Positions 1 to 64,000 of a stretch of DNA of 64,000 bases are shown piece after piece. The stretch is from Alphaproteobacteria bacterium (GTDB lineage: Bacteria; Pseudomonadota; Alphaproteobacteria; UBA2966). How positions within the stretch are numbered: position 1 is the stretch's first letter; every line of letters starts with the position of its first letter. The stretch is taken from contig JABILA010000094.1 of the NCBI GenBank assembly GCA_018654745.1, positions 19,237-83,236 of the forward strand, read 5' to 3'. The translations under genes and the position numbers were made by a program. The notes under the pieces were generated by a model. It was given only the letters and a program-made list of their open reading frames with translations. It did not search any database and had not been told where the DNA came from.

Positions 1-2
1 AG

Positions 3-407
3 ATGCGAATCGCATTTGAAAGTGACTTCGCACCGGACAAACTTGCAGATTTTCTCTCAAATTATCCTGAGGACATCTTTGGTTTAACTTATGACATCGG
101 CAACAGTGCCGCTTCCGGGTTTCGGCCATCGGACGAATTCGACGCCTATGGCGAGCGTATTATTCACGTTCACATCAAGGACAGGATCAAAGGTGGGAGC
201 ACAGTTCCGCCCGGTGAGGGGGATGCCTGTTTCGAAGACGTTTTCAGATTGCTTGCCGAAACGGATTATGACGGCGACTATATTCTCCAAACAGCCAGAG
301 CAGATGATGACGATCATGCTGGCGTGCTTAAAAAATACCGCGACATGGCCATTACCTGGCACGATAAGGCACGATCTGAGACCCTGGCGTCTGGCTCAGC
401 AATATGA
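3..407 (+). CDS. Sugar phosphate isomerase/epimerase (TIM barrel, AP-endonuclease-2 family), probably 5'-truncated by the window edge
   Basis: Metal-binding motifs IAFESD, TYDIGN, HVHIKD and VPPGEG; ATGA overlap with the next gene. Confidence 0.8.
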   Translation: MRIAFESDFAPDKLADFLSNYPEDIFGLTYDIGNSAASGFRPSDEFDAYGERIIHVHIKDRIKGGSTVPPGEGDACFEDVFRLLAETDYDGDYILQTARADDDDHAGVLKKYRDMAITWHDKARSETLASGSAI

Positions 408-1255
408 CTGTTCAGCCACATAAGCCTTTGCCAGCAGCATTTGACCTGAACGGCAAACATGCATTGATTACTGGCGGGGCGGGATTACTCGGCATTGAAC
501 ACGCCTGCGCACTTGTCGAAACGGGTGCCGTGATTGTTCTGACCGATCTTGACGAGAACCTTCTTGACCAGGCAGTGATAGAAATCCGGTCACGTTTTCC
601 TGAGAGTATTATCCATTCCTGGAAGATGGATGTAACAGATAAAGCATCCATCCTGTCTGTCAGCGAGAGATTGCGGGAATCTGATATCGATCTGGATATC
701 CTGATTAACAACGCAGCCATCGATAGCAAGGTAGATGAACACGGAAACATTGAGAATGGCGGCCGCTTTGAAGACTTTGAACTCGACGACTGGCAGGCCC
801 AGGTAGACGTTGGCCTGACCGGTGCATTTTTGTGTAGCCAGGTTTTTGGCCCTCCAATGGCGGTCCGGGAACAGGGTGTTATTCTGAACATTGCGTCGGA
901 TTTATCCGTTATCGCGCCGGATCAGCGAATTTATCGCCAGGAAGATTTGCCAGAGAATGAGCAACAAAAAAAGGCGGTAACTTATTCAGTGATAAAGACG
1001 GGTCTGCTCGGACTGACACGGTATCTGGCAGCTTACTGGGGCGAACAAGGTGTGCGCGTCAACGCCCTTTCTCCCGGAGGTATTCAAACCAGTCAATCGG
1101 ACGCATTTGTTACACGCCTGACAAATCTGATCCCTGCCGGACGAATGGCCCGGAAAAATGAATATGCCAGTGCGGTTCAATTTCTTTGCTCGGATGCCAG
1201 CCAGTTTATGACCGGTCAAAATATCGTCATGGATGGCGGGCGGTCGATCATATGA
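404..1255 (+). CDS. SDR-family oxidoreductase, PtmA (flagellin modification protein A)-like
   Basis: TGGAGLLG Rossmann motif, LINNAA, YSVIK catalytic YxxxK, VRVNALSPGG and C-terminal TGQNIVMDGG; the APDQRIY insert resembles SDRs of nonulosonic-acid clusters. Confidence 0.85.
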   Translation: MTVQPHKPLPAAFDLNGKHALITGGAGLLGIEHACALVETGAVIVLTDLDENLLDQAVIEIRSRFPESIIHSWKMDVTDKASILSVSERLRESDIDLDILINNAAIDSKVDEHGNIENGGRFEDFELDDWQAQVDVGLTGAFLCSQVFGPPMAVREQGVILNIASDLSVIAPDQRIYRQEDLPENEQQKKAVTYSVIKTGLLGLTRYLAAYWGEQGVRVNALSPGGIQTSQSDAFVTRLTNLIPAGRMARKNEYASAVQFLCSDASQFMTGQNIVMDGGRSII

Positions 1256-3264
1256 ACCAGGATATAAATACCTTCTTACATGAAGCAGTGAAATTCTGTG
1301 ACGCCAAAGACCTGGCCGGGGCCGAGAACGTATTGATCGAAGGGAAAAAATCGCACCCTGATTCTGTTGATCTCACCGCTGCGCTTGGGGACATCAGGCT
1401 CGCGCAAGGGCGCGCGAAAAAGGCTGCCAGCGACTATCAGGCAGCAATCGATTTGTCACCGGAAACCCCAAAGTTCCTCGTTGGCCTTGCCTCGGCGCTA
1501 CAGGCAGGAAATGACACCATAGGGGCCATCAATGCCCTGCAGAAGGCTGTTGCACTCGATATCAACAATCCGTTATTACACAACGATATTGGCCTTCTTC
1601 AACGACTGGTTGGGCAGAAAGAAGTTGCTGTCAAATCGATTGAACACGCCATTCAAATTTCACCGGAAAATGCCATTTTTCACTGCAACCTTGGCAGGGT
1701 CCTTTACGACACAGGAGACTTCAAATCAGCCAGGAAGGCAATTGAACGCGCCCTCGATATTGAACCAAATTCTATCGATGCCTTGATCAATCTTGGCTGT
1801 ATTCTTCGTGAAATGGATCAGGCGCTTGAAGCTGTTCTTGTTTTCCAAAAGGCGAACAGCATAGATCCTTCAATACCAGATGTGTGGTTAAACCTGGCTC
1901 TGGCCTTACGCGACTGTGGCAAACCGGAACGCGGCATCGAGGCTATATCTACCTTATTGAAACTCGATCCGACCAGTGTCGGGGGTTTTGCAAATCTGGG
2001 GCGATTACTGCAACAAGTATTCAGGTATCCTGAGGCGGAGATTGCGTTTCGCAGGGCACTGGAACTATTGCCAAACCAACCACAAATTATGGCAAATTTT
2101 GCATCATTGTTGATCGAGATGGACATCCTGGACGAGGCTGAAGCCTTGTGTATCAAGGCACTTCAAATCAACCCCGACCATGTTCCAGCCTTGTCAAACC
2201 TCGGGAATCTGACTTCCCAGAGAGGCGATCAGGCCCTTGCCATCAACCTTCATCGAAAAGCGCTGGAGATTGAGCCGGATAACGTCAAAGTTCATCGAAA
2301 TCTCGCTGATCCCTTGTTCATCTCAGGGCAAATTGATGAAGGATGGGTGGCCTATGCCTATCGTTGGAAGAGGCCTGGCCGTCCACGCCGCCCACATTCA
2401 CAACCTGAATGGATGGGAGAGAGCCTTTGCGGCAAAACATTGATTGTCTGGCCAGAGCAAGGGGTGGGAGATACCGTAATTTTTTCAACCTGTTTGCCGG
2501 ACGTTATCGCAGTTGCGGATAAAGTTATATTTGAGGTCGATCCCCGGTTTTTAAATCTATATCAGCGTTCTTTCCCTGAAATATCAGTTGTTCCCCGTAT
2601 TGATCCTCCACACCCGGCAACGAGAAATCCGGAAATCGACTTGCAATGCCCAGTCGGTGATTTGGGAAGATGGACGCGGAGTTCGGTTTCCGATTTCCCT
2701 GTGACTGAAAGTATTCTTCAGGCAGATCCTGACCGTGTCCTCTGGTGGCAGGATCAATTGGCCACAATGGGTACCAACAAATTCAAGGTTGGTTTTTATT
2801 GGCGAAGCAAGGGTGATGGCAACGCGAGCCATAGTGCTTACCCTACTCTGGATGATTGGGCAAAAATACTACGGCACCCGGACATCGATTTCATCAATCT
2901 GCAATACGGTGCTGATGCAGATGTCGCGACGCGAACCTTTAACGAAATGGGTATAACGCTGCACCAACCTCCCGAAATTGACTTGTTTAACGATATTGAC
3001 GACCTGGCTGCTCTATGTTCTGCCCTGGATGTATTCGTCGGCCCGACAACTTTGACAGGCTGGCTTACAGCTGCAGTAGGGACTCCGGCTCTTGTCGCTG
3101 GCTTACCCGGAGACTGGATTGTCCTGGGCATGGATAACTTGCCGTGGTTACCCAAGGCCAGGTATATTGCCCGGGCATCAAGGTCTGATTGGTCCAGTGC
3201 CTTTGACACCCTTGCCCGCGAACTTGAAACAATCGTCCGCCAGAAGGTTCAATTCGTTGCCTGA
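1252..3264 (+). CDS. TPR-repeat glycosyltransferase (GT-B/GT9-like C-terminus), FlmG/FlbA-like candidate flagellin glycosyltransferase
   Basis: Long N-terminal TPR array, then WMGESLCGKTLIVWPEQGVGD, VGFYWRS, FINLQYG and DIDDLAALCSALD. Start moved to ATG 1252, which overlaps the upstream stop (ATGA). Confidence 0.8.
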   Translation: MNQDINTFLHEAVKFCDAKDLAGAENVLIEGKKSHPDSVDLTAALGDIRLAQGRAKKAASDYQAAIDLSPETPKFLVGLASALQAGNDTIGAINALQKAVALDINNPLLHNDIGLLQRLVGQKEVAVKSIEHAIQISPENAIFHCNLGRVLYDTGDFKSARKAIERALDIEPNSIDALINLGCILREMDQALEAVLVFQKANSIDPSIPDVWLNLALALRDCGKPERGIEAISTLLKLDPTSVGGFANLGRLLQQVFRYPEAEIAFRRALELLPNQPQIMANFASLLIEMDILDEAEALCIKALQINPDHVPALSNLGNLTSQRGDQALAINLHRKALEIEPDNVKVHRNLADPLFISGQIDEGWVAYAYRWKRPGRPRRPHSQPEWMGESLCGKTLIVWPEQGVGDTVIFSTCLPDVIAVADKVIFEVDPRFLNLYQRSFPEISVVPRIDPPHPATRNPEIDLQCPVGDLGRWTRSSVSDFPVTESILQADPDRVLWWQDQLATMGTNKFKVGFYWRSKGDGNASHSAYPTLDDWAKILRHPDIDFINLQYGADADVATRTFNEMGITLHQPPEIDLFNDIDDLAALCSALDVFVGPTTLTGWLTAAVGTPALVAGLPGDWIVLGMDNLPWLPKARYIARASRSDWSSAFDTLARELETIVRQKVQFVA

Positions 3265-6019
3265 TACCGGTGAAATATTCCTGGCTGCCCAAAAACATCT
3301 CGAAGCAGGTCAATTGGCCGAAGCGGAAATCCTGTTCGAGAAAGTACTGAAGTTACAACCGGATCACCTCTCGGCCTGTCAAAACCTTGTGAATGTTCGA
3401 AACCAACTAGGCGATCAGCATTTATTAAACGGTCGACCTGAGATTGCCCTTATCTGCTATCAACAGGCTTCATTGCTGGATAAACAAAACCCTGGCATCT
3501 ACAACAATCAGGGGCGTGCTTTGCTCGCGCTTGGCCAAATTGGTGAGGGAATTGAACGCTTTAAGAGCGCGCTGGCAATCGATCCCGTCAACACAAATTT
3601 TCGATTTAATCTGGCCCTGGGACTTTCCGGCCTTGGTGATTTTGCTCAGTCAATTGGTCATTTCAGGAAAACACTAAGAGACAGGCCAGACTGGCCTGAA
3701 GCTATTTTCGGCCTGGCAACAGCCCTGAGTAGAACTGGCAATCATGATGAGGCCGTCATATTTTTTCGCCAGGGTCTCCATCTGCAACCTGAACACCCAG
3801 ACATACAAACAGAACTTGCGTCTTGCCTGATCGCAATAGATAAACAAGTCGAAGCGCTGTCAATATTGACCAATATTCTCAAAGCGCACCCCCGGAATCC
3901 GCAAGCACACTTCTTATCAGCAGGCTTGAGCTTTAGAGCTGGCCGCAACGAAGACGCTGTTATGCACAACAGGGTGTCGCTGGAAAATGGCGGTGATATT
4001 CCCGGAAACAGTGTCAATATGGCTAATGCGCTTACTGCTCTGCGCAAACCAGGCGAAGCGATTAAGGTCCTGCGAGAAGCGATCAAAAACATCCCTGCAA
4101 ATGGGGAAGTCTGGCTTGCCCTTGGCAACGTTTTCTCAAAGGACGATCAGCCCACCTTGGCAATTGATGCCTTTCGGAAATCCATCAAAGTTGATCCGAC
4201 CAATGCCCTGGCTGCCAACAACCTCTCCATGGCATTGCTTCAAAACGGTGACCCGGATAAAGCATTGAAACTGGCTTTGGAAAACAGCAATACATTCGCA
4301 GACGATGCTGTCACATGGGGCTGTCTGGGTGCAGTATTGTTGTCCCTTGAACAATTCGATCAGGCACTTGCTACGCTAGACAAATCCCTGAATTTGGAAC
4401 CCGATGTTGTCAGTGTCCTTCAGAACAAGGGCAAAACCCAGCATCGTCTCGGCCAATACAAACATTCGCTGCAAACTTATCGCCGGATTGCAGCTCTATC
4501 ACCTGACAATTCACGTTCACACTTTAATCTTGGCAACATCCTGCAAACACTCTTCCGTCATGGCGAGGCAATAGAAGCCTACAGACAGGTTTTAGAAATC
4601 GACGACACTGATACTTCCGCCTGGTCGCTTCTGGCGCATTCCCTGAACCAGGAATGTCGCTGGGAGGAACTGGAGGAGGTAAGGGCTAAGGTCATAGAGC
4701 AAACTCGAAAAGAAATAGATTCGGATACCAATATTACAACGTCCCCATTTAGTCTTTTGCAATTGTCCGCGCCCGGCGATGTACGTCTTGCTTCGGCACG
4801 TCAAAGCGCACGCGCAGCCGAAAAATTGAGTCTGAAACGCCGAACACAATCTCCCCTGATCTTGTCACCAAAAGAAGGGGACAAGTTGCGGATTGGCTAC
4901 ATATCTCCTGACTTCAGAAATCATAGTGCCGGGCGTGCTTTTCTTGAATTGATGAGGCACCACGACAAGAATAAAAATGTCTTTCATGGTTATTCCACAT
5001 CACTAATTCAGGACAATGTCACCACTGAACTGGCTGCAAATTTTCATACCTTCACCCAACTCGGGAACAAGCCATTTGCAGATTCAGCTCAAATTATTCA
5101 CGACGACGACATCGATATACTTGTTGATCTCGCAGGACATACCAAAGGGTCTCGCCTCGAGATACTCGCTGAGCGGCCAGCCCCTGTACAGGTACACTAT
5201 TTGGGATACGGTCATACAATCGGCGCGGACTATGTTGATTGGCTGCTTACAGACGAAATCCGTACACCGGCATCTGAAGTCGCTCACTGCCATGAAAACG
5301 TTGTCTATTTGCCCAATACCACACTGCCTGTTTACGTTCCCTCCCCCGCTTCCGGAAGTAATAATGAAATCCTCCGGCCGAGCAAACTCAGCGAAGGGTT
5401 ACCGGAGAACGGCTTTGTTTTCGCCAATTTCAACGGACACTACAAGTTTGATCAGGAAATTTTTTCTGCCTGGATGAAAATTCTTCGCGAAACCCCGAAT
5501 GCGATATTGTGGCTGATGCATGCTGAAGGTGGAAGTGTTGCAAACCTGAGCAAAGCTGCTGAGAATTCGGGCGTCGACCCGTCTCGCCTTGTTTTTGCTC
5601 AAAAATGCAGTAACCAACAACACCTTGCCAGGCTAGCTCTGGCAGATATTGCACTAGATACATTTCATCATGCTGGTGGCGTCACCACGACCGACGCTTT
5701 ATGGGCCGGCGTTCCGGTGTTGACTTTGTTGCAGGACGACATGATAGACAGGATGGGCGCTTCCTTACTGACCGCCGCCCACCTACCCGAACTAATTGCC
5801 ACTTCCGTTGACAACTATGTTGAACGTGCTCTGACATTGCAAAAAAATCGCGGGTCCCTGGATGAGCTCAAAACCAGATTAATATCCAGTTATAAGACCG
5901 CTCCACTATTTGATACTCCCAGGTTGGCAAAGGATATTGAGGTCGCCTATGAAGCCATATGGCATGCCCACATCAATGGAAACAAGCCAAAGATCTTGCG
6001 GCCCGACATCAAAAATTGA
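3257..6019 (+). CDS. TPR + GT41 (O-GlcNAc transferase/SPINDLY-like) protein O-glycosyltransferase, paralogue 1
   Basis: TPR array plus LRIGYISPDFRNHS, DILVDLAGHT, RPAPVQVHYLGY, FANFNGHYK and DALWAGVPVLT. The in-frame TTG at 3257 (LPDTGE) is preferred over the track start at 3092, which overlaps the upstream gene by ~170 bp; start uncertain. Confidence 0.85.
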   Translation: MPDTGEIFLAAQKHLEAGQLAEAEILFEKVLKLQPDHLSACQNLVNVRNQLGDQHLLNGRPEIALICYQQASLLDKQNPGIYNNQGRALLALGQIGEGIERFKSALAIDPVNTNFRFNLALGLSGLGDFAQSIGHFRKTLRDRPDWPEAIFGLATALSRTGNHDEAVIFFRQGLHLQPEHPDIQTELASCLIAIDKQVEALSILTNILKAHPRNPQAHFLSAGLSFRAGRNEDAVMHNRVSLENGGDIPGNSVNMANALTALRKPGEAIKVLREAIKNIPANGEVWLALGNVFSKDDQPTLAIDAFRKSIKVDPTNALAANNLSMALLQNGDPDKALKLALENSNTFADDAVTWGCLGAVLLSLEQFDQALATLDKSLNLEPDVVSVLQNKGKTQHRLGQYKHSLQTYRRIAALSPDNSRSHFNLGNILQTLFRHGEAIEAYRQVLEIDDTDTSAWSLLAHSLNQECRWEELEEVRAKVIEQTRKEIDSDTNITTSPFSLLQLSAPGDVRLASARQSARAAEKLSLKRRTQSPLILSPKEGDKLRIGYISPDFRNHSAGRAFLELMRHHDKNKNVFHGYSTSLIQDNVTTELAANFHTFTQLGNKPFADSAQIIHDDDIDILVDLAGHTKGSRLEILAERPAPVQVHYLGYGHTIGADYVDWLLTDEIRTPASEVAHCHENVVYLPNTTLPVYVPSPASGSNNEILRPSKLSEGLPENGFVFANFNGHYKFDQEIFSAWMKILRETPNAILWLMHAEGGSVANLSKAAENSGVDPSRLVFAQKCSNQQHLARLALADIALDTFHHAGGVTTTDALWAGVPVLTLLQDDMIDRMGASLLTAAHLPELIATSVDNYVERALTLQKNRGSLDELKTRLISSYKTAPLFDTPRLAKDIEVAYEAIWHAHINGNKPKILRPDIKN

Positions 6020-6125
6020 CTAGAGCGTTTCCGGGTTTCACGGAAACGCAGCGTTGCCTCAACCCCCTTGGTATGAGCCAATAAGCGAAGTAATATTGAT
6101 TCCGTTTAGACCGGAATCGCCCTAG
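6020..6125. repeat. ~105-bp CTAG-bounded palindromic intergenic repeat, copy 1 (CIR/BRU-RS/RIME-like)
   Basis: CTAGAGCGTTTCCG...CGGAAACGC left hairpin; GATTCCG...CGGAATC right hairpin with two GANTC sites; ends in CTAG; near-identical copy at 6174-6278. Confidence 0.85.
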
Positions 6126-6141
6126 CCTGGATTACAACGGC

Positions 6142-6158
6142 GAAACGATTTATTAACC
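6142..6158 (+). promoter_or_regulatory. CtrA-like site upstream of GT41 paralogue 2
   Basis: GAAA-CGATTTA-TTAACC; the 13-mer CGATTTATTAACC recurs exactly at 20396-20408 upstream of another GT41 gene. Confidence 0.45.
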
Positions 6159-6173
6159 CTGATTTCCTATATA

Positions 6174-6278
6174 CTAGAGCGTTTACGGGTTTGACGGAAA
6201 CGCAGCGTTGCCTCAAGCCCCTTGGTATGCGCCAATAGAATAAGCATAAGCGATTCCGTTTATCCGGAATCTCCCTAG
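6174..6278. repeat. ~105-bp CTAG-bounded palindromic intergenic repeat, copy 2
   Basis: Direct repeat of 6020-6125 (shared ACGGAAACGCAGCGTTGCCTCAA, CCCCTTGGTATG, GATTCCGTTTA, CCGGAATC, CCCTAG). Confidence 0.85.
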
Positions 6279-6284
6279 GAGGTT

Positions 6285-8939
6285 ATGATCGATCCACAAA
6301 GTTCCTTTCAGGAAGCGCTTGTCCATCATAAGGCTGCGCGCCTGAATGATGCGGCACGTCTGTATCTCGAAACAATCGAACATGACCCTGGACATACCGA
6401 TGCTATGTGCAACTTTGCAGCATTGCGGTCCACTCAAGGTGCGTTTGACGAAGCCGGACAATATTTTGAGATGGCTCTGGGACTGATACCCAATGACGCA
6501 GATATTCTGACAAATTATGCCAATATGCTGTCTCGTCAGGGGTTACGGGACAAGGCGGAAGCTCGTTACAGAAAAGCATTGGAAGTTGCCCCTTCCTCAA
6601 TTTCCAGCTGTCTGGGTCTGGGGCAACTCTTGCTCACGGAACGCAGGATAAGCGAGGCCGTCAGTACATTTCGCCAGGCTGTGGATATCAAGCAAGACAG
6701 TTCGGAAGCGTGGCGTCTATTGGCATCCGCACAGATAGAAGCTGGTCAGACAGCTGAGGCAGTTGCTTCATTAGGCAAATGTCTTGAACTTGACCCGAGG
6801 GACAGTTCGGCGGCCTTTTCATTTGGTATTTTGTTAAGAAACCAGGGTAACCTTGAACAAGCCATCGCGTTTTTTCAGCGCGCATTACAAAATAGCAACC
6901 ACACGACAGCATGTGTTATTGCCGCAAATCTGGCTGAAGTTCTGGGTGACACCGGTCAAAAAATCGAGGCTATCAAGGTTCTGAATGAAGTCCTGAAGCA
7001 CTTTCCGGATTTTACCGAGGGCTGGAATAACCTTGGCACACTCTATCTGGGCCTTGACCGTTTTGACGAAGCGACCGCTGCCTACAAAAAATGCCGTGCA
7101 TTGTCGCCAGACAACATGATAGTTGCCAATAACCTGGCCGCTGCTTTTTTGAAATCCGGGCATCCGGAAAAATCACTTGCCTTGTATCAAAAGAATTTGA
7201 CGACCTGGCCTGATCAGGCCGATACGTTATCGGGTCTCGGCAATGTGCTGGTGTCACTGGAGAGCTTCGATGACGCGATAGAAGCCTATACAAGCGCCAT
7301 CGAACTTTCACCTGAAAACCTCGATGCATTACACGGGCGGGCTGTCGCTAACCATCGACGTGCTTCGATGTTTGGAGGTACAGAATATTATAGTGCAGCA
7401 CTGAAGGACTATCACACGGTAGCCACGCTGGATCCCATGCACCTCCATGCTCATCAGAATATGGGCCTGCTGTTGCAGTTGCTGGATGAGCATGAAAAAG
7501 CGATCACGGCCTTTCGTCGCGTTTTACAAGCCGACCCCCGATACCTTGCAGCCTATTCTTCCATGGCTCATTCCCTGCAACATTGCTGTCAGTGGGAAAA
7601 CCTGGATGCCACCATCGACCGTGTTGTCGCTTTGACCCGCGAGGAGATGGATTCTGGCAATGATATAACTGCGTCACCATTTAACCTGCTGCAGTTGTCA
7701 GCGCCTGGTGACGTAAGACTTGCATCTGCAAAGCAGGTTGCAAACATGTACAAACGTATTGCCGGAACAGGTGACGGACTGAATTTTACCTACAAAAAAC
7801 CCTCAGACGGTAAATTGCGCATCGGTTACATGTCCCCGGATTTTCGTGGTCACAGCGTCGGCAGAGCCTTTGAAGAATTACTGGCCGCCCATGACCGCGA
7901 CAATTTTACACTTTATGGCTATTACACTGGCACCAATGATGATGAAGTTACGACTCGTTTGAGACGCGACTTTGACGTCTTTCGAGAACTGACCAACACC
8001 CCTTTTCGCGATGCTGCAAAAGTTATTAATGACGACGGCATTGATATCCTTGTCGATTTGGCAGGCCATACAAAGGGCTGCCGATTTGAAGTTCTGGCGT
8101 TGAGGCCAGCACCAATACAGGCGCACTTTCTCGGATACGGATTTACGACGGGTGCGGACTACATCGACTGGCTCATTACCGACAAAATCAAAACCCCTGA
8201 AGAAGAACGCCCCTGGGTCGAAGAAAACCTTGCCTGGCTCCCCAATCAGTGCTTGCCGGCGTCTCGCCCGATCATATCGACAGAAACGTTCACACGTGAA
8301 CAGTTTGGCCTGCCCCAGGATGCATTTGTTTTTGCGGACTTTAACAGTCACTTCAAAATTGACCCGGAAGTGTTCTCAGCCTGGATGAGAATTTTGCGCA
8401 AGGCACCAGACTCAATATTATGGCTCATCGACTTTCAGGGCCCCGGCAACGAAGCATTGAAACGCGAAGCCAGCGCCAGAGGCGTTGATCCCTCGCGTAT
8501 CATATTTGCCGACAAATATCCAAATGATGTACACCTCGCCCGTCTCGCTCTGGCAGACCTTGCACTGGACACATATCACCACGCTGGTGGTGTAACGACT
8601 ACAGATGCCTTGTGGGCCGGACTACCGGTTCTAACGATCATGCATGAAGGCATGGTTGACAGATTGGGTGGGTCCGTTCTGACTGCCGCCGGGTTACCAG
8701 AACTGATCGCGTCGTCACTCGACGATTATATGCGCAAGGCTTTGGCTTACTTTGAAGATCCCGATAGCCTGCAGCGGTTGAAGGTCAAGTTGAAAGACAA
8801 TCAGGCCACGGAACCCCTGTTCGATACACCTCGATTAACCCGGGATCTGGAAGCCATTTTCACGGAAATGTGGAATCGATATGAAGACGGTGCCGAGCCA
8901 GGCACCATCGAACTTGCCCCCGTTCCTGCTGATGGCTGA
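6285..8939 (+). CDS. TPR + GT41 (OGT/SPINDLY-like) protein O-glycosyltransferase, paralogue 2
   Basis: TPRs plus LRIGYMSPDFRGHS, DILVDLAGHT, FNSHFKIDP and DALWAGLPV; AGGAGG immediately upstream. Confidence 0.9.
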   Translation: MIDPQSSFQEALVHHKAARLNDAARLYLETIEHDPGHTDAMCNFAALRSTQGAFDEAGQYFEMALGLIPNDADILTNYANMLSRQGLRDKAEARYRKALEVAPSSISSCLGLGQLLLTERRISEAVSTFRQAVDIKQDSSEAWRLLASAQIEAGQTAEAVASLGKCLELDPRDSSAAFSFGILLRNQGNLEQAIAFFQRALQNSNHTTACVIAANLAEVLGDTGQKIEAIKVLNEVLKHFPDFTEGWNNLGTLYLGLDRFDEATAAYKKCRALSPDNMIVANNLAAAFLKSGHPEKSLALYQKNLTTWPDQADTLSGLGNVLVSLESFDDAIEAYTSAIELSPENLDALHGRAVANHRRASMFGGTEYYSAALKDYHTVATLDPMHLHAHQNMGLLLQLLDEHEKAITAFRRVLQADPRYLAAYSSMAHSLQHCCQWENLDATIDRVVALTREEMDSGNDITASPFNLLQLSAPGDVRLASAKQVANMYKRIAGTGDGLNFTYKKPSDGKLRIGYMSPDFRGHSVGRAFEELLAAHDRDNFTLYGYYTGTNDDEVTTRLRRDFDVFRELTNTPFRDAAKVINDDGIDILVDLAGHTKGCRFEVLALRPAPIQAHFLGYGFTTGADYIDWLITDKIKTPEEERPWVEENLAWLPNQCLPASRPIISTETFTREQFGLPQDAFVFADFNSHFKIDPEVFSAWMRILRKAPDSILWLIDFQGPGNEALKREASARGVDPSRIIFADKYPNDVHLARLALADLALDTYHHAGGVTTTDALWAGLPVLTIMHEGMVDRLGGSVLTAAGLPELIASSLDDYMRKALAYFEDPDSLQRLKVKLKDNQATEPLFDTPRLTRDLEAIFTEMWNRYEDGAEPGTIELAPVPADG

Positions 8940-11355
8940 TCAAGACTTTGACGAACTGGTGGGCCAGGTAGAACTGGCTTTGCAAAATGGCGACATTCCG
9001 TCAGCCCAAAATTTTCTTGAAATCGCTGCTGCTCAAGCCCCGGACACAACGCTGGCTCACTTTCAATTGGGCAGCCTGAAGTTCAATCTGGGGGATTTCA
9101 AAGGGGCAATTCACCACTTCAAACAAGCTACTATCCTGGATCTGGAACTTCCTGAACCATGGCAGAACATGGGTTTGGCGCTGGAAGCAATGCTCCAATT
9201 TGAGGAAGCCATCCCTGCTTTCAGTCGCGCAACTGAATTAGCGCCTGATTGGCTCGATCCGTGGAAATCTTTGGGCTGTACCCTTGCCCGCCTGGACCGC
9301 TCTGCCGAAGCGATTAAGCCATTGGAAACAGCGAATAAACTTGCGCCAAATGATAGTCAGATCACATTTTTTCTCGGTAATTCGTATCTTGCCGCTGGCG
9401 ATTCCAATAATGCTGTCAGCACCCTGGGAATAGCCGCTGTTTTGTCGCCCGATGACGCAGATGTCTTGAATAACCTCGGCCAGGCTTTCGAGCTATCCGG
9501 TGATCTTGATAGTGCTGCAAATGCCTATGGCAATGCCAGAAAATCGTCGCCAGATCATCTTCGTGCAAACAGGGGATATGCCCGGACATTATTGCAATTA
9601 AAGAGGGGCGCAGAAGCGGAAGTCGCCTTGCGACAAATTATTTCCCTGAAACCGGAAGAACCTGAGGCCTATGTGGAGCTGGGTAGTTATCTGCAAAACA
9701 ACCAGCGCAATCGCGAAGCAGCAGACATCATGCTCAAGGCCGTCAATTTTGCCGGTGATGATCCGATTCTGGTCAATAATCTTGCCGTATCTCTCGCCAG
9801 CATAGGTGAATATTCCAAAGCCAAAAAATGGTACGACAAACTGATACAGCTGGTTCCAGACCGCGCGGGTCCGCTTGTTAATTATGCGACAATGCTGGAA
9901 ATGCTGGAGCGGTCGGACGAAGCTCTTGTCATGCTGCAGCACGCCGTCAGGATAGATCCATCCTACGCTCCTACATACTCACTTCTTGTCCACGGCAAGT
10001 TGAGACAATGCCAATGGGACAATCTTGAGGCGCTTGTGACCCGGATCATTGACGATTCAAAACAAGAGATTTCGGAAGGAAAACGCCTTTCCGCATTACC
10101 TTTTGTCCTTCTGGCCTTACCTGTACCGCTGGATATCAGACTGGAAGCTTCACGCCAACTGGCAACAACTGCCCGGTCGAGCGTACTGGCACCAACGCAA
10201 GAGACCCCATTCCACCACAATCCACAAAGTACATCTCGCAAAATCCGGGTCGGATATATTTCTCCCGATTTTCGAATGCACAGTGTAGGTATGTGTTTCC
10301 GGTCCATCGTGACTAATCACGACCGCCAGAAGTTTGAAGTTTTTGGCTATCACATGGCTACAAAGCCAGACGATGATACGACAACATTTTTCAAAGAGTC
10401 GTTTGATACGTTCCGCGATATTCGCGAACTTTCCACTGCTGATGCCGCCCGACTCATTCATGAAGATGGTATTGATATTCTGGTTGATCTGGCAGGGCAC
10501 ACACGGGGTTCCCGGATCGAAATACTTGCGCTGAAGCCGGCTCCCGTTCAAGTGCACTATCTGGGATATGGTGCCACAACAGGTGCTGATTTTATCGATT
10601 ACCTGATTACAGATGACACGGTGATGAACGAAGAAGCCTCTCGTTGGTGCAGTGAAGCATTGGCCTTTCTTCCACAAACCTTTATGCCGCCACTTGGCCT
10701 CCCTTGCCCAGCAAATACGCTGGATCGCCGGGAAGAAGGATTGCCGGAAAATGGTTTTGTTTTCTCAAATTTCAGCGCGCATTACAAAATCGACCCTGAA
10801 ATATTTTCAATCTGGATGAGAATACTGAAACGCACACCAGGAAGCGTATTGTGGTTGATTTCCGGATCCGAAAAGAGTGTCGAAAACCTGCGCAAAGAAG
10901 CAAAAGCCCGCGGTGTCGACCCGGAAAGATTGATCATGGCCCAACGTTGTGATCACGAAACTCATCTCGCCCGGCATCATCTGGCGGATTTATGTCTGGA
11001 CAATTATTTCCACGCTGGTGGCGCAACCACACTTGAGGCCCTTTCATGTGGACTTCCAGTCCTGACCCATCAGGGCCCTTACCCCAACTCCCGTACAGGC
11101 GCTGGTATGTTGAAAGCAGCAGGTCTTTCGGAATTGGTTGCCAGGGATTTGACTGAATATGGGAAAATTGCACTTGAACTCGCACAGTCTCCCGATCGCA
11201 TGTCTGCTCTGAGAAATCACCTGTCCGGAGACAAACAGGCACTCCCCTTGTTTAACAACATTCTTTTTGTATCCCGTCTTGAGCAACTTCTATTCGGAAT
11301 GTGGGAAAAATATCAGACGGGTGAACCAGCAGACACAATACGGCTTGATGATTAG
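8932..11355 (+). CDS. TPR + GT41 (OGT/SPINDLY-like) protein O-glycosyltransferase, paralogue 3
   Basis: TPRs plus IRVGYISPDFRMHS, DILVDLAGHT and FSAHYKIDP; start set at ATG 8932 (MADQDF), overlapping the upstream stop. Confidence 0.88.
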   Translation: MADQDFDELVGQVELALQNGDIPSAQNFLEIAAAQAPDTTLAHFQLGSLKFNLGDFKGAIHHFKQATILDLELPEPWQNMGLALEAMLQFEEAIPAFSRATELAPDWLDPWKSLGCTLARLDRSAEAIKPLETANKLAPNDSQITFFLGNSYLAAGDSNNAVSTLGIAAVLSPDDADVLNNLGQAFELSGDLDSAANAYGNARKSSPDHLRANRGYARTLLQLKRGAEAEVALRQIISLKPEEPEAYVELGSYLQNNQRNREAADIMLKAVNFAGDDPILVNNLAVSLASIGEYSKAKKWYDKLIQLVPDRAGPLVNYATMLEMLERSDEALVMLQHAVRIDPSYAPTYSLLVHGKLRQCQWDNLEALVTRIIDDSKQEISEGKRLSALPFVLLALPVPLDIRLEASRQLATTARSSVLAPTQETPFHHNPQSTSRKIRVGYISPDFRMHSVGMCFRSIVTNHDRQKFEVFGYHMATKPDDDTTTFFKESFDTFRDIRELSTADAARLIHEDGIDILVDLAGHTRGSRIEILALKPAPVQVHYLGYGATTGADFIDYLITDDTVMNEEASRWCSEALAFLPQTFMPPLGLPCPANTLDRREEGLPENGFVFSNFSAHYKIDPEIFSIWMRILKRTPGSVLWLISGSEKSVENLRKEAKARGVDPERLIMAQRCDHETHLARHHLADLCLDNYFHAGGATTLEALSCGLPVLTHQGPYPNSRTGAGMLKAAGLSELVARDLTEYGKIALELAQSPDRMSALRNHLSGDKQALPLFNNILFVSRLEQLLFGMWEKYQTGEPADTIRLDD

Positions 11356-11366
11356 ATTGGCACAAT

Positions 11367-11400
11367 AAAAAGGGCCGGGGTATCAACCCCGGCCTTTTTT
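11367..11400. terminator. Bidirectional Rho-independent terminator between the convergent GT41 and flagellin genes
   Basis: AAAAAG-GGCCGGGG-TATCAA-CCCCGGCC-TTTTTT: 8-bp GC stem with an A tract on one side and a T tract on the other. Confidence 0.9.
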
Positions 11401-11452
11401 ATTCTCGAAATATTCCACCCCGGCAAGCCAGGAAACTGTGAAAATTCCGCTA

Positions 11453-12274
11453 TCAATTACCCTGGAACAAATTCAGAATGTGCTGTGGGCCCGAGTTTGC
11501 AATGGAAAGAGATTGAACTCCAAGTTTTTGTTTAACTTGTTGGGCCTGCAAATTGGCACTTTCTGCTCCAAGATCCGCGTCGATCAGATTGCCGACACCT
11601 TCTTTGAGGATATCTTGCAACTGAGTCGTAAACTTAGCCTGATTGTCGATTTGATTTGCAGAAGATCCAAGCGACGCCTGCTGGGCGGACGCGGTACTAA
11701 TTGCAGAATCAATCGCAGTTAAGGCGGTTTGAGAATTGGCAACGCTATCCAGACTAAGGGTATCAATTCCCAGTCCACCGGCGCTGAAATCCTGCGCGAC
11801 AACAGTCATCCGATTACCGTTGTCATCTTTCAGAACATCAAGATTGCCTGAACCCGCCTTGATCAGATTAGTTCCATTAAAGCTGGCTGATTCCACAATA
11901 GAACCGGCTTGATCACGCAGAGAATTGAATTCAGCATTCAGGGCTTCTCGCGATGTCGCGTCAAGACCTTCCTGGTTTGCCTGAACGGCAACTGACTTCA
12001 TCTCAATGAGCAAATCAGATACAGCCTGAGCGCCTACTTCGGCGACACCAACGGAGCTTTGGGCGAAGTTCAGACCACTTTTTACAGCGCCTGCACCGCC
12101 AATATCACCAAGCAATCTTTGTGCTATGGCCAAAGTGGCTGCGTCGTCTTTCGGACTGTTTATTTTAAGACCAGTAGAAATACGGTTGTTCGTATTTCCA
12201 ACAGACTTTGTTGTCTGATTCAGCTTTTGCAGCGCATTAAATGCGCCGGAATTTGTATTTATGGATTGCACCAT
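11453..12274 (-). CDS. fliC: Flagellin, divergent (minor) paralogue
   Basis: SINTNSGA...RISTGLKINSPKDDAA N-terminus; ASFNGTNL; NLIDADLGAESANLQAQQVKQKLGVQSLSIAN C-terminus. Confidence 0.93.
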   Translation of the reverse strand: MVQSINTNSGAFNALQKLNQTTKSVGNTNNRISTGLKINSPKDDAATLAIAQRLLGDIGGAGAVKSGLNFAQSSVGVAEVGAQAVSDLLIEMKSVAVQANQEGLDATSREALNAEFNSLRDQAGSIVESASFNGTNLIKAGSGNLDVLKDDNGNRMTVVAQDFSAGGLGIDTLSLDSVANSQTALTAIDSAISTASAQQASLGSSANQIDNQAKFTTQLQDILKEGVGNLIDADLGAESANLQAQQVKQKLGVQSLSIANSGPQHILNLFQGN

Positions 12275-12557
12275 AACTAAACCCTTTTTCTATTTCCGGC
12301 TGAGGCTTCTCCCCCTCCGGCGGGCCAATGCGTGTGCTTCTGCGACGCTTGTTTTCAATTGGCGGACAATTGAATACTTCACCCAATCATCCCCGGTATT
12401 CAAGGTGGATTTATCACCACCCATTACCACGGACACACGTCCAACCAATTTAATCTTTGTAAACTTTACCCTTTATTAACCAACGAAGCAAGGTTTAAAA
12501 CCATGACATCGCGAGCATCAAAAACACTCGCTTTGCCAATATCAAAATCGGGATCTG

Positions 12558-12604
12558 AAAGGAAGTTCCGGCTCCACCGACGATGCCAGTGGAACCGGAA
12601 TTTC
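12558..12604 (-). terminator. Stem-loop terminating flagellin operon A
   Basis: Minus strand GAAATTCCGGTTCCAC-N11-GTGGAGCCGGAACTTC-CTTTC directly after the stop at 12611. Confidence 0.65.
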
Positions 12605-12610
12605 TTACAC

Positions 12611-13426
12611 CTAACCGAACAGGGCCAGAATGCTTTGTGGGCCTGAATTTGCAATCGACAAAGCCTGCACACCAAGCTGTTGCTTGATTTGCAAGGACTG
12701 CAAGGCAGCACTTTCTTCAGCCAGGTCAGCGTCGACAAGGTTGCCTACACCTTCCTTCAGAATGTCGACCAACTGAATAGTAAATTCAGCCTGGACGTCA
12801 ATTCGTTTGGATGAAGAACCCAATGATGCCAAAGAGGAAGTCACCGAGTTGATAGCTGCATCGATTTTGGTTAATGCAGTTACAGCACCCGCAGACAGAT
12901 CCAATGAAGCGCTCTGAATGCCAAGGGTTGTGGCGTCCATGCTTTGTGCAGAAACCGAGATGGTACTGCCATCCACTGTCGAAAGAACCGTCAAGGCACT
13001 TGCAGCAGATGTGATCAGGTTCTTGCCGTTGAATTCAGCCGTTTTCACGATTGTTTCCAACTGATCACGAAGGCTGGTGAAGTCGTTATTCAAAGCAGTT
13101 CTGGAAGCAGTATCCAGTCCAGCCTGATTGGCCTGAACAACTTTGGCCTTCATTTCAGTCAACATGTCGGCCACAGCCTTACCAGCTGTAATCGCCACGT
13201 TAACTGTAGCCTCACCATTTGAAAGTGCTGTTTTAACAGCACCCATGCCGGCGATATCACCACGCATACGCTGTGCAATAGCGTAGGTAGCAGCATCATC
13301 TTTCGGGCCGTTCACTTTAAGGCCGGTCGTGATGTGCAGCTGGGTTGTCTCCAACATTTTGTTGGATTTGTTCAGGTTCTGCAAAGCCAGCATTGCGCCG
13401 ACGTTTGTATTTACTGACATTCCCAT
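12611..13426 (-). CDS. fliC: Flagellin (operon A, central type X)
   Basis: 271-aa short Caulobacter-type flagellin; TGLKVNGPKDDAA and NLVDADLAEESAALQSLQIKQQLGVQALSIAN; GGAG RBS. Confidence 0.97.
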   Translation of the reverse strand: MGMSVNTNVGAMLALQNLNKSNKMLETTQLHITTGLKVNGPKDDAATYAIAQRMRGDIAGMGAVKTALSNGEATVNVAITAGKAVADMLTEMKAKVVQANQAGLDTASRTALNNDFTSLRDQLETIVKTAEFNGKNLITSAASALTVLSTVDGSTISVSAQSMDATTLGIQSASLDLSAGAVTALTKIDAAINSVTSSLASLGSSSKRIDVQAEFTIQLVDILKEGVGNLVDADLAEESAALQSLQIKQQLGVQALSIANSGPQSILALFG

Positions 13427-13498
13427 TGTAGATGTCTCCTATTCTGAGAGCATTTAAACGACGTCTTCTGACGTCTCTTACGCTTGGTTTCGCTTTCC

Positions 13499-14308
13499 TT
13501 AGCCGAACAGGGCCAGAATGCTTTGTGGGCCAGAATTTGCGATAGACAGAGCCTGCACACCAAGCTGTTGCTTGATTTGTAAGGACTGCAAAGCAGCACT
13601 TTCTTCAGCCAGATCAGCGTCAACAAGGTTGCCAACACCTTCCTTCAGAATGTCGACCAGCTGAACGGTAAATTCAGCCTGAACATCAATCCGTTTGGAA
13701 GAAGAACCCAACGATGCCAGTGAAGAAGTCACTGTGTTAATCGCAGCATCAATCGCAACCAGAGCAGCAGATGCACCACTCGAGATGTTGGATGCGTTAA
13801 TACCCAGTGTTGTGGTATCAAGCTTTTGTGCTGCAACCGAGATCGAACTGCCGTCAACGGTAGAAAGAACCGTCAAAGAAGTCGCAGCAGAAGTGATCAG
13901 GTTTTTGCCGTTGAATTCAGCCGTCTGCACGATCGTCGTCAACTGATCGCGAAGGGAGGTGAAATCATTCTGCAAGGCATCTTTGGAAGCTGTATCCAAA
14001 CCAGCCTGGTTGGCTTGAACGGTTTTGGCTTTCATTTCTGTCAGCATGTCAGCCACAGCTTTACCAGCTGTAATCGCCACGTTAACAGTTGCCTCACCGT
14101 TTGAAAGAGCTGTTTTAACAGCACCCATACCGGCAATATCACCACGCATCCGTTGTGCGATAGCGTATGTAGCAGCATCATCTTTCGGGCCGTTAACTTT
14201 CAGGCCTGTCGTGATGTGCAACTGGGTTGTCTCCAACATTTTGTTGGATTTGTTGAGGTTCTGCAGAGCCAGCATTGCGCCAACATTTGTATTTACGGAC
14301 ATTCCCAT
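13499..14308 (-). CDS. fliC: Flagellin (operon A, central type Y)
   Basis: 269 aa; same termini as its neighbours; central AQKLDTTTLGINASNISSGASAALVAID. Confidence 0.97.
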   Translation of the reverse strand: MGMSVNTNVGAMLALQNLNKSNKMLETTQLHITTGLKVNGPKDDAATYAIAQRMRGDIAGMGAVKTALSNGEATVNVAITAGKAVADMLTEMKAKTVQANQAGLDTASKDALQNDFTSLRDQLTTIVQTAEFNGKNLITSAATSLTVLSTVDGSSISVAAQKLDTTTLGINASNISSGASAALVAIDAAINTVTSSLASLGSSSKRIDVQAEFTVQLVDILKEGVGNLVDADLAEESAALQSLQIKQQLGVQALSIANSGPQSILALFG

Positions 14309-14377
14309 TTTAGTCGTCTCCTATTCTGAGAGTATTTATTCGACGTCTTCTGACGCCTCTTGGTTTTCGTCTTATCC

Positions 14378-15193
14378 TTAGCCGAACAGGGCAAGAATAC
14401 TTTGCGGACCGGAGTTCGCGATGGACAGAGCCTGCACGCCAAGCTGTTGCTTGATTTGCAATGACTGCAATGCAGCGCTTTCTTCGGCCAGATCGGCATC
14501 AACGAGGTTGCCAACACCTTCTTTCAGAATGTCGACCAGCTGAACGGTAAATTCAGACTGAACGTCAATCCGTTTGGATGATGAACCCAGTGATGCCAGT
14601 GATGCAGTAACCGAGTTGATCGCAGCGTCGATTGTAGTTAGTGCAGTTGCTGCACCCGAAGCACTGGTCAGGATGTCAGCTTCAATGCCAAGAGCGGTTG
14701 CATTCATGACCTGGGCTGATACAGAGATGGTGCTGCCATCTACTGTCGAAAGCACGGTCAAGGCACTTGCGCCGGTCGTAATCAGGTTTTTACCGTTGAA
14801 TTCAGCTGTCTGAACAATTGTCTCCAGCTGATCACGCAGAGATGTAAAGTCATTGTTCAAAGCAGTTCTGGATGCTGTATCCAGACCAGCCTGATTGGCC
14901 TGCACGACCTTGGCTTTCATTTCGGTCAACATGTCGGCCACAGCTTTACCAGCTGTAATAGCCACGTTCACAGTTGCCTCACCGTTTGAAAGCGCTGTTT
15001 TAACAGCACCCATACCGGCGATATCGCCACGCATCCGTTGCGCAATAGCGTATGTAGCAGCATCATCTTTCGGGCCATTCACTTTCAGGCCGGTCGTGAT
15101 GTGCAGCTGGGTTGTTTCCAACATTTTGTTGGATTTGTTCAAATTCTGCAGCGCCAACATGGCACCGACATTGGTATTTACGGACATTCCCAT
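14378..15193 (-). CDS. fliC: Flagellin (operon A, central type Z)
   Basis: 271 aa; central TTGASAL...AQVMNATALG...ASGAATALT; AAGGAG RBS. Confidence 0.97.
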   Translation of the reverse strand: MGMSVNTNVGAMLALQNLNKSNKMLETTQLHITTGLKVNGPKDDAATYAIAQRMRGDIAGMGAVKTALSNGEATVNVAITAGKAVADMLTEMKAKVVQANQAGLDTASRTALNNDFTSLRDQLETIVQTAEFNGKNLITTGASALTVLSTVDGSTISVSAQVMNATALGIEADILTSASGAATALTTIDAAINSVTASLASLGSSSKRIDVQSEFTVQLVDILKEGVGNLVDADLAEESAALQSLQIKQQLGVQALSIANSGPQSILALFG

Positions 15194-15268
15194 AATTGGT
15201 TAACTCCTTATTCTAAGTCATTGATGCCAGCATTTTGCTCGCAGGAAATTTCTTTCCGCGCAATAACT

Positions 15269-15284
15269 AGCAACGAACGTGCCA
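15269..15284 (-). promoter_or_regulatory. Sigma-54 (-24/-12) promoter of flagellin operon A
   Basis: Minus strand TGGCACGTTCGTTGCT matches TGGCAC-N5-TTGCW, ~75 bp upstream of the start codon. Confidence 0.9.
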
Positions 15285-15390
15285 TTTTTGCCGACAGGCA
15301 GGAATTTCTTGTTGTTTTTATATCCTATTGATATTAAACGATTTTATTCATGGTAAATGCATTGTTAATAAGCAAAGGTTGCCATATCAG

Positions 15391-15425
15391 CCCGGCATTT
15401 ATTACCGGGTCGGCAATATCTGCCG
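15391..15425. promoter_or_regulatory. Tandem ftr-like (FlbD-type enhancer) palindromes
   Basis: CCCGGCATTTATTACCGGG and CGGCAATATCTGCCG, ~110-140 bp upstream of the sigma-54 promoter and separated from it by an AT-rich (IHF-like) tract. Confidence 0.65.
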
Positions 15426-15666
15426 CATGACAAGAACTATTTGCCTGGCTGCACACAGAACACACTGCTGCATATACAGTTCGTGCAATTTTCATGAATA
15501 AAAGTTGACTGACGCCTATCGGTTAGCCGGCGAACACGATCAGTTCAGGTATGGAAGAAAGACTATTTATTGAGAGTTTTCCGGGTAGAATCCCTGGTGC
15601 AGCTGAGTACCTATCTTTGAAGGTCCAACGTCTCGCAAACCAGATAACTCGGATAATGGAGTATGT

Positions 15667-16038
15667 TCAGCTTTCGCTGTCCGGAACAGCTGCCTGGGCA
15701 TTTAGCCCTTCCATGATCGATCTGTTTACTGACACTAGTGGATCAAGATCGCCAATGCCCTTGAGGACGTCAACAGTATAGCGATCAACCCACATTGCCA
15801 GGGAGATCAACTGAGCCCTGAGATCTTCATCAAGGGCATTGTCTTCTGAGGAAAGATCCATTTGCAAAGCCAGCCAGAGGCGGCGATTTGCATCAATGGC
15901 TTCAAAGTAGTCAGACCCCATGCGACCGCTTTCGGAAACGGCCATCAAGTTTCGTGTTATTTCAGCAAACAGGCGATATTCTGCCTGGCGTGGTGCATCG
16001 AACTTGGATTGGGCTGATTTGTATTTGTCGTAAGACAT
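15667..16038 (-). CDS. flaF: FlaF-family flagellin regulator/chaperone (canonical type)
   Basis: PRQAEYRLFAEIT, AIDANRRLW, DNALDEDLRAQLISLAMWV and LVSVNRSIMEGL. Confidence 0.9.
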   Translation of the reverse strand: MSYDKYKSAQSKFDAPRQAEYRLFAEITRNLMAVSESGRMGSDYFEAIDANRRLWLALQMDLSSEDNALDEDLRAQLISLAMWVDRYTVDVLKGIGDLDPLVSVNRSIMEGLNAQAAVPDSES

Positions 16039-16116
16039 TCCAGGCGGTCCATCCAGGCATTCAACTGTCGCCGAAAATTGCGGGAAAGACGACTGTCATA
16101 GATGCTAGGACCACAA

Positions 16117-16133
16117 GGTTAGCGGAATGTTAA
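16117..16133 (-). promoter_or_regulatory. CtrA-type binding site upstream of flaF (16038)
   Basis: Minus strand TTAA-CATTCCG-CTAACC, one mismatch to TTAA-N7-TTAAC. Confidence 0.65.
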
Positions 16134-16248
16134 CGGAAGAGAAATTTCGTGGTCGCCGAAAGCCAGTGCCCGAGGCCCCTGCCAGTACCAATACAGTAAC
16201 GGCAGGGATATCTCAGCGGGCAATCGATATCAGAATATTACTGTTCTA

Positions 16249-16590
16249 TCAGGTTAAACCTTCCATGATAGAACGGTTAACTGAAATCAGCGGCGCAATC
16301 CGGGCTTTGCCCTTCATTGCTAGGCTGGAATGTTTGTCGACCCAGATAGCCAACGACAAGAGTTTGGCTTTCAATTCATCTGGCAACAAATTGTCTTCAG
16401 CGGCCAAGTCAAACTGCAGTGTCGACCAAAGACGACGATTCCAGTCCACAGCGCCGTAAAACTGTTTGTCACTGTGTTCCTTGTCTTCAGCGTCCATAAG
16501 AGAACGTGTGACAAGGGCAAACAGCCGGTATTCGGTCTGACGGGGGCCTTCCGTAATGGCCTGGGTTGCCTGATAAGATTGCGTGTACAT
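16249..16590 (-). CDS. flaF: FlaF-family flagellin regulator/chaperone (canonical type)
   Basis: YQATQ...PRQTEYRLFALVT, AVDWNRRLW, DNLLPDELKAKLLSLAIWV and PLISVNRSIMEGL. Confidence 0.92.
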   Translation of the reverse strand: MYTQSYQATQAITEGPRQTEYRLFALVTRSLMDAEDKEHSDKQFYGAVDWNRRLWSTLQFDLAAEDNLLPDELKAKLLSLAIWVDKHSSLAMKGKARIAPLISVNRSIMEGLT

Positions 16591-16662
16591 TTGCTGATAC
16601 CTTTCTTGATCTTCGTCTTGGAATATCTATTGATAACTTGATGAAGTAGAGGACTTTCTGGA

Positions 16663-17475
16663 TTAGCCACCAAACAGTGACAGGATGCTTTGTGGACCCG
16701 AGTTCGCAATCGACAAGGCCTGAACACCGAGTTGTTGTTTGATTTGCAAGGCCTGCAAGCTGGCGCTTTCTTCCGCAAGATCTGCATCAACAAGGTTGCC
16801 GACGCCTTCTTTCAGAATATCAACCAGTTGAGTTGTAAAGTCAGTTTGCACCTCAATACGTTTCGCAGCAGAACCCAACGAGGCAAGGCTTGAGGTCACC
16901 GTATTGATCGCCGCATCGATGGCAACCAGCGCTGCAGAAGCACCGCTGGAAATATTCGATGTGCTAATCCCCAGCGTAGCGGCGTCAAGTTTCTGGGCAC
17001 CTACCGAGATCACACTACCGTCGACTGTCGACAAGACTGTCAAAGATGTTGCGACTGATGAAATAAGGTTCTTGCCGTTGAATTCAGCGGTCTGAACAAT
17101 TGTCTGAAGTTGATCGCGCAGAGACGTAAAGTCATCATTCAAAGCTGTCTTGGAAGCCGTATCCAGTCCGGCTTGATTGGCTTGCACTGTCTTGGCTTTC
17201 ATTTCTGTCAACATGTCAGAAATCGCTTTACCGGCGGTAATCGCAACGTTGAGCGTCGACTCACCTGCCGCCAGAGCAGTTTTCACTGCCTGCATGCCAG
17301 CAATATCGCCACGCATACGCTGGGCAATGGCGTAAGTCGATGCATCATCCTTTGGTCCGTTGACCTTCAAACCAGTGGTGATATGCAACTGTGTTTTTTC
17401 CAACTGATCATTAGACCGGTTCAGATTCTGCAGCGCGATCATGGCACCGACGTTTGTATTAATTGACATACCCAT
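16663..17475 (-). CDS. fliC: Flagellin (operon B, central type Y)
   Basis: 270 aa; B-type N-terminus (NRSNDQLEKTQ); central AQKLDAATLGISTSNISSGASAALVAID; GAGGAG RBS. Confidence 0.97.
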   Translation of the reverse strand: MGMSINTNVGAMIALQNLNRSNDQLEKTQLHITTGLKVNGPKDDASTYAIAQRMRGDIAGMQAVKTALAAGESTLNVAITAGKAISDMLTEMKAKTVQANQAGLDTASKTALNDDFTSLRDQLQTIVQTAEFNGKNLISSVATSLTVLSTVDGSVISVGAQKLDAATLGISTSNISSGASAALVAIDAAINTVTSSLASLGSAAKRIEVQTDFTTQLVDILKEGVGNLVDADLAEESASLQALQIKQQLGVQALSIANSGPQSILSLFGG

Positions 17476-17547
17476 TGTTTTTCTCCTCGTAGAATTTCTA
17501 TTCTGATTGATTGATTGGTGTTTCGATATTCGCTGGCGACCCGATCG

Positions 17548-17883
17548 TCAGGTCAGCCCGTCGATAACATTCCGATTAACAACAATCAGTGGATTAATTC
17601 TGCCTTCACCACGAAGGACCCTCGCCGTTTGTTCTTCTACCCAGGCACCTAGCTGATCGATCTGATCGCGCAATTCCGCAGGCAAGCGGTTGGCGCGGGA
17701 CATAACATCGCGCCTCAAGGCACTCCACAAAGAACGGTTACGGTGAAGTGCAGCATAGTAATCAAAATCCGGTTTCTCAGAGTTGCCAGCTTCGATCAGC
17801 TCTTCCGTGATCATGCGCATGATTTTTTGTTCGTCTATGCGACGATCGATGTCTGCTTTCATGCTCTTTGTGGTATTTGTCAT
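17548..17883 (-). CDS. flaF: Divergent FlaF-like protein
   Basis: ALHRNRSLW, ANRLPAELRDQI..LGAWV and PLIVVNRNVIDGL align with the FlaF C-terminal pattern; the PRxxEYRLF motif is absent. Confidence 0.8.
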   Translation of the reverse strand: MTNTTKSMKADIDRRIDEQKIMRMITEELIEAGNSEKPDFDYYAALHRNRSLWSALRRDVMSRANRLPAELRDQIDQLGAWVEEQTARVLRGEGRINPLIVVNRNVIDGLT

Positions 17884-17940
17884 ATTGTTTCTCTTTGAGT
17901 TTCGTTTAGTTGATCGTTTTGATAGCTGGCGTCAGACTGC

Positions 17941-18759
17941 TTATCCACCGAACAGTGACAGGATGCTCTGAGGACCAGAGTTGGCAATTGACAGCGCTTG
18001 AACACCAAGCTGTTGTTTGATTTGAAGGGCCTGCAAGCTGGCGCTCTCTTCAGCAAGATCTGCATCTACCAGGTTTCCGACACCCTCTTTGAGAATATCA
18101 ACCAACTGCACAGTGAAATCTGTCTGAACTTCAATCCTCTTGGCAGAAGAACCGAGCGACGCCAGTGACGAAGTTACTGAGTTGATTGCAGCATCGATAC
18201 TTGTCAGCGCGGTTGCGGCACCTGATGCATCCGCCAGGGTACTCGTATCAAGCCCGAGGGCCGTTGCATTCATAACCTGTGGGGTAACAGAAATTGTGCT
18301 GCCATCAACAGTGGACAATACCGTCAAGGCACTGGCACCGGTGGTGATCAGGTTTTTGCCATTAAATTCGGCAGTTTGTACGATTGTCTCAAGCTGGTCG
18401 CGCAAGGAGGTGAAATCATCACTCAATGCGACCCTTGATGCGGTATCCAGTCCGGCCTGGTTGGCCTGAACGGCTTTCGCTTTCATTTCAGTCAGCATGT
18501 CCGAGATAGCTTTACCGGCAGTGATGGCCACATTCAGGGTCGACTCGCCTGCCGCTAGTGCCGTCTTAACGGCCTGCATGCCTGCAATATCACCGCGCAT
18601 ACGCTGGGCAATCGCATATGTTGACGCATCGTCCTTCGGGCCGTTCACCTTCAAGCCGGTTGTGATATGCAACTGTGTCTTTTCCAACTGGTCATTAGAC
18701 CGGTTCAGGTTCTGCAGTGCGATCATGGCGCCGACGTTGGTGTTAATGGACATACCCAT
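17941..18759 (-). CDS. fliC: Flagellin (operon B, central type Z)
   Basis: Start at ATG 18759 (MGMSINT) after AGGAG; central TTGASAL...QVMNATALG...ASGAATALT. Confidence 0.97.
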   Translation of the reverse strand: MGMSINTNVGAMIALQNLNRSNDQLEKTQLHITTGLKVNGPKDDASTYAIAQRMRGDIAGMQAVKTALAAGESTLNVAITAGKAISDMLTEMKAKAVQANQAGLDTASRVALSDDFTSLRDQLETIVQTAEFNGKNLITTGASALTVLSTVDGSTISVTPQVMNATALGLDTSTLADASGAATALTSIDAAINSVTSSLASLGSSAKRIEVQTDFTVQLVDILKEGVGNLVDADLAEESASLQALQIKQQLGVQALSIANSGPQSILSLFGG

Positions 18760-18868
18760 TGTATTTTCTCCTGCTTCAACAGCTTCAATGCTGTCGTTAG
18801 TTTCGTTCAATAACTTGAGATATTACGTATTGCTTGATGATGACTGTTTTCAGTGATGAACAGACTTG

Positions 18869-19204
18869 CTAAGCCAATCCATCGATGACGTTGCGGTTGA
18901 CGACGATCAGCGAATTGATCTCGCTTTCGCCACGGAGAACACGCGCTGTTTGCTCTTCTACCCAACGTCCCAATTGATCGATCTGTTCGCGCAAATCTTG
19001 TGGCAAACGGTTGGCCCTGGACATGACGTCCTGACGTAATGCACTCCACAGAAATTTGTTGCGATCAAGCGCTTCAAAATAATCAGCGTCCCGTTGGCTG
19101 GAGCCGCCTGCCTTAATCAGATCTTCAGTCACATGAAGCAAAACTTTTTGCTCTTCTGCACGACGATCGAGGTCTGATTGGGTATTTGCTGAAACATTAC
19201 TCAT
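18869..19204 (-). CDS. flaF: Divergent FlaF-like protein
   Basis: ALDRNKFLWSALRQDVMSRANRLP...WVEEQTARVLRGE...LIVVNRNVIDGL; close paralogue of 17548-17883. Confidence 0.8.
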   Translation of the reverse strand: MSNVSANTQSDLDRRAEEQKVLLHVTEDLIKAGGSSQRDADYFEALDRNKFLWSALRQDVMSRANRLPQDLREQIDQLGRWVEEQTARVLRGESEINSLIVVNRNVIDGLA

Positions 19205-19261
19205 CGCATTTCTCTCTTTTGTCTTCTGATGATCCGGAGGATGATTAGTGATCTACGTTGC

Positions 19262-20080
19262 TTAGCCGCCGAACAAGGACAAGATGCTCTGAGGACCAGA
19301 GTTCGCAATCGACAAAGCCTGCACGCCAAGTTGCTGTTTGATCTGCAATGCCTGCAATGATGCACTCTCTTCAGCGAGATCAGCATCCACCAGATTTCCA
19401 ACACCCTCTTTGAGAATATCGACAAGTTGAGTCGTAAAATCTGTTTGAACTTCAATTCGTTTGGCGGAAGAACCCAGCGAGGCCAGCGATGAAGTAACGG
19501 AGTTTATTGCTGCATCAATTTGCGTCAAAGCTGTAGCGGCAGATGCAGATAAATCCAGCCCTGAAGTCAAAATCCCCAGCGTTGTTGCATCCATACTTTG
19601 GGCAGTCACTGAAATTGTGCTGCCATCAACAGTCGACAGAACGGTCAAGGCGCTTGCGGCCGAGGTAATCAGGTTCTTGCCGTTGAATTCAGCTGTTTGA
19701 ACAATCGTCTCGAGTTGATCACGAAGAGACGTAAAGTCATCATTCAATGCTGTGCGCGACGCACCATCCAGACCGGCCTGATTGGCCTGAACAGCTTTCG
19801 CCTTCATTTCAGTCAGCATGTCCGAGATGGCTTTACCGGCAGTAATTGCGACATTCAAGGTCGATTCGCCAGCGGCCAGTGCTGTTTTGACGGCCTGCAT
19901 ACCGGCGATGTCACCGCGCATGCGCTGGGCAATGGCATAAGTCGATGCGTCGTCTTTTGGTCCATTGACCTTCAAACCAGTGGTGATGTGGAGCTGCGTT
20001 TTCTCCAATTGATCATTTGACCGGTTCAGGTTCTGCAGTGCGATCATGGCACCGACGTTGGTATTGATGGACATTCCCAT
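19262..20080 (-). CDS. fliC: Flagellin (operon B, central type X)
   Basis: Start at ATG 20080 (MGMSINT) after AAGGAG; central AQSMDATTLGILTSGLDLSA. Confidence 0.97.
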   Translation of the reverse strand: MGMSINTNVGAMIALQNLNRSNDQLEKTQLHITTGLKVNGPKDDASTYAIAQRMRGDIAGMQAVKTALAAGESTLNVAITAGKAISDMLTEMKAKAVQANQAGLDGASRTALNDDFTSLRDQLETIVQTAEFNGKNLITSAASALTVLSTVDGSTISVTAQSMDATTLGILTSGLDLSASAATALTQIDAAINSVTSSLASLGSSAKRIEVQTDFTTQLVDILKEGVGNLVDADLAEESASLQALQIKQQLGVQALSIANSGPQSILSLFGG

Positions 20081-20158
20081 AACTTGTATCTCCTTGAGGC
20101 CTTGGTTCTTGCCTAAAATTACTACCCGGCACATTTGCCGTTGTTCGCCAAGTGTTTC

Positions 20159-20173
20159 GCAATAGGCATGCCA
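20159..20173 (-). promoter_or_regulatory. Sigma-54 (-24/-12) promoter of flagellin operon B
   Basis: Minus strand TGGCATGCCTATTGC with correct GG-N10-GC spacing, ~80 bp upstream of ATG 20080. Confidence 0.85.
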
Positions 20174-20285
20174 GTTTGAATTCACGCACCCCAGATGGAC
20201 CGTAAGTATTTGTTATTGCTATGTTTTGCATGGACCATTATCAATTTTTTCCCCAACCTAATTTGGTGTCCTGCCCCTCTACTGA

Positions 20286-20343
20286 CGGCAAATCAGGCCC
20301 CTGGGAGGCGTTTTTTGCCTTCCAGGATGCAGGTGTTGCCGGG
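20286..20343. promoter_or_regulatory. Degenerate ftr-like palindromes upstream of the operon B promoter
   Basis: CGGCAAATCAGGCCC, AGGCGTTTTTTGCCT and ATGCAGGTGTTGCCGGG at ~20-bp periodicity; a further CCCGGCACATTTGCCG lies at 20125-20140. Confidence 0.45.
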
Positions 20344-20430
20344 TCAAATCCCGACATTTCCGGCAATGACATTGGGGCAAACAGCACATGTTAAGCGATT
20401 TATTAACCTTGTCAGCCTACGCACTTAAGG

Positions 20431-23364
20431 ATGAATAACGCTGATGAAATCCTTGAAAACGCTGTCGCAGCCCACAGGGCCGGAGATGCCGTAACTGCAG
20501 TGAGCCTTTATCGACAAGTGCTGGCCATATCGCCGGATAATGGTGATGCTTTGCGCAATCTGGCGACCCTTCTGGCGACAAGCGGAGAGCTGGAGGAAGC
20601 TGCTGACCTCTACCACAGTGCTTTATTACTGGACCCCCATGACCTGGCTGTTCTAACCAACATGGGTCACATCCTTCGGGCCCTGGGAAAAACTGACGAA
20701 GCTTGCTCTCTTTATAATAGGGTACTGGAAATCGCTCCGGATCAAAGCGAGATCAGGATTGCACTGGCTGATATACATCTGCTGGAAGGCAAAGCTGAAA
20801 TCGCCGCGGAGCATTATAAGGAAGCCATCGAACGTGGCACATCGCATAGTCGCATACATGCAAATCTCGCCGCAGCGCTACATTCCCTTGATCGATTGAC
20901 GGAAGCTCTCGAACAGTCAGAAATCGCGGTTCGACTGGACGTCGAAAATGCCGATGCCTTGAACATCATGGGTAGGGTCAAGTCAGGGCAGAACAAGTTC
21001 GAAGAAGCGGTGTCAGCCTTTCAGGGTGCGATACATTTGCGTCCAGACTGGTATCCGCCTCGGCTGGACCTTGGCATCACATGGCAAAAATTGGGAAAAT
21101 TGCCTGAGGCACTGGAGGCGCTGGAACAAGCATGGATGCTTAATCCAAACGATCTGGAAACCGGCAAGGCAATGGTCTCAGTTATGATTGCGCTCGGTCA
21201 GACTGAGGAAGCTGAAGATCTACTCAACACCCTGGACAAAATATTTCCGGAAAATAGTGAACTGCCATTTCACCGGGCAATTAACGACCGGTCCATGGGC
21301 AAACTCGAAGAATCTGTAGACCTTTTCAGGCTTGCGATTGAGCGGGGTCTGGATGCGCCGGAAGCGCACAACAATCTTGCTGTATCACTTTTTGATCTAC
21401 GACGCCTGGATGAAACATTCGCTGCCGCCAATAAGGCAATCGCACTCGATCCTGATTTTCCCTCTGCTTACAACACCTTAGGGAACTGGGCCTCGGAAGT
21501 TGGGGAACTCGCCAAGGCAAAGAACTATTACCTGAAGGCCAATGAGCTTGAACCGGATTTTGCGGCTGCTATTTCCAATGCAGCTTATGTTACACGCTTG
21601 CAAGGTTCACTGGACGAATCTATCCAGCTTTACAAAACGGCCCTTGATATTGACCCACAGCTCGCTGAAGCGTGGAGTGGCCTCGGCCTGACTTATCAAC
21701 AGAACAATCGATTTACGGAGGCCCTGGCAGCTTTCGACGAAGGGCTAAAGGGCCACCCGGATAACTGGGAGCTATTAAACAACAAAGCGATCAGCTATCA
21801 GGCAACCGGACATATCGACGAAGCTCTTGCGACCTACAAATCAGCTTTGGACTCCAAGCCGGACAACCCGGAAATCTATTACAATCTGGGTAACTTGCTG
21901 TTGACCTTAAAGCGAATCGACGAAGCAATTGAGATGTTCAATGCCGCTCTTCGCTTGCGGCCAGATTACAATGCCGTTTTTTCCTACCTGGCCCATGCCT
22001 TGATGCAGCAATGCAACTGGGTCAACCTGGAGGCGGCCATCGAGCGTATTGAGCAAAACATCGCAGAAGAAGTGAAAAGCGGCAAAACTATTAGCACTTC
22101 TCCGTTCAGCATGCTGAGTTTACCGGTTCCGGCCCAATACAGGCTCCTGAGTTCCAGGCAATTGGCAGCCCAAACTGCTATGGAACTGGAACACCAACGC
22201 AAAAGTATCAAGTTTCAATATAAGCCAAAAGGTGAAAAGCTAAAAATCGGTTACGTTTCACCGGACTTCCGTCGGCACAGCCTGGGCTTGACTTTCCTGG
22301 ACCTTTTGATGGCGCACGATAATGATTCGTTCGAGTTTTATGGATACGCCATGTTCTCAAACGATCCAGATGAAGTCACCAACCAGTTCGGGAAGGTCTT
22401 TGATCATTTCCGGGATTTGACACCCTGTTCCCATGAAGATTCTGCCCGTGTCATTAATGAGGATGGCATCAATATTCTTGTAGATCTTGCAGGTTACACA
22501 AAAGGGTCCCGTCTACAAATTTTTTCCCTGCTGCCGGCGCCTGTTCAAGTTCATTATCTGGGTTATGGCCACACCTTGGGGGCAGATTTTATCCCATGGC
22601 TCATCACAGATCACGATGTGATCCCTGAAGACATAGCAGCGCACTGTAGTGAAAAATTGATATATCTGCCCGATAGTTTCCTCGCCACATCCCGACACGA
22701 AATTTCACAGGTAAAGCAATCACGTGCCGACTTCGGACTACCCGAAAATGCTTTTGTCCTCGCCAACTTCAATGGGTTATACAAGATAGATCCAAAAGCC
22801 TTCGCGGTTTGGATGCGATTTATGCGAAAGACTCCGGACGCCATACTCTGGCTCTCTGCAGGAACTGTGGGCGGTGAAAACAATCTTCGCAAGGAAGCCG
22901 AGGCCCGGGGCGTACAGCCTGACAGGATAATTTTTGCAAAGAACATTCCGCATACAAGTCACCTGGCGCGGCTGCAACTTGCCGATATTGCGCTCGACGC
23001 CTACTACCATTCAGGCGGCGTAACCACCACTGACGCCATATGGGCGGGATTACCTATCTTGACAGTCGCTGGCCCTACACCGAGTGCACAAACAGGCGTA
23101 TCCGTCTTAAAAGCGGCGAGGTTACCGGAGTTGATCACATATTCCCTGGATGAATATGAAAAACAATTGCACCACCTTGCCGGCAACCGGGAAGAATTGG
23201 CGAAAATCAGGAGCCGTATGACATCTACCAGAGATGAAGTTCCACTATTTGATTCCCAACGCCTCGCCCGTCACCTCGAGCTTGGTTACAACATGATGTG
23301 GGAACAATACGAGGCAGGGTTAGAGCCGAAAGGCTTTGATATCCCAGCTATTTCCCAGGTATAG
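20431..23364 (+). CDS. TPR + GT41 (OGT/SPINDLY-like) protein O-glycosyltransferase, paralogue 4
   Basis: Long TPR array plus LKIGYVSPDFRRHS, ILVDLAGYT, FNGLYKIDP and DAIWAGLPILT; divergent from flagellin operon B. Confidence 0.9.
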   Translation: MNNADEILENAVAAHRAGDAVTAVSLYRQVLAISPDNGDALRNLATLLATSGELEEAADLYHSALLLDPHDLAVLTNMGHILRALGKTDEACSLYNRVLEIAPDQSEIRIALADIHLLEGKAEIAAEHYKEAIERGTSHSRIHANLAAALHSLDRLTEALEQSEIAVRLDVENADALNIMGRVKSGQNKFEEAVSAFQGAIHLRPDWYPPRLDLGITWQKLGKLPEALEALEQAWMLNPNDLETGKAMVSVMIALGQTEEAEDLLNTLDKIFPENSELPFHRAINDRSMGKLEESVDLFRLAIERGLDAPEAHNNLAVSLFDLRRLDETFAAANKAIALDPDFPSAYNTLGNWASEVGELAKAKNYYLKANELEPDFAAAISNAAYVTRLQGSLDESIQLYKTALDIDPQLAEAWSGLGLTYQQNNRFTEALAAFDEGLKGHPDNWELLNNKAISYQATGHIDEALATYKSALDSKPDNPEIYYNLGNLLLTLKRIDEAIEMFNAALRLRPDYNAVFSYLAHALMQQCNWVNLEAAIERIEQNIAEEVKSGKTISTSPFSMLSLPVPAQYRLLSSRQLAAQTAMELEHQRKSIKFQYKPKGEKLKIGYVSPDFRRHSLGLTFLDLLMAHDNDSFEFYGYAMFSNDPDEVTNQFGKVFDHFRDLTPCSHEDSARVINEDGINILVDLAGYTKGSRLQIFSLLPAPVQVHYLGYGHTLGADFIPWLITDHDVIPEDIAAHCSEKLIYLPDSFLATSRHEISQVKQSRADFGLPENAFVLANFNGLYKIDPKAFAVWMRFMRKTPDAILWLSAGTVGGENNLRKEAEARGVQPDRIIFAKNIPHTSHLARLQLADIALDAYYHSGGVTTTDAIWAGLPILTVAGPTPSAQTGVSVLKAARLPELITYSLDEYEKQLHHLAGNREELAKIRSRMTSTRDEVPLFDSQRLARHLELGYNMMWEQYEAGLEPKGFDIPAISQV

Positions 23365-24250
23365 CCCGCAGACCGTCCAGCGTTTGCAACGATTCGGCGA
23401 CAGTTGGTGACATGATACCAAACTCAGATGACAACTCTGAACTGTCCAGAGTGGTGTGTCGGGGAAACAAGTGATCAGGGTGCAATCCGGTCCGTTCTAA
23501 TCCCGCCAGATCAATCCGGGAAATGGCGTTGATCAAGGATGTCTTACAGTCAGTGGACGAGGCTACATACCCTGCAATATCCAGCATACTCATGTCCGAA
23601 GTTGCAGATAACTGAAAGAGGCCACCCTCTTTCTCCGATCCGATGGAGAGCAAGGCACTGACGGCCAGATCTGCAGATACCGGTGACTGGTACATATCAG
23701 TTGCAGCCTTAATTTCATGTCCTGCCGCCAAAGCAGTCAGCCAACCCGATATCAGTTGATCATCGGAAAACAACACCTTGCTAAGGCGAATTACACTTCC
23801 ACCTGGCAACGCCAGAACCCGGTTCTCCACGTCAACTTTCTGTCGCCCATATTCTGTTGTGGGAGAAGTCGCAGTGGAGGTTTTCGGCATTTCTGAGTTA
23901 CCGTCGAAAACCCTGTTTGTCGAGATCAGGACAGATCGACAATCTTTTTCGGCAAGGAACTCAACCAGCCGGACAGTCTGACCTACATTGATGGCGTAAG
24001 TCTCTTCTGGCTCTATTTCGCAATGCTCAACAGATGTGATACCGGCACAAATATAGGCGACGGACGCTTCCGGGAGATTTTCCCATGTATCACCGTCATT
24101 CAAATCACAATATATATGATGGCGCTGGTCACTCGGCTGTTTATGGCGCGTCGTGGCCGCAAATTCATGCCCTTGCATTCGGAGTGTTTCACTCAGATGC
24201 GTGCCCAGTTTTCCTTCGCCGCCAACTATTAAATGGAATTCATCTGGCAT
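23348..24250 (-). CDS. RmlD-like NDP-4-keto-sugar reductase
   Basis: IVGGEGKLG, CAGITSVEHCE, ISTNRVFDG and EYGRQK (YxxxK). Confidence 0.8.
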   Translation of the reverse strand: MPDEFHLIVGGEGKLGTHLSETLRMQGHEFAATTRHKQPSDQRHHIYCDLNDGDTWENLPEASVAYICAGITSVEHCEIEPEETYAINVGQTVRLVEFLAEKDCRSVLISTNRVFDGNSEMPKTSTATSPTTEYGRQKVDVENRVLALPGGSVIRLSKVLFSDDQLISGWLTALAAGHEIKAATDMYQSPVSADLAVSALLSIGSEKEGGLFQLSATSDMSMLDIAGYVASSTDCKTSLINAISRIDLAGLERTGLHPDHLFPRHTTLDSSELSSEFGIMSPTVAESLQTLDGLRAIPGK

Positions 24251-24253
24251 TGA

Positions 24254-25453
24254 TCAGGCAACATTTGTACTGCCGGGCCCAAACTCTCGTGGTACAGCGT
24301 ATAAAATGGTTTCCCAGCGCTCGAAACTATAAGTATCAAGGTACAAATTATAGTCCGGCAGATTATCTATTATCATGTTGGGTATTTCCCAAAAATCCGA
24401 AGCCGCATGATAAATACTCAGCGCCAGTTGGGGCCGGTATTTTTTCATTGTCTCAATTGATCCCTTGATGGCGTTCATATCGCCTCCTTCAAGGTCAAAT
24501 TTTATCAGGTCAACGCGATCAAAACCGGTTTCTTCAACGAAACTATCGATGCTACGCGCGGGGAATGTCGTCGTTTCTGACAGTAATTTTTCATCCTTCT
24601 CCTCAGAAGCCTGACCATCGCCCAAAATTTTCATGTCTATACTTCCATCCTCCTTGTCCAGAGCGATGGCATTATCGACAAAATTCACAACACCACTTTC
24701 CACCCAGGGACGCGCATATTCAGTCAGATGGCTGTGGCCCAAGGGATCAAAATTGTGAACAATCGCTCCCTTTGGCAAATTTGTCACAAAATACGGTAAT
24801 TCGTAGCCCCCGAAGACCCCACCATTTAAGACAACCTGGCAACGGTCAAAATCCAGATAATCGAAATACTGAATGTTTTGATATGCTCGTTTCGCGTAAT
24901 GCGCCCAGTGGGCTTCGGGTTCTCCGAGAAGAACACGTGAGTATGCTGCTCTGCTATCATCATTTGCCAGAGCCGCCATAACTTCTAGAATCTCGTCTTT
25001 GTGCTGTCCAATATAGGCACTATTCGAGCTTAGATAGTTGTTACCATTCAGCTTCTTCTCAGCAGTATCCGGATCTATTATTAAACGACCATATTTCTCA
25101 AGAATTCCTTGAAAGTCAGTATCGTTCACCGTCAATTGATCACCGACCTGAATATAGTCGAGAGCAACGGCGGAGAACGCCCAATAAGCCCAGACGTCAC
25201 CACTGGGCAGAGGAAAGATCGCGACGTCAGACGCTTCGCGGTCATGTATCAGGCTAGCCGCACCGTCTACCAGCAAGTCACATACGACCAGAATATCTGC
25301 CTGACGATCTCCGGGGTCGTTCGTAAAGCCCAAAAATTCTGCACCCGGCCTGATTTTGGACAATATGTGACGCAGGAACTGAGTGTTCCCTGTATCACCG
25401 AGTATCTTGTAACTTCGGTCATTGGGAAACTTCAGAGGTGCGTCTACGATCAT
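24254..25453 (-). CDS. FkbM-family methyltransferase
   Basis: SIDSFV...RVDLIKFDLEGGDMNAIKG...KYRPQLALSIYH...DFWEIP. Confidence 0.85.
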   Translation of the reverse strand: MIVDAPLKFPNDRSYKILGDTGNTQFLRHILSKIRPGAEFLGFTNDPGDRQADILVVCDLLVDGAASLIHDREASDVAIFPLPSGDVWAYWAFSAVALDYIQVGDQLTVNDTDFQGILEKYGRLIIDPDTAEKKLNGNNYLSSNSAYIGQHKDEILEVMAALANDDSRAAYSRVLLGEPEAHWAHYAKRAYQNIQYFDYLDFDRCQVVLNGGVFGGYELPYFVTNLPKGAIVHNFDPLGHSHLTEYARPWVESGVVNFVDNAIALDKEDGSIDMKILGDGQASEEKDEKLLSETTTFPARSIDSFVEETGFDRVDLIKFDLEGGDMNAIKGSIETMKKYRPQLALSIYHAASDFWEIPNMIIDNLPDYNLYLDTYSFERWETILYAVPREFGPGSTNVA

Positions 25454-25523
25454 TCACTGGCTCCTGAAAAAACAGTCTCCAGAATGGCTTGTTATGGTTT
25501 TTAATTGGTTAAGGAGACGACGA

Positions 25524-26675
25524 TCAAACGAATGGTCTATGAGCAGGATCAGAGTCCAGGTAGTCAAGGAGCAAGCGGTTTTTGGCCTCGGCAACACAAT
25601 GATGGCCGCAAACACTGGATGGCGTTAGAGCATTCATGGCCAGGCGATTTTCTTCGGAATACCAATAGTCCCGAAAGCGACGTCCTTCGAGGGACCCCAA
25701 TGTACCCGATTTCGTATAGGCCTTGTCCTGGCAGGTGTAGACCACACCATCGGCACCGATAACTGTCAGAAACTGTAAAAACGGACAGTCGTCATAGTCC
25801 TTGTCAAACCGTTCAGCCAGTTCATGATAATGGTCGATTATTTCAAAGCCACCGCCATTCAGTATCCGTGCCTTCTCAATCTGATCTTTTACGACATGGC
25901 TGAAATCAGCATGGTAGGCATTGTTATCTGCACCATTGTTGCTGACAACGCAGGCCGAGATTTTGGCATGCGCTACACCGGCAGTTTTTAGTGTGCTGGC
26001 TAGTTCAGCAATATGAGATGCGTTTCGATGATCAACGATGATGCTGGCACCCAATACACAATCCGAACCGAGTCTGGAAAAGGCAGTTAAATTCGAAATA
26101 ACCTTATCAAATTCGTTTTCGTCAACACCACGATATTCAGCATATGAAGGGCCATCCCAACCATCTATGGAAACACGTACCCAGGTTGCGTGTCGAGCCA
26201 GAACATCTGCTTTTTTGCCACTCAATTGCGACGCGTTGGTCAACACAGATACCTTGACATTGCCGGCCGCCAAATCTTCGACTGTTTTTGCGAAAGTGGG
26301 GTATAGCAATGGTTCTCCGCCGCCTGTAAAGGTAACGGCCTTGACTCCCATATCGACGATATCTTCGACAATCTCCGCCATTTTTTCCGGTGCCAGGCGA
26401 TCCTTGAGATTCATGTCTCCGCCGAGATCCAGATCTTCGATCCGGTAGGCGCAAAAATAGCAATTGTGATTACAAACGTTTGTGGGCTTAAGACGTATAT
26501 GAACCGGCGCCGCCAGTTTCCCGGATTTCAAAGCTTCCAATTGCTCAGGATAGTGCCACATCTTTGCAGCGGTGTAGATTGTTCCCATTACGCCTTTATC
26601 TTTCACAGTCCGGCACTCGACCGAAACAGAGCAAGCCCCCTCTTCGTCATAGTTCGAAACGTCATTCTGCTGCAA
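25524..26675 (-). CDS. Radical SAM protein with a SPASM/twitch-like C-terminus
   Basis: CNHNCYFC, FTGGGEPL, RVSID and C-terminal CPF...ADGVVYTC...CGHHC; the true start may be downstream (MGTIY). Confidence 0.88.
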   Translation of the reverse strand: MQQNDVSNYDEEGACSVSVECRTVKDKGVMGTIYTAAKMWHYPEQLEALKSGKLAAPVHIRLKPTNVCNHNCYFCAYRIEDLDLGGDMNLKDRLAPEKMAEIVEDIVDMGVKAVTFTGGGEPLLYPTFAKTVEDLAAGNVKVSVLTNASQLSGKKADVLARHATWVRVSIDGWDGPSYAEYRGVDENEFDKVISNLTAFSRLGSDCVLGASIIVDHRNASHIAELASTLKTAGVAHAKISACVVSNNGADNNAYHADFSHVVKDQIEKARILNGGGFEIIDHYHELAERFDKDYDDCPFLQFLTVIGADGVVYTCQDKAYTKSGTLGSLEGRRFRDYWYSEENRLAMNALTPSSVCGHHCVAEAKNRLLLDYLDSDPAHRPFV

Positions 26676-26725
26676 ATTCGTTCAAAATGGCTTAACCCCG
26701 ATCAACATATCTTTCGACGTGATGA

Positions 26726-27388
26726 TTACTCGAAGTAAATGCAGCCAAAATCACCTGAATAACCGGCCTGGTCCATCAACCACTGCCATTCGTCCGGCGT
26801 ATGAAAAGCATAACAAGTCAGTTGCCAATATAGCAAATTGGCTTTTTCTCGTTCGTTTCGATAGCTCTCGATCATGATGTACTTGCTGCCTTTGCCGACG
26901 CGTTCAATCTCCTTCAGCGCCTTATCAAGGTCATAGTTGTACAGATTGTGCAGAGCCCCCAGGGAAATGACAAAATCAAAATGTTGATCTGGGAATGGCA
27001 AGTCTGTCGCGTTGGCCAATTGCACGTGCGGTTTGACTTCCTCTTTAGCATTTTCCAGTCCGTATTCGGATACATCCACGCCAAAAATTTCAATTCCCGG
27101 AACGGCACGTGTGAACTCGTGTAGCAAAAAGCCCTTGCCGCAGCCGACATCCAGAATGCGCATCCCGGGTTTGAGGTCATAGTGGCGCGCAATGGCTTCA
27201 GCAACAGGTAACCAACGCCCGTCATAGGAATACCCGCCATAACCATGGCAGCGGTCTCCGTCCCAATAGTCCTTTCCCCATTGGCGGGCAATAGTGGCGC
27301 ATTCGGCCTTATCGTGATCAACAACCCTTTGGACATAGTCGCGAGGCGTACTTGAATGAAGTTTTTGCAGAAAATCGACGTAGGCCAT
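26726..27388 (-). CDS. Class I SAM-dependent methyltransferase
   Basis: ILDVGCGKGF motif I and DLPFPDQHFDFVIS. Confidence 0.9.
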   Translation of the reverse strand: MAYVDFLQKLHSSTPRDYVQRVVDHDKAECATIARQWGKDYWDGDRCHGYGGYSYDGRWLPVAEAIARHYDLKPGMRILDVGCGKGFLLHEFTRAVPGIEIFGVDVSEYGLENAKEEVKPHVQLANATDLPFPDQHFDFVISLGALHNLYNYDLDKALKEIERVGKGSKYIMIESYRNEREKANLLYWQLTCYAFHTPDEWQWLMDQAGYSGDFGCIYFE

Positions 27389-27432
27389 GGATGAATATTC
27401 TTTCTTTCAGACGATCAAGACTGGCAAATGAA

Positions 27433-27843
27433 CTAAAACTGAAGGTTGCTTGTGCTGGAAGTTTCGTCAATCGCCAGGATATCTTCAGCCGTTTGAATGT
27501 CCGTTGCCGTAGAAAGCGAGAAATTCTCAACGGCAAAATGCAAGGTACGCCCTGTATCAACGAATGACTTCCAGACATTCAGCCTCCGCCCCAAGCGTTT
27601 CGGCATCATAAAGAGGCTGTAGGCTACAACACCGTTTATGTGAGGCAATTCCGCAATAACACTGTTCAACATGATATAGCAGCCCGGCATCAGATATTCG
27701 ACTTCAGAAAGTCGGAATTCGATGCCATTGCGTTGGGTGTAGTCCCGCACAACAAGATTTTGCACCCTTTGCGGGACATGACTTCCACGGACATGCCTGG
27801 CCGTAATATACCCTCTGCAAACGGGTTTCAGGATCGTGGTCAT
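27433..27843 (-). CDS. Sporadic carbohydrate cluster protein (LIC12192-like family)
   Basis: RGYITAR...VPQRVQNLVVRDY...LSEVEYLMPGCY...YSLFMMP...LHFAVE; paired with the adjacent 2OG-Fe(II) oxygenase. Confidence 0.75.
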   Translation of the reverse strand: MTTILKPVCRGYITARHVRGSHVPQRVQNLVVRDYTQRNGIEFRLSEVEYLMPGCYIMLNSVIAELPHINGVVAYSLFMMPKRLGRRLNVWKSFVDTGRTLHFAVENFSLSTATDIQTAEDILAIDETSSTSNLQF

Positions 27844-28658
27844 TCTTCAAACCCGGACGGCAATTTGTAGTCCAATCCAAACCGACTGGCTGCTCTCAGG
27901 GTAATCGGTTCAAAGAACTCCCCTGGCAGTTTGTCGGCATAAGGTGAAAACATGCTTTTGAATCTGCAATTCATTGACCATCGTGTCTCTGGTTCCAGAT
28001 TGATACGGTTTCCATGCATCAAAGTCTGGGAAAAAACCATTGCTTTGCCGAAAGGCAAATCAGGCCAGTGTACATCTGCTTCAATAGCGCTGAAAATATC
28101 TTCCGTTGTCCCGTCAGCAAAATCGCTGAGTTTCGCAGCGTGCGTGGCATCCGGCGTAGGTGGCAGGATATACATTCCCTTGGTTTTGAAACAATCAACG
28201 AGTGGCACCCAGACAACAACTTCATAGGCAGAGTCGCCGTCCCAGACATCAGCGTGAACAGGTAGCAAAGAGCTGTCATCATTGGGCAACTGAATACTGA
28301 GATTAATTCGGCGCTGCATGACGAGTTCGTTGCCGACGATCTGATCCAGAACAGACCGGACCAATGAAAAATAGGTTGCCCGAAGCCAGTGCAGCTGGTT
28401 TATGCCGTTTATAACAGCAAGGCGCATATCGTTCAGTCTGGAAACGTCGACATGCCGATGCATATCGTCCAGAAAGCCCTGCTTGTCTTCCGGAAGTTCG
28501 ATGTTCAGAAAGTCCGCGGCAATTTCGGCCACATTGTCGCGAATACGGTCCAGTCCAGCTTTGTCTTCGACGGGCACAACCAAATATCCGTCAGACAAGA
28601 ACTTTTGGTTCAATGCCTCTTCGTCCATCGTCAACATATTCGTCACAGGTGTGTCCAT
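27840..28658 (-). CDS. Sporadic carbohydrate cluster 2OG-Fe(II) oxygenase
   Basis: NLSIQLPNDDSSLLPVHADVW (HxD), LMHGN (distal His) and TRWSMNCRFK. Confidence 0.85.
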   Translation of the reverse strand: MDTPVTNMLTMDEEALNQKFLSDGYLVVPVEDKAGLDRIRDNVAEIAADFLNIELPEDKQGFLDDMHRHVDVSRLNDMRLAVINGINQLHWLRATYFSLVRSVLDQIVGNELVMQRRINLSIQLPNDDSSLLPVHADVWDGDSAYEVVVWVPLVDCFKTKGMYILPPTPDATHAAKLSDFADGTTEDIFSAIEADVHWPDLPFGKAMVFSQTLMHGNRINLEPETRWSMNCRFKSMFSPYADKLPGEFFEPITLRAASRFGLDYKLPSGFEE

Positions 28659-28931
28659 GGATTATCGCGTGGCCCCAATTGAGGATTCGTTATTCAAAAC
28701 ACAATTAACGCGGTATCCTGCCACGACAGGGTAAAGAAAATATTTAGATTCCGCGTACGCCCATATGAATCAATATCATCGGCAGTAGCTGGCAAATATT
28801 TATTAACACTATTGCTTTATGTTGCAGCAAATCGGAATTGCCAGATTTGAACCACCGTTCGCTCACAATTTCGATGCTGGCAGAATGACAGCCCGACAAT
28901 CCGCCACAGAAACAACTGACGAGACAGAACA

Positions 28932-30962
28932 ATGACGAAACCACATGTCATCCTCGCCGACCTGACCCATACCGCTCAGGGAATCTCGGCGCTCTATTTT
29001 CCGCTCGGAGCGGGTTTTGTCGCGAGCTACGCGCAACAGGAACTGGGTGACAGTTTTACGTTTGACTTGTTCAAGTTTCCGGAAGACACGGCAGCTGCAA
29101 TTATTGAAAAGAAACCCGCTGTCATCGCTTTCTCAACTTACGCCTGGAACTTCCGCCTTGCGCTGAAAATGGCGACATGGGCCAAAACCATTTTGCCCGA
29201 TGTCGTTGTCATTTTCGGTGGGCCTAACTTCCCTGTCGTTGAAGACGAAAAGAAAGCTTTCATGTCGGAGCACCCGATCGTCGACTTCTACATTCAGAAC
29301 GAAGGCGAGATCGGATTTGTCAAAGTGTTGCAGGCATTGAAAGATCATGACTTTGATCTTGATAATGTGCGCGGAACTCAAACGCGGATTACCAACTGCT
29401 GCTATCTTTCCGATGGGGAACTGATTGCCGGCGACGTTGAGCGCATCCTGGATGTGAACGATATACCTTCGCCTTATCTGACAGGTATGTTTGACAAATT
29501 CTTTGATGCCCCTCTTGTACCCATGCTTGAAACAACCCGAGGCTGCCCTTTCTCCTGTGCCTTTTGCGCCGATGGACTGAAGTCCAAGAATCGTGTTGTT
29601 CGCTTTGAGACAGACCGGGTTCGTAAAGAACTGAATTACATCCAAGCCAGAATTCAAAATGTTGATGAACTTGTAATCACAGATTTGAACTTTGGTATGT
29701 ACAAGCAGGACCGCAAGACAGCGGAGTATCTGGCAGACCTTCAGGCAGACAAAAAGTGGCCCCGGATTGTCAAAGCCTCGGCAGGCAAAAACCAGCCAGA
29801 ACGCATCATCGAAACGGCATCCCTGCTCAAAGGGTCGTGGATGATAGGCTCCGCCGTGCAATCAACAGATGATGAAGTTCTTGAAAACATTAACCGCAGC
29901 AACATCGCCACAGATGCCTTCCGCCAATTCATAGATTTCGCCAACAGCCAGAGTGACGGCTCCCTATCCTATTCAGAAATCATTTTGGCTCTGCCAGGCG
30001 ACACAAGGGAGAAACATCTAAACTCCCTTCGTTCCGGAATCGAAAACAACGTCAACACTCTGCGCATGTATCAAGCCATGATGTTGATGGGCACCAGCAT
30101 GGCGTCACAACACACGCGAGTAAAATTCAAACTTGGCACCAGATTCAGGGTTCTGCCAGGTGGCATTGGTGTCTACAAGTTCGGTGACGCTGAGATCCCG
30201 GTGGTTGAAACAGAGGAAATCATCGTAAGCAGCAAGGACATGCCATTTGAAGATTATGTCTCATGCCGGGTTATGAATCTGTTGGTCGAAACCTATATCA
30301 ACAACGATCTTTTTGAAGAGGTATTTGCCTCTCTGGAAGCTATGGGCATCAAAACGTTTGATGTCCTGGAGCGCCTGCACAGCGACATGGGGAATTTCCC
30401 ACCACGGGTATCGCGGATCATAGAAAGCTTTGTTCGCGAAACTGTTGAAGATCTTTACGATACGCAACAACAGGCGGAATCTTTCGCAACACGTCCGGAA
30501 AACATGGCCAAATTCATGTCGGGTGATCTGGGTGGGAACGAGCTTCTTGAGCACCGCGCCCAGCTGTACCTGGAACTGGACGAAGTAGCGAACATCCTGT
30601 GTCGTACAATTCATACCATCCTTGCGGAATCCAATTTGTGGCAGGAAGAAACAGCACGTTACTTTGAGCAACTCACAGCCTTTGTTATTCATCGAAAGCA
30701 ACATCTGCACAAAGACCAGGCAACAAGCGAAAAGAGCTTTGATTTTGACTTCAAGGCGTTGAGTTCCAACCGCTTCAACGTCGACCCGAGGGAAATCAGC
30801 TCAAAGGATACCAGTGTCAAAATCCAGTTCTACCACACGATGGATCAAAAGGATTATATCCAGAACACCATGAACCTGTACCAAAACCACCCCGGTGGAA
30901 TCGGTCGCATGATCCAGCGTAGTAACCTGAAAATGATGTATCGGAACTTCGACTACGCCTGA
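28932..30962 (+). CDS. Cobalamin-binding radical SAM protein
   Basis: N-terminal B12-domain pattern (PLGAGFVASY, FSTYAWN, FGGPN, EGE) and ETTRGCPFSCAFC. Confidence 0.88.
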   Translation: MTKPHVILADLTHTAQGISALYFPLGAGFVASYAQQELGDSFTFDLFKFPEDTAAAIIEKKPAVIAFSTYAWNFRLALKMATWAKTILPDVVVIFGGPNFPVVEDEKKAFMSEHPIVDFYIQNEGEIGFVKVLQALKDHDFDLDNVRGTQTRITNCCYLSDGELIAGDVERILDVNDIPSPYLTGMFDKFFDAPLVPMLETTRGCPFSCAFCADGLKSKNRVVRFETDRVRKELNYIQARIQNVDELVITDLNFGMYKQDRKTAEYLADLQADKKWPRIVKASAGKNQPERIIETASLLKGSWMIGSAVQSTDDEVLENINRSNIATDAFRQFIDFANSQSDGSLSYSEIILALPGDTREKHLNSLRSGIENNVNTLRMYQAMMLMGTSMASQHTRVKFKLGTRFRVLPGGIGVYKFGDAEIPVVETEEIIVSSKDMPFEDYVSCRVMNLLVETYINNDLFEEVFASLEAMGIKTFDVLERLHSDMGNFPPRVSRIIESFVRETVEDLYDTQQQAESFATRPENMAKFMSGDLGGNELLEHRAQLYLELDEVANILCRTIHTILAESNLWQEETARYFEQLTAFVIHRKQHLHKDQATSEKSFDFDFKALSSNRFNVDPREISSKDTSVKIQFYHTMDQKDYIQNTMNLYQNHPGGIGRMIQRSNLKMMYRNFDYA

Positions 30963-32059
30963 TCGATGGCAGCGCGCTGATAGGCCAATATTTGTTCGCA
31001 ACTTACATCATGCATATCCTGCCCACGATAACAGGCGTCGTACCAATTGCAGGTCTGGTCGAGGGCCTCTTCTAGCGACAGTACAGGGTGCCAACCCAAT
31101 CTCGACCGGGCCTTGGCACTATTAAGTTTCAATAGATGGGTCTCATGGGGAGCATCGACGCTGTTCCTGGTCGGAAGTTCGATGGTTAATCCCAATTGGT
31201 TCGCCATTATTTCAACCACTTTTCGAACGGGCTGACACGAATTATCGTCAGGACCAAAATTCCAGGCTTCATCAACACCAGTTTTGTTTTCGAATAACTT
31301 TTGCGCCAATATCATGTATCCAGCGACAGGTTCGAGAACATGTTGCCAGGGCCGGACAGCGTCCGGATATCTGATAGAAAATTTTTCACCAGAGTATTTC
31401 GCTCTGATCATGTCTGGAACCAGCCTGTCGACAGCCCAGTCGCCACCACCAATAACATTTCCCGCACGCGCAGTTGCCACCCTGGGACTTTCAAGCTGAT
31501 CACCCTCCGGGCTCATAAACCAGGATTTCCGCCAGGATGCAGTGAGAATCTCAACGCACGCCTTGCTGGCGCTGTAAGGATCGTGACCCCCCAAAATGTC
31601 TGATTCAACGACGCCCCCTGCTCGACTGCTTTCTTCGTAACATTTATCAGAGGTAACAATAACCACTGATTTTACACACCCCACCTGGCGTACGACTTCC
31701 AGAAGATTGACGGTCCCCATAACGTTCGTTTGAAAAGTCAGCATTGGATCATCATAAGATTTGCGCACCAGAGCTTGCGCAGCCATATGGAAAATGACTT
31801 CGGGCTGTGCTTTTGTAACTAAATTGCGTAGAGCATCGACGTCTGAAATATTGGCAATGACGCTTGAATCAATCTTGTCCGACAGGGAAACCTTGTCATG
31901 GAGGTTTTCCTCTCCTTCAGGTGCCAAGGCAAATCCGGCGACTTTGGCACCATTCATTGTCAGCCAAATCGACAACCATACGCCTTTGAAGCCAGTGTGT
32001 CCCGTAACGAGAACAGAACGCCCTTTCCAGAAATCGGGATCTAGTTCCATATCTTCCAT
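30953..32059 (-). CDS. rfbG: CDP-glucose 4,6-dehydratase
   Basis: FWKGRSVLVTGHTGFKG, HMAAQALVRKSY, TSDKCYE, DPYSASK, ARAGNVIGGGDW and RPWQHVLEP; start overlaps the rfbF end. Confidence 0.95.
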   Translation of the reverse strand: MEDMELDPDFWKGRSVLVTGHTGFKGVWLSIWLTMNGAKVAGFALAPEGEENLHDKVSLSDKIDSSVIANISDVDALRNLVTKAQPEVIFHMAAQALVRKSYDDPMLTFQTNVMGTVNLLEVVRQVGCVKSVVIVTSDKCYEESSRAGGVVESDILGGHDPYSASKACVEILTASWRKSWFMSPEGDQLESPRVATARAGNVIGGGDWAVDRLVPDMIRAKYSGEKFSIRYPDAVRPWQHVLEPVAGYMILAQKLFENKTGVDEAWNFGPDDNSCQPVRKVVEIMANQLGLTIELPTRNSVDAPHETHLLKLNSAKARSRLGWHPVLSLEEALDQTCNWYDACYRGQDMHDVSCEQILAYQRAAIDQA

Positions 32060-32808
32060 GGGGCATCCCCTGACCACAATTCTTCCAGATGCCGGTGATC
32101 TCGCTGAGTGTCCATACAAGCCCAAAATCCTTGATGCTCGTATGCATGCAGCTTTCCGCTTTCTGCCAGTTGACGAAGCGGCCCAGCCTCCCATGCAACG
32201 TCTTCATCCTTGATCAAGTCAATGACGGATGGATTTAGAATGAAATAGCCGCCGTTCACCCACCCACCAATTGAGTCTGGTTTTTCGTCAAAACTTGTTG
32301 CACGTCCGCCTGATACCTGAATGTGCCCAAATCGCCCATGTGGGTGAACAGCCGTCATGGTCGCCTCACCACCCTTTTCTCGATGAAAACTGACTAAACG
32401 ATCGACATTTACGTCCGACACCGAGTCTCCATAAGTAAACAAAAAGTCCTCATCTCCCAGCAGATGTCTGACCCGGCGCAGGCGCCCCCCGGTCATTGAG
32501 GCAGCACCGGTATCAATAAGCGATACCACCCAGTCTTCAGTATCTTGTTGATGAAAAGTAGAGCTGTTGTTCCCAAGATCCACAGTAACATCAGATTTGT
32601 GGCTCAAGTAATTGAGGAAATATTCCTTCAGGGAATATCCTTTGTAGCCAAGGCAAATGATGAATTCCTTGATCCCGTAGTGGGCAAGTCCTTTCATGAT
32701 ATGCCAGATTATTGGCTGTCCGCCAATTTCAATCATGGGCTTGGGTCGATGGAGGGTTTCCTCACTGAATCTTGTGCCAAATCCACCAGCTAATATTACT
32801 GCTTTCAT
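32041..32808 (-). CDS. rfbF: Glucose-1-phosphate cytidylyltransferase
   Basis: MKAVILAGGFGTRFSEET, PKPMIEIG, TGGRL, GFWACMDT and APWKIW; GAGG RBS before ATG 32808. Confidence 0.95.
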   Translation of the reverse strand: MKAVILAGGFGTRFSEETLHRPKPMIEIGGQPIIWHIMKGLAHYGIKEFIICLGYKGYSLKEYFLNYLSHKSDVTVDLGNNSSTFHQQDTEDWVVSLIDTGAASMTGGRLRRVRHLLGDEDFLFTYGDSVSDVNVDRLVSFHREKGGEATMTAVHPHGRFGHIQVSGGRATSFDEKPDSIGGWVNGGYFILNPSVIDLIKDEDVAWEAGPLRQLAESGKLHAYEHQGFWACMDTQRDHRHLEELWSGDAPWKIWN

Positions 32809-33372
32809 TCTTCCTCTTTCCTCAATCTGGTGTGGTTCCAGGTTCGCAGTTTGCATGAAAGTGAGTCTCAAAGGAGGTGTACAAACTACTTTCGTTCCTT
32901 TTCGCAGCTAAACGCATTCTCACTGATCGGAGCAGTTTTACAGTCGCGCGGGGTTCAGATAGAGATCTCACAATTAATATTCTGTCGCGCTGGTGTGACT
33001 ACCTCTATTGTTCATTAACCTGCTCCCGAAATCTTTATCAGATACACGTTAACAAGTTCTGTTATTGCCACAAAAGTAAAATTGTACAGATAGCTCAGTA
33101 CTTGAGGCAAAGGCGTATGCTTTTCTGGTTTTGGCCAAACAGCACTTCAATTGAAGCATCAGATTTAAAATCAATATTATTCAACATTTTTTGGTGTTTT
33201 GGCCGGGTCGGAAACCATCAGGTATGAATTTATGAACAAGTAGATTACATTGTGAATTATCAATCGTTTACAGTTGATCTCAATATCATGACAGATTACT
33301 GGAAATAGATTGCAAGTACGTTATCTCCATTCTCAATCACAGAGACACGAATACTTTATGTGCAAATAAAAA

Positions 33373-34581
33373 ATGACCGATAATAAAACAAAAGTCTTGA
33401 TACTGCATGCTGGGTTTTCCACAGACATCAGTGTGACTGACATGCTCAGGTTGGCATGCTCCAGGAACGGTCTTGACCTCATTGATGTATCAATAGACGC
33501 AGAAGATCTTCAAAATAATGATTTTGAATTGGAAATTATCGACAAATTGGATGGCGAAATTGACAAGCTGCTTTGCGTCGTTTCTCTTAACGTTGCAGCG
33601 CTATATCTTTTTAGAACACCCGGGGAGTGTATTCACGATAACCTGAATGTTCCTCTTGTACTTTTCCTCATCGACCATCCATCAGTTTTTCTTGAACTTA
33701 TCCCGGCAAATCTAAGCAACACTCTAGTGCTTCTTATTGATGACAGTTTCGAAAGATTTTGGCATAAGCATTATTCGGGTATGACCCTCTCTTATGTTTG
33801 CAACGTCATGCCTTATTCAAAATACGAAATACCTGCCCCGCCGAGTTTCGAAGTATATCGCAAACGGTCCGGAAAAATATTGGCTCCCATGCAATTGAGC
33901 ATCCATAACTATGATGCGCTGGGTTGGTGGCACAACATTGATCAATTAAAAGAACCATTGAGAGGCATCACCAAAGAGGCAGTGACTGCAATGATAGGCG
34001 ATGCAACTCTGGAATTTGACGTCTTTGTTGACGGAGAAATAGAAAAGCATGGTGTTGAACTGGAAAGTGAAGACAGAATAACGATATCACAATATGTCGA
34101 TTGTTTTGCTCGTTTGTGGCGTCGACAAGTTGTTATCTCCAGTCTATTGGAATTTCCAATTGTTGTATCGTCCGGTACTATTCCAGATACCATCGACAGT
34201 AAATATCACGACAAGTTTATTGATACTTCCGGTGACGAAACGATGAAATTATTTGCCGAACACCAGATGATTCTAAATGTGTCTCCAGCCATTTCCAGTA
34301 TTATTCACGATCGTGTCATTAATTGTATAAATACGGCTTCAACTCTAATCAGTGAAAGCAACCGTTCTATTATCCAGTTTCTTGAACCAGGCAGGGATTT
34401 TGTCGATATTCCGTTTGAACCGGAAAAGATAAGGGAAAAGGTTGGAAATATTCTCGAAGATCCGCGCAAGGCTTATGATATAGCAGTCTCCGGCTATGAA
34501 ACCTGGCACAACAACGACGAAATTCATAAGCCGTGGAGAGAAATATTCGAGATGGTCAGAATGATGTCACGCAACATGTAG
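33373..34581 (+). CDS. Hypothetical protein, possibly CgeB/DUF3880-like glycosyltransferase fold
   Basis: 402-aa ORF in AT-rich sequence; LIDHP motif and C-terminal ILNVSP...IHDRV resemble Glyco_trans_1_2-type proteins. Confidence 0.5.
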   Translation: MTDNKTKVLILHAGFSTDISVTDMLRLACSRNGLDLIDVSIDAEDLQNNDFELEIIDKLDGEIDKLLCVVSLNVAALYLFRTPGECIHDNLNVPLVLFLIDHPSVFLELIPANLSNTLVLLIDDSFERFWHKHYSGMTLSYVCNVMPYSKYEIPAPPSFEVYRKRSGKILAPMQLSIHNYDALGWWHNIDQLKEPLRGITKEAVTAMIGDATLEFDVFVDGEIEKHGVELESEDRITISQYVDCFARLWRRQVVISSLLEFPIVVSSGTIPDTIDSKYHDKFIDTSGDETMKLFAEHQMILNVSPAISSIIHDRVINCINTASTLISESNRSIIQFLEPGRDFVDIPFEPEKIREKVGNILEDPRKAYDIAVSGYETWHNNDEIHKPWREIFEMVRMMSRNM

Positions 34582-34689
34582 CTCACCGGACGGCAGAAAT
34601 ATCTGTGGAACGATGATTCAACCAACAACCATATTGTTTGGATAGACCGGGAAGCCAACCTTCAATAGATTTCAGGTACACCACTTTTG

Positions 34690-36312
34690 TTAAATCTGGC
34701 TGTTTGCCTGTGGATAGTTGAGACCAAACATTTCCACCTGGGCCATCCAGTCAGGATCCTTTGACACCAGTTCGTCAAACCGTCGGCTGCTTTCATCGAC
34801 GATCTGGGGGTGTTTTTCCATCATCTTGTTAGCCTGGGCCAGATAGTAGTGTGCGAACGGGTGATCGGGGTGTCGGTCTACAACCTCCTGAAAACATTGG
34901 GCAGCTGTTTCGTAGTCACCAATTTTCATTCGATGGTTCTCAACAAAATTTACTTCCAGGTTCATCTTGTAAATTTGTCTCGTGATATGGTCGGGATCGA
35001 TTCCCGGAGCACGAATAACATATTCCGTCATGTCGACATCTCCGATGCCGAGGTTTTCTTCATCAATCCAACCATTTTCACGACAAATGCGATGCAACTC
35101 GCTCCCGCGCAATGGTGTGGCAAAATTAAAAAGGCTCCAGTCAAGACCGAGGGTTTTGATGATTTTCAGAGACTCCTGGCGATCCTCTTCCCGTTCGCCG
35201 GGGAAACCGATAATGAAAAATGCCTGAACAAAAATATCATTTTGTTGAAGGGCTTCAATTGTAGGTCTGATCTTGCTTACGATGAGGGGTTTCTTGATAA
35301 TTTCACGCAACACATAGTCTGAACCGGATTCAATCGCCAGGTAGATTGTGTCGACACCCGCCTCTTTCATAAGACGCGCCATTTCACTATCAATGTAGAC
35401 GACCGTCACACCATTTGGCATTTCAATTCGCAGGTTAAAACGAGCCAACCGCCGAAAGAGTTCTTTGGCACGCTCCTGATTCAGCAACAGTTGATCATCA
35501 TAAAACGTCAGAACATTCATGCCATATTCGTCCACCAGAAATTCGACATGATCAATGATCGAATCAATACTGGCATATCGCATGGCGCTTCCATGAAATG
35601 CGGGTTCGGCACAAAAAACGCATTTGAACGGGCAACCTCGGGAAGTCACCAAAAAGAATTGTTTGATGCTCTCAACTTCCTTGTATGAAGAATAAGGTGA
35701 GAAAGCTTCTTTCATGCTATAGGCTGCGATGTTCACTAGCCTGTAATCAATCGCAATTACATCATCAAGGCTATCGACATATTGAGTCGTCGGGTTTTTC
35801 CCTTCCTTCAATGAGGCCCTGGTCACCCAGGGTGCATGTTCCAATGCTTCGCGGGTGTCCTCAGCGTCTGCCAACCTACATAGCGCCAACTCACCTTCGG
35901 AATAACAAACCGCATCGATGTATTGCTGTTCTTCAAGAATTTCAGAACAAGAAACAGTTGCCGCCGGACCTCCGACAACGATTGTAGTCTCGCTGTCATT
36001 TCCCTTGATCTGTTTCGTGATCGCTTTCATGTGCTTGTAGGAAACGTCAAAGGTGAATGATAGGCCTACTATATCCGGTTTTGAAGCGAGATGCTGATCC
36101 AGAACATTCGGGATTTCATCATGAGCATACAAATTCAGATCGAGAATACATAAATCTGGCGTATTGACAGCCTGTGCCTTTACGTAGCTTGCAACTGTGA
36201 GCAAGCCATAGGGAAACGCAAGGTAGCTTCTAACCCCTTTGCTGATCACGGCCTTGGTCGGGGCAACCATATAAGGAAGCACAATGAGCAGAATGCATTT
36301 TGATTTTTTCAT
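34690..36312 (-). CDS. Cobalamin-binding radical SAM protein (putative class B methylase) with a C-terminal TPR-like helix pair
   Basis: PYGLLTVASY, VVGGPAAT, SEGE, TSRGCPFKCVFC, AIESGS and FIIGFPGE. Confidence 0.9.
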   Translation of the reverse strand: MKKSKCILLIVLPYMVAPTKAVISKGVRSYLAFPYGLLTVASYVKAQAVNTPDLCILDLNLYAHDEIPNVLDQHLASKPDIVGLSFTFDVSYKHMKAITKQIKGNDSETTIVVGGPAATVSCSEILEEQQYIDAVCYSEGELALCRLADAEDTREALEHAPWVTRASLKEGKNPTTQYVDSLDDVIAIDYRLVNIAAYSMKEAFSPYSSYKEVESIKQFFLVTSRGCPFKCVFCAEPAFHGSAMRYASIDSIIDHVEFLVDEYGMNVLTFYDDQLLLNQERAKELFRRLARFNLRIEMPNGVTVVYIDSEMARLMKEAGVDTIYLAIESGSDYVLREIIKKPLIVSKIRPTIEALQQNDIFVQAFFIIGFPGEREEDRQESLKIIKTLGLDWSLFNFATPLRGSELHRICRENGWIDEENLGIGDVDMTEYVIRAPGIDPDHITRQIYKMNLEVNFVENHRMKIGDYETAAQCFQEVVDRHPDHPFAHYYLAQANKMMEKHPQIVDESSRRFDELVSKDPDWMAQVEMFGLNYPQANSQI

Positions 36313-36339
36313 AGTTACTCCAAGTTTTTTGACCTGAGA

Positions 36340-37143
36340 TCATACCCTGCGCAAAAAACCATCAGAGGAAGCCGACACTGCGAGCTTGTATTCAAGTATC
36401 TTATCCACTTCAAATTTCAAGGAATTTCCATCCTTGGCGACGACATCGTCGTCTTGCAATGATTTCAAATATTGCTGAAGTGCTGTTTTTGGATTGTTTC
36501 CCTTCCCCCAGGGACGGTCAAACACCTTCTCCGAAGGCAGGTCCTCAATGCCACTGTCCCAGACAACACAATAGCTGCCGGGTGTGACCAAAGGGGCATA
36601 TGCCTCTAGCTCTTTGAGCACATGCTCATGCGTATGGTTTGAATCCAGCATCACAAGGACATTCGAATAACGCTTGGCTACTTCGTGGACACGTTCGATT
36701 ATATCCACATCTACTGATGAACCCTCTATCATCTCCACCAGATGGGAAATCGGATGGCTCTCTATTGCTTTTCGATTGTGAGTGCGAATATCGACATCAA
36801 TACCCAGGACCTTGCGGCGCGAAGCTTGCGGAGTAAGAGCAGTTCCCGCCTCGGCCGCCTCGCAATAATCAAGATGTGCAAGTAACGACGCGGAAAGGAT
36901 CAGAGAACCGCCGTGGGCAATGCCTGTTTCGATAACAAGATCAGGTTTAGTATTCCAAATAATCTCCTGAACGGCGTAGATATCTTGAGGAACCTGAATA
37001 ATGGGCCTGCCCATCCACGAAAAATTATAGCCATATTGCAATCTCACCGCATGGCGAAGCCATTCCTGTGACGCAGCTCGAAATTCAGTATCAGTTCCAA
37101 TTCTCTCGACATTGGTTGCTACAAAACTGTCATGCTCATTCAT
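36340..37143 (-). CDS. CmcI/cephalosporin hydroxylase-family protein (probable sugar O-methyltransferase)
   Basis: YNFSWMGRPIIQVPQD, KPDLVIETGIAHGGS, LDSNHTHEHVLKEL and WGKGNNPKTA. Confidence 0.9.
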   Translation of the reverse strand: MNEHDSFVATNVERIGTDTEFRAASQEWLRHAVRLQYGYNFSWMGRPIIQVPQDIYAVQEIIWNTKPDLVIETGIAHGGSLILSASLLAHLDYCEAAEAGTALTPQASRRKVLGIDVDIRTHNRKAIESHPISHLVEMIEGSSVDVDIIERVHEVAKRYSNVLVMLDSNHTHEHVLKELEAYAPLVTPGSYCVVWDSGIEDLPSEKVFDRPWGKGNNPKTALQQYLKSLQDDDVVAKDGNSLKFEVDKILEYKLAVSASSDGFLRRV

Positions 37144-37245
37144 TGAAAAAGTGTCCTAAATTGCAAATATTGGCGTGGTCGAGACGAACATTAATAATCA
37201 CGCACCAAGCGTTTTCCTGTGCCAGCTCACTTGGTCAGTCCACTG

Positions 37246-38058
37246 TTAAAGCTTTCCCCAAAATTCCATTGGCTCGTACGTCGGGTAGGGATAGTGGCCT
37301 AAATTTAACTCTATCTTCCAACCCTCTTCAGAAATTTTGTTTTCCACAAGCTTACGAATCGAAATCGGCTTTCCCGAACATATATTCCGAACCTCGGTTC
37401 TGCCGGTTTCCAATGCCATGGAAACCAATCCGGCAGTCGCCTCCTCCACTGGCAGGTAATCCCTGAGTTGTTCTCCGCCAGACATATTGAAAACCTCGTC
37501 GCCATTTTTCACTGCTGCTTCCAATGTTGGCAGAATGGCATTCTTTCCCTGCCCGAAACCACAAAGGTAAAACAGCCGCGCCCAACGCAATGAAAAATTG
37601 AATTCGCTTTGAAGTTTATTAAGCTGGAGATGGAGTGACGCCTTGGCCTCGCCATATGCGGTAACAGGTTGAGCAATTAAATTTGGCGAGAGTTCGCCAG
37701 ATTGCATGCCATATTCGAAGCAGGTTCCACTGACGGTTACGTTTTCAAGGCCCGACGAGACAGCAGATTCAATGAATCGAAAGTGAGCGGGTAGTTCCTT
37801 TTCCAAATGACACGACGAGTGATAATTCGGCAACCCTCCCCACGCCAAATGAATCAGGACATCGGGTTCATGCATCAGAGAATAGATATTATCTGGAGGG
37901 GACTGAATATCGATAGGTACGACTAGATGGTGCGAGAGCGAAGTCGGCACCTCAGTCGTTGGTCGCATTACAAGGATTGGTGAAATGTTCAAACGCTCAA
38001 GTTCCTTGACCACATATCTGCCCAGAAATCCATTAGCACCAGTCACCGCAACTTTCAT
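37246..38058 (-). CDS. NAD-dependent sugar epimerase/reductase
   Basis: MKVAVTGANGFLG, IHLAW, GTCFEYG, YGEAK and GEQLRDY; start trimmed to ATG 38058. Confidence 0.88.
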   Translation of the reverse strand: MKVAVTGANGFLGRYVVKELERLNISPILVMRPTTEVPTSLSHHLVVPIDIQSPPDNIYSLMHEPDVLIHLAWGGLPNYHSSCHLEKELPAHFRFIESAVSSGLENVTVSGTCFEYGMQSGELSPNLIAQPVTAYGEAKASLHLQLNKLQSEFNFSLRWARLFYLCGFGQGKNAILPTLEAAVKNGDEVFNMSGGEQLRDYLPVEEATAGLVSMALETGRTEVRNICSGKPISIRKLVENKISEEGWKIELNLGHYPYPTYEPMEFWGKL

Positions 38059-38095
38059 TTCCCGTTGCCCCACACGACGATGCCCAAAATACACA

Positions 38096-39277
38096 TCAGT
38101 TTTTGCCTTTTGTTTCCGGCAACCCATACAGGACGGCACCGGTTCCACACCAGCCATGCAGGCGCATTAGAAATTTGTAGTCCGGAAATTCATCCATAAC
38201 CCAGCGCGGCAATGCCCAGAGTCCATTACTGTTGTGATAAGTTGTTACAGCAATAACTGGACGATGACTCGCAATTAGATTTCGAGCGCCTTTCAACGCA
38301 TTCAATTCTGCACCTTCGAGATGCATTTTGATAAATCCTGGAGCCAAAGACAAATCATCCAAAGCAATCACTTCAAGAGCTTCTGCGCCAAGTTCCGAAA
38401 GTTGCGAAGCGTAACCCAGTCCCTCAAAAAACAACTGCTCTCCAACGTGTTCTCCGGCAATTGCCGGTATTATCTCTACCTTCTCTATAACGTTAGTTGG
38501 TAAATTTTCCTTGAAAGTTTTCAATCTTTTCAGGTTGTTTTTATCTGGTTCGATTGCCCAGATTTTGTCAAAATCCGGGCCAACCAAATTTATATATTGT
38601 TCCGCAACTTCGCCAACGTGGGCCCCGACATCAAGGAACGATTTTCGATCCGACAATTCGCTCAAGACTTCCGGAATAAAGTAACGGTTATCCGTTGTTA
38701 CGGGTGCTTGTTCGAAGTTCCATTCCTCTCGCAATAATCTCCACGCAATGAATTGGAGGTGATGTGCCCTTGAAATATCGTCGTTCCAGCCTTCAAGGAC
38801 AGCATTGATCATTGAAACGTCATACGTTGAAATTGGATCAGAAAACCACCCGTTCGAAAGCGGATGGCGGTCCCTGAAAGCCTCTGTTACGTCGTAAAAT
38901 GGTACGATGTTCGTCCATCCTCCAGCGATCAGATTAGTTTTAATATCGGCATAGCGGGCAGTGACAACAGACACAGCAAGCAAAGTTTCCTTTTTTCGTT
39001 TCGCATCAACTTCTTCAGGCGTGAATACATCTACGCCTGTCCAATAACCATCTTCGCGAATGTTTGCGGCATTGGCATCTACCACAAACGCTAAAGGAAC
39101 CCCCACTCTCTCCAGGTACTCGCGTGCCAGTCTGCCAAGGTTTCCGCCTCCATAGATAGCAAGCGGCTTGTCGAGCGATATGGGCTTGCGGAGTATCGGA
39201 GAATTCACAATACGCTGCGCCAATTCTTTGGCCTGAGAGCGGTTTGGCAAATAATCAATGTTGAATGAAGAAGTCAT
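38096..39277 (-). CDS. FkbM-family methyltransferase
   Basis: FLDVGAHVG, AIEPD and FIKMHLEGAELNALKGA...RPVIAVTTYH. Confidence 0.88.
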   Translation of the reverse strand: MTSSFNIDYLPNRSQAKELAQRIVNSPILRKPISLDKPLAIYGGGNLGRLAREYLERVGVPLAFVVDANAANIREDGYWTGVDVFTPEEVDAKRKKETLLAVSVVTARYADIKTNLIAGGWTNIVPFYDVTEAFRDRHPLSNGWFSDPISTYDVSMINAVLEGWNDDISRAHHLQFIAWRLLREEWNFEQAPVTTDNRYFIPEVLSELSDRKSFLDVGAHVGEVAEQYINLVGPDFDKIWAIEPDKNNLKRLKTFKENLPTNVIEKVEIIPAIAGEHVGEQLFFEGLGYASQLSELGAEALEVIALDDLSLAPGFIKMHLEGAELNALKGARNLIASHRPVIAVTTYHNSNGLWALPRWVMDEFPDYKFLMRLHGWCGTGAVLYGLPETKGKN

Positions 39278-39336
39278 TTATCAACAACCCGGACGGATGA
39301 GCTGCAACCGCCATGCAGAAAATTCTAATCGGTCGG

Positions 39337-40647
39337 TCATAGATGTTTGGCCCAGTTTTGGAACATCGGATCGTCAGGAAAGTAGTTCAGGAACTGATGC
39401 ACACTCCCTTTTGTACGTTCAAGATAAATGTGACGTGAATCTCCTTCCGGAGTGCATACATCTCCATTGTCCTGAAATATTGATTTACTGCGATCAAATA
39501 CCCTGAACCAATCAGATGGTGATTTCCCGAATATTCCTTCAAATTGAATTGATTTCTTTGGTTCATTCATCATTTCACGCCACTGCATTGAAAGTGAATG
39601 CTCCATATGTTCTGTCGTATATTTTGCTTTTGTGGCTTTCATAGCCCGGTGGGACATCGCGATCATTTCAGATCGGTTATTCGAAAGCCATTCAACGGCT
39701 TGAGCCAGTTCGTGTGGTGACTTCACGACTAATCCAGTTACGCCATCTTCAACAATATGCATTTCCGCCTGGTTGTTTAAAACGATTGGCACAACACCCA
39801 TGGCCATGGCTTCCAACAAAGCATTTTCAGCAGTCCCGTAATGGTTTGGGTTCAGGATATAAATCAAAATATCCAGCTGAGCGAGTTCCGCTTCGACGTC
39901 GTTCACATAGCCACAAAACTGCAAAATATCTGGTCGCCCGATATTCCTGCATTGTTCCTCAAGCGCCAGGCGGTTCACCTCATCTCCTATCAAACTGACT
40001 GTAAAATCTGGTTCAAAAACAGCCGCTATGAAGGAAACAAACTCCGGATGTAGTTTCGAGAAATTTAGTGTTCCGACATAACCCGCGCGTAAGGTCTTTT
40101 GATGTTGCTTGCGATTGAGCAGTGGTTTCATTTCTGTGACACAGCCACTGGATACTACTGTTAGATTTGCCATGAAAACTGATGAAAGGTTAACAACTTC
40201 TTCTGACGAGTACGAACAACTTGACGTAAAAATGAACTTCTGCGCCATCGACAACAAGCCCGGTGGGATTGCAGGATAATAAAGTCCAGAAGTATGGCAC
40301 CATACTATCAGGCGCATATTCTCAAATTGGGTTCCACACATCGCCCACGGTATTGAAGGATGGTTGATGAATTCCAGCTGTACGATGTCCGCTTTTCGGA
40401 TGGCATGTGAAAGCTGGTCAATATTGTCGAAGATATTAATTTCACATCCACTCTGTGTAGCCTCGTCGACAAACTGCGTTTTCTCGGGCGGCTCCAGGAG
40501 TATGATCTCATGTTCATCCTGTGGACTTGACAAGGCAGCCTGAACGACAAGAGAAGCAAGAGCTTTGCCAATCCCCCCACCCATATGAGGTGTAATGTGC
40601 AAGATGCGAATGCCTGAAGATTGATCCTTGCTCACGCCATCCATCAT
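39337..40647 (-). CDS. Glycosyltransferase family 4 (GT-B)
   Basis: ILHITPHMGGGIG and ALLEAMAMGVVPIV...IVEDGVTGLVV. Confidence 0.88.
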   Translation of the reverse strand: MMDGVSKDQSSGIRILHITPHMGGGIGKALASLVVQAALSSPQDEHEIILLEPPEKTQFVDEATQSGCEINIFDNIDQLSHAIRKADIVQLEFINHPSIPWAMCGTQFENMRLIVWCHTSGLYYPAIPPGLLSMAQKFIFTSSCSYSSEEVVNLSSVFMANLTVVSSGCVTEMKPLLNRKQHQKTLRAGYVGTLNFSKLHPEFVSFIAAVFEPDFTVSLIGDEVNRLALEEQCRNIGRPDILQFCGYVNDVEAELAQLDILIYILNPNHYGTAENALLEAMAMGVVPIVLNNQAEMHIVEDGVTGLVVKSPHELAQAVEWLSNNRSEMIAMSHRAMKATKAKYTTEHMEHSLSMQWREMMNEPKKSIQFEGIFGKSPSDWFRVFDRSKSIFQDNGDVCTPEGDSRHIYLERTKGSVHQFLNYFPDDPMFQNWAKHL

Positions 40648-40735
40648 CGATTGCCAGTAGCATCTATATGAAGGTTGAAATTGATCTTACCCTGCTCGCT
40701 CATGTTCGAAATGCAAAAAGATTTACCAGAAATCA

Positions 40736-41299
40736 TCACACTGCCACGCCCTGAAAATGATCGTCCAGATCTGGATGTCCAGCATCTTTGGCAGAAGAGT
40801 TGATTATTGGTAATGGCCAGTTGACCGCTATGCGCGGGTCATTAGCTTTTATCCCGCCTTCTGCCTCAGGATGATAGGCAGCGGTATTAATATATAGCGC
40901 TTCCACTTCCTCGGTAAGTGCCTGGTACCCGTGCGCAAAACCTTCAGGAATAACCAACGATTTATTGTTTTGTGCACTCAGGATTTCTGCATGCCAAAAC
41001 AAAAAGGTTGGTGAATTTTGTCGAATATCAACGCAGACATCAAACAATTCACCACGGGTACAACTAACAATCTTCGTCTCTGCATGAGGTGGGAGTTGAT
41101 AGTGCAGTCCCCGGACTATCCCACATCCTTTGGTAATTGAATGATTGATTTGCGCCACGTTTAGATTGGGTGCAAGCTCCGTCAGTTCTTCAAGGCAAAA
41201 CATGCGTTGAAACTGCCCACGGCTGTCCTCAAAAGGTTTTCTCTGCAGTACTTTCAAACCGCCTAAATGTGTATCTATGATGTCAAATCGATCACTCAT
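40736..41299 (-). CDS. rfbC: NDP-4-keto-6-deoxyglucose 3,5-epimerase (RmlC/RfbC family)
   Basis: DSRGQF, QINHS, VRGLHYQ, KIVSC, DVCVDIR, IPEGFAHGYQ and S.KD; start trimmed to ATG 41299. Confidence 0.9.
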   Translation of the reverse strand: MSDRFDIIDTHLGGLKVLQRKPFEDSRGQFQRMFCLEELTELAPNLNVAQINHSITKGCGIVRGLHYQLPPHAETKIVSCTRGELFDVCVDIRQNSPTFLFWHAEILSAQNNKSLVIPEGFAHGYQALTEEVEALYINTAAYHPEAEGGIKANDPRIAVNWPLPIINSSAKDAGHPDLDDHFQGVAV

Positions 41300-41321
41300 A
41301 ACATTTCCAAACCCCGGAAAA

Positions 41322-42344
41322 CTATTTTTTCTCTGCGTATTCCAGGAACGCAGGCAGAAGCTTTTCGCGATAAGCGTCAATATTGTCCGGCAGACAATGA
41401 GTTAATTGACCGCAGCTTTTGCATACCGGGTTTTCATTCCGCTTGCCTTCCAGATGCTGAAGGCGCAGATCATTCATCTCATCGGAATGCCATATTGATT
41501 TCACACTTTGGCGACGAGCATCACCCACAAGCAATTTTCGACCCCAATCGAGAAAGCAGGAACTCGCCAAGCCATCTGCGTTAATAGAGAGGCTGTAGAA
41601 AATGTAGGGACAAGTATCTGTTTGTGTAATCGATTGTTGATAAATGCCCTGCTGAATTTCCACGCCAGTATGCGTTTCAACATCAAATTCCGGCCAACAT
41701 GGCGCGAAGTTTTCAATGAATATTCTGTCACAATAGTCGCCAAAAACCTCAAGGAACTCTTCTTTTTGGTTCTCTGTCAATATATCTCCGGGTATCTTGA
41801 TCGAGACTTCACATGCACCTTTGTTTTGATCAAGCCATTTGACCGACTTCACAAATTCGTCAAAGTCAAATTCGTATTTGGTGAATTCCAGATATTGCCC
41901 GGCGTCCATCCCGTCGACCGAAATGTTTATTTTATCCAAACCTGCTTCGAGAACTGGTTCCAGCCTGGCAGGGGTCATCAGGGAACCATTTGTAGTCGTA
42001 TCAATATATTTGACTGCCCCGCTCTGCTTGGCATAAGCGATCATTTTGGCAAGGTTCTTATTCAAAAACGGCTCACCATCTTTGTACAATCGCAGGACTT
42101 TTACAGGTTGTGGAAATTCTTTCAGGTCATCAACAATTTTCTTGAACAGGTCCAGCTTCATCACCCCTTGAAAGCGACCAGTTTCATCTATCAGCTTCTG
42201 GTGTCCGGTCGGGCAGAACGGACAACTAAAGTTGCACGCACTCGCAGGATCGACAAATAACGTGATAGGCGTATCAAGTGGAATAACATCCTGCAGAAGC
42301 GTTCGATCTTCCAGATTAATTCTTGGTTGATATTTGGCTTTCAC
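41322..42344 (-). CDS. Radical SAM/SPASM domain protein
   Basis: CNFSCPFC, YKDGEPF, TTNG and C-terminal CPY...NADG...C...CKSC. Confidence 0.9.
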   Translation of the reverse strand: MKAKYQPRINLEDRTLLQDVIPLDTPITLFVDPASACNFSCPFCPTGHQKLIDETGRFQGVMKLDLFKKIVDDLKEFPQPVKVLRLYKDGEPFLNKNLAKMIAYAKQSGAVKYIDTTTNGSLMTPARLEPVLEAGLDKINISVDGMDAGQYLEFTKYEFDFDEFVKSVKWLDQNKGACEVSIKIPGDILTENQKEEFLEVFGDYCDRIFIENFAPCWPEFDVETHTGVEIQQGIYQQSITQTDTCPYIFYSLSINADGLASSCFLDWGRKLLVGDARRQSVKSIWHSDEMNDLRLQHLEGKRNENPVCKSCGQLTHCLPDNIDAYREKLLPAFLEYAEKK

Positions 42345-42414
42345 TGCACGTCCTCTATTGCGATAGGTAGATTATTTGTTGAATAGAAACGAAAAGTTTT
42401 CACAAACCACCATT

Positions 42415-44055
42415 CTATACGAGATTAAAAACGCCGGCATAGTCCTGCCAGATGGGTTCGCTCTCGATTATAGAGTGAAATGCCTTTCTGTTGTCTTCTA
42501 TTGACTGGAGGCTACCGCCTGACTGTTCATATGCTTTTGCCAGGTAGTAGTGAGCAAAGGCATGTTGATCATAGCGTTCAAGTACTTCTTCAAAGCACTT
42601 GGCTGCGGCATTGAAGTTTCCAATCCGCATTTGACGGTTATTAACAAAGTTTGTTTCCAGGTTCATGAGATAGGCTACACGTGTAATTTTCTCTGGCTCG
42701 AGACCAATTTCGGGAGCATTTATCATGTACTGGTTCCCGATAACTTCACCTATTCCGATATCTTTATCGATATATCCCTTGTCAACACAGATCGTATGCA
42801 GCTCACTTCCTCGTACAGGAGATGCCAGACTAAACCCGCTCCAATCAAGATCGGCATCCTTTATTAGCTGAAGCGTTTCCTGACGGTGATCGTCCATTTC
42901 ACCAGGCAAACCGATTACAAAAAAGGCCTGTACAAAAATATTGTTCTTTTGAAGGGCTTCTACGACCGGTCGAATTTTTCTTTTCTTTAGAGGTTTTTTG
43001 ATGATCTTGTTCAAGACGTAGTCTGAACCCGATTCAATGGCGAGCGGAATCGTATCAAAACCGGCTTCTTTCATGAGACGAGCCATTTCATCGTCTATAT
43101 AGACGAGCGTCACACCATTAGGGGCCTCGAGGCGAAGATTGAACTTGGCGAGCCGGCGGAAAAGTTCTTTGGCACGTGCAGTATCAATCAAAAGCTGATC
43201 GTCATAGAACGTAAGAACGTTCATGCCATATTTGTCGACGAGATGTTTTACATGATTGATGATGGCATCAATTTCAATGTACCTCATGTTGGCACCATGT
43301 AAAAAAGGCTCTGCGCAAAACACACACTTGAAAGGGCAACCGCGTGACGTAACGACGAAGAACTGTCTGACGTCATCTTCATTGCGGTAGGATGCAAAGG
43401 GTGAGAAGGCCTCCTTCATGCTATAGGCACTGGCGTCCACAAGATCATAGTCCACGTCTACTACGTCATTCAGATTATCAACGTAAACTGACCTGGCCTT
43501 TCTACCTTCCGATATTGAGCGCTTTGTTATCCACGGATCGTTGTCCAACTCGAGCCAACGGTCTTCGCTTTCAACCAGCCTTTTGATTGCCGTTTCACCC
43601 TCCGAATGGCATATAGCATCGACAAATTCCTGCTCCTTGATTATCTCGCCGGAAGAGGTCGTGGCTGAAGCTCCACCTAACAAAACCAAAGCATCCGGGT
43701 TGTGTTGCTTGAGTTGTTGGGAAATGCCTCGCACGTACTGGTAGGATTGATCGAACATCATTGACATGCCGATGATGTCTGGTTGGTGAGTATCCAATGA
43801 CTGTTGAATGACATCAAAAATTTCGTCCAACGAAAAAAAGTTCAAGTCCAGGATTTTTGCATTTACACGGGTTTTGGAAAACCTTTTTACGTATGAGGCC
43901 AGCGTTAATACGCCGTATGGAAAAGCAAGGAAGCTCTTGGTCTTAACCCTGGTTGCCAGATCTTTTTTCACAAGATACGGCAGCACAATCAACAATATTG
44001 TTGTGCCACCCGGCAGCTCTTTAGCACCAGACTTCTGATCAATCTCACCGGCCAC
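42415..44055 (-). CDS. Cobalamin-binding radical SAM protein, paralogue of 34690-36312
   Basis: FLAFPYGVLTLASY, AYSMKEAFSP, TSRGCPFKCVFCAEP and AIESGSDYVL shared with the paralogue; GTG start. Confidence 0.9.
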   Translation of the reverse strand: MAGEIDQKSGAKELPGGTTILLIVLPYLVKKDLATRVKTKSFLAFPYGVLTLASYVKRFSKTRVNAKILDLNFFSLDEIFDVIQQSLDTHQPDIIGMSMMFDQSYQYVRGISQQLKQHNPDALVLLGGASATTSSGEIIKEQEFVDAICHSEGETAIKRLVESEDRWLELDNDPWITKRSISEGRKARSVYVDNLNDVVDVDYDLVDASAYSMKEAFSPFASYRNEDDVRQFFVVTSRGCPFKCVFCAEPFLHGANMRYIEIDAIINHVKHLVDKYGMNVLTFYDDQLLIDTARAKELFRRLAKFNLRLEAPNGVTLVYIDDEMARLMKEAGFDTIPLAIESGSDYVLNKIIKKPLKKRKIRPVVEALQKNNIFVQAFFVIGLPGEMDDHRQETLQLIKDADLDWSGFSLASPVRGSELHTICVDKGYIDKDIGIGEVIGNQYMINAPEIGLEPEKITRVAYLMNLETNFVNNRQMRIGNFNAAAKCFEEVLERYDQHAFAHYYLAKAYEQSGGSLQSIEDNRKAFHSIIESEPIWQDYAGVFNLV

Positions 44056-44347
44056 CAGGTTTGCTCCGTTCCCATGATTTTAATTGAAGATATCGCACTA
44101 CTGCTACGACCCTAATAGTACTGAACCTGTATTACTAAACATTTAAATCACAGAGAAAAATACTTTGATTTGCGAGTACTCAGAAGTAGAACAGCCGACG
44201 CAACCGTTCGATGATTTGGTTAATTTGAAGAAAAATTCAGAGACCGGGCCTGGAATAATCCACTCCTGATCCTGAATATCTGCAACTGAGTTCATCTTGC
44301 ATATAACAGGCGTTTGTAGATATTTCGATGTTTGAGGTATTGCTAAC

Positions 44348-45460
44348 CTACGCCGCGAAAAACCTGTTCACACAGTTCGCAACATATTCAATATCACCGT
44401 CCTTTAGGAACTGATTGGCCGGCAAGGTCAGAATACGGCTGGCCTGCCGTTCAGTCTCGGGCATGTCGCCTTCGCGATATCCAAGCTCCAGTGCCGCTGG
44501 CTGCAAATGCAAGGGCAGCGGATAGTGGATTGCTGTTTCGACGCCGTTGTCTGCCAACCACGCTTTTAATGCGTCTCTGCGTTCAACCTGAATAACGAAT
44601 GTATGCCAGGTGTTGTGTTCAATCGATCTCTCAAGCGGCAAGAACACATGCATCGGGTCCAGAAGTTCGTGATATAGGTCCGCGTTGTGCCGGCGCCGAG
44701 CGTTCACGTTATCAAGGCGTGCGAGCCGCATGCCCAGTATCGCTGCCTGAAGCGTATCCATGCGAGAAACCCAGCCCCATTCAAGAACTGTGTCCCGTCC
44801 CTGGAGCCCATGATTTCGCATGCGTCTGAGATTATCTGCAAGATCGGTATTATTGGTTGTCACAAATCCAGCGTCACCACCGGCGTTCAAATTCTTTAAT
44901 GGATGTGCAGAGAAACACCCGGCGTCACCAAAAGTACCCGCCTTCTTACCGTTGTATCGTGAGCCAATCGCCTGTGCTGCATCTTCAATGACAAACAAAT
45001 CATGTTTTCTGGCAAGATCCATAATGGGGTCCATGTCCGCGACCCGACCAGTCAAATGCACCGGCATGATCGCCCGTGTGTTCTGCGTGATTTCGTTGGC
45101 AACAGCTTCCGGATCAATATTCTGATCCGGCAAAATGTCAGCGAAAACCGGCGTCGCCCCCAAATGTGCAATGGCTGCAGTAGAAGCCACAAAAGAATTG
45201 GGTGGTGTGATAACCTCGTCACCAGGGCCGATACCCAACCCACGCATGGACATGATCAGGGCATCTGTACCCGAATTGAGGGCAACAACTTGATCCACAC
45301 CACAATAAGAAGCAGCCTCGGTTTCAAACAGGGCAACGGCCTCACCACCAACAAAGTCACCCCGACTAAAAACGGCTTCTATGCATTCGCGAACAAGATC
45401 ACCCTCTTCCTCCCACTGAGCCGGAAAATTTACATAGGGAACGCGCCAGGAGTTTGTCAT
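44348..45460 (-). CDS. DegT/DnrJ/EryC1/StrS-family PLP-dependent sugar aminotransferase
   Basis: NSGTDAL, GPGDEVI, IEDAAQ, FSAHPLKNL (PLP Lys) and IHYPLPLH. Confidence 0.93.
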   Translation of the reverse strand: MTNSWRVPYVNFPAQWEEEGDLVRECIEAVFSRGDFVGGEAVALFETEAASYCGVDQVVALNSGTDALIMSMRGLGIGPGDEVITPPNSFVASTAAIAHLGATPVFADILPDQNIDPEAVANEITQNTRAIMPVHLTGRVADMDPIMDLARKHDLFVIEDAAQAIGSRYNGKKAGTFGDAGCFSAHPLKNLNAGGDAGFVTTNNTDLADNLRRMRNHGLQGRDTVLEWGWVSRMDTLQAAILGMRLARLDNVNARRRHNADLYHELLDPMHVFLPLERSIEHNTWHTFVIQVERRDALKAWLADNGVETAIHYPLPLHLQPAALELGYREGDMPETERQASRILTLPANQFLKDGDIEYVANCVNRFFAA

Positions 45461-45465
45461 AGCTG

Positions 45466-46578
45466 CTAGTTACCGGCGTAGAAATCACGAACCGTCTGGA
45501 TCACGATATCCAGTTGCTCGGGATTCAGGTGTTGGTCGGTTGGAAAGGTAATGATGTTTTTTGCATGACGGTCGGTTACCGGAAAATCTCCGACCTTATA
45601 ACCAAGGTGAGCCAGTCCCTCTTGTAGATATAACGGAATGGGATAGTGAATTTTTGCCTCCACACCTTTTTCAAGGCAGTATTCGTACAAGTCATCCCGG
45701 TCCTCCGCAAAAACGATGTACAAATGAAATACGCGTTTCACATTGTCGCGCCTTGGCGGAATAGTAATCTGGGGTACATCTGCAAAAGCAGCATCATATA
45801 CAGCCGCATTATCAATGCGTTTCTGGGTGATGTCGTGCGTATCACCGATCAACCAGTTACCAACAATAGCCTGCAGAGTATCCAGTCGCGAATTATAGCC
45901 GAGTAACGCGATCTCATCCCGATTTTGCAAACCGTGGTTTCTGAGCAATCTGAGTTTGGCCGCGACTTCATCATCGTTCGTTACGATGACGCCGCCGTCG
46001 CCCCATACATTCAGGTTTTTCAAAGGATGTAACGAAAACCCGCCGGCAATACCCCAGGTACCAGCCCGTTTGCCATCAATGCTGGCCAATATGCCCTGAC
46101 AAGCGTCTTCGACAACCGGTAAATTGTGGCGATCCGCAATCTCCATCAATTTTGGCATGTCGGTTATTTCACCTGTGAACTGCACAGGCATAATGGCCCT
46201 GGTGCGTTCGGTGATTGCCGCTTCAACCTGGCTGACATCCATACAAAAGGTATCGTCGCAATCTACAAAGACCGGCGTTGCTCCAATTTCGTTAATGGCG
46301 CCAACAGTGGCGATAAAAGTATTCGCAGTCGTGATAACTTCGTCGCCATGGCCGACGCCAACAGCCTTCAAAGGAAGTTTCAGCGCATCAGTCCCGGAGC
46401 CGACGCCGATAGCGTGGCGGGTGCCTATGAGGTCAGCAAAGCGTCCTTCAAATTCCGTCAGCGGCGCACCCAGTGTAAAGTCACCGGTCGGGATGAACTT
46501 TTTGATCTCTTCAAAAAGGTCATCAACGTTGCCAAACTGTTGCGGTAAATAGCTATAGCGAACACGGAATTCAGACAT
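45466..46578 (-). CDS. DegT/DnrJ/EryC1/StrS-family PLP-dependent sugar aminotransferase
   Basis: GSGTDAL, VEDACQ, FSLHPLKNLNVWGDGG, NSRLDTLQA and IHYPIPL. Confidence 0.93.
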   Translation of the reverse strand: MSEFRVRYSYLPQQFGNVDDLFEEIKKFIPTGDFTLGAPLTEFEGRFADLIGTRHAIGVGSGTDALKLPLKAVGVGHGDEVITTANTFIATVGAINEIGATPVFVDCDDTFCMDVSQVEAAITERTRAIMPVQFTGEITDMPKLMEIADRHNLPVVEDACQGILASIDGKRAGTWGIAGGFSLHPLKNLNVWGDGGVIVTNDDEVAAKLRLLRNHGLQNRDEIALLGYNSRLDTLQAIVGNWLIGDTHDITQKRIDNAAVYDAAFADVPQITIPPRRDNVKRVFHLYIVFAEDRDDLYEYCLEKGVEAKIHYPIPLYLQEGLAHLGYKVGDFPVTDRHAKNIITFPTDQHLNPEQLDIVIQTVRDFYAGN

Positions 46579-46618
46579 CGATTGTTCTTCTTTTTACAGA
46601 ATGAGCTCGGTTTATTGC

Positions 46619-47572
46619 CTAGCCACCAACGGCGGATACAGGGGATGCAGATGAAACGGCATCGCGAACAGACTGTGCAAGTTGTGAGGGTTGCAGACCA
46701 TAGATTTCAAGAAGGTCATCTTGTGATCCATATTTGTCCGTAAAGACATCGGGAACCGCCAGGGATAGAATTTGTGGACCCCCTGCGCCAAAAGTTCCTG
46801 CAAGCAAGTCTGTCACAGCGCTGCTGAGGCCGCCAATGCGGGAATGTTCTTCCGCAACAACGATAAGGGAAGCCCTGCGTGCCGCTTTCATAATCGCATT
46901 TTCGTCCAGTGGCTTTACGGTGTGGATATGCAACACACTTGCGTTGATACCTTCAGTCTTTAATTCATCAGAAGCAGCCATGGCACGGTTGGTCATGATG
47001 CCGGTGGAAATGAAAGCGACATCGCCACCATCCCGGTATTCAATGGCCCGACCAATTTCAAAGCCATGATGATCATTGGAAATGACTTCGTCCCCGCCTT
47101 TTGCCAATCGGATGTAAGATGGGCCACGAACTTCCATTGTTGCCGGGATAAGCTTGCGCATCTCTTCCTTGTCGGAAGGTGCAAAGACCGACATGTTAGG
47201 CAATGCTCGCATAATGGCCATGTCTTCCAGCGCAATATGCGTCGGACCCAGTGGGGCGTAAACCATGCCGCCACCGTTGGCGATAAGTTTTACTGGCAGG
47301 TTATGCAAACAAAGATCGACGGCGACCTGCTCGTAGCAACGACGTGTCAAAAAGGTCGCGATCGTGTTAACGAACGGAATCAATCCGTCCATCGCCATTC
47401 CGGCTGCCATGCCAATGATGTTTGCCTCATTGATGCCTTCCATGAAAAACCGATCGGGCATTTCATCGCGAAAGACATCCATCGTTCCGGCACCCAGATC
47501 AGAGCCGATGAAAACAACACGTTCATCTTCCCGTGCCAGCTCATAAACCATATCCAGCGCAGTACGTCTCAT
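46619..47572 (-). CDS. Transketolase, C-terminal (pyrimidine-binding) subunit
   Basis: EGINEANIIGMAAG, RCYEQ, LGPTH, YIRL, TVKPLD and EEHSRIGGL. Confidence 0.92.
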   Translation of the reverse strand: MRRTALDMVYELAREDERVVFIGSDLGAGTMDVFRDEMPDRFFMEGINEANIIGMAAGMAMDGLIPFVNTIATFLTRRCYEQVAVDLCLHNLPVKLIANGGGMVYAPLGPTHIALEDMAIMRALPNMSVFAPSDKEEMRKLIPATMEVRGPSYIRLAKGGDEVISNDHHGFEIGRAIEYRDGGDVAFISTGIMTNRAMAASDELKTEGINASVLHIHTVKPLDENAIMKAARRASLIVVAEEHSRIGGLSSAVTDLLAGTFGAGGPQILSLAVPDVFTDKYGSQDDLLEIYGLQPSQLAQSVRDAVSSASPVSAVGG

Positions 47573-48435
47573 CAGGCAACCTCCGCGCCGGCATATACCG
47601 CGTCATACAGGGCGCTGATTTCTTCCGCCGATATCTTTGATTTGTGATGCCAACCTGCCTGGTGTTCGATATGGGCGATACCTTTGCCTTTGACAGTGTG
47701 GCAGATCACAACACTCGGCTTGCCAGCTGTATATGGCAGGCGCGTCAGTGATTGCTGCAGGTCTGTTACGTCATGACCATCAACACTATCAACGGCAAAA
47801 CCAAAAGCCTCCCATTTGTCAGCCAATGGCTCCAGGTCCTGGACGTCAGTTGTTGGTCCATAGGATTGCAGCTTGTTATAATCGATCAGGACAGTCAGGT
47901 TATCGAGCCCGTGTTTGCCTGCGCACATGGCACTTTCCCAAACACTGCCCTCATTTATCTCACCGTCACCGGTCACAACGAATACCCTGCTGTCGCGTTT
48001 TTGCAGACGGGCAGCCAGAGCCATACCTACACCGATACCCAGGCCATGGCCGAGAGCCCCTGTGGACGCTTCGACCCCGGGGACCTTATCGCGTTCAGGG
48101 TGACCACCCAAAATAGAATCACGTTTGCAATAAGTTAGCAGATCAGATTTCGGAAAATACCCCTTGTCGGCCAGGACGGCATACAAACCGAGGCAGCCAT
48201 GTCCTTTCGAAAGGATGCACCTGTCCCGCTCCAACCAATCCGGCTGGTCTGGTTTGAAACGCAGGATATCGTCATACAACACCCGCAGAATTTCCAGCAG
48301 AGACAGCGCAGACGGCAGGTGTCCACGCCCTCCCCCTTCCATGGCGGCAACACAATCCCGTCGAAGATCTCTCGAACGTTGATCAAGCGGGGGTGTATTA
48401 TACAGGGGCATTTCAGTCAAAACGGGGTCCTTCAA
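47572..48435 (-). CDS. Transketolase, N-terminal (ThDP-binding) subunit
   Basis: GRGH, RDRCILSKGH, GHP, STGALGHGL, GDGEINEG...N and HTVKGKG. Confidence 0.93.
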   Translation of the reverse strand: MKDPVLTEMPLYNTPPLDQRSRDLRRDCVAAMEGGGRGHLPSALSLLEILRVLYDDILRFKPDQPDWLERDRCILSKGHGCLGLYAVLADKGYFPKSDLLTYCKRDSILGGHPERDKVPGVEASTGALGHGLGIGVGMALAARLQKRDSRVFVVTGDGEINEGSVWESAMCAGKHGLDNLTVLIDYNKLQSYGPTTDVQDLEPLADKWEAFGFAVDSVDGHDVTDLQQSLTRLPYTAGKPSVVICHTVKGKGIAHIEHQAGWHHKSKISAEEISALYDAVYAGAEVA

Positions 48436-49486
48436 TCATACTTTCCTCTACATGAGCCAGCATGCTGCGTGCTTTTTGCAATTGACGACTGCGCACGACA
48501 CTGGCATCCAGCGTTCCAGCAGCGGCGACGCGGCGAACCCAGAAATCGGGTAAAAATTCGTTCAGAATGATCAAGCTCCAACACAACCCATACAGCGGAT
48601 AAAGAGCTGTCAAACGTGTCTTGAAAGCCGGGTCAGGGTTTCCATAAACAGCCATGGCTCCCTTGTAAAAGCGTTGGCGAAATGGCCTGGATAATGTCAT
48701 CCCGGGATGAAGCAAGAAATCGGATACCAGTTTTGCCGGATCGTCCCAGCCAAAATATTCGAAATCGATAAACACGAGGCGACCTGATTTTTGTCTCAGG
48801 GTATTGTGAAACCCAAAGTCAGATGGACTAAGTACCCACTGTTTCTGGGCAAGCTCCTGGTCAAAATTCAAACCAGCATCTTTATAAGCGCTTCTGGCAG
48901 CTTTCACCGCCGCAAGGCTTACTGATGCAAAATCATCATTGAGGAAGTCAAATAAATCAGACATTCCCTCGTCATCCGGAGACAAGGCTTCAAATCGGGC
49001 GCGGCGGGAATCAATCTGCTTTGCGACTGCATCTCCCGACAAAGTTGCGGCTGAAGCCAATGGAAGGCGTTCCGTTCCGTCAACACCACCCAGGGCCTGA
49101 AGTTCCGCGACGAACCGCAAAGCGGCATCTACGTCAATTACGCTTGGCGGATTTACGATTGTACCCTCAACCCATTCGAACAGGGCGCAACCAGATTGGT
49201 GATCATGGGCAATTGTTTTCGGAACAGCGCTGACGCTGTATCTTTCCAAAAATTTCAGGCTGCCAACTTCCGCTCCCATTCGATCTCTCGGGTCTTCCTC
49301 GCGGTTGCCGTAAACCTTGAATGCATACTTGCTGCCATCAGAAGTTTCTGCACGAAACAACCTGTTGTTGCCCCCGCCATGAGTTGGCACTAATGCCACA
49401 ACGGGCTTGCCCAACAAACTGGCTGCCGACTGCCTCAAAGTATCACTATCAGGCGAAGACTGGTTGGCTAATGATGACATCAGCAA
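48413..49486 (-). CDS. Aminoglycoside phosphotransferase/choline kinase-like sugar kinase
   Basis: GGGNNRLF, AFKVY, LSPSDFGFHN and FIDFEYFGWDDP. Confidence 0.85.
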   Translation of the reverse strand: MLMSSLANQSSPDSDTLRQSAASLLGKPVVALVPTHGGGNNRLFRAETSDGSKYAFKVYGNREEDPRDRMGAEVGSLKFLERYSVSAVPKTIAHDHQSGCALFEWVEGTIVNPPSVIDVDAALRFVAELQALGGVDGTERLPLASAATLSGDAVAKQIDSRRARFEALSPDDEGMSDLFDFLNDDFASVSLAAVKAARSAYKDAGLNFDQELAQKQWVLSPSDFGFHNTLRQKSGRLVFIDFEYFGWDDPAKLVSDFLLHPGMTLSRPFRQRFYKGAMAVYGNPDPAFKTRLTALYPLYGLCWSLIILNEFLPDFWVRRVAAAGTLDASVVRSRQLQKARSMLAHVEESMIEGPRFD

Positions 49487-50069
49487 TCTCCTTCCAATGG
49501 CGACAAAGCGTTACCGGTATATTCGTTTCAGTTTGGCCAGGGGCAAACAAAACCTTGCGGGTGGCGACAGGGAAACCGGGTTCAATGAAAACCTCTTCCA
49601 GATCGTCGACAAAGTAGTCGCAATCAAGTTCCGAGATCATTCGCACTTTTTCAAACCGGCTATCCGCGAAATGAACATTTTCCCTTTTAATACCAAACCC
49701 GGTTTTCGAGAAAAAGCCCTTGCCGTACATCCAGTCCAGCGCCGCCTGGCGCATATCAGTCTTGAATTCCTTGCAGGCTGCAAATCTGGTTTTGTGGCTC
49801 ACGATGACGACTTCAATCTTGCTGTCATGGCAAGCCGTCAGAAAGTCACTCACACCATCGAACATGCGCGCTTCTTCCAGACGAGGGCCGTAAGCCATCG
49901 CTTGCAAACGCCGCCATAGATATTCTCCATTTGGACGCGCGCGTAACTGGTCGCGGACCTGCTTTTTGCTACCTGGAGAATGGTCAAAAAGTTCCGTTTC
50001 CACAGCCAGAGCTGAGAATAAATGGTCGTATTCCGCAAGGGTATTGTCAAAGTCGAGACCGACTCGCAC
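49449..50069 (-). CDS. HAD-like hydrolase
   Basis: GLDFDNTL motif I, VSHK and FVDDLEEV motif IV; GTG start. Confidence 0.8.
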   Translation of the reverse strand: MRVGLDFDNTLAEYDHLFSALAVETELFDHSPGSKKQVRDQLRARPNGEYLWRRLQAMAYGPRLEEARMFDGVSDFLTACHDSKIEVVIVSHKTRFAACKEFKTDMRQAALDWMYGKGFFSKTGFGIKRENVHFADSRFEKVRMISELDCDYFVDDLEEVFIEPGFPVATRKVLFAPGQTETNIPVTLCRHWKEIADVIISQPVFA

Positions 50070-50186
50070 GGCAAACCTCTCAAGTGCGATTAATATGGCC
50101 TCCAGCGTAACTCAAGCTTGGTAAACAAAACCTTTCAGGATCGGGAATAAAGAGCCACTTCACAGCCCAGTACCGCTGATTCCTGC

Positions 50187-51200
50187 TTATTTCATGCCTA
50201 AATCCTGCATGGTTTTGATGTTGTAATAGTTTTCGTTGCTCATAGGGTCTGAAATCTTGCCCGCCTTGAACGCTGCCATCAGATCCTGAACAGCATCAGC
50301 AATCGTATGCGTAGGAACAAATCCAAGCTCGTTCTTCATCTTTTCGGATGACACATGATACGACCGCAAGTCGTCTGAGGGGGTGGTTACAATTTCGACT
50401 TCGTCACCCACCACATCGCGAACCATTTTCGCAATATCACCAACAGTATGATTTTCATAACCGGCATTGTAGATTTTGCCATCAATCATCTGATCTTCGT
50501 ACTGCAGACACTCAAGATAAAGATCGGTCATGTCATCGATATGAAGATTTGGCCGTTTTTGAGTGCCACCGAAGACTGTGATCTTGCCATTTTCTACGGC
50601 ATGGGCCGTCAGGATATTTACAGTCAGATCAAGCCTTAGTCGACGCGCATAACCACATACGGTTGATGGACGAATGGTCAGCGTAACAAATCCTGGTTCA
50701 CGTTCTTCTTCCAGAACCTCTTCACACATGGCTTTGAATTTGGAGTAATCGGTAAGAGGTTCCAGCGCCAGATCTTCCGTCACTTCCGGCTCGTCCTTGA
50801 TACCGTAAACACTGGACGAAGAAGCATAGACAAAGCGCTTGACCCCTTCAGCCTTGGCTGCCTGAACCAGTGGTCTAAAGGCATCAAAATTGATTGATTT
50901 TCCCAATTCAGGATCCAGATCATAGCTTGGGTCATTGGATATGCATGCCAGATGTATGACAGCGTCACAGCCACTCAAGGCATCCCTGACAGTTTCTATA
51001 TTGCGCAGATCTCCCTTGACCTGGCGCAATGCCTTATGAGCAGTGTAATCCCCGTAGACGTCCTCACCTTCACCATACAAAAACAGATCGAGCACTGTTA
51101 CCGCGTGTCCGGCATCAAGAAGCTTCGGAATCAGATTGCTACCAACATAACCAGCGCCACCAGTTACCAGTACGTTCCAGGATTTATTACTCTCGGTCAT
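50187..51200 (-). CDS. NAD-dependent nucleotide-sugar epimerase/dehydratase
   Basis: VTGGAGYVG, HLACISNDP, ASSSSVYG, DYSKFK and RLDLTVN. Confidence 0.92.
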   Translation of the reverse strand: MTESNKSWNVLVTGGAGYVGSNLIPKLLDAGHAVTVLDLFLYGEGEDVYGDYTAHKALRQVKGDLRNIETVRDALSGCDAVIHLACISNDPSYDLDPELGKSINFDAFRPLVQAAKAEGVKRFVYASSSSVYGIKDEPEVTEDLALEPLTDYSKFKAMCEEVLEEEREPGFVTLTIRPSTVCGYARRLRLDLTVNILTAHAVENGKITVFGGTQKRPNLHIDDMTDLYLECLQYEDQMIDGKIYNAGYENHTVGDIAKMVRDVVGDEVEIVTTPSDDLRSYHVSSEKMKNELGFVPTHTIADAVQDLMAAFKAGKISDPMSNENYYNIKTMQDLGMK

Positions 51201-51805
51201 GCTCCGAACCTTTTTGCAATTACTTCTTCATTGGCAGCAAGACTGACCGCCAAATCAACGATGGAATGAATGATGCCAAGATGTGCGATTTCGACAAACC
51301 CGTAATCCGGCGAAGGTACCCAGGCATTCAAGTCACCCAGTTTCCGCAACCGATTGCCAGCTTCAAAACCACTCAAGGTGATAACACTCGCGCCAATTTT
51401 CCGAGCTGCTCTCGCAGCCAGCACAATATTTTCAGACTCACCTGAACTGGATATCGCGACAAGAATGTCACCCGCCTGCCCGTGTATCTCAATCTGCTTT
51501 GAAAAAACTTCCTCATAGGAATAGTCGTTGGCATAACAAGTCAGTGCGGCGGCATCGTTAAAGGCGATGGAACGAATTCGACCGTTTTTGGAAAAATCAG
51601 CAGCCATGTGACTGGCATGTGAAGCACTGGCACCATTGCCAACAAACATGACCTTGTTACCGGAACTGTGCGCCCTTCGGCATTTTTCAATTGCCATATC
51701 CACAAAGCTTTCGACGTCGATGACATTTCCATCGGCGTCAGTCACTTCGACAGACATCAACATGCGTGCCGCTTCAGCAAAATATTCAGTGGCGCTACGT
51801 TTCAT
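51197..51805 (-). CDS. gmhA: SIS-domain phosphoheptose isomerase-like protein
   Basis: VGNGASASHASH, TCYANDYSYEEVF, ISSSGESENI and GFVEIAH. Confidence 0.8.
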   Translation of the reverse strand: MKRSATEYFAEAARMLMSVEVTDADGNVIDVESFVDMAIEKCRRAHSSGNKVMFVGNGASASHASHMAADFSKNGRIRSIAFNDAAALTCYANDYSYEEVFSKQIEIHGQAGDILVAISSSGESENIVLAARAARKIGASVITLSGFEAGNRLRKLGDLNAWVPSPDYGFVEIAHLGIIHSIVDLAVSLAANEEVIAKRFGA

Positions 51806-51813
51806 ATCGCTCT

Positions 51814-53415
51814 CTATTTCAACAGGGCGGTCAGGAACTTAACCAGGGGAACTTTACCGACGGATTGCCGATGTCCAACGATACCGACTTTCAGGGCACC
51901 AACTGCGTTGCCAATAAATCCGGCAACTTCCATTGAAGCCCCACTGGCAATGATCGGCGATGTAATCGCGAGGAATGCATCACCCGCACCGACTGTATCC
52001 ACGACTTGTCGGGTGAAAGCCGGAACCTGGCTCACGCCGTTGTCCGGTTCATACACAACGGAGCCATTTTCACCATGTGTCACAGCGAAATTCCGGCAAT
52101 CGATATGGCTTCTAAGGTTGTCTTCAATCAAGACACCCAGGTCCGTGAAGGGATCGCCTGTCGCCAGGCGAGCTTCCGGTGCATCGATAGAGATGTAATC
52201 TGCTTCCTGATATTTTGTGATCAGGTTGAAACCATGGTTGGCACTGTTCGACTGAGCATTCACGGCAAGAAAACGAGCCAGGTTTGTCACTTTGTCGATT
52301 GATTTTTTGGTCATCAGACCATGCCCAAAATCAGTTACTATGACGACGTCATAATTTGGAGCACGTTCTTCGATAAGTTTGCAAAATTCGTTTTCTGAAT
52401 GCCCGGATAGAGGTGCGTCGTCAAAATGATAAACCTCAAACAACTTGCGCATATGGCCCGGATCGACGAAACGACATTTGCGCGTCGTAGGCACGCCACG
52501 ACGATAAACAAAGCTTGCGGTGACATTTTCGTTCAGGCTTTCGCGAATCAGGCTTTCGTAACTGTCGCGTCGTCCCAAACAGGTCAAAACCTCAACCTCT
52601 TTGCAAAATGTCGAAAGATGATTGGCTGCAGCAACAACACCACCAGCGAACACTTCTCGTCCGTCGAAACGACTGGCGATAATGTTTTCCTTGGCAGATT
52701 TACCCATCGGCACAGTATATTGGTATTCGTCGATGATCGCGTCACCGACGACCAGCACCTTGAGGTCTGCAATCTTCTCGATTGCCGCAAGTGCCTTATC
52801 CAGGAAACCTTCGTTGCGCTTGGCATCAAGATAGGACTGAACTTCCGGATCAAATCTGGCAAAATGTTCATTGATCAGCGAAGACGAAGAAAATGTAATA
52901 TCTTCAGTGAAGACAATCGAGCCACCGTGGCTTTCAACAGCCTGGCGCTCAAGATCAATTCCACCTGTAACATCTTCATCTGACTCTATGTAATCCTGAC
53001 CTTTGACATAGGCGTCTGGCTTGATGATATCGATGACCTGTTCTGCAGTCGGAAAAAAGCTGATCCCGGCCCAGTCGACACATTCCATTGCAGCCAGCAT
53101 TTCAGCCCGGATCTGATCATGAAAAACCGGACGGTCCGGACCTTTATTGACATGTTCATCTGCCGTGCAGGTCACAATCAGGATATCGCCTTCTCGAGCA
53201 GCAGCTTCCAGATGGCGTACATGGCCCAGATGCACAAGATCAAAAACACCGTGCGCCAATACGACCGATCGACCGGCAGAGCGTGCTTTCTCCGCTACGA
53301 TCGCCAGTTCATCCAGTGACTTTATCTTGTCGCGGGCTTGCGAGCGTACAAGCGTCGGCAATGGCGTAACGTTAGGTACAGGTCTCAAGGTCATGGCGTT
53401 AATATTGTCAGGCAC
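51814..53415 (-). CDS. Bifunctional nucleotidyltransferase (N-terminal) / PfkB sugar kinase (C-terminal), HldE-like with reversed domain order
   Basis: HGVFDLVHLGH, NKGPDRP and YVKG in the N-terminal part; VGDAIIDEY, DFGHG and VDTVGAGDAF in the C-terminal part. Confidence 0.88.
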   Translation of the reverse strand: MPDNINAMTLRPVPNVTPLPTLVRSQARDKIKSLDELAIVAEKARSAGRSVVLAHGVFDLVHLGHVRHLEAAAREGDILIVTCTADEHVNKGPDRPVFHDQIRAEMLAAMECVDWAGISFFPTAEQVIDIIKPDAYVKGQDYIESDEDVTGGIDLERQAVESHGGSIVFTEDITFSSSSLINEHFARFDPEVQSYLDAKRNEGFLDKALAAIEKIADLKVLVVGDAIIDEYQYTVPMGKSAKENIIASRFDGREVFAGGVVAAANHLSTFCKEVEVLTCLGRRDSYESLIRESLNENVTASFVYRRGVPTTRKCRFVDPGHMRKLFEVYHFDDAPLSGHSENEFCKLIEERAPNYDVVIVTDFGHGLMTKKSIDKVTNLARFLAVNAQSNSANHGFNLITKYQEADYISIDAPEARLATGDPFTDLGVLIEDNLRSHIDCRNFAVTHGENGSVVYEPDNGVSQVPAFTRQVVDTVGAGDAFLAITSPIIASGASMEVAGFIGNAVGALKVGIVGHRQSVGKVPLVKFLTALLK

Positions 53416-53722
53416 TCTGCCCGCTCATCCTTTAATAAATGCAGCAATTTGTGAGAAGTTACACAAACAGACATAGGTCGATCTTTACTATTAATCCTGA
53501 TCCGGAAGCTTTCTTCGGCTCGCTCCCTAAAAGAAATTCTCTGACAATTAACGCAAGATCGATACCAGATAAGTTACTCACATTCAGAAAACACTACAAT
53601 TAGTGAATTTTTTTCAAATACTACCTGATCCAGGCGACTTTACTGCCCCCGGTTTAAGATCAGGTAAATCAAAACTGGCAAATTCATATTTAATCTGAAA
53701 TTTGTGTGGTTTCGCACTGAAC

Positions 53723-53813
53723 TAGCACGGAAATTGCAAAGCTCCCGTCGACTAGTGCCTTCAATCAACTATTTGGCGGCGCATTATGCCATAAACCGGC
53801 AAAAATTGCCGGG
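53723..53813 (+). promoter_or_regulatory. Sigma-54-like promoter variant with downstream ftr-like palindromes
   Basis: TAGCACGGAAATTGCA (53723-53738; AG instead of GG at -24), then CGGCGCATTATGCCA (53777) and CCGGCAAAAATTGCCGG (53796). Confidence 0.5.
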
Positions 53814-53843
53814 TTACAGGTCGATCAGTCAGGAACCAGGTAA

Positions 53844-56537
53844 ATGTTACCCCTTTCGAACACGAGTGAAACACCGAAGTTTACGCTGCCAACGTTTGAT
53901 TTCAATTCGTTGTCGAGCTTCTACACGACCGGTGCGTTCATGGGGATTTCAAAGCATGCCGACAAGCTGGCCTCCGGCGCGCTCAAGGATATTCTGGATA
54001 TTGATACAAAGGCACCCATTCCGCCGTGGATGCTGGCACGACAAAAAACAGGCACAATTGAAGAGCGCGTATTCTCCGGCAAGGATGTTATCGATCTGAC
54101 AGACCCGTTGTTTGATCGGGATGATGTCGACGATGACTACAAAAATCTGTTCGCTATATATAAAGGGCTGGCGAAACTTGAAGAACTGACAGAATACGCC
54201 ACGACCTCTGATGGCAACGCGATGGCCACTTTGCTTGAGCGTCAGTACGATCGCTACATGAAGGAAATCAAGGCCTTCGTAAACTCCACCGAGTTTTCAG
54301 ACATCAACCTGGTCGCTGAGCTTAAATCAGATGTTCTGAAATCATCAATCGCCATTCCGCCAGCTTCAGATGATACAGCGTTCCGCGGTAATCATATTGC
54401 ATCGACGCGAGATTCAGCAGTTACAGGCCTTACAGCCTCAGACGCCTTTACCATATCTGTCACGCTCAATAGTGTCACAACAGACGTCGTCGTAAATTTA
54501 TCGAGCGCAGCCAGTCTATCCCTGGACGATATCGCCACTCAGATAAACTCGGATCTCAGTGGTGCCGGATTTTCCAGCACTTTCGAAGTACACAGAGAAT
54601 CAGAAACGGCCTACGGACTAGAGGCCACCATCGGCACTGGAGAAAGCCTGTCCCTGGCGCATGCGGCTGCAGCAGAATCCAGCTCTGTCTACGTTACAGG
54701 CCGGGCCGGCAGCGGAGATCTGGCGGATGGCTTTTTGCTTAAGGTTGACGACCTGGCATCAGCAGACCCGACACAGCAATTCTATCAAAACATAGGCAGT
54801 ACTTACGACGGCGAATTCCACAGCGATAGCGCCAATGGTGTTGCAACAGATTCAAAAGGCAACGTTTATGTCGTTGGTACGACTTCCGGCGACATGGAAG
54901 GCCAGATTAACGTCGATGGGTCAGATATTTTCCTGCGTAAATATGACGCCAGTGGCGCCCTGCAATTTTCAAGAATGCTGGGATCGACACAGTCCGCGGG
55001 TGGATTTTCCGTAGCCGTCGATGCAAGTGATAACGTTGTAATTGCAGGACAAACCGGTGGATCACTATCCGCCGCAGCCTACGACTATGGCACAGATAAC
55101 TTCATTTCAAAATTTGATTCAGAAGGTGAAGAACTCTGGACCCGCCAACTTGGTCCCTACGAAATGGACGCAGCGCTGGACATTACTTTTGACACCAGCG
55201 GAAATATCTATGCCGCCGGCATTACAGAAGGCGCAATTGACTCTGGCCAAACCTACAGCGGTGGCATGGATGCCTATATCGCCAAGCTTGATACTGATGG
55301 GACGCTGGCATTTAACAAGCAATTCTCAAGTGCGGGCGACGAAACGGCCACAGGTATCGCCGTAAACGCTTCCGGTGACATCTTCGTAACAGGCATGGCT
55401 GACGCCGACGGGTATGTCCGCAAATACGATAACACCGGAACGCTCACGTATGACCAAAGCCTTGGAACAGTTGGGTCAGATGGTGATATCACCGGCATCG
55501 CGCTCGACAGCAATGGCGACCCCTATATTTCAGGATATACCTCCAGCAGCACGCTCGCCGCATCAGTTGTAAATGCTCATAGTGGCGGCACGGATGGCTT
55601 TGTTCTATCGGTGGACGATACAGGCGCCAGTGCTTCTGTGAATTTTGTCACATATGTCGGCACAACGGGTACTGACAAGAACTTCGGCATCGCGGTAGAT
55701 ACAGCGACCAATGACGTTTACGTCACCGGCAGCACGGATGGCACCCTGACGGGTGAAACACAATCCAGCTCCCTCGATGGTCATATGGCCAAGTTCAATT
55801 CAACGGGCACACTTCAATATACACATCAGTTCGGCGGTGGCATGACCCACCAGGGATACGATATCGACTTTGATGCCGATGGTTCGAACACACTTTCCAA
55901 GCTTGGCCTGCCAGGTGGACCGATCCCGGTTGAAAACTCCCTGACAGTCGGCGCACGCACGACAGTACGTGATTCACAGACATTTTTTATTGGCCTGAAT
56001 GACACCGAAACCAAGGTCACAATCGACCAGGACGATACGTTTGGCTACCTGACATTCAAGATAAACAAGATACTTGGTATCCAGGGGCGGGCATCTCTGA
56101 CTGATGATGTCGATCAGCGTGTATTTCAAATTGAGGCTCTGAACGGCAACAAGATTTCAATCTCAGCTGGTACAAGCAATTTCAACGCTTTGCCGGGACT
56201 AGGGTTGAGAGAGACTACTTTGTTCGGCAAATTCGAGGAAGGTGACAGGATCGGCGAATTGTCCGCTGATCAAATGGCATTTGCGCTTGGTTTGGTCGGA
56301 GATATTGATCTATCGACGACCGACAAGGCGACTGAAGCACTGACATTGGCAACAAATGCCATGCGTGAAATCAAGGATGCATACAAGTTCGTCACAGACG
56401 GTCCACAGGATGAAAATGAGTTTCAGTCCCAGGGATCTGCTTCTGCCTACACGCTTGGACGAATTGCAGCATATGAAGGCGCGCTGAATGCAATCGCCAG
56501 TATGAATATTCAGCCACTGACGAGTACTTCAACTTGA
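53844..56537 (+). CDS. flaEY: FlaEY-like flagellar protein with SBBP-type beta-propeller repeats
   Basis: N-terminal APIPPW...DYKNLFAIYKGL; repeated (G)VAxDxxGNxYVxGxT / DxFxxKxDxxG blades; C-terminal AYTLGRIAAYEGAL recalls Caulobacter FlaEY; flagellar regulatory motifs upstream. Confidence 0.65.
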   Translation: MLPLSNTSETPKFTLPTFDFNSLSSFYTTGAFMGISKHADKLASGALKDILDIDTKAPIPPWMLARQKTGTIEERVFSGKDVIDLTDPLFDRDDVDDDYKNLFAIYKGLAKLEELTEYATTSDGNAMATLLERQYDRYMKEIKAFVNSTEFSDINLVAELKSDVLKSSIAIPPASDDTAFRGNHIASTRDSAVTGLTASDAFTISVTLNSVTTDVVVNLSSAASLSLDDIATQINSDLSGAGFSSTFEVHRESETAYGLEATIGTGESLSLAHAAAAESSSVYVTGRAGSGDLADGFLLKVDDLASADPTQQFYQNIGSTYDGEFHSDSANGVATDSKGNVYVVGTTSGDMEGQINVDGSDIFLRKYDASGALQFSRMLGSTQSAGGFSVAVDASDNVVIAGQTGGSLSAAAYDYGTDNFISKFDSEGEELWTRQLGPYEMDAALDITFDTSGNIYAAGITEGAIDSGQTYSGGMDAYIAKLDTDGTLAFNKQFSSAGDETATGIAVNASGDIFVTGMADADGYVRKYDNTGTLTYDQSLGTVGSDGDITGIALDSNGDPYISGYTSSSTLAASVVNAHSGGTDGFVLSVDDTGASASVNFVTYVGTTGTDKNFGIAVDTATNDVYVTGSTDGTLTGETQSSSLDGHMAKFNSTGTLQYTHQFGGGMTHQGYDIDFDADGSNTLSKLGLPGGPIPVENSLTVGARTTVRDSQTFFIGLNDTETKVTIDQDDTFGYLTFKINKILGIQGRASLTDDVDQRVFQIEALNGNKISISAGTSNFNALPGLGLRETTLFGKFEEGDRIGELSADQMAFALGLVGDIDLSTTDKATEALTLATNAMREIKDAYKFVTDGPQDENEFQSQGSASAYTLGRIAAYEGALNAIASMNIQPLTSTST

Positions 56538-56744
56538 TCAGACGGTAATTTTCTACACTGGTTTTCCTGAAAATCCACTATTTTTGATATTTTTATTCCT
56601 ATTTTTCAAATAGTTATAAAATAAACGTTTGGGTATCCAACAATTTGATTGCCCCCGTGTCCAGACGGGCTTAGAATTCCTCTCGAAATATGGGGGATTA
56701 ACCCGTCCACGCCCGTTTGGCGTGAGATAACCGGAGATACAGGG

Positions 56745-57149
56745 ATGAAAGATAGTTTGGTCGAAGGCCTGAGTGTGACGCGCAAATTTACCGTCGACAA
56801 GGCACGTACAATCGACTTTATGGGCGAAGACCTTCGCATATACGCTACTCCAGAGCTAATTCGCGATATTGAGCAAACCTGCCGCGATTTGCTGGTTGAA
56901 CATTGTGATGAGGGTGAGGACAGCGTGGGAACGCATGTGTCTGTTGCTCACACTGCAGCAACCCCCATGGGCATGGACGTTGAAATCACCGCAACTGTTG
57001 CAAAAGTCGAAGGCAGATTGGTGACCCTTGAGGTTACTGCTTCCGACAATCTTGAGGAATGCGGCAAGGGCAAACACACCCGGTTCGTGGTCGATATGGC
57101 CAAAACCGGTGAACGATTGGCAGCAAAAGTCGCCAAGGCCAACGTCTAG
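56745..57149 (+). CDS. Hot-dog-fold thioesterase (fluoroacetyl-CoA thioesterase FlK-like)
   Basis: IYATP...IE...SVGTHVSVAHTAATPMG...GKHTRFVV; start trimmed to ATG 56745 after GGAG. Confidence 0.85.
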   Translation: MKDSLVEGLSVTRKFTVDKARTIDFMGEDLRIYATPELIRDIEQTCRDLLVEHCDEGEDSVGTHVSVAHTAATPMGMDVEITATVAKVEGRLVTLEVTASDNLEECGKGKHTRFVVDMAKTGERLAAKVAKANV

Positions 57150-57230
57150 ATCAAAGACAACATATTGGAGCCTGGTTTCAGGTGAATCAGGCTGCAATGA
57201 ACAAATTCAACAGATCATGAGGATAGTCCG

Positions 57231-60026
57231 ATGACGGATGTCTCTAATTCCCCCGATGCAAAATCCAAGGAAACAATAAAAGGTGCTGGCGACAACAGTC
57301 GCAAGAAAGTACCGGTCTATTGTTACCAGTGCGTAGCGGGGCCGGATCTGTTGAAGGTCGAAGTCGAAGATGGTGTTGCAACACGTGTGGAAAGTAATTT
57401 TGACATCACGGATCAACACCCCGGTGGCGGTCGCGTCTGTGTAAAGGCCTACGGCCTTGTACAAAAAACCTACAATCCCAATCGCATTCAGCAACCCATG
57501 AAACGGACCAACCCCAAAAAGGGACGGGAAGAAGATCCGGGATTTGTACCAATTTCGTGGGACGAAGCCCTGGATATTGTGGCTGATCGCATGAAGGAAA
57601 TGCGCGCCAAAGGCCTGCGTGACGAAAGCGGTTTTCCGCGCCTTGCCATGACAACCGGCGGCGGCGGAACACCCGTTCAATACATGGGTTCATGGCCTGC
57701 TTTTCTGGGTGCCTGGGGTGCCATCGATCAGGGATATGGTGCTGGCCAGGGCGTGAAGTGTTATCACTCGGAACACCTTTATGGAGAATTGTGGCACCGC
57801 GCGTTTACGATCTCGCTGGATACGCCCTATACAGAATATGTCATTAACTGCGGCCACAATATTGAAGCAGCCAGTGGCGTTGTTGGCGTTTGGCGCGAGG
57901 CAAATGCCCGCGAGCGTGGCCTCAAACGCATACAGGTAGAACCACATCTTTCCGTTACTGGCGCGTTGTCTGCGGAATGGGTGCCTATCAAGCCAAAGAC
58001 AGATGCTGCATTTCTTTATGCCCTGATTCACCGCATCATTGTCGAGCGTAACTGGGAAGAAATCTGTGACGTTCCCTACATCGGTGACGACACAAATTCG
58101 CCTTATCTTGTTGGCCCCAATGGATATTTTCTGCGTGATCCGGAAACCCGCAAACCCCTGATCTGGGACTTGAGTGACAATACAGCGAAAACCCATGATG
58201 CCAACATTGGCAAGCCCGGGATTGCTGGTACATACACTGCATCAGGTGTTGAAGAAGGCGCTGATGGTGAGGAATGGTCACATACCAACATTGAAGCCAG
58301 TACCTCATTCCAGAAACTGATCGAACACATCACGCCCTATTCTCCTGAATGGGCTGAAGAGACCTGCGACGTACCTGCGGAGAATATCCGCCGCATCGCC
58401 GACGAATTTGTCGCCCATGCCCGGATCGGTGAAACCATCGAAATCGAAGGCGAGACCCTGCCCTTCCGGCCTGTCTCGGTAATGCTGGGTAAATCAGTCA
58501 ACAACGGCTGGGGCGGTTACAACTGTTGCTGGGCGCGTACTGTCCTTTGTACCCTGGTCGGTTCACTTGAAGTTCCCGGTGGCACCCTGGGTACAGCTGT
58601 AAAATTGAATCGTCCAGCGGACAATCGGCGCAAATCTGCGACCCCTGGCCCTGATGGCTTCATGCACTATCCCTTCAATGAAACGTCAAAAGAGGGTTGG
58701 CAAAAAGATCCGAAAATCCGCAACGGGTACAATACGCTTGTTCCCCTGGCAGCCAACTCGCCGTGGTCCGCAGCTTTGGGTCCGGCCCATTTGCCGTGGC
58801 TATTCCAGAAGCAACAGCCTGCCAACTGGCCCAAACAAACCAATCCCGATATGTGGATTTGCTATCGTACGAACCCGTCTATTTCACATTGGAACGGACC
58901 TGAGATTGCCAAACGCATTGCAGAGTTCCCGTTTACAGTGGCGTTCGCCTATACGGACGACGAAACGAACCACATGGCAGACATTTTGCTGCCGGAAGCA
59001 ACCGATCTCGAAGGGTTACAGTTAATCCGCATAGGTGGCACCAAATTTGTTCAGCAATATTGGAAACACCAGGGATGGGCCATTCGTCAGCCTGTCGCCG
59101 AGCCTGTCACCGATATTATGGACATGACAGACATCGCAACGGAACTGGCAAAACGAGTTGGCATCCTCGAAGAATATAATTCTGCCATTAACCGTGGGGC
59201 CGCCGGTCAACGTCTGACCAAGGATGAATTCGATTATGGTCTCGATCCTACCGTTCCGCACAGCCGCGATGAAATCTGGGATGCGGTTGCCAAGGCTGCG
59301 AGCCACGAACTTTCTGATGGTGAGGAAATTCACGATCTTGAGTGGTTCAAGGAGAACAGCCATATGCTGGCGCCGTTCTCCCAACTGGAATGGTATCTGT
59401 ATCCAGCTCTTAAAAGTCAGGGCATGCGCTTCGAACTGCCTTACCAGGAGCGCATCAAACGTCACGGTACTCAGCTTTCAAATCGCCTGCATGAGCAAGG
59501 TATCGAATGGTGGGATGCCCAGCTTAAAGAATATGAACCGCTACCATCGTGGGAGCCCTTCCCCGAAATCTGGAAGAATTATGCGGCCGAAGTCGGCAAA
59601 AACCCGGATGACTATCAGTTCTGGGCCCTGACGGCACGGTCCATGCAGTACTCCTGGGGTGCCAACGTTGGCCTGCCCCTGATCAAGGAAGTTGCGGACA
59701 ACATTGCAGGGCATAAAGGCGTCATAATCAACCGTGAAGCCGGCAAGAAGTTGGGCCTGGAAGATGGCGACCCGGTTGTGCTGGAAAGCCCAACTGGCAT
59801 CTCCAAAGGGTACGCAGTATTCAGATCTGGCATTCGCCCCGATACCATCTTGATGATTGGTCAGTTTGACCACTGGAAGCAGCCTGTTGCCAAAGACTTC
59901 AAGCTCGCGAGTTTGAACTCATTGTCCGACATCTCATTGTCGCTGACGGATGGTACTGGATCAGGCGCTGATCTTGTTCGCGTCAAAATAACACGAGGCG
60001 AAGGTCCAAAGCGGGATTTGACATGA
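57231..60026 (+). CDS. padB: Phenylacetyl-CoA:acceptor oxidoreductase, molybdopterin subunit (DMSO reductase family)
   Basis: YCYQCVAGPDLLKV, VCVKAYGLVQKTYNP, PMKRTNPKKGR.EDPGFVPISWDEA, GVKCYHSEHLYGELWHRAF and ADILLP; no Tat signal; adjacent to a phenylacetate-CoA ligase. Confidence 0.85.
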   Translation: MTDVSNSPDAKSKETIKGAGDNSRKKVPVYCYQCVAGPDLLKVEVEDGVATRVESNFDITDQHPGGGRVCVKAYGLVQKTYNPNRIQQPMKRTNPKKGREEDPGFVPISWDEALDIVADRMKEMRAKGLRDESGFPRLAMTTGGGGTPVQYMGSWPAFLGAWGAIDQGYGAGQGVKCYHSEHLYGELWHRAFTISLDTPYTEYVINCGHNIEAASGVVGVWREANARERGLKRIQVEPHLSVTGALSAEWVPIKPKTDAAFLYALIHRIIVERNWEEICDVPYIGDDTNSPYLVGPNGYFLRDPETRKPLIWDLSDNTAKTHDANIGKPGIAGTYTASGVEEGADGEEWSHTNIEASTSFQKLIEHITPYSPEWAEETCDVPAENIRRIADEFVAHARIGETIEIEGETLPFRPVSVMLGKSVNNGWGGYNCCWARTVLCTLVGSLEVPGGTLGTAVKLNRPADNRRKSATPGPDGFMHYPFNETSKEGWQKDPKIRNGYNTLVPLAANSPWSAALGPAHLPWLFQKQQPANWPKQTNPDMWICYRTNPSISHWNGPEIAKRIAEFPFTVAFAYTDDETNHMADILLPEATDLEGLQLIRIGGTKFVQQYWKHQGWAIRQPVAEPVTDIMDMTDIATELAKRVGILEEYNSAINRGAAGQRLTKDEFDYGLDPTVPHSRDEIWDAVAKAASHELSDGEEIHDLEWFKENSHMLAPFSQLEWYLYPALKSQGMRFELPYQERIKRHGTQLSNRLHEQGIEWWDAQLKEYEPLPSWEPFPEIWKNYAAEVGKNPDDYQFWALTARSMQYSWGANVGLPLIKEVADNIAGHKGVIINREAGKKLGLEDGDPVVLESPTGISKGYAVFRSGIRPDTILMIGQFDHWKQPVAKDFKLASLNSLSDISLSLTDGTGSGADLVRVKITRGEGPKRDLT

Positions 60027-61696
60027 GTATGAACACCAATAGCACCCCGACAGTCGATCCCACAAAACGTTGGGGCATGATCGTTGATTTAAACCGCTGC
60101 GTCGGTTGCCAGACGTGTACCATCGCCTGCAAGCACGCGAACGACACGCCGCCGACCGTTCAGTGGCGTCGTGTTCTTGATGTCGAATTGGGTAGCTTCC
60201 CGGATGTTCAGCGCCTGTTTATGGTCACCGGTTGCCAGCATTGTGAAGAGCCACCGTGTGTGCCCGTCTGCCCGACGGGTGCGACTGCACAACGTGCCGA
60301 TGGCCTTGTCACGATGGATTATGACTTGTGCATTGGCTGTTCCTACTGTGCCGTATCCTGCCCCTATCAGGCACGCACAATTGTGCATGAAATGAAAAGC
60401 TATTACGGCGGTGAACTGACACGTCAGGAAAAGGCCACGGCCCATCCGGAACGTGTCAGTGTTATGTCCAAATGCACATTCTGTGTCAGCCGCATTGATG
60501 AAGCTGCGGAAACGGGCCAAACACCAGGTGTTGATCCCCTTGTGACACCTGCCTGTTCTGCCTCCTGTATCGCCCAGGCTTTGCATTTCGGTGATTTCAA
60601 TGATCCACAAAGTAATGTGTCGAAGTTGTCTACTGAAAAGCAGACTTTCCAGATGCATGAAGAGCTGGGGACCAACCCACAAATAAAATATGTTTACGAT
60701 TTGCCCAAATCAACGCCAGGTCGGGAAGCACGCGAAGACGAAACTGGCGACGAGATATATGCAGACCCATCCCATGCCTTGACCGGGCGTCGCCAGCAAT
60801 TCTGGGATTGGAAAGGCGCCACTAACTTTATCCTTGGTGGTATGGGTTCCGGCCTGATTGTTATGACCTGGATTGGATTGTTGTTGGGCAATGTCAATTT
60901 GAATTTCGTGCCTTGGATTAATGCTGCTGGCGCTGCCACGATGGCACTTGGTCTGCTGACTTTGCTTTTCAAGATTGGAAGGCCGTTCCGCATTCTGAAT
61001 GCTTTGCGACGTCCCCAATCCTCTTGGATGTCGAGAGAAATTTATTTGGCAGCGGTATTCTTTCCAGCCGTCGGCCTCGATTTCCTGCCGTGGCTGTTTG
61101 GATTTTCCATTCTCAGCCCACAAGCATTGACGGTGCTGCATGCCTTGATCGGATTGTGCAGTGCAGGCTTCCTGTTTGCCCAGGCCCGTATTCTCTTTGC
61201 TGCCAAGGGGATACCAGCCTGGCGGGCACCATTGATCCCATGGATGATTATCGCAACAGGCCTGTTCGAAGGTGTTGGTATTCTGGCGCTCGCTCAAGCG
61301 GCGTTCCCGGGTGCATTTGCTGATCCAGCATACTTGATAACAGCAGGTTCCATGCTTGCCGCCGCCAACTTCCTACTCTGGCAGATCTACCGGAAAAAGG
61401 CTGCTGCCTATGGCATTGGCCCTTTGGCCCGAAAGGAATTTCAATCCGTAAGTTTCCTTCTGGTTGTCGCGGGACATCTAATTCCATGGGCGCTGCTATT
61501 CGCAATGCAGGCGCAGCCTGATCTGGGAAATTCGCTGACATTTGGTGTTGCCGGCCTTGGCATTCTGTTTGGCGGTTGGCTCTGGAAAAAAACTGTGCTC
61601 CTGAATGCCAGCTATCAACAGGGCTTTGCCCTTCCACGCATGCCACAACGAGGCTCAGGTGACAGAGCAGCACCCGTGCGCATGGGACTGTCCTGA
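60023..61696 (+). CDS. padC: Fused 4Fe-4S subunit + DmsC/NrfD-type membrane anchor (PadC-PadD fusion)
   Basis: CVGCQTCTIAC, CQHCEEPPCVPVCP, CIGCSYCAVSCP and KCTFC...PAC...C, followed in frame by QQFWDWKGATNFILGG and several hydrophobic helices with SWMSRE. Confidence 0.85.
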   Translation: MSMNTNSTPTVDPTKRWGMIVDLNRCVGCQTCTIACKHANDTPPTVQWRRVLDVELGSFPDVQRLFMVTGCQHCEEPPCVPVCPTGATAQRADGLVTMDYDLCIGCSYCAVSCPYQARTIVHEMKSYYGGELTRQEKATAHPERVSVMSKCTFCVSRIDEAAETGQTPGVDPLVTPACSASCIAQALHFGDFNDPQSNVSKLSTEKQTFQMHEELGTNPQIKYVYDLPKSTPGREAREDETGDEIYADPSHALTGRRQQFWDWKGATNFILGGMGSGLIVMTWIGLLLGNVNLNFVPWINAAGAATMALGLLTLLFKIGRPFRILNALRRPQSSWMSREIYLAAVFFPAVGLDFLPWLFGFSILSPQALTVLHALIGLCSAGFLFAQARILFAAKGIPAWRAPLIPWMIIATGLFEGVGILALAQAAFPGAFADPAYLITAGSMLAAANFLLWQIYRKKAAAYGIGPLARKEFQSVSFLLVVAGHLIPWALLFAMQAQPDLGNSLTFGVAGLGILFGGWLWKKTVLLNASYQQGFALPRMPQRGSGDRAAPVRMGLS

Positions 61697-61699
61697 TCC

Positions 61700-63055
61700 A
61701 TGGCAACTACGTTGAAGAAACCGGCAGCCAGGCGCAAGCAAGCTGCAATGTACCAACCCGAACTGGAACGCATATCCAGGCGGGAATTACGGGCGTTGCA
61801 ACTGGCACGGCTGCAAAAAACTGTCCGGCATGCCTACCGCAATGTTCCTGCTGTAAAAGCCAAATTTGATGACGCCGGTGTAAAACCGGCTGATTTAAAA
61901 ACGCTGAAAGATATTGCAAAGTTTCCGTTTGCACGCAAAAGCGACCTGAGGGATAACTACCCGATGGGGCTATTTGCAATTCCCCAGGAAAAGCTTGTGC
62001 GTGTGCACGGATCATCCGGCACCACGGGAAAGCCAACGATAGTTGGCTACAGCAAAAAAGACATGAAAAGCTGGTCGACCTTGATGGCCAGATCCATGGT
62101 TGCAGCGGGTGTCAAACCTGGCGATGTCTTGCAAAACTCCATTGGTTACGGCCTGTTCACAGGTGGTCTTGGCTTTCACGGCGGTGCCGAAGAACTTGGC
62201 TGTACTGTCGTCCCCCTTTCGGGTGGCAACACTGATCGCCAGATCATGATGCTGATCGATATGCAGGCGGATGTTTTGATATCCACGCCTTCCTATGCCC
62301 TGAACATCGCAGATGTCGCTGAGGCGGCTGGCATCGACCTTAAAAAAGCCCCGGTCCGGGTAGCCCTGTGTGGTGCTGAAGCTGCAACGGATGCCTTGCG
62401 TGCGGAAGCGGGTCGCCGATTAGGCCTGACAATGATTGATCATTACGGACTGTCGGAAGTCATGGGCCCAGGAGTCGCGGCGGAGTGCCTTGAAGGCGCC
62501 ATGGACCCGGATACACCAGGTGGGCTTCATTTATGGGAAGATCATTTCTATTTCGAGATTATTGATCCGAAGACAGGTGACGTATTGCCGGAAGGTGAAA
62601 CCGGTGAGCTGGTCATTACAACCCTGAGCAAGGAAGCGTTGCCAATGGTGCGTTATCGCACCGGCGACATTACCCATATCATTCCAGGCAAATGCATCTG
62701 TGGACGTACACATCGCCGTATGGCGCGGGCCAAGGGACGCAGCGACGACATGCTGGTGATCCGGGGCGTTAATGTCTATCCGTCTGCTGTTGAGGAAGCC
62801 TTGATAGGTTTGCCTGGTGTCGCGCCACATTACCAACTGGTGGTACGCGATGGTAAATCCATGGCTACGGTCGATGTCGAGGTTGAAGCATTACCAACCG
62901 TCAAAAAGGGCGACTACGCCAAAGTAGCAAAAATGATTTCCGAACGATTGAAACAGGCAACCGGCGTGAGCTTCAAGGTTATCGTTGTTGGTCCTGGTAA
63001 AGTACCGCGGTCTGAAGGCAAGGCTGTGCGCGTAAGAGATTTGAGAAAGGCTTGA
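61700..63055 (+). CDS. paaK: Phenylacetate-CoA ligase (PaaK/PadJ family)
   Basis: DLRDNYPMG, HGSSGTTGKPT, YGLFTGGLG, YGLSEVMGPGV, RYRTGD, GRSDDMLVIRGVNVYP and RSEGKA. Confidence 0.92.
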   Translation: MATTLKKPAARRKQAAMYQPELERISRRELRALQLARLQKTVRHAYRNVPAVKAKFDDAGVKPADLKTLKDIAKFPFARKSDLRDNYPMGLFAIPQEKLVRVHGSSGTTGKPTIVGYSKKDMKSWSTLMARSMVAAGVKPGDVLQNSIGYGLFTGGLGFHGGAEELGCTVVPLSGGNTDRQIMMLIDMQADVLISTPSYALNIADVAEAAGIDLKKAPVRVALCGAEAATDALRAEAGRRLGLTMIDHYGLSEVMGPGVAAECLEGAMDPDTPGGLHLWEDHFYFEIIDPKTGDVLPEGETGELVITTLSKEALPMVRYRTGDITHIIPGKCICGRTHRRMARAKGRSDDMLVIRGVNVYPSAVEEALIGLPGVAPHYQLVVRDGKSMATVDVEVEALPTVKKGDYAKVAKMISERLKQATGVSFKVIVVGPGKVPRSEGKAVRVRDLRKA

Positions 63056-63546
63056 ATATGAATTCCGTATTGCAAATGACCGTTAACGGTCGCCCTCGTG
63101 CAGATGTTGTCGCCGACAACATGTTGCTCGTCGATTATTTACGTGAGGTTTGCGGTCTGACCGGCACCAAGATCGGCTGTGATGGCGGTGAATGTGGCGC
63201 TTGCACAATTCTTGCCGATGGCGGCGCTCGCCTTTCTTGCCTGACGTTGGCACATTCCTGCGCAGGCCAGGTCATCGAGACCGTCGAAGGGCAGGCAACA
63301 AGAGGTGAATTGTCAGCGGTCCAGAGCTCGTTCCATGAAAAACTGGGATCACAGTGTGGCTATTGCACCCCGGGGATGATCATGACGTCCGAAAGTTTGC
63401 TGCGCACAAATACAAATCCGACGGAAGACGAAATTCGCGAAGCATTGGGCGGCAATATCTGTCGTTGCACCGGCTATATCAAAATCATCGAATCTGTTCA
63501 GGCAGCCGCTGAAATAATCAATGCCAGCCGGGAGGCCGCAGAATGA
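63052..63546 (+). CDS. hcrC: 4-hydroxybenzoyl-CoA reductase gamma (2Fe-2S) subunit
   Basis: LTGTKIGCDGGECGACT, QCGYCTPG and GNICRCTGY; directly precedes an HcrA-like gene. Confidence 0.8.
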   Translation: MNMNSVLQMTVNGRPRADVVADNMLLVDYLREVCGLTGTKIGCDGGECGACTILADGGARLSCLTLAHSCAGQVIETVEGQATRGELSAVQSSFHEKLGSQCGYCTPGMIMTSESLLRTNTNPTEDEIREALGGNICRCTGYIKIIESVQAAAEIINASREAAE

Positions 63547-64000
63547 CTGACGAACTTCAGCACCCACGAGACAGCGTTACACCAAACGACCCTCAGCCTG
63601 ATCCCAGTCCTGACCCGGAACGAAAAGTTCGTTCCGTTGGCGAACGTCTGCCCCTGATTGATGGCCCTGACAAAGTAACCGGTCGCGCCAAATATGCTGG
63701 CGATCTGGCCCAGGATGCCCTGGTTGGCCGCATTCTGCATGGCCGCTATAGCCACGCTGAAATCGTTTCCATCGACACCACGGAAGCAGCTGCCCTGCCC
63801 GGCGTTGTTTGTGTATTAACCGGGGAAGACACAACCCAGCCATACGGCATTCTGCCCATTGCCATGCTGGAATACCCTTTGGCGAATGGTCGTGTGCGTT
63901 ACCGGGGTGAGCCCGTCGCCGCCGTTGCAGCCATTGATGCCGCGACAGCAGCCAAAGCCATCAGCCTGATCAAGGTTGAATATAACGAACTGCCAGCTTA
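63543..64000 (+). CDS. hcrA: 4-hydroxybenzoyl-CoA reductase alpha (Mo) subunit, 3'-truncated by the window edge (not in the ORF track)
   Basis: Manual translation from ATG 63543 is open to the end: VGERLPLIDGPDKVTGRAKYAGD...ALVGRIL...PYGILPIAMLEYPLANGRVRYRGEPVAAVAA. Confidence 0.8.
   Translation, partial: MTDELQHPRDSVTPNDPQPDPSPDPERKVRSVGERLPLIDGPDKVTGRAKYAGDLAQDALVGRILHGRYSHAEIVSIDTTEAAALPGVVCVLTGEDTTQPYGILPIAMLEYPLANGRVRYRGEPVAAVAAIDAATAAKAISLIKVEYNELPA

Follow-up and report, generated by a model that had tools for sequence, protein, structure and literature searches.

Gene content of the locus

The stretch of DNA analyzed, here called the window, comprises 64,000 nucleotides of an alphaproteobacterial contig (JABILA010000094.1). 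Its locus encodes seven flagellins, four FlaF paralogues, four TPR-GT41 enzymes, one FlmG-class TPR/GT-B enzyme and one FlaEY-family protein (Table 1). This content, given in a preliminary description of the DNA, was confirmed by profile and structure searches. The approximately 25 sugar-tailoring genes of that description were also borne out, as by family searches the 27 sugar genes within 23348-53415 are 25 sugar-tailoring or activation genes plus two glycosyltransferases. Upstream of the window the same contig carries flgFGAH, fliX, flgI, flaG, flaF, flbT and NeuB/PseF-like genes.

Table 1 Features of the locus (positions within the window)
Feature	Position	Strand	Remarks
Xylose-isomerase-like TIM-barrel protein	from 3 (ORF starts upstream of window)	+	Pfam AP_endonuc_2 6e-12
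Short-chain dehydrogenase	404-1255	+	Pfam adh_short_C2 1e-45
Candidate FlmG-class flagellin glycosyltransferase	1252-3264	+	~11 TPR pairs, then 290-aa GT-B (GT9-like) domain
GT41a, TPR + OGT/SPINDLY-type glycosyltransferase	3257-6019	+	PF13844 3.9e-72
GT41b, TPR + GT41	6285-8939	+	PF13844 5.5e-84
GT41c, TPR + GT41	8881-11355	+	PF13844 4.8e-80
Fla1, divergent flagellin with own upstream region	11453-12274	-	55-57% identity to other six
Flagellin operon A (Fla4, Fla3, Fla2)	12611-15193	-	Terminus type A throughout; intergenic gaps ~70 nt
Fla2	12611-13426	-	Centre X, terminus A
Fla3	13499-14308	-	Centre Y, terminus A
Fla4	14378-15193	-	Centre Z, terminus A
Sigma-54-type promoter TGGCACGTTCGTTGCT	15269-15284	-	Exact consensus match, 91 nt upstream of Fla4 start
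FlaFa + FlaFb	15667-16038 + 16249-16590	-	Adjacent canonical-type pair
Flagellin operon B (Fla7, FlaFd, Fla6, FlaFc, Fla5)	16663-20080	-	All flagellins terminus type B
Fla5	16663-17475	-	Centre Y, terminus B
FlaFc	17548-17883	-	Interleaved in operon B
Fla6	17941-18759	-	Centre Z, terminus B
FlaFd	18869-19204	-	Interleaved in operon B
Fla7	19262-20080	-	Centre X, terminus B
Sigma-54-type promoter TGGCATGCCTATTGCG	20158-20173	-	2 mismatches, 93 nt upstream of Fla7 start
Inverted repeat TTGCCGG-N17-CCGGCAA	20336-20366		Candidate; enhancer-like position ~165-190 nt upstream of Fla7 promoter
GT41d, TPR + GT41	20431-23364	+	PF13844 1.3e-82; divergent from operon B
Conserved tailoring block	23348-30962		57-95% identity in G001
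Species-variable, lower-GC cassette (~13 kb)	30953-44055		GC 0.44-0.47 vs 0.47-0.52 elsewhere
Conserved core sugar pathway	44348-53415	-	77-94% identity in G001
Sigma-54-like element TAGCACGGAAATTGCA	53723-53738	+	1 mismatch, ~106 nt upstream of FlaEY-like gene
FlaEY-family protein, 897 aa, island boundary	53844-56537	+	SBBP beta-propeller core, SBBP 9e-18

TPR glycosyltransferases

The region from 3 to 1255 (plus strand) is the tail of a nonulosonate-like branch, and NeuB-like, PseF-like cytidylyltransferase and class-III aminotransferase genes lie upstream of the window. The short-chain dehydrogenase gene is translationally coupled to the FlmG-class gene. In the FlmG-class protein Pfam matched TPR families only, with no family assigned to the C-terminal 290 residues. 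The AlphaFold models gave pLDDT values of 91.7 and 90.0, and the best PDB folds for the C-terminal domain were GT9 enzymes (3tov, 1psw, 2h1h and TibC 4rap; TMq 0.48-0.62). The likeness to FlmG was judged on a 595-residue Phenylobacterium MAG protein (29% identity over the full length, E 2e-72) that adjoins flbT/flaF, at the position equivalent to that of C. crescentus FlmG. Among relatives of the FlmG-class protein a flagellin gene lay within 10 kb in 21 of 79 loci.

GT41b matched human OGT chains (E 4e-113), SPINDLY (1e-72) and XcOGT (8e-59). Where GT41a starts is uncertain, as its frame runs open from 3092 without an ATG and the TTG at 3257 overlaps the stop of the preceding gene. An alternative ATG of GT41c (8932) overlaps the end of GT41b. 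The four paralogues are mutually 33-43% identical, with 24-33% identity between TPR arms versus 43-52% between catalytic domains. Identities to the orthologues of the congener G001 are 84% (GT41b), 69% (GT41c), 75% (GT41d) and, over the 495 residues available in that locus, 63% (GT41a). Three further GT41 genes lie outside the locus in the same genome. The family has at least 7415 proteins at E<=1e-30 among 8000 scored, and of the 251 alphaproteobacterial genomes sampled 60 encode a member.

Flagellins, FlaF paralogues and regulatory sequences

Each of the seven flagellins passed the Flagellin_N and Flagellin_C cut-offs of Pfam. Fla1 and Fla2 are separated by a strong hairpin terminator (12566-12600), and Fla2-Fla7 combine two types of terminus with three types of surface centre in a true 2x3 mosaic. 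Terminus identity is 95-99% among flagellins of one operon and 84-90% across the two operons. Centres are most alike across operons, at 84-89% identity between partners versus 65-79% for other pairs. As identity of the flagellin DNA is much lower, the mosaic reflects selection and not recent gene conversion. The centre (residues 141-200) contains 18-21 Ser/Thr per 60 residues in Fla2-8. FlaFa and FlaFb are 48% identical to one another, and 50% and 66% identical, respectively, to the FlaF beside FlbT upstream of the window. FlaFc and FlaFd constitute a second clade (67% mutual identity, 30-35% to other FlaFs). By these comparisons the "flagellin matrix" and "paired FlaFs" first described are real.

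Operons A and B, of three flagellins each, are each headed by a well-placed predicted sigma-54 promoter. The sigma-54 motifs claimed for the locus hold at the sites ahead of Fla4, Fla7 and the FlaEY-like gene, but the window overall is not enriched in the consensus (58 matches versus 45.4 +/- 7.3 expected). The CtrA-like motifs found no support: exact TTAA-N7-TTAA boxes numbered 0 in the window versus 0.93 expected, and boxes with one mismatch 14 versus 20.7. The TTGCCGG..CCGGCAA repeat has three matches in the window versus 0.3 expected, and the sole intergenic one is that at 20336-20366. This repeat is also the candidate for the "ftr-like" motif.

The ESM Atlas clusters nearest to the 897-residue protein are labeled "Regulatory protein FlaEY family" (score 0.99, structural TM 0.82), and PF27198 is present in 100% of FlaEY cluster members. 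The protein has a weak Flagellin_IN motif (E 0.018, below cut-off) and no N-terminal signal peptide obvious by eye. It is 88% identical to its G001 counterpart and 38% identical over 901 residues to the protein that bounds the G013 locus on the corresponding side.

Sugar genes

The tailoring block encodes an RmlD-like reductase, an FkbM methyltransferase, a radical SAM enzyme and a SAM methyltransferase, followed by a TIGR04323 protein, a TIGR04324 2OG-Fe(II) oxygenase and a KedN5-like B12-radical-SAM C-methyltransferase. In G013, G023 and G229, too, GT41 and flagellin genes have the 2OG oxygenase, the TIGR04323 protein and the methyltransferase as neighbors. NCBIfam calls TIGR04323 and TIGR04324 only "sporadic carbohydrate cluster" proteins, and hence elsewhere among organisms this module may act on different glycans.

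The lower-GC cassette encodes a 4,6-dehydratase, a nucleotidyltransferase, a GT1-like glycosyltransferase, two B12-radical-SAM enzymes and a CmcI-type O-methyltransferase, together with an epimerase, an FkbM methyltransferase, a GT4 glycosyltransferase, an RmlC-like epimerase and a radical SAM/SPASM enzyme. When these 11 genes were sought in G001, seven had no match at E 1e-10 and four had paralogue-level matches only (27-32% identity). The core pathway consists of two DegT-type aminotransferases, a split transketolase, an APH-like kinase, a weakly HAD-like 206-residue protein, an NAD epimerase/dehydratase, a GmhA-like isomerase and an HldE-like nucleotidyltransferase plus kinase with its domains in reversed order. 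All NCBIfam matches of the sugar enzymes fell below the curated equivalog cut-offs, so the sugars proposed below are guesses.

Conservation in relatives

The congener G001 is syntenic throughout except for the low-GC 13-kb sugar cassette, which has been swapped. Together with this replaced cassette the glycosyltransferases (63-84% identity) have diverged faster between the congeners than the flanking genes (about 90%). The core order in other families is FlaEY, HldE-like, GmhA-like, split transketolase, two DegT, 2OG oxygenase, methyltransferase, GT41, flagellins and FlaF. The G013 locus has FlaEY, the core pathway (identical gene order, 48-74% identity), GT41, six flagellins with FlaFs and two more GT41s. 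The core pathway also accompanies GT41, flagellin and FlaF in G229 and, as a partial set, in G023, and GT41 adjoins flagellin and FlaF in G021, G023 and G024. The GT41-flagellin-FlaF linkage thus recurs in G001, G013, G021, G023, G024, G229 and others. In a class-wide sample of 72 further GT41 loci, six had a flagellin within about 10 kb and three more had FlaF/FlbT; 62 were not beside flagellar genes.

Of the 98 alphaproteobacterial GT41 catalytic domains placed in a tree, 27 are flagellar-linked. One 32-member clade (SH-aLRT 96), which includes all four window enzymes, accounts for 21 of them. Flagellar linkage changed nine times on the tree versus a shuffled mean of 23.6 (none of 500 shuffles was as low), a statistic that overstates independence because the genomes concerned are related to one another, G000 and G001 alone supplying 8 of the 27 linked rows. 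Counts of GT41 and flagellin matches correlated only weakly over 41 relatives (rho 0.45) and not significantly over the 29 flagellated genomes (rho 0.32). As counter-examples, G017 lacks GT41 despite eight flagellin matches, and G025 lacks flagellin despite six GT41 matches. Among the 41 genomes searched, four to five FlaF copies occurred only in G000, G001 and G013, which have the largest flagellin and GT41 arrays.

Proposed function of the island

The island probably directs cytoplasmic O-glycosylation of flagellin within an alphaproteobacterial FliX/FlbT/FlaF-type flagellar regulon, and the most likely outcome is a filament coated with unusual sugars by GT41-class enzymes. The conserved linkage, the GT41 clade and the absence of export families (below) support the flagellin-centered glycosylation locus proposed earlier. 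By analogy with FlmG, flagellins supplied by the two sigma-54 operons and one separate gene would be bound in the cytoplasm by the TPR arms of soluble two-domain enzymes. The GT-B domains (four of GT41/OGT type, one FlmG/GT9-like) would then move nucleotide-activated sugars onto Ser/Thr residues of a short exposed central segment, and the FlaF paralogues would pass the modified flagellins to the export apparatus. Three donor sets can be envisaged. The first would come from the NeuB/PseF-like nonulosonate branch adjoining the FlmG-class enzyme. In the second, the conserved core (transketolase, GmhA-like, HldE-like, kinase, phosphatase-like, two aminotransferases, oxygenase and methyltransferase) would probably give an activated heptose-like or higher-carbon amino sugar. 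In the third, the species-variable cassette (6-deoxyhexose enzymes, B12-radical-SAM C-methylases, O-methylases and two further glycosyltransferases) may diversify or extend the glycan. As neighboring genes make other sugars, the GT41 donors are probably not UDP-GlcNAc alone.

How the enzymes share this work is a more tentative matter. By analogy with FlmG the allocation we favor is by donor, each TPR enzyme adding its own sugar to the majority of flagellins instead of serving one flagellin type, a division to which we give just under an even chance. Since the TPR arms diverge more than the catalytic domains, different acceptors would fit equally well. We nevertheless think it unlikely that the island is a combinatorial glyco-code in which each TPR-glycosyltransferase recognizes its own flagellin type or site (X, Y, Z, Fla1, Fla8) and the mosaic filament is tunable via the two operons. 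The genuine 2x3 mosaic, kept by selection and conserved in G001, would suit such a code, as would four old GT41 paralogues, each with a G001 orthologue and most divergent in its TPR arm, and the restriction of high FlaF copy number to the genomes with the largest arrays. However, in the one characterized TPR-GT system, as far as its available text describes, one FlmG serves all six flagellins, both binding and modifying them. GT41 and flagellin counts are not significantly correlated among flagellated relatives, G017 dispenses with GT41 despite its flagellins, and a tally of five enzymes for five surface types overlooks the three GT41s elsewhere in the genome. A repeat search for switching elements found no homopolymeric or dinucleotide (phase-variation, slipped-strand) tracts.

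A role of the island in building a polysaccharide of the cell surface, either LPS O-antigen or capsule, is improbable; it would then lie beside the flagellins by chance or for co-regulation, and the GT41s would modify pilins, FlaEY or other proteins or act in regulation. None of the 27 island genes matched flippase, polymerase, ABC exporter, polyprenyl-phosphate transferase or lipid-carrier families, nor Wzx, Wzy, Wzz, initiating phosphoglycosyl transferase or ligase families, and hence cytoplasmic protein glycosylation fits better than LPS or capsule synthesis. The vague NCBIfam descriptions of TIGR04323 and TIGR04324, the non-flagellar majority of GT41 loci, cassette GT4 and GT1-like enzymes of kinds common in polysaccharide loci, and a cyanobacterial GT41 homologue reported in the available text of PMC9306852 as required for pilus-subunit glycosylation would be compatible with such an island, but the core pathway accompanies GT41, flagellin and FlaF in genomes of other families (G013, G023 and G229) and the flagellar-linked GT41s form a clade. 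Least probable of all is a redundant expansion of flagellin, FlaF and GT41 tandem duplicates lacking functional differentiation, which would simply raise dosage for numerous flagella or for a filament that is thick or grows fast: tandem arrays with direct-repeat families are present, Alphaproteobacteria commonly carry multi-flagellin arrays and the magnetococci MO-1 and MC-1 are credited with 14-15 flagellin paralogues (PMC7175107, available text), but the divergence of the GT41 paralogues and the two FlaF clades, the retention of every paralogue in G001 and the three centre types kept across both operons despite synonymous divergence argue that distinct copies were kept long-term.

Comparison with known systems

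The preliminary description knew of no characterized precedent for flagellin glycosylation of this architecture. The general kind of island is known already, FlmG and multi-paralogue Maf systems having been characterized, but for GT41 in flagellar loci, including the clade used here, we found annotation-level mentions only and no experimental test of GT41 on flagellin in the literature. In the available text on FlmG, the TPR domain binds flagellins and the GT-B domain sets donor specificity, the reaction being cytoplasmic and preceding FlaF-dependent secretion (PMC7591256; bioRxiv 10.1101/2022.03.25.485807). Like the FlmG-class protein of the window, FlmG of Caulobacter crescentus and Brevundimonas subvibrioides is described in these sources as a soluble enzyme whose N-terminal TPR arm leads into a GT-B domain of some 290 residues at the C terminus. 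These alphaproteobacterial hosts likewise have multiple flagellins of about 270 residues, FlaF/FlbT regulators and NeuB/PseF-type nonulosonate genes. As far as that text goes, the window differs in combining its FlmG-class enzyme with four TPR-GT41 enzymes, in its far larger sugar gene set and in having five FlaF copies (with that upstream) versus one.

Maf-type systems (Campylobacter, Aeromonas, Shewanella, Magnetospirillum and Geobacillus) resemble the window in having several paralogues of flagellin glycosyltransferases, predicted ones in the window, and in the extensive sugar island, variable between strains, that adjoins the flagellin genes. Campylobacter has several maf paralogues per genome. 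Shewanella is described as having two Maf enzymes, and Maf enzymes as carrying a GT-A type MAF_flag10 domain, which no window protein scanned matched; the window also differs in lacking detectable slipped-strand tracts.

Enterobacterial flagellin islands likewise contain GT41 (SPINDLY/COG3914), FkbM and SAM methyltransferases and deoxy-sugar genes, flagellin modification being a bioinformatic prediction in the available text (De Maayer and Cowan 2016, PMC4875605). Those islands are described as having one to three glycosyltransferases, of mutually exclusive families per island, with most GT41s fused to a methyltransferase domain (PMC4875605). The window instead has four unfused TPR-GT41s plus the FlmG-class enzyme, interleaved FlaFs and a transketolase/heptose-like pathway. 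In Magnetospira sp. QH-2 two genes annotated as O-GlcNAc transferases lie in flagellar clusters with flagellin and regulators, an annotation-level remark, and in MO-1 all 14 flagellins are expressed and highly glycosylated, with no enzyme named in the available text of the review (PMC7175107). The 2x3 mosaic, FlaF multiplication and conserved core sugar pathway are features of the window that this text does not describe for QH-2 or MO-1/MC-1. Finally, eukaryotic OGT and plant SPINDLY belong to the same GT41 family and share the architecture of TPR superhelix plus GT-B catalytic domain, whereas the window enzymes are bacterial, exist as several paralogues and are encoded beside their presumed substrate.

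Gene content and surroundings

The preliminary description had read a single locus with seven flagellins, four FlaF paralogues, four GT41 enzymes and about 25 sugar-tailoring genes, and profile searches bore out this inventory. All seven flagellins scored above the Pfam cut-offs for both Flagellin_N (100.6-106.6 bits; cut-off 26.6) and Flagellin_C (54.7-68.1 bits; cut-off 23) and, after two over-long reading frames were cut back to the common MGMS start, are 269-273 residues long. The FlaF family PF07309 (cut-off 23.6 bits) was matched by all four FlaF genes, three at 80.5-104.7 bits by hmmscan and the fourth, recovered from the ORF list and by searching the whole genome with the HMM, at 112.6 bits. 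Each GT41 protein matched many TPR families, with the PF13844 catalytic domain following the repeats in four of four (243.7-282.8 bits, cut-off 25; E 4e-72 to 6e-84). The sugar island holds 27 genes, 25 for sugar activation or tailoring plus two for glycosyltransferases. It encodes three B12-binding and two further radical SAM proteins, four methyltransferases of three kinds, two DegT aminotransferases, a split transketolase, GmhA-like and HldE-like proteins, a 2OG oxygenase and a kinase, together with dehydratases, epimerases and reductases. As the source genome (5.07 Mb, 155 contigs) carries 8 flagellin, 7 GT41 and 5 FlaF genes, the window holds the majority of each.

Coordinates of the features discussed
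Feature	Numbering	Position	Strand
FlmG-class enzyme	window	1252-3264	+
GT41a	window	3257-6019	+
90-nt element, first copy	window	6019-6108	
90-nt element, second copy	window	6173-6262	
GT41b	window	6285-8939	+
GT41c	window	8881-11355	+
Fla1	window	11453-12274	-
Fourth FlaF	window	16249-16590	
TTAA-N8-TTAA	window	20391-20406	
GT41d	window	20431-23364	+
Sugar island	window	23348-53415	
Conserved block of the island	window	23348-30962	
Variable cassette (eleven sugar genes, 13 kb)	window	30953-44055	
Core pathway	window	44348-53415	
HldE-like protein	window	51814-53415	
FlaEY-family protein	window	53844-56537	
Downstream genes	window	56649-63998	
NeuB-like synthase ORF, upstream of window	locus L001	17893-18777	
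Fla8, contig C44	locus L002	6064-6876	
GT41e and its 3' neighbors, contig C31	locus L003	7330-12726	

Examination of the contig flanks showed the window to be a portion of a larger flagellar region. Directly upstream, in contig order, are flgF, flgG, flgA, flgH, dksA, fliX and flgI, then genes for a rod-binding protein and a weak FlgN-like protein, flaG, a fifth flaF and flbT. After flbT come genes for a class-III aminotransferase and a PseF-like cytidylyltransferase, a 163-aa ORF and a NeuB-like synthase. This nonulosonate-like branch enters the window as a TIM-barrel protein and an SDR and terminates at the FlmG-class gene, the ATG of which overlaps the SDR stop codon. Both the NeuB-like (217.6 bits; equivalog cut-off 399.65) and the PseF-like (126.5 bits; cut-off 205.7) proteins scored below their cut-offs, and the synthase may not yield a standard nonulosonic acid. 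The synthase ORF has only 294 codons and is followed by the TIM-barrel ORF that reaches into the window. FliX, FlbT and FlaF are marks of the alphaproteobacterial style of flagellar regulation; among the control genomes the FlaF search gave a match in Caulobacter only.

The downstream genes encode a FlK-type thioesterase, a molybdopterin oxidoreductase with a 4Fe-4S/DmsC-like fusion (Fe-S/membrane subunit), an AMP-binding (CoA ligase-like) enzyme and a 2Fe-2S protein, and to judge from these families appear to be an unrelated catabolic cluster. A 90-nt element is present twice, at 86% identity, in the GT41a-GT41b gap; its 64 blastn matches, spread over many contigs of the genome, identify it as a putative dispersed REP- or MITE-like repeat. 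The eighth flagellin gene of the genome, Fla8, is solitary and its product is 69-73% identical to Fla2-7; tblastn of its 16-kb locus with the island, flagellin and FlaF/FlbT proteins returned nothing more than a weak SDR paralogue.

Transcription signals

Sigma-54 and CtrA-like motifs had also been reported for the locus, and only the former held, by position. Taking TGGCAC-N5-TTGCW as the sigma-54 consensus, the element 91 nt upstream of Fla4 is a perfect match, the one 93 nt upstream of Fla7 departs from it at two positions, and a one-mismatch element lies upstream of the FlaEY-like gene. The motif class is not enriched (58 matches versus 45.4 +/- 7.3 expected), and hence these predicted promoters are argued from their position. 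No sigma-54 element precedes the genes downstream of Fla4 and Fla7, where the gaps are about 55-110 nt, which argues for two operons having three flagellins each: Fla4-Fla3-Fla2 and Fla7-FlaFd-Fla6-FlaFc-Fla5. Strong hairpin terminators are found 3' of Fla2 and Fla1. For the CtrA box, which we assumed to be TTAA-N7-TTAA, exact matches numbered 0 versus 0.93 expected and one-mismatch matches 14 versus 20.7 expected; there is one TTAA-N8-TTAA. One inverted repeat is spaced from the Fla7 promoter as an enhancer might be. No enhancer motif was common to the three sigma-54-like promoters, two-mismatch 14-mers being shared in pairs only, and no phase-variable tracts were found in the window.

The flagellin mosaic and the FlaF clades

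The six operon flagellins are mosaics. By their termini Fla2-4 form one type and Fla5-7 another (95-99% identical within a group, 84-90% between groups), and their central 70 residues pair across the groups: Fla2 with Fla7 (89%), Fla3 with Fla5 (88%) and Fla4 with Fla6 (84%), other pairs being 65-79% identical. The DNA identities of the same segments (79-93% for termini within groups, 68-73% for partner centres) fall far below the protein identities, and thus the mosaic is old and maintained at the protein level rather than the result of recent conversion. Fla1 is only 55-57% identical to the remaining flagellins. Per 60 residues of the central segment there are 18-21 Ser/Thr in Fla2-8 and 13 in Fla1.

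The FlaF proteins fall into two clades that are 30-35% identical to one another. FlaFa, FlaFb and FlaF0, the FlaF encoded next to FlbT upstream of the window, form the first (48-66% identical), and FlaFc and FlaFd, the genes of which are interleaved with those of the Fla5-7 type, form the second (67%). FlaF is present in 16 of 41 genomes, and four to five copies were found only in the source genome, its congener (G001) and G013, a relative from another family; the others have two at most.

Conservation of the linkage

Neighborhoods in related genomes bore out the linkage that the preliminary description had proposed to survey. The congener keeps the gene order from flgI through to the molybdopterin enzyme, with identities of 90-99% for flagellins, about 88-93% for flanking genes and 63-84% for glycosyltransferases. 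The variable cassette, which has the lowest GC content in the window (0.44-0.47), is replaced in G001 by a different stretch of about 17 kb: seven of its eleven genes had no hit in that genome and four had hits of 27-32% identity only. On this pattern the cassette looks like a horizontally exchanged, glycan-diversifying segment.

In the 2.5-Mb genome of G013 an island-like gene order lies on one contig: a FlaEY homologue, HldE-like, GmhA-like, an epimerase, a 206-aa protein, a kinase, the split transketolase and two DegT proteins, followed by a 2OG oxygenase, a TIGR04323 protein, a methyltransferase, a GT41, six flagellins with interleaved FlaFs and two more GT41s. Three further relatives (G021, G023 and G024) also keep a GT41 gene adjoining FlaF and flagellin genes, and G023 additionally holds part of the sugar core.

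GT41 enzymes inside and outside flagellar loci

GT41b matched human OGT (E 4e-113), plant SPINDLY (1e-72) and the Xanthomonas OGT XcOGT (8e-59). In the alignment the yKIDP stretch of human OGT is aligned to fKIDP of GT41b; K691 and D693 are invariant among 10 flagellar-linked GT41s. The nucleotide-phosphate-binding lysine of the GT41 catalytic domain is presumably Lys842 of human OGT. A complex prediction for the GT41b TPR arm (residues 1-445) with Fla2 (score 0.05, mark 0.32) was informative neither way.

Of the 41 relatives 15 have GT41 genes, as do 60 of the 251 genomes sampled at class level. We surveyed 72 further loci from 45 of those 60 genomes, a set that excluded relative G025 and unlisted places. 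Six had a flagellin gene within about 10 kb, three more had FlaF/FlbT and one had FlgI, and thus the majority of GT41 genes are non-flagellar. G025, a relative with a 4-Mb genome at 100% completeness, gave six GT41 matches but none to flagellin, showing that GT41 enzymes have non-flagellar roles in the class.

A quick maximum-likelihood tree was built of 98 catalytic domains, from the 72 survey loci, the relatives' loci, the three other GT41s of the source genome and the window, with BLAST alignments required to cover at least 300 of the 444 query residues. One 32-row clade (SH-aLRT 96) contains 21 of the 27 flagellar-linked enzymes, including all four from the window. The flagellar label changes 9 times on this tree versus a shuffled mean of 23.6, and none of 500 shuffles was as low, a statistic inflated by kin (eight linked rows come from the source genome and its congener) for a clade that spans at least eight family codes. 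Within the clade GT41a, GT41b and GT41d group together and GT41c is separate, each having a G001 orthologue. In a 17-row tree the forks between families stayed open and orthology across families was not recovered. GT41e, a fifth GT41 at the end of another contig of the source genome, falls within the clade despite having no nearby flagellar gene. Its 3' neighbors are paralogues of the FkbM methyltransferase (52% identical) and the GT1-like transferase (50%) of the island, and the locus forms a second small GT41 module.

Whether GT41 copy number tracks flagellin type number, a check proposed in the preliminary description, was addressed with GT41 and flagellin match counts, which correlate only weakly. 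Spearman correlation of these counts, in genomes that are not independent, gave a rho of 0.45 across the 41 relatives, falling to 0.32 (p 0.09) among the 29 flagellated ones. Clear exceptions run both ways: G017 has 8 flagellin matches and no GT41, whereas G007 has 12 GT41 matches and 3 flagellin matches and G025 has GT41 matches only.

The FlmG-class and FlaEY-family proteins

The FlmG-class protein matched TPR families only in Pfam and NCBIfam. Its AlphaFold model (pLDDT 91.7) has 22 TPR helices followed by two Rossmann-like halves. As TPR matches to OGT and SPY dominated the fold search with the whole model, the C-domain was modeled separately (pLDDT 90.0), and its best PDB folds were GT9 GT-B enzymes, namely a Veillonella GT9, WaaF, WaaC and TibC (TMq 0.48-0.62), the last of which is a protein heptosyltransferase. 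Against PDB sequences the C-domain gave 0 hits at E<=1. The C-terminal 291-residue query recovered 20 proteins (E<=1e-3, 4843 candidates), nearly all of them TPR proteins and one named from Phenylobacterium.

A profile scan of genome contigs matched at least 600 stretches, of which at least 597 were confirmed, and members of this wider family occur in many phyla. Among the best 79 loci, a ranking driven mostly by TPR similarity, the fetched flanks contained flagellin in 21, FlbT in 18 and a NeuB homologue in 7; no Caulobacter record was among the best 80. As a stand-in for FlmG we used a 595-aa homologue from a Phenylobacterium MAG, divergent from the adjoining flbT/flaF-like ORFs, to which the window protein aligned end-to-end (E 2e-72; 29% identity over 640 columns).

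The FlaEY-family protein matched SBBP alone in the Pfam set scanned, which does not contain PF27198 (FlaEY_3rd). The ESM Atlas groups it with clusters where PF27198 occurs in 99-100% of members (score 0.99, 222-227 of 256 features in common, TM 0.82). It showed no similarity to an 895-aa Phenylobacterium ORF near the flmG-like gene, a poor FlaEY proxy. A weak 'Flagellin hook IN motif' match (E 0.018) covers residues 205-242, and in G001 and G013, too, the gene borders the island. The protein might be a flagellum-associated secreted protein or an additional glycosylation substrate.

Discussion

The locus is probably a flagellin O-glycosylation island. This prediction best accounts for the conserved linkage, the flagellar GT41 clade, the FlmG-like soluble TPR-glycosyltransferase architecture and the lack of any match to export or lipid-carrier families among the island genes in Pfam scans; glycosyltransferase and sugar-biosynthesis genes lie in and beside the flagellin locus without polysaccharide export genes. 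Every sugar enzyme scores below its equivalog cut-off, and so the sugars cannot be named. Given the conserved set of transketolase, sedoheptulose-isomerase-like, bifunctional kinase/nucleotidyltransferase-like, phosphatase-like and aminotransferase proteins, the core pathway points to an activated amino sugar that is heptose-like or longer. In the HldE-like protein, both halves of which are below their cut-offs, the nucleotidyltransferase domain comes first and the PfkB kinase second, the reverse of the NCBIfam HldE model. The variable cassette looks like a methylated 6-deoxyhexose branch with two chain-extending transferases, and its variation between species points to selection that favors varied filament surfaces, exerted for example by flagellotropic phages or grazers.

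The five TPR enzymes may divide the work by donor sugar, by flagellin type or by both. In the FlmG system one enzyme acts on all six flagellins and donor specificity resides in the GT-B domain (PMC7591256; bioRxiv 10.1101/2022.03.25.485807), an analogy that favors division by donor sugar. Division by flagellin type is kept alive by the faster divergence of the TPR arms, which are 24-33% identical between window GT41 paralogues versus 43-52% for the catalytic domains, and by the conserved three-type flagellin centers. We consider it unlikely that the most far-reaching reading is correct. The GT41 clade would then be a third major bacterial class of flagellin O-glycosyltransferase beside Maf and FlmG, conserved over several alphaproteobacterial families together with the transketolase/GmhA/HldE-like 'higher-carbon amino sugar' pathway and the FlaEY-family protein. 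In this genus four paralogues, the FlmG-class enzyme and the two FlaF clades would read a two-by-three flagellin mosaic, with enzyme, chaperone and flagellin type matched to give a combinatorially decorated filament.

In eukaryotes a single OGT has thousands of substrates, from which rules of TPR-substrate recognition are hard to derive. Here four diverged bacterial OGT-family enzymes are encoded beside a small, defined set of presumed natural substrates that vary in a controlled manner, with two types of terminus and three of surface, making the locus a tractable system for TPR-based acceptor recognition and GT41 donor specificity. Substrate choice by cytoplasmic O-glycosyltransferases is an open question according to the FlmG papers (PMC7591256; bioRxiv 10.1101/2022.03.25.485807). 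A GT41 clade linked to flagellar genes is also delimited here, along with a conserved uncharacterized sugar pathway that may be a source of new sugars, among them sugars C-methylated by B12-radical-SAM enzymes and possibly amino sugars of the heptose or octose type.

The preliminary description knew of no characterized system with this architecture, which stands for the GT41 enzymes and not for flagellin glycosylation as such, FlmG and Maf being characterized. The literature searched, with few subscription journals and no supplements, yielded no experiments on GT41 transfer to flagellin, on such a core pathway beside flagellins, on multiplied FlaFs or on such a flagellin mosaic. Enterobacteriaceae flagellar loci with GT41 genes are reported as prediction only (PMC4875605), the flagellar-locus GT41 of Magnetospira QH-2 as annotation only (PMC7175107) and strain MO-1 as having fourteen glycosylated flagellins (PMC7175107). 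Unlike Maf systems, the scanned window ORFs lack the MAF_flag10 GT-A domain among their Pfam hits. FlmG is described as a 596-aa protein with TPRs in residues 1-313 and a GT-B domain in residues 309-596 (PMC7591256). The TPR plus GT-B model of the window enzyme fits that description, sharing its predicted N-terminal TPR and C-terminal GT-B architecture of about 290 residues, and the gene lies between the NeuB/PseF-like genes and the flagellin array, matching the association of FlmG with nonulosonate and flagellin genes.

Follow-up and report, generated by a model that had tools for sequence, protein, structure and literature searches.

Array-specific termini and three shared central types form a two-by-three flagellin mosaic in an uncultured marine alphaproteobacterium

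The DNA analyzed here, a stretch of 64,000 nucleotides that we call the window, comes from an uncultured marine alphaproteobacterium and carries six tandem flagellin genes of about 270 aa each, arranged in two arrays and all on the minus strand. Their ends resemble those of their neighbors and their centers resemble that of one gene in the other array, and this raises the question of how such a two-by-three matrix arose and what maintains it. All six genes recognized by an earlier sequence-only reading are present on the minus strand where it placed them; with a seventh they are as follows.

12611..13426, minus strand: flagellin A1, array A termini, central type X; Flagellin_N and Flagellin_C domains, end-to-end match to the Caulobacter FljK/L/M/N filament structures
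13499..14308, minus strand: flagellin A2, array A termini, central type Y (short)
14378..15193, minus strand: flagellin A3, array A termini, central type Z
16663..17475, minus strand: flagellin B1, array B termini, central type Y (short)
17941..18759, minus strand: flagellin B2, array B termini, central type Z
19262..20080, minus strand: flagellin B3, array B termini, central type X
11453..12274, minus strand: flagellin D, the seventh and divergent flagellin, 57% identical to A1

The starts of B2 and B3 were set at the conserved MGMS; their longest open reading frames begin further upstream at TTG/GTG. Flagellin_N (PF00669) and Flagellin_C (PF00700) score 105.2 and 63.5 bits in A1 and 100.6 and 54.7 bits in D, all above the curated cut-offs, and A2, A3, B1, B2 and B3 are 82–93% identical to A1 over their full length. 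The set is not restricted to six, since D and a flagellin E on another contig (C44; 73% identity) were overlooked in the earlier reading and bring the genome to eight flagellins. D also adjoins array A in the same-genus genome G001 and in L128–L130, and is present but inverted in L138/L139. Its sequence makes it a candidate equivalent of FljJ, a regulatory flagellin whose reported identity to the remaining flagellins of Caulobacter is 49% (PMC7591256, excerpt).

These flagellins belong to the Caulobacter-type short class, with domains D0 and D1 only. Residues 4–270 of A1 align to 5–272 of 6xky (E 1.5e-61) with no D2/D3 insert, and A1 matches the Caulobacter FljK/L/M/N filament structures along its whole length, with E values from 1.5e-61 to 1.4e-58. 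In the AF2 model (mean pLDDT only 67.9), helices span 4–33, 45–99, 106–140 and 178–270, and a hairpin lies at 146–157. In Caulobacter, glycosylation sites are described just before and just after the surface beta-hairpin (PMC10369909, excerpt).

The termini group by array and the centers by three types, X (A1 and B3), Y (A2 and B1) and Z (A3 and B2); the strings peculiar to each array, the differing ends (ALFG in A, SLFGG in B), the three kinds of center and a Y center shorter by 2 aa are all found as they had been read. Within an array, nucleotide identity is 76–96% in the termini and falls to 45–61% in the center, and cross-array pairs of one type show a flat 67–81% over the whole gene. Sites with the array pattern lie almost entirely outside nt 271–600 (29 of 32) and those with the type pattern lie inside it (25 of 25; Fisher p = 3e-13). 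Among the 12 genes of this genome (G000) and G001, 18 residues are array-diagnostic (12 in aa 13–86, one at 114 and five in 206–271), 17 of them in parts of the protein that make up the filament core, and the type-diagnostic residues (6 for X, 15 for Y and 9 for Z) all fall in aa 109–194. All six genes are under purifying selection: same-type centers of the two arrays differ by pN 0.08–0.11 versus pS 0.67–0.82, and within array B the N-termini (90 aa) are nearly identical, with pN 0.000–0.010 versus pS 0.64–0.66.

The surrounding genes and signals are the following.

15667..16038, minus strand: flaF1, PF07309 E 4e-30
16249..16590, minus strand: flaF2, PF07309 E 6e-33; 48% identical to flaF1 and 32–37% to flaF3/4
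17548..17883, minus strand: flaF3, PF07309 E 1e-22
18869..19204, minus strand: flaF4, PF07309 E 9e-23; 67% identical to flaF3
3092..6019, plus strand: TPR + GT41 glycosyltransferase, paralog a
6285..8939, plus strand: TPR + GT41 glycosyltransferase, paralog b
8881..11355, plus strand: TPR + GT41 glycosyltransferase, paralog c
20431..23364, plus strand: TPR + GT41 glycosyltransferase, paralog d, divergently placed beside array B
20159..20173, minus strand: predicted sigma-54 type -24/-12 motif TGGCATGCCTATTGC, 79 nt upstream of the B3 start
15270..15284, minus strand: predicted sigma-54 type -24/-12 motif TGGCACGTTCGTTGC, 77 nt upstream of the A3 start
12566..12600, minus strand: terminator-like hairpin with a 16-pair stem, directly after A1, from a consensus scan only

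The four FlaF genes (PF07309, 80.5–113.6 bits versus a Pfam cut-off of 23.6) encode predicted flagellin chaperones or regulators of two subfamilies, flaF3/4 embedded in array B and flaF1/2 next to array A, which unlike array B has no flaF between its flagellins. The flagellins of the "operon B" of the sequence-only reading are thus interleaved with flaF genes; that reading had missed all four flaF genes and the four TPR + GT41 genes. Along the direction of transcription the type order is X-Z-Y in array B and Z-Y-X in array A. The four glycosyltransferase paralogs combine TPR repeats with Glyco_transf_41 (243–283 bits), an FlmG-type architecture beside the flagellins; the Pfam GT41 model PF13844 also matches in the Caulobacter control genome, and FlmG is described as an N-terminal TPR region with a C-terminal GT-B glycosyltransferase domain (PMC7591256, excerpt). 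A FlbT gene (149.7 bits) lies 5 kb upstream of the window.

The predicted sigma-54 promoters are assigned by a match to TGGCAC-N5-TTGC upstream of the first gene of each array; TGGCAYN5TTGC occurs twice in the 64 kb window (0.64 expected), both times upstream of the arrays on the coding strand. The array A spacers are 69–72 nt, the one between A3 and A2 is bridged by contigs from three RNA libraries (a bridging contig alone does not equal a single transcript), and the hairpin after A1 is the likely end of the array A transcript. The two arrays had been called separately regulated. Each does have its own sigma-54 motif, but both promoters are of one class and RNA-library contigs from the three libraries map to both arrays in the same samples, so that overall the case for separate regulation is weak.

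The incongruence between terminal and central trees that had been predicted is found, and constraints in both directions are rejected: type clades forced on the termini give p-AU of 1.7e-53, 3.6e-56 and 1.2e-40, and array clades forced on the center give p of 2.7e-6 and 4.0e-6. The array A termini evolve in concert, paralogs being closer to one another than to sister-species orthologs. Paralogs of one species cluster (e.g., g0_A1 with g0_A2, support 95/95), G000/G001 ortholog clades are rejected for A1 (p 0.008) and A2 (7e-6), and a long recent tract shared by g1_A1 and g1_A2 (nt 702–802) was reached in 0 of 1000 permutations; in the run test on 91 pairs it is the only tract that is clearly recent. 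By these comparisons, homogenization of the array A termini went on after speciation. In array B the ortholog clades of the termini are not rejected (p 0.08–0.37), and purifying selection alone could suffice for the uniformity seen there. Centers of neighboring genes do not show concerted evolution. Those of G000 and G001 group by array within each type (B3 pair 97/96, B1 pair 87/93), and the data reject a clade joining g0_A1 to g0_B3 (p 0.017); thus, no exchange between arrays since the G000/G001 speciation is visible in the central-segment trees. Orthologs of the two genomes have pS of 0.44–0.85, and with synonymous sites this near saturation the events are not datable.

A search of relatives for the same triplets, as had been proposed, found the same layout in G001 and a two-by-three set of other sequence in metagenome lineage 3, whose genes are spread over three contigs of one metagenome so that their single-genome origin is uncertain; metagenome contigs L138/L139 hold a two-by-two set. 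The proposal that three types are kept in two sets is supported, all three being in both arrays here, in G001 and in lineage 3. In lineage 3 both arrays have one a-b-c order. At the N-terminus, an array A clade across lineages 1–3 has support of 100/100. The cross-lineage clade tests used clades picked post hoc from the trees, with p values uncorrected for multiple testing: with the N-terminus, a constraint uniting every A and B gene of lineages 1 and 2 is rejected (p 0.003); with the center, an array A clade is rejected (5e-12), and placing lineage-3 centers with same-array lineage 1/2 centers is rejected in all eight tests on the 180-nt center (p 3e-5 to 0.04) and in six of eight on nt 271–600; and with the 90-nt hypervariable core, neither an all-short-type clade (p 0.23) nor a lineage 1/2 clade (p 0.13) is rejected. 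By these trees, the N-terminal distinction between A and B predates lineage 3. For the short type, cross-array identity inside each lineage is 26/31, 27/31, 27/31 and 19/31, and same-array identity between lineages is 14–19 of 32–33. Other relatives have smaller sets, with a single gene of this flagellin group in G002 and in G005; the order on a G001 contig (C70) is Z-X-D, with Y absent, and that on L133 is flaF1-Y-D, both being short contigs and possible assembly shortcuts. In the two-by-two set (L138/L139) and in the two-by-three sets of three other lineages each type occurs in both arrays, and therefore gain or loss of types has apparently been parallel in the two arrays.

We think it probable that the matrix reflects reticulate evolution of an old duplicated family, shaped by duplication and repeated gene conversion, held by purifying selection and serving a Caulobacter-like function. 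A family of short flagellins would have been duplicated long ago into two arrays. The terminal segments (aa 1–90 and 201–271), which would form the filament core and the export and chaperone-binding parts, may be repeatedly homogenized by gene conversion among neighbors of one array. The center (about aa 109–194), predicted to comprise the end of the ND1b helix, the beta-hairpin, a Ser/Thr-rich loop and the start of the CD1 helix on the filament surface, would persist as three types because the centers of neighbors are too different for conversion, and each type would be common to both arrays by descent together with occasional between-array exchange. By analogy with Caulobacter, the partly redundant subunits likely co-assemble into one filament, the neighboring TPR-GT41 enzymes likely O-glycosylate the exposed centers, and FlaF with FlbT likely handles the flagellins.

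One alternative is that one X-Y-Z block was duplicated and that only the termini were homogenized afterwards, within each array, with the centers inherited vertically and no between-array exchange. The flat 67–81% identity of same-type cross-array pairs, the grouping of G000/G001 centers by array within type and the shared a-b-c order of the lineage-3 arrays would all agree with this, but the N-terminal A/B split is older than lineage 3, and yet centers of lineages 3 and 4 pair across arrays within the lineage rather than with centers of the same array in other lineages. Also, flaF genes lie inside array B only and the type order differs (X-Z-Y versus Z-Y-X), so one array is not just a copied block of the other, and we regard this history as unlikely. 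A different idea, to which we give similarly little credence, is that selection keeps the arrays as matched kits, with the same surface (glycosylated) types on different core chassis and with separate FlaF subfamilies, forming two insulated export/assembly channels. If this were true, the arrays might supply, for example, consecutive stretches or mechanically different forms of a single filament whose surface is the same throughout, and the parallel gain or loss of types in both arrays would be the footprint of that constraint.

The sequence-only reading had gone further and proposed an obligate three-subunit filament, built from two separately regulated kits that give two alternative versions. 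The presence of all three types in both arrays of G000, G001 and lineage 3 and of two types in both arrays of L138/L139, purifying selection on the type-specific center and the separate sigma-54 motif of each array are consistent with such a filament, as is the report that no single-flagellin Caulobacter filament gives wild-type motility (PMC10369909, excerpt). However, nothing in the sequence demands it: each of the five structural Caulobacter flagellins alone is reported to give a filament and motility (PMC7591256, excerpt), gene number in the group ranges from one (G002, G005) through 2+2 (L138/L139) to 3+3, array A occurs without Y or with Y only (in the short contigs, G001:C70 and L133, that may be assembly shortcuts), both arrays have the same promoter class and carry contigs from the three RNA libraries, and the further flagellins D and E exist. 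We therefore find an obligate filament improbable.

Just as improbable, in our estimation, is selection without recombination, in which the termini are co-adapted to array-specific partners (e.g., flaF3/4 versus flaF1/2) or to export order and owe their uniformity to purifying or convergent selection only. The lack of amino acid change in array B N-termini (pN 0.000–0.010 despite pS 0.64–0.66), the location of 17 of the 18 array-diagnostic residues in core-building segments and the two FlaF subfamilies, one embedded in array B, would be expected from it. But in the array A termini paralogs are nearer than orthologs at the nucleotide level and there is a conversion tract, neither of which protein-level selection explains, and a single Caulobacter FlaF is reported to bind all six flagellins (PMC7591256, excerpt). 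An assembly artefact, in which flagellin repeats from several strains had been joined into chimeras, is hardly credible even for a draft metagenome-assembled genome of 155 contigs with co-occurring related strains and at least one metagenome contig (L134) that resembles a join of two species' B3 units. No two of the six genes have an exact run longer than 34 nt in common, contigs from one DNA run of a different study bridge the terminus/center junctions of A1, B1, B2 and B3 with 0–1 differences, at least 72% of the sampled words occur in each of 14 DNA runs, which come from 12 or more studies, and the gene order is reproduced in G001 and L135.

Caulobacter crescentus is the closest studied system. 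It too has six genes in two clusters (fljJ, fljK, fljL and fljM, fljN, fljO) with a divergent paralog, short D0/D1 flagellins, FlaF and FlbT genes, and TPR-glycosyltransferase genes beside flagellins. Caulobacter has one FlaF and one TPR-GT41 gene, whereas here there are eight flagellins, four FlaF and four TPR-GT41 genes, and both arrays have sigma-54 motifs. The excerpts of PMC7591256 and PMC10369909 make no mention for Caulobacter of a criss-cross mosaic of array termini and shared centers. Homogenization of tandem paralogs by intragenomic recombination is familiar from Campylobacter flaA/flaB, where recombination between the paralogs is cited, together with a title by Meinersmann and Hiett (2000), in the excerpt of PMC5126078, and from the fla genes of Alteromonadales, listed among long-lasting concertedly evolving genes (PMC6053082, excerpt). 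The array A termini qualify as such a case, but unlike those examples the process here acts on gene segments and takes two directions, with termini homogenized inside each array and centers between arrays, in a six-gene matrix conserved over several lineages. Arrays of related genera (e.g., L055, L064, L065 and L069) have the same flagellin family as a tandem triplet followed by flaF and show the opposite pattern, in which N-termini mark position, forming orthologous groups across genera, and centers are nearly uniform. Multi-flagellin loci with concerted evolution are already known, and the two-directional segmental mosaic is what differs here.

Why many flagellin genes are kept is described as an open question for Caulobacter (PMC10369909, excerpt). 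The present locus is a natural experiment in which core-forming and surface-forming parts have separable histories, with the same surface types on two cores in several lineages. It makes testable whether the termini are adapted to the partners they meet in assembly or as chaperones, and the center to glycosylation or to phage and grazer pressure. It is also a clean bacterial case of segmental, two-directional concerted evolution, by which whole-gene flagellin phylogenies or orthology calls would be misled.

The window spans positions 19237-83236 of contig C6 in a draft genome of 155 contigs (G000), and the parts of its flagellin locus and the associated genes are as follows.

Flagellin genes and associated features of the G000 genome
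Window, minus strand, in the direction of transcription: sigma-54 motif, B3, flaF4, B2, flaF3, B1, flaF2, flaF1, sigma-54 motif, A3, A2, A1, hairpin, D (a divergent flagellin, the seventh of the locus)
Window 3092-11355 and 20431-23364: four TPR+GT41 glycosyltransferase genes, which flank the flagellins
G000:C44:6064-6876: flagellin E, 73% identical to A1, with a sigma-54-like motif at -69
G000:C6:13923-14294: FlbT gene, 5 kb upstream of the window

The six flagellins of arrays A and B have central segments of three types, X (A1 and B3), Y (A2 and B1, the short type) and Z (A3 and B2). The sequence strings from which the sequence-only reading had drawn a cross of array-specific termini with shared central types are all present in our protein and codon alignments, and the segment trees conflict as it predicted, the N-terminal, central and C-terminal segments giving incongruent groupings. 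In 90-nt windows, genes of one array share 76-96% identity over the termini and 45-61% over the centre, and the cross-array pairs of the same type (A1/B3, A2/B1 and A3/B2) run flat at 67-81% along the whole gene. Of 32 sites with the array pattern, 29 are outside nt 271-600, an interval that holds all 25 sites with a type pattern (Fisher p 3e-13). In AU tests, type clades are rejected for the termini (p 1e-40 or less), as are array clades for the centre (p about 3e-6).

An assembly artefact as the source of this mosaic is ruled out by the short exact runs common to any two of the six genes (at most 34 bases), by independent contigs that bridge the junctions and by the same layout in the same-genus genome G001, where the seven flagellin genes and the four flaF genes recur in unchanged order. 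The bridging contigs come from a DNA run in a different study; they lie on A1, B1-flaF3-B2, B2 and B2-flaF4-B3 and span the junctions of terminus and centre with 0-1 differences. In 14 DNA runs from at least 12 studies, two of which may be the source sample, 72-98% of sampled words are present. Loci L051, L052 and L129 repeat G001 sequences and were left out as independent evidence.

Three contigs depart from this layout. The short contig G001:C70 (L002) carries a Z-type gene, an X-type gene and then D, with no Y gene, and L133, also short and with a coverage of about 2 in its record name, reads B1-flaF2-flaF1-Y-D, so that its array A is a single gene; each of these arrangements is either a natural variant in copy number or a shortcut that the assembly took through the conserved termini. 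In L134, a metagenome contig of 2.8 kb, a B3-flaF4 unit with the same sequence as in G000 is joined to a second X-type unit whose centre equals B3 of G001. The contig is probably a chimera of two species that occur together, a real tandem duplication being the less likely reading.

Along its entire length, A1 aligns with the filament structures of Caulobacter FljK, FljL, FljM and FljN. An AF2 model, of moderate confidence (mean pLDDT 67.9) and used for secondary-structure boundaries only, has helices at residues 4-33, 45-99, 106-140 and 178-270 and a hairpin at 146-157. The array-diagnostic residues fall in ND0/ND1a and CD1/CD0 in 17 of 18 cases, and all 30 type-diagnostic residues fall in aa 109-194, which comprises the end of ND1b, the hairpin, the Ser/Thr-rich loop and the start of CD1. 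Caulobacter flagellins are described, in the available text of PMC10369909, as carrying glycosylated threonines immediately before and after the surface hairpin, and by analogy the central segments here are probably the glycosylated surface.

The available text of PMC7591256 describes Caulobacter FlmG as a TPR-plus-GT-B enzyme whose TPR domain binds flagellins, FlaF as the secretion chaperone, and FljJ together with FlbT as controlling translation. By this analogy the four TPR-GT41 paralogues, which are 35-44% identical overall and 25-34% in the TPR part, are candidate flagellin glycosyltransferases, and D is a candidate FljJ-like regulator. G000 has seven GT41-family genes in total. The longest ORF of paralogue c and the end of paralogue b share 59 nt (window 8881-8939), and c may in fact start further downstream. 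Behind the TPR-GT41 genes lies an island of about 23 kb for sugar modification (window 23348-46578), which contains B12-radical-SAM enzymes, FkbM and other methyltransferases, RmlC/RmlD-like enzymes, DegT aminotransferases and glycosyltransferases; together, the island and the TPR-GT41 genes probably serve biosynthesis of an elaborate flagellin glycan.

Comparison of G000 with G001 bears on the age of the pattern. Orthologues differ at pS 0.44-0.85, so synonymous sites are near saturation and the duplication is not datable from synonymous divergence. The N-termini of the three array B genes are almost identical as protein (pN 0.000-0.010) with about 65% of synonymous sites different; their uniformity is old and is now maintained by purifying selection. 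The array A termini (pS 0.32-0.54) are younger than those of array B and group by species, not by gene. Ortholog clades are rejected there for A1 (p 0.008) and A2 (7e-6), and concerted evolution of these termini went on past speciation. The sole clear outlier in a GENECONV-like run test, which is fit for recent events and not for an old mosaic, is one long tract between g1_A1 and g1_A2 of G001 at nt 702-802. The centres of the two genomes group by type, and inside each type by array.

Two kinds of relatives on metagenome contigs extend the comparison beyond G000 and G001 (lineages 1 and 2). Lineage 3 is represented by three contigs from a single metagenome (L130, L131 and L137); its termini are of the A and B types, and its three central types follow each other as a-b-c in each array. 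L138 and L139 (lineages 4 and 5; contigs of 1.15 and 1.8 Mb) carry B'(P)-flaF-B'(Q)-flaF-flaF-A'(P)-A'(Q), a 2x2 matrix, with D inverted. For P, the hypervariable core shows no difference between their two arrays across 19 residues. Array-specific sequence is found at the C-terminal end only, the N-termini of all four genes being B-like. For the N-terminus, an array A clade covers lineages 1-3 (support 100/100), and a tree in which all A and B genes of lineages 1 and 2 are made to group is rejected (p 0.003); thus, the split of A and B is older than lineage 3.

Within each of these lineages, by contrast, the central segments pair across arrays. In lineage 3, l3_Ac pairs with l3_Bc (94/87 on the centre, 99/95 on the core) and l3_Aa with l3_Ba (93/91 on the core), and the lineage 4 and 5 centres all form one clade (100/99). 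Trees in which lineage-3 centres are joined to the centres of the same array from lineages 1 and 2 are rejected in 8/8 tests on the 180-nt centre and 6/8 on nt 271-600. With the 90-nt core alone, both competing clades survive the test (p 0.13 and 0.23). The segments are short, and the clades of all these tests, that of the N-terminus included, were named after the trees were seen. The short type was found in all four lineages, with cross-array identity within a lineage of 26/31, 27/31, 27/31 and 19/31, and with 14-19 of 32-33 residues identical between lineages in the same array.

Taken together, these results indicate that the termini evolve with their own array and the centres with their partner in the other array, a two-directional, segmental concerted evolution. 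It is plausible that conversion acts where two copies are sufficiently alike: in the termini, near neighbours would beat the distant partner as template, and in the centre the sole similar copy would be the partner in the other array.

The motif TGGCAYN5TTGC has exactly two matches in the 64 kb (0.64 expected), both at the sites that precede the arrays, and 14 of 100 shuffles had two or more matches anywhere in the window. A sequence scan places a strong terminator-like hairpin between A1 and D; upstream of D, strict CtrA-box and sigma-28 patterns are absent. Both array A spacers (window 13427-13498 and 14309-14377) contain the same palindrome, GACGTC-AGAA-GACGTC, ~35 nt 5' of the start codon, which may act as an RNA hairpin in processing, in stability or in control by FlbT. 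Contigs of three RNA libraries from three studies match D, A1-A3 and flaF genes with zero differences. Each library has contigs on genes of both arrays, so that A and B occur side by side in RNA libraries from the same samples; B1-B3 are all covered only with the three pooled. Word depth is higher over array A than array B in all three runs, and contig depth cannot rank genes. Essentially no RNA contigs cover the stretches upstream of the two sigma-54 motifs (15291-15597 and 20203-20500) or the one past the A1 hairpin (12221-12527), and DNA run X3 covers all three; as transcript ends, these gaps are at most a weak hint.

The proposal that the matrix reflects an obligate three-subunit filament in two alternative versions finds no support. 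Flagellin gene number in the group ranges from one to 3+3, the two short contigs (C70 and L133) have array A with two genes or one, and both promoters are of the same class. In Caulobacter, the structural flagellins are each sufficient alone, according to the accessible text of PMC7591256, and none alone reaches wild-type motility, according to that of PMC10369909.

Four loci of neighbouring genera (L055, L064, L065 and L069) have a flagellin triplet with flaF and the inverse of the pattern in the window: the N-termini are position-specific and orthologous across genera, and the centres near-uniform. The X, Y and Z centres, absent from the other genera searched, therefore characterise the group to which the window belongs. 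A quick protein tree of 68 family members did not resolve how A and B are related. Concerted evolution of flagellin paralogues (PMC6053082, PMC5126078) and multi-flagellin alphaproteobacteria (PMC7591256, PMC10369909) are already known, as far as the available portions of these papers describe them. Our literature search, with subscription journals and supplementary files outside its scope, found no account of a conserved array-by-type flagellin matrix with two-directional homogenisation. That matched types are kept in both arrays, as the sequence-only reading had put forward, is real and holds across lineages; of all the results here it is the most interesting.

Follow-up and report, generated by a model that had tools for sequence, protein, structure and literature searches.

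How bacteria with many flagellins time the export of their subunits, and why they keep so many flagellins, are questions touched by a locus of an uncultured marine alphaproteobacterium (G000) in which three flagellin genes each have their own flaF directly after them. Caulobacter FlaF, the best studied of the alphaproteobacterial chaperones, is a flagellin secretion chaperone and is reported to bind all six flagellins of that organism, according to the parts of PMC7591256 that deal with FlaF. Does each FlaF of the present locus serve the flagellin encoded before it, a whole class of flagellins, or any flagellin at all? We analysed a window of 64,000 nucleotides from this genome (GCA_018654745.1, JABILA010000094.1:19237-83236), with positions counted from its first letter.

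Gene order, transcription signals and the position of flbT

The minus strand reads flagellin, flaF', flagellin, flaF', flagellin, flaF, then a separate flaF (FlaF4) set apart from FlaF3 by a gap of 210 nt, and then four flagellin genes, Fla4-Fla7 (11453-15193), with no flaF in between. The ORF map agrees here with the first-pass annotation, which had described this cassette layout followed by a fourth flaF, with none in operon A. The ORF starts given below were chosen by reading start candidates on the minus strand.

20159..20173, minus: putative sigma-54-type -24/-12 element, TGGCAT-N5-TTGC, 1 mismatch; 79 nt before the Fla1 start
19262..20080, minus: Fla1, class-B flagellin, 272 aa, middle-region type 1; ORF and flagellin N-domain match
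18869..19204, minus: FlaF'1, divergent FlaF paralogue, 111 aa; Pfam PF07309, 80.8 bits
17941..18759, minus: Fla2, class-B flagellin, 272 aa, middle-region type 2; ORF and flagellin N-domain match
17548..17883, minus: FlaF'2, divergent FlaF paralogue, 111 aa; Pfam PF07309, 80.5 bits
16663..17475, minus: Fla3, class-B flagellin, 270 aa, middle-region type 3; Pfam Flagellin_N and Flagellin_C
16249..16590, minus: FlaF3, canonical-type FlaF, 113 aa; Pfam PF07309, 113.6 bits
16119..16133, minus: CtrA-box-like element TTAACATTCCGCTAA, 1 mismatch; 81 nt before the FlaF4 start
15667..16038, minus: FlaF4, FlaF with a short C-terminal tail, 123 aa; Pfam PF07309, 104.7 bits
15270..15284, minus: putative sigma-54-type element, TGGCAC-N5-TTGC, exact; 77 nt before the Fla4 start
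12611..15193, minus: Fla4, Fla5 and Fla6, class-A flagellins, middle-region types 2, 3 and 1, no flaF between them; ORFs and flagellin comparison
12566-12600: terminator-like hairpin 3' of Fla6
11453..12274, minus: Fla7, divergent flagellin, 54-57% identical to the other six
11373-11394: terminator-like hairpin 3' of Fla7

The same gene order was found in a second genome of the genus (G001) and in the independent metagenome contigs L024-L027, so the arrangement is not an assembly artefact.

The putative sigma-54-type elements at 20159..20173 and 15270..15284 are the likely promoters of operons B and A, respectively. Matches to the consensus TGGCAC-N5-TTGC number 12 in the window against an expected 7.2 +/- 2.9. 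In G001 the block before Fla1 and part of the leader are identical while the sequence upstream is not, and the element before Fla4 is kept along with its whole leader. The terminator scan gave no convincing site between Fla1 and FlaF4, an absence that is weak evidence given the 15 sites in the window against 9.7 +/- 3.3 by chance. FlaF'1, FlaF'2 and FlaF3 would thus most likely be co-transcribed with the class-B flagellins from one sigma-54-type promoter, so that each flagellin cistron would be followed by a chaperone cistron. FlaF4 has a conserved upstream element of its own and is probably expressed separately. The CtrA-type site that the first-pass annotation had placed before this gene is present and conserved in the genus: the block is identical in G001 and in the metagenome strain L025, within an intergenic region in which only 135/228 positions are identical. 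As a CtrA box it is imperfect (TTAA-N7-CTAA, one mismatch to TTAA-N7-TTAA), and such matches (<=1 mismatch) are no more frequent in the window than by chance, with 14 against 20.7 +/- 4.4 in shuffles. We infer that TTAACATTCCGCTAA is a putative CtrA site.

All four flaF genes of the window, including both flaF' genes on whose expression the first-pass reading depended, are present in RNA libraries. Metatranscriptome contigs of four runs, from four studies, cover them, with the caveat that such contigs cannot give the strand or exclude carried-over DNA and have no silent-stretch control; stretches without cover are no evidence of silence. The Fla2/FlaF'2 junction is bridged by contigs of X16, X17 and X18 with no differences, and the Fla1/FlaF'1 junction by one X15 contig with 11 differences.

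No flbT had been noticed in the window, which the genome profile search bears out: the sole FlbT match lies at C6:13923-14294, 4,943 bases (4.9 kb) ahead of the first window position, C6:19237. It is directly adjoined by a fifth flaF, FlaF0 (C6:13565-13915). FlaF0 is the only FlaF beside flbT, and the four flaF genes of the window are without this canonical context; in 8 related loci FlbT lies directly upstream of a FlaF.

The FlaF' subfamily and its distribution

All four small ORFs, the two flaF' among them, match Pfam PF07309 above its gathering cut-off of 23.6 bits, and each match spans profile positions 1-13 to 113. Two of the four, FlaF3 (114 bits) and FlaF4 (99.5 bits), also pass the 91-bit threshold of the NCBIfam equivalog NF009435, and FlaF'1 (79.3 bits) and FlaF'2 (75.7 bits) fall below it. 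FlaF'1 and FlaF'2 are members of the FlaF family by Pfam and not equivalogs by the NCBI threshold. In the alignment both carry D-R-R-x-x-E-Q-K at the site where FlaF3, FlaF4 and FlaF0 have P-R-x-x-E-Y-R-L-F; this helix 1 motif (PRxxEYRLF) is a criterion of the first-pass annotation rather than a published definition. The two also share DVMSRANRLP and WVEEQTARVLRGE and are 67% identical to each other, against 29-35% to the other three FlaFs of the genome; FlaF3 and the flbT-linked FlaF0 are 65% identical.

We then drew FlaFs lying directly after a flagellin gene, picked by position alone, from six assemblies of two families of one order (G000, G001, L029, L030, G013 and G019). All 9 fall on one branch of the FlaF tree, with support of 97/92 and recovery in 100% of 200 bootstrap trees; the F3 and F4 clades of this tree have support of 96/87 and 94/84, respectively. 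Position 14 is R in 88% of the FlaF' clade and P in 85% of the other rows, and the clade keeps the core residues R15, E18, T26, N49, R50, W53, W81, V82, G92, N103, G109 and L110. On the evidence of the alignment and tree, FlaF' is a real, distinct subfamily, as had been suspected from the lost motif, and its single branch spans two families. It would be an old, orthologous subfamily always directly 3' of a flagellin gene.

Between G000 and G001, dN/dS was 0.11 for FlaF'1, 0.07 for FlaF4 and 0.04 for FlaF0, and dN was 0.082 for FlaF'2 and 0.059 for FlaF3, with dS saturated for both. By these estimates purifying selection acts on each of the five flaF genes. Together with the tree, they place the origin of both FlaF' paralogues, each under such selection at saturated dS, before the split of the two genomes.

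Flagellin-flaF' units recur in G001, G013 and G019 and in the metagenome loci L024-L030. Their number is one in L029 and L030 and two in G000, G001 and G013, and FlaFs are outnumbered by flagellins at 2:3 on the examined part of L029, 3:5 in L030 (including one cut by the locus end) and 3:6 in the G013 array. To place this among Alphaproteobacteria we ran the FlaF profile over 401 sampled genomes of the class. As the first-pass annotation had stated, flaF is usually single-copy: 114 of the 157 FlaF-bearing genomes have one match (hand count). Arrays of separate flaF genes were found in 3 of the 401, all in the order to which G000 belongs; G219, G325, G326 and G418, with three FlaF matches each, stand outside this layout examination. 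Several candidates were rejected as arrays: G093, G120 and G305 have three matches within one long open frame plus one ordinary FlaF, G073 has two within one long open frame besides one ordinary FlaF, and the matches in G160 are no more than fragments, lying in frames of 50-118 aa. The fused triple-FlaF is one polypeptide of 327-343 aa encoded after flgF-flgG-flgA-flgH and not beside flagellins. A scan of the genome collection with the narrow FlaF' alignment A3 returned one locus, L023, in an alphaproteobacterial MAG. No description of multiple bacterial flaF paralogues was found in a literature search whose cover excluded most subscription journals.

Two flagellin classes and the reach of each FlaF

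The six flagellins that resemble one another can be set out as a 2x3 matrix of two terminus classes, with termini specific to each operon and middle regions common across operons. Over residues 1-100 and 206-end, the operon B flagellins are 99-100% identical to one another and those of operon A 97-100%, against 85-88% across the two operons; the A/B differences are modest (12-15%) and mostly conservative. The middle regions of Fla1-3 are 71-83% identical and are the sole parts telling these proteins apart, so only the middle region could distinguish Fla1, Fla2 and Fla3. Because the operon B termini combine dN of 0.00-0.04 (N-terminal part 0.00-0.01, C-terminal part 0.01-0.04) with dS of 1.4-2.4 where computable, their identity is due to selection rather than to recent gene conversion. 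Operon B mixes both FlaF kinds, since FlaF3 is of canonical type yet follows a class-B flagellin. The locus is a natural experiment in two respects: a conserved FlaF subfamily is tied to particular flagellin genes, and the flagellins have termini kept identical within an operon by strong selection and exposed middle regions common across operons.

Outside the genus, middle-region types 1-3 are not recognisable (L029, L030, G013). In G013 the termini of the two flagellins preceding interleaved FlaFs are 95-97% identical to one another; identity drops to 71-78% against the flbT-linked flagellin and the three similar ones of the array, and to 49-56% against the divergent sixth. In L030 and L029 the terminus classes are only weakly separated (89-97%). 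A common origin of B-type termini in both families was considered; a tree of the termini groups flagellins by lineage, not class, and neither shows nor excludes it.

The first-pass annotation had proposed dedicated one-to-one chaperones. On such a model each FlaF would read the variable middle region of the preceding flagellin, and perhaps that of its operon A twin too. Such pairing suits an operon whose three flagellins differ in their middle regions alone and are each followed by a different FlaF, and G001 keeps both the three middle-region types and the FlaF'1/FlaF'2/FlaF3 order. It did not survive the wider comparison well, and we regard it as quite improbable: operon A repeats all three types and is devoid of flaF, unit numbers differ among relatives and L029, L030 and G013 have fewer FlaFs than flagellins, the types offer no independent covariation test outside the genus, and binding to the near-identical termini would be expected by analogy with FliS, solved with its cognate partner (1ory, title). 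The breadth of binding reported for Caulobacter FlaF (PMC7591256, in part) also speaks against it and is what would be expected if the flagellin-flaF unit were simply a tandem duplication, with interchangeable FlaFs kept only so that chaperone supply scales with very high flagellin output. A terminus-binding chaperone could not distinguish Fla1-3, unit number among relatives varies from 1 to 2, and alternating flagellin and chaperone cistrons would suit co-expression in fixed stoichiometry. Interchangeable copies, however, would be expected to be lost or homogenised, and both FlaF' genes predate the G000/G001 split under selection, differ from each other and far more from the other three FlaFs, and belong to a well-supported clade old enough to span two families; a pure dosage effect thus seems unlikely, if still worth keeping in mind.

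A regulatory role was also weighed, in which FlaF' acts on translation of the next flagellin cistron or counteracts the single FlbT, ordering the flagellin types. The next flagellin gene follows each flaF' directly, the FlaF' proteins have lost the helix 1 motif, and NCBIfam names the family 'flagellar biosynthesis regulator FlaF'. Work from 2005 is said to give details of how FlaF and FlbT control flagellin translation in Caulobacter. The model legend of PMC7591256 likewise has the pair control translation, although the current Caulobacter model, as given there, traces the effect of FlaF on regulation back to secretion as such, so that this role overlaps with that of a chaperone. The FlaF' sequences have no sign of RNA binding and the sole flbT is paired with a canonical flaF, and regulators in place of chaperones strike us as very doubtful.

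Chaperones matched to a flagellin class, and co-transcribed with that class, fit the data better than chaperones matched to single flagellins and are the reading we favour, although on comparative grounds it could go either way. The four ORFs would be functional, expressed members of a family that acts as flagellin secretion chaperone in Caulobacter. FlaF' would handle the class encoded with it, by way of the B-type termini, and deliver it to a single export gate; the genome has a single FlhA. The canonical FlaFs, FlaF4 and the flbT-linked FlaF0, would be left to serve Fla7 and the class-A flagellins. The Caulobacter account in PMC7591256, with one FlaF binding all six flagellins, gives no precedent in the FlaF family for such specificity of paralogues. 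Class matching also has against it the modest A/B differences of the termini, their weak separation in L029 and L030, their grouping by lineage on the tree and the presence of the canonical FlaF3 in operon B. Should the paralogues be class-specific, a few chimeric flagellins would suffice to map FlaF recognition, and chaperone paralogy could then set export order; if they are interchangeable, the locus is a neat case of gene dosage. A bolder form of class matching, which we consider rather unlikely, is a chaperone code sorting flagellins at the single gate, in which the FlaF'/FlaF3 set recognises only B-type termini and fixes the order or place of both classes in one filament. This set may possibly act as a hetero-oligomer, as the naturally fused triple-FlaF proteins hint. 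Those Alphaproteobacteria likewise have three FlaF domains alongside one ordinary FlaF in one organism; in G000 the domains are separate genes placed after flagellin genes. Co-folding of Fla1 (alignment A4) with FlaF'1 (A3) gave scores of 0.22 and 0.18, below the mark of 0.32, and, with no control pairs, is uninformative either way.

Relation to FliS and to known flagellin loci

FliS binds the C-terminal part of flagellin and is as a rule encoded by a single gene in a fliD-fliS-fliT type context. The predicted model of FlaF'1 is a small four-helix bundle (pLDDT 85.2), like FliS (PF02561) of enterobacteria, Bacillus, Aquifex and Helicobacter, and both presumably bring flagellin to the export gate. 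With Foldseek, FliS export chaperones take the first four rows for this model (TM 0.55-0.70), at E-values of 0.29 or worse that are not significant, and FliS reaches VIA Z 8.8-10.1, in ties with unrelated helical bundles. We do not take this as an identification of FliS, which neither search separated from generic four-helix bundles. The best PDB profile-search match, FliS 5xef_A, is likewise not significant (E 0.58). Unlike FliS, to which they have no significant sequence relation, the flaF genes are interleaved with flagellin genes. The genome has no match to the FliS family (PF02561), and among 14 control genomes FlaF was matched only in Caulobacter, where FliS was unmatched.

The window proteins resemble Caulobacter crescentus FlaF (PF07309) in size (111-123 aa), predicted all-helical fold and conserved core residues, and in being encoded in the flagellin locus of an alphaproteobacterium without a FliS match. 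They differ in having five copies in the genome instead of one, four of them away from flbT and three interleaved with flagellins, and in the FlaF' members that lack PRxxEYRLF and fall below the equivalog cut-off; the class matching proposed here also departs from a Caulobacter FlaF that serves all six flagellins (PMC7591256, in part). The combination of several close flagellins with one divergent one recalls Caulobacter fljJKLMNO and Agrobacterium/Sinorhizobium flaA-D. Unlike these other alphaproteobacterial multi-flagellin loci, the present one has chaperone genes interleaved with flagellins and two operons that carry the same middle-region types on operon-specific termini. The divergent member is Fla7 here and FljJ in Caulobacter, according to the sections of PMC7591256 on these flagellins. 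TPR-GT41 proteins, of the TPR-plus-GT design of flagellin glycosyltransferases, are encoded near the flagellin locus, as is FlmG in Caulobacter (PMC7591256, in part).

Flagellin and flaF genes of the array

The alternation of flagellin and flaF genes proposed in the first-pass annotation was borne out by the positions of the ORFs and by the FlaF family (Pfam PF07309), which all four small ORFs matched at 80.5-113.6 bits (cut-off 23.6). Only FlaF3 and FlaF4 reached the NCBIfam equivalog cut-off. Between consecutive genes from Fla1 to FlaF3, which make up operon B, the spacers measure 57-109 nt; operon A comprises Fla4 to Fla6.

Features of the flagellin array (window positions)
20159-20173, minus strand: sigma-54-type element TGGCAT-N5-TTGC, 79 nt upstream of the Fla1 start
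19262-20080, minus strand: Fla1 ORF
18869-19204, minus strand: FlaF'1 ORF, Pfam FlaF match
17941-18759, minus strand: Fla2 ORF
17548-17883, minus strand: FlaF'2 ORF, Pfam FlaF match
16663-17475, minus strand: Fla3 ORF
16249-16590, minus strand: FlaF3 ORF, Pfam FlaF match
15667-16038, minus strand: FlaF4 ORF, Pfam FlaF match, separated from FlaF3 by a 210-nt gap
15270-15284, minus strand: sigma-54-type element, exact match, upstream of Fla4
12611-15193, minus strand: Fla4, Fla5 and Fla6, beginning 473 nt past FlaF4
12566-12600, minus strand: strong terminator-like hairpin 3' of Fla6
11453-12274, minus strand: Fla7, divergent flagellin with its own terminator-like hairpin 3'

Fla7 shares only 54-57% identity with the remaining six flagellins and might be a specialised flagellin that is hook-proximal or, as FljJ is, regulatory.

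Profile searches of the whole assembly (94.7% complete) identified five FlaF matches, all on the window's contig, C6. The absence of flbT from the window, as first annotated, was confirmed, and the only FlbT match in the genome was located at C6:13923-14294, 4,943 bases before the window, where it directly adjoins the fifth flaF gene, FlaF0. Eight flagellin N-domain matches were found, seven in the window and one standing alone on contig C44 of the assembly (6040-6882, plus strand); no ORF listed near it matched the FlaF, flagellin or FlbT profiles. The genome has one FlhA and thus, as far as assembled, a single flagellar export apparatus. No FliS family match was found in the profile search of this genome. 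Among 14 control genomes, FlaF was matched in Caulobacter alone, and FliS was matched in E. coli, Bacillus and Thermotoga and not in Caulobacter, an occurrence that fits FlaF replacing FliS.

The model of FlaF'1 (16-row alignment, pLDDT 85.2, pTM 0.71) is a four-helix bundle with helices at residues 3-34, 40-60, 69-90 and 97-110. FliS export chaperones occupied the top four rows of a Foldseek search, which returned no row at E <= 0.001. In a fold search independent of Foldseek, FliS appeared at ranks 2, 10, 14 and 19 with Z scores of 8.8-10.1 that do not discriminate, as unrelated helical proteins score equally. The sole match in a profile search of PDB sequences was also a FliS (5xef_A, E 0.58). 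The predicted fold is compatible with a FliS-like chaperone, short of proof.

The FlaF' branch and its distribution

A word-indexed search with FlaF'1 recovered 17 proteins out of 22 candidates, each of 111 aa and 62-99% identical. An exhaustive search over cluster representatives gave 418 matches at E <= 0.001; a single one was better than 1e-30, and the second best reached 2e-20. Given this steep drop, the close FlaF' group is narrow. It was found in eight metagenome loci and, within the genome collection, in one species genome (L023). Several related arrays share the interleaved arrangement.

Gene orders in related genomes and loci (Fla, flagellin; F, FlaF; F', FlaF')
G001 (congener) and L027: Fla-F'-Fla-F'-Fla-F3-F4-Fla-Fla-Fla-Fla
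L025: Fla-F'-Fla-F'-Fla-F3
L029: Fla-F'-Fla-Fla-F3-like
L030: Fla-F'-Fla-F3-F4-Fla-Fla
G013 (another family of the order): Fla-F-Fla-F-Fla-Fla-Fla-Fla-F, with Fla-FlbT-FlaF elsewhere on the contig
G019: Fla-F

We built a tree of 49 FlaF sequences, 22 of them representatives picked from the neighbourhood, with the distant L016-L019 left out. Nine FlaFs were labelled by position alone, that is, directly after a flagellin gene, and F3-position and end-of-array copies were labelled separately. These nine form a single branch (support 97/92) found in 100% of 200 bootstrap trees, and the flbT-linked, F3 and F4 copies all lie on its opposite side. The F3 (96/87) and F4 (94/84) clades are conserved within the genus group. 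Core FlaF residues are retained in FlaF' and the differences fall at a few class-specific positions, chiefly where R replaces P14, with which the PRxxEYRLF motif missing from FlaF' begins. The divergent subfamily that had been proposed is upheld by this branch and these residues, and the motif differences first noted were seen again in the alignment.

The flaF genes are alive. Comparison of the window's genome with G001 gave dN/dS of 0.11 for FlaF'1, 0.07 for FlaF4 and 0.04 for FlaF0; with dS saturated, dN was 0.082 for FlaF'2 and 0.059 for FlaF3. All four window flaF genes are covered at 95-100% identity by metatranscriptome contigs from four runs of four studies, one possibly the source study; such contigs carry no strand or level and may include DNA carry-over. 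Contigs of three runs span the Fla2/FlaF'2 junction with zero differences, and one contig, from a related strain, spans the Fla1/FlaF'1 junction.

Arrays of separate flaF genes are rare among the sampled genomes of the class. Counted by hand from the profile-search table, FlaF matches occurred in 157 of 401 sampled genomes: one match in 114, two in 31, three in 5, four in 5, and five in 2, namely the window's genome and G001. Of the ten genomes that carry three or four matches, gene layout was inspected in five, namely G093, G120, G305, G073 and G160. In G093, G120 and G305 the three matches fall within a single open frame of 347-390 aa, a 308-aa frame of G073 contains two, and those of G160 are fragments only. 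The search for genomes with three or more flaF genes that the first-pass annotation proposed thus yielded arrays of at least four separate flaF genes in 3 of 401 genomes (the window's genome, G001 and G013), all from the window's order, in which 9 of 23 species genomes have any FlaF. In a literature survey judged by titles and abstracts, with most subscription journals outside its reach, we found no description of multiple bacterial flaF paralogues. Within that survey, both the FlaF' subfamily and the interleaved flagellin-flaF layout of this FlaF-family chaperone system, which comes from an uncultured marine alphaproteobacterium, are unreported.

Two or three tandem FlaF domains were also observed in single proteins of 280-343 aa from other Alphaproteobacteria, encoded directly after flgF-flgG-flgA-flgH (L032 6136-7146, plus strand; L033 2484-3515; L034 5899-6882; L035 5394-6236), with one ordinary FlaF besides. 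One such protein of 336 aa was confirmed to have three FlaF domains and a gene 3' of flgF-flgG-flgA-flgH. The cluster-representative search also recovered multi-stretch FlaF proteins (P0021, P0059, P0063 and P0116). The tandem proteins suggest that FlaF may function as an oligomer.

Flagellin classes and readings of the FlaF paralogues

The six similar flagellins form a two-by-three matrix, which is also present in G001. Their termini (residues 1-100 and 206 to the end) are 99-100% identical within operon B and 97-100% within operon A, against 85-88% between operons. The middle regions (101-205) pair across operons, with 90% identity for Fla1/Fla6 and 87% for both Fla2/Fla4 and Fla3/Fla5, and are 71-84% identical inside one operon. 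In operon B, dS is 1.4-2.0 against dN of 0.00-0.01 over residues 1-100; from residue 206 to the end dN is 0.01-0.04, and dS is 2.0-2.4 in two of three pairs and saturated in the third. Because dN is low where dS is high (1.4-2.4 where computable), recent gene conversion is ruled out as the source of the identical termini, which are maintained by selection. The matrix may serve to build two segments of a filament, or else a complex filament made of pairs.

In G013, the termini of the two flagellins preceding interleaved FlaFs are 95-97% identical to each other. Identity falls to 71-78% against the flbT-linked flagellin and the three array flagellins that resemble one another (90-93% among these three), and to 49-56% against a divergent sixth. 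Flagellins with a FlaF of their own therefore have a separate terminus class in two lineages, the only two independent ones compared. The classes are weakly separated in L029 and L030, and a tree of flagellin termini groups by lineage, not class.

In Caulobacter, FlaF is described as the secretion chaperone of flagellins, able to bind all six, and FlbT as binding the regulatory flagellin FljJ only (PMC7591256). With one FlaF cistron behind every flagellin cistron, operon B would supply its own chaperones. On this reading, FlaF'1 and FlaF'2 belong to an old subfamily that has accompanied flagellin genes across the order, and they would serve the flagellin class encoded alongside them. Class-specific chaperones are the most economical reading of these sequences, and we give it about an even chance. 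Dosage or redundancy alone, which would treat the extra FlaFs as equivalent copies, seems unlikely. The dedicated one-to-one chaperones first proposed fare differently in their two parts: the FlaF' subfamily and its link to flagellins hold, and the pairing itself is not implied by the data. Strict FlaF-flagellin partnership through the middle region, with its three variants per operon, is distinctly improbable. A regulatory role of the paralogues is slightly more doubtful again. For class-specific chaperones, specific FlaF-flagellin binding is the key claim; the locus pairs a FlaF chaperone system with a striking two-class flagellin matrix.

Regulatory signals, flanking genes and occurrence

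Unlike the sequence around them, both sigma-54-type elements, together with their leaders, are conserved in G001. The putative CtrA-type site first noted before FlaF4 (TTAACATTCCGCTAA, 16119-16133) has one mismatch to the consensus, and matches at up to one mismatch are not enriched (14 in the window versus 20.7 in shuffles); its block is nonetheless identical in G001 and L025. FlaF4 could plausibly be controlled separately through this block. Similar strings of the form TTTAC-N7-TAACC were seen by eye upstream of the end-of-array FlaFs in G013 and G021, another compared genome. About 60 nt (about 15389-15448, minus strand), lying roughly 105-180 nt upstream of the operon A sigma-54-type element, are almost unchanged in G001. 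They include a pair of short palindromes, CGGCA-N5-TGCCG and CCCGG-N9-CCGGG, and a sigma-54 activator might use them as its enhancer.

Twelve marine or seawater DNA runs from at least 11 studies, besides two possible source runs, match the stretch 15500-20300 at 79-91% of sampled words, and the organism seems widespread in seawater. The same stretch is partly present in six metatranscriptome runs.

On both sides of the array, the plus strand (1186-11355 and 20431-23364) encodes four large proteins that combine TPR with GT41 (O-GlcNAc-transferase-like) and a fifth that has TPR only; the whole genome has seven TPR-plus-GT41 proteins. Those in the window are alike in design to FlmG-type flagellin glycosyltransferases, a possible sign that the several flagellin types are served by several glycosyltransferases. 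Adjoining the array is a large sugar-modification island (23348-44055) with four B12-binding radical SAM enzymes, two further radical SAM enzymes, FkbM-type and other methyltransferases, RmlC/RmlD-like enzymes, a nucleotidyltransferase and glycosyltransferases, whose product is probably an unusual, heavily methylated flagellin glycan.
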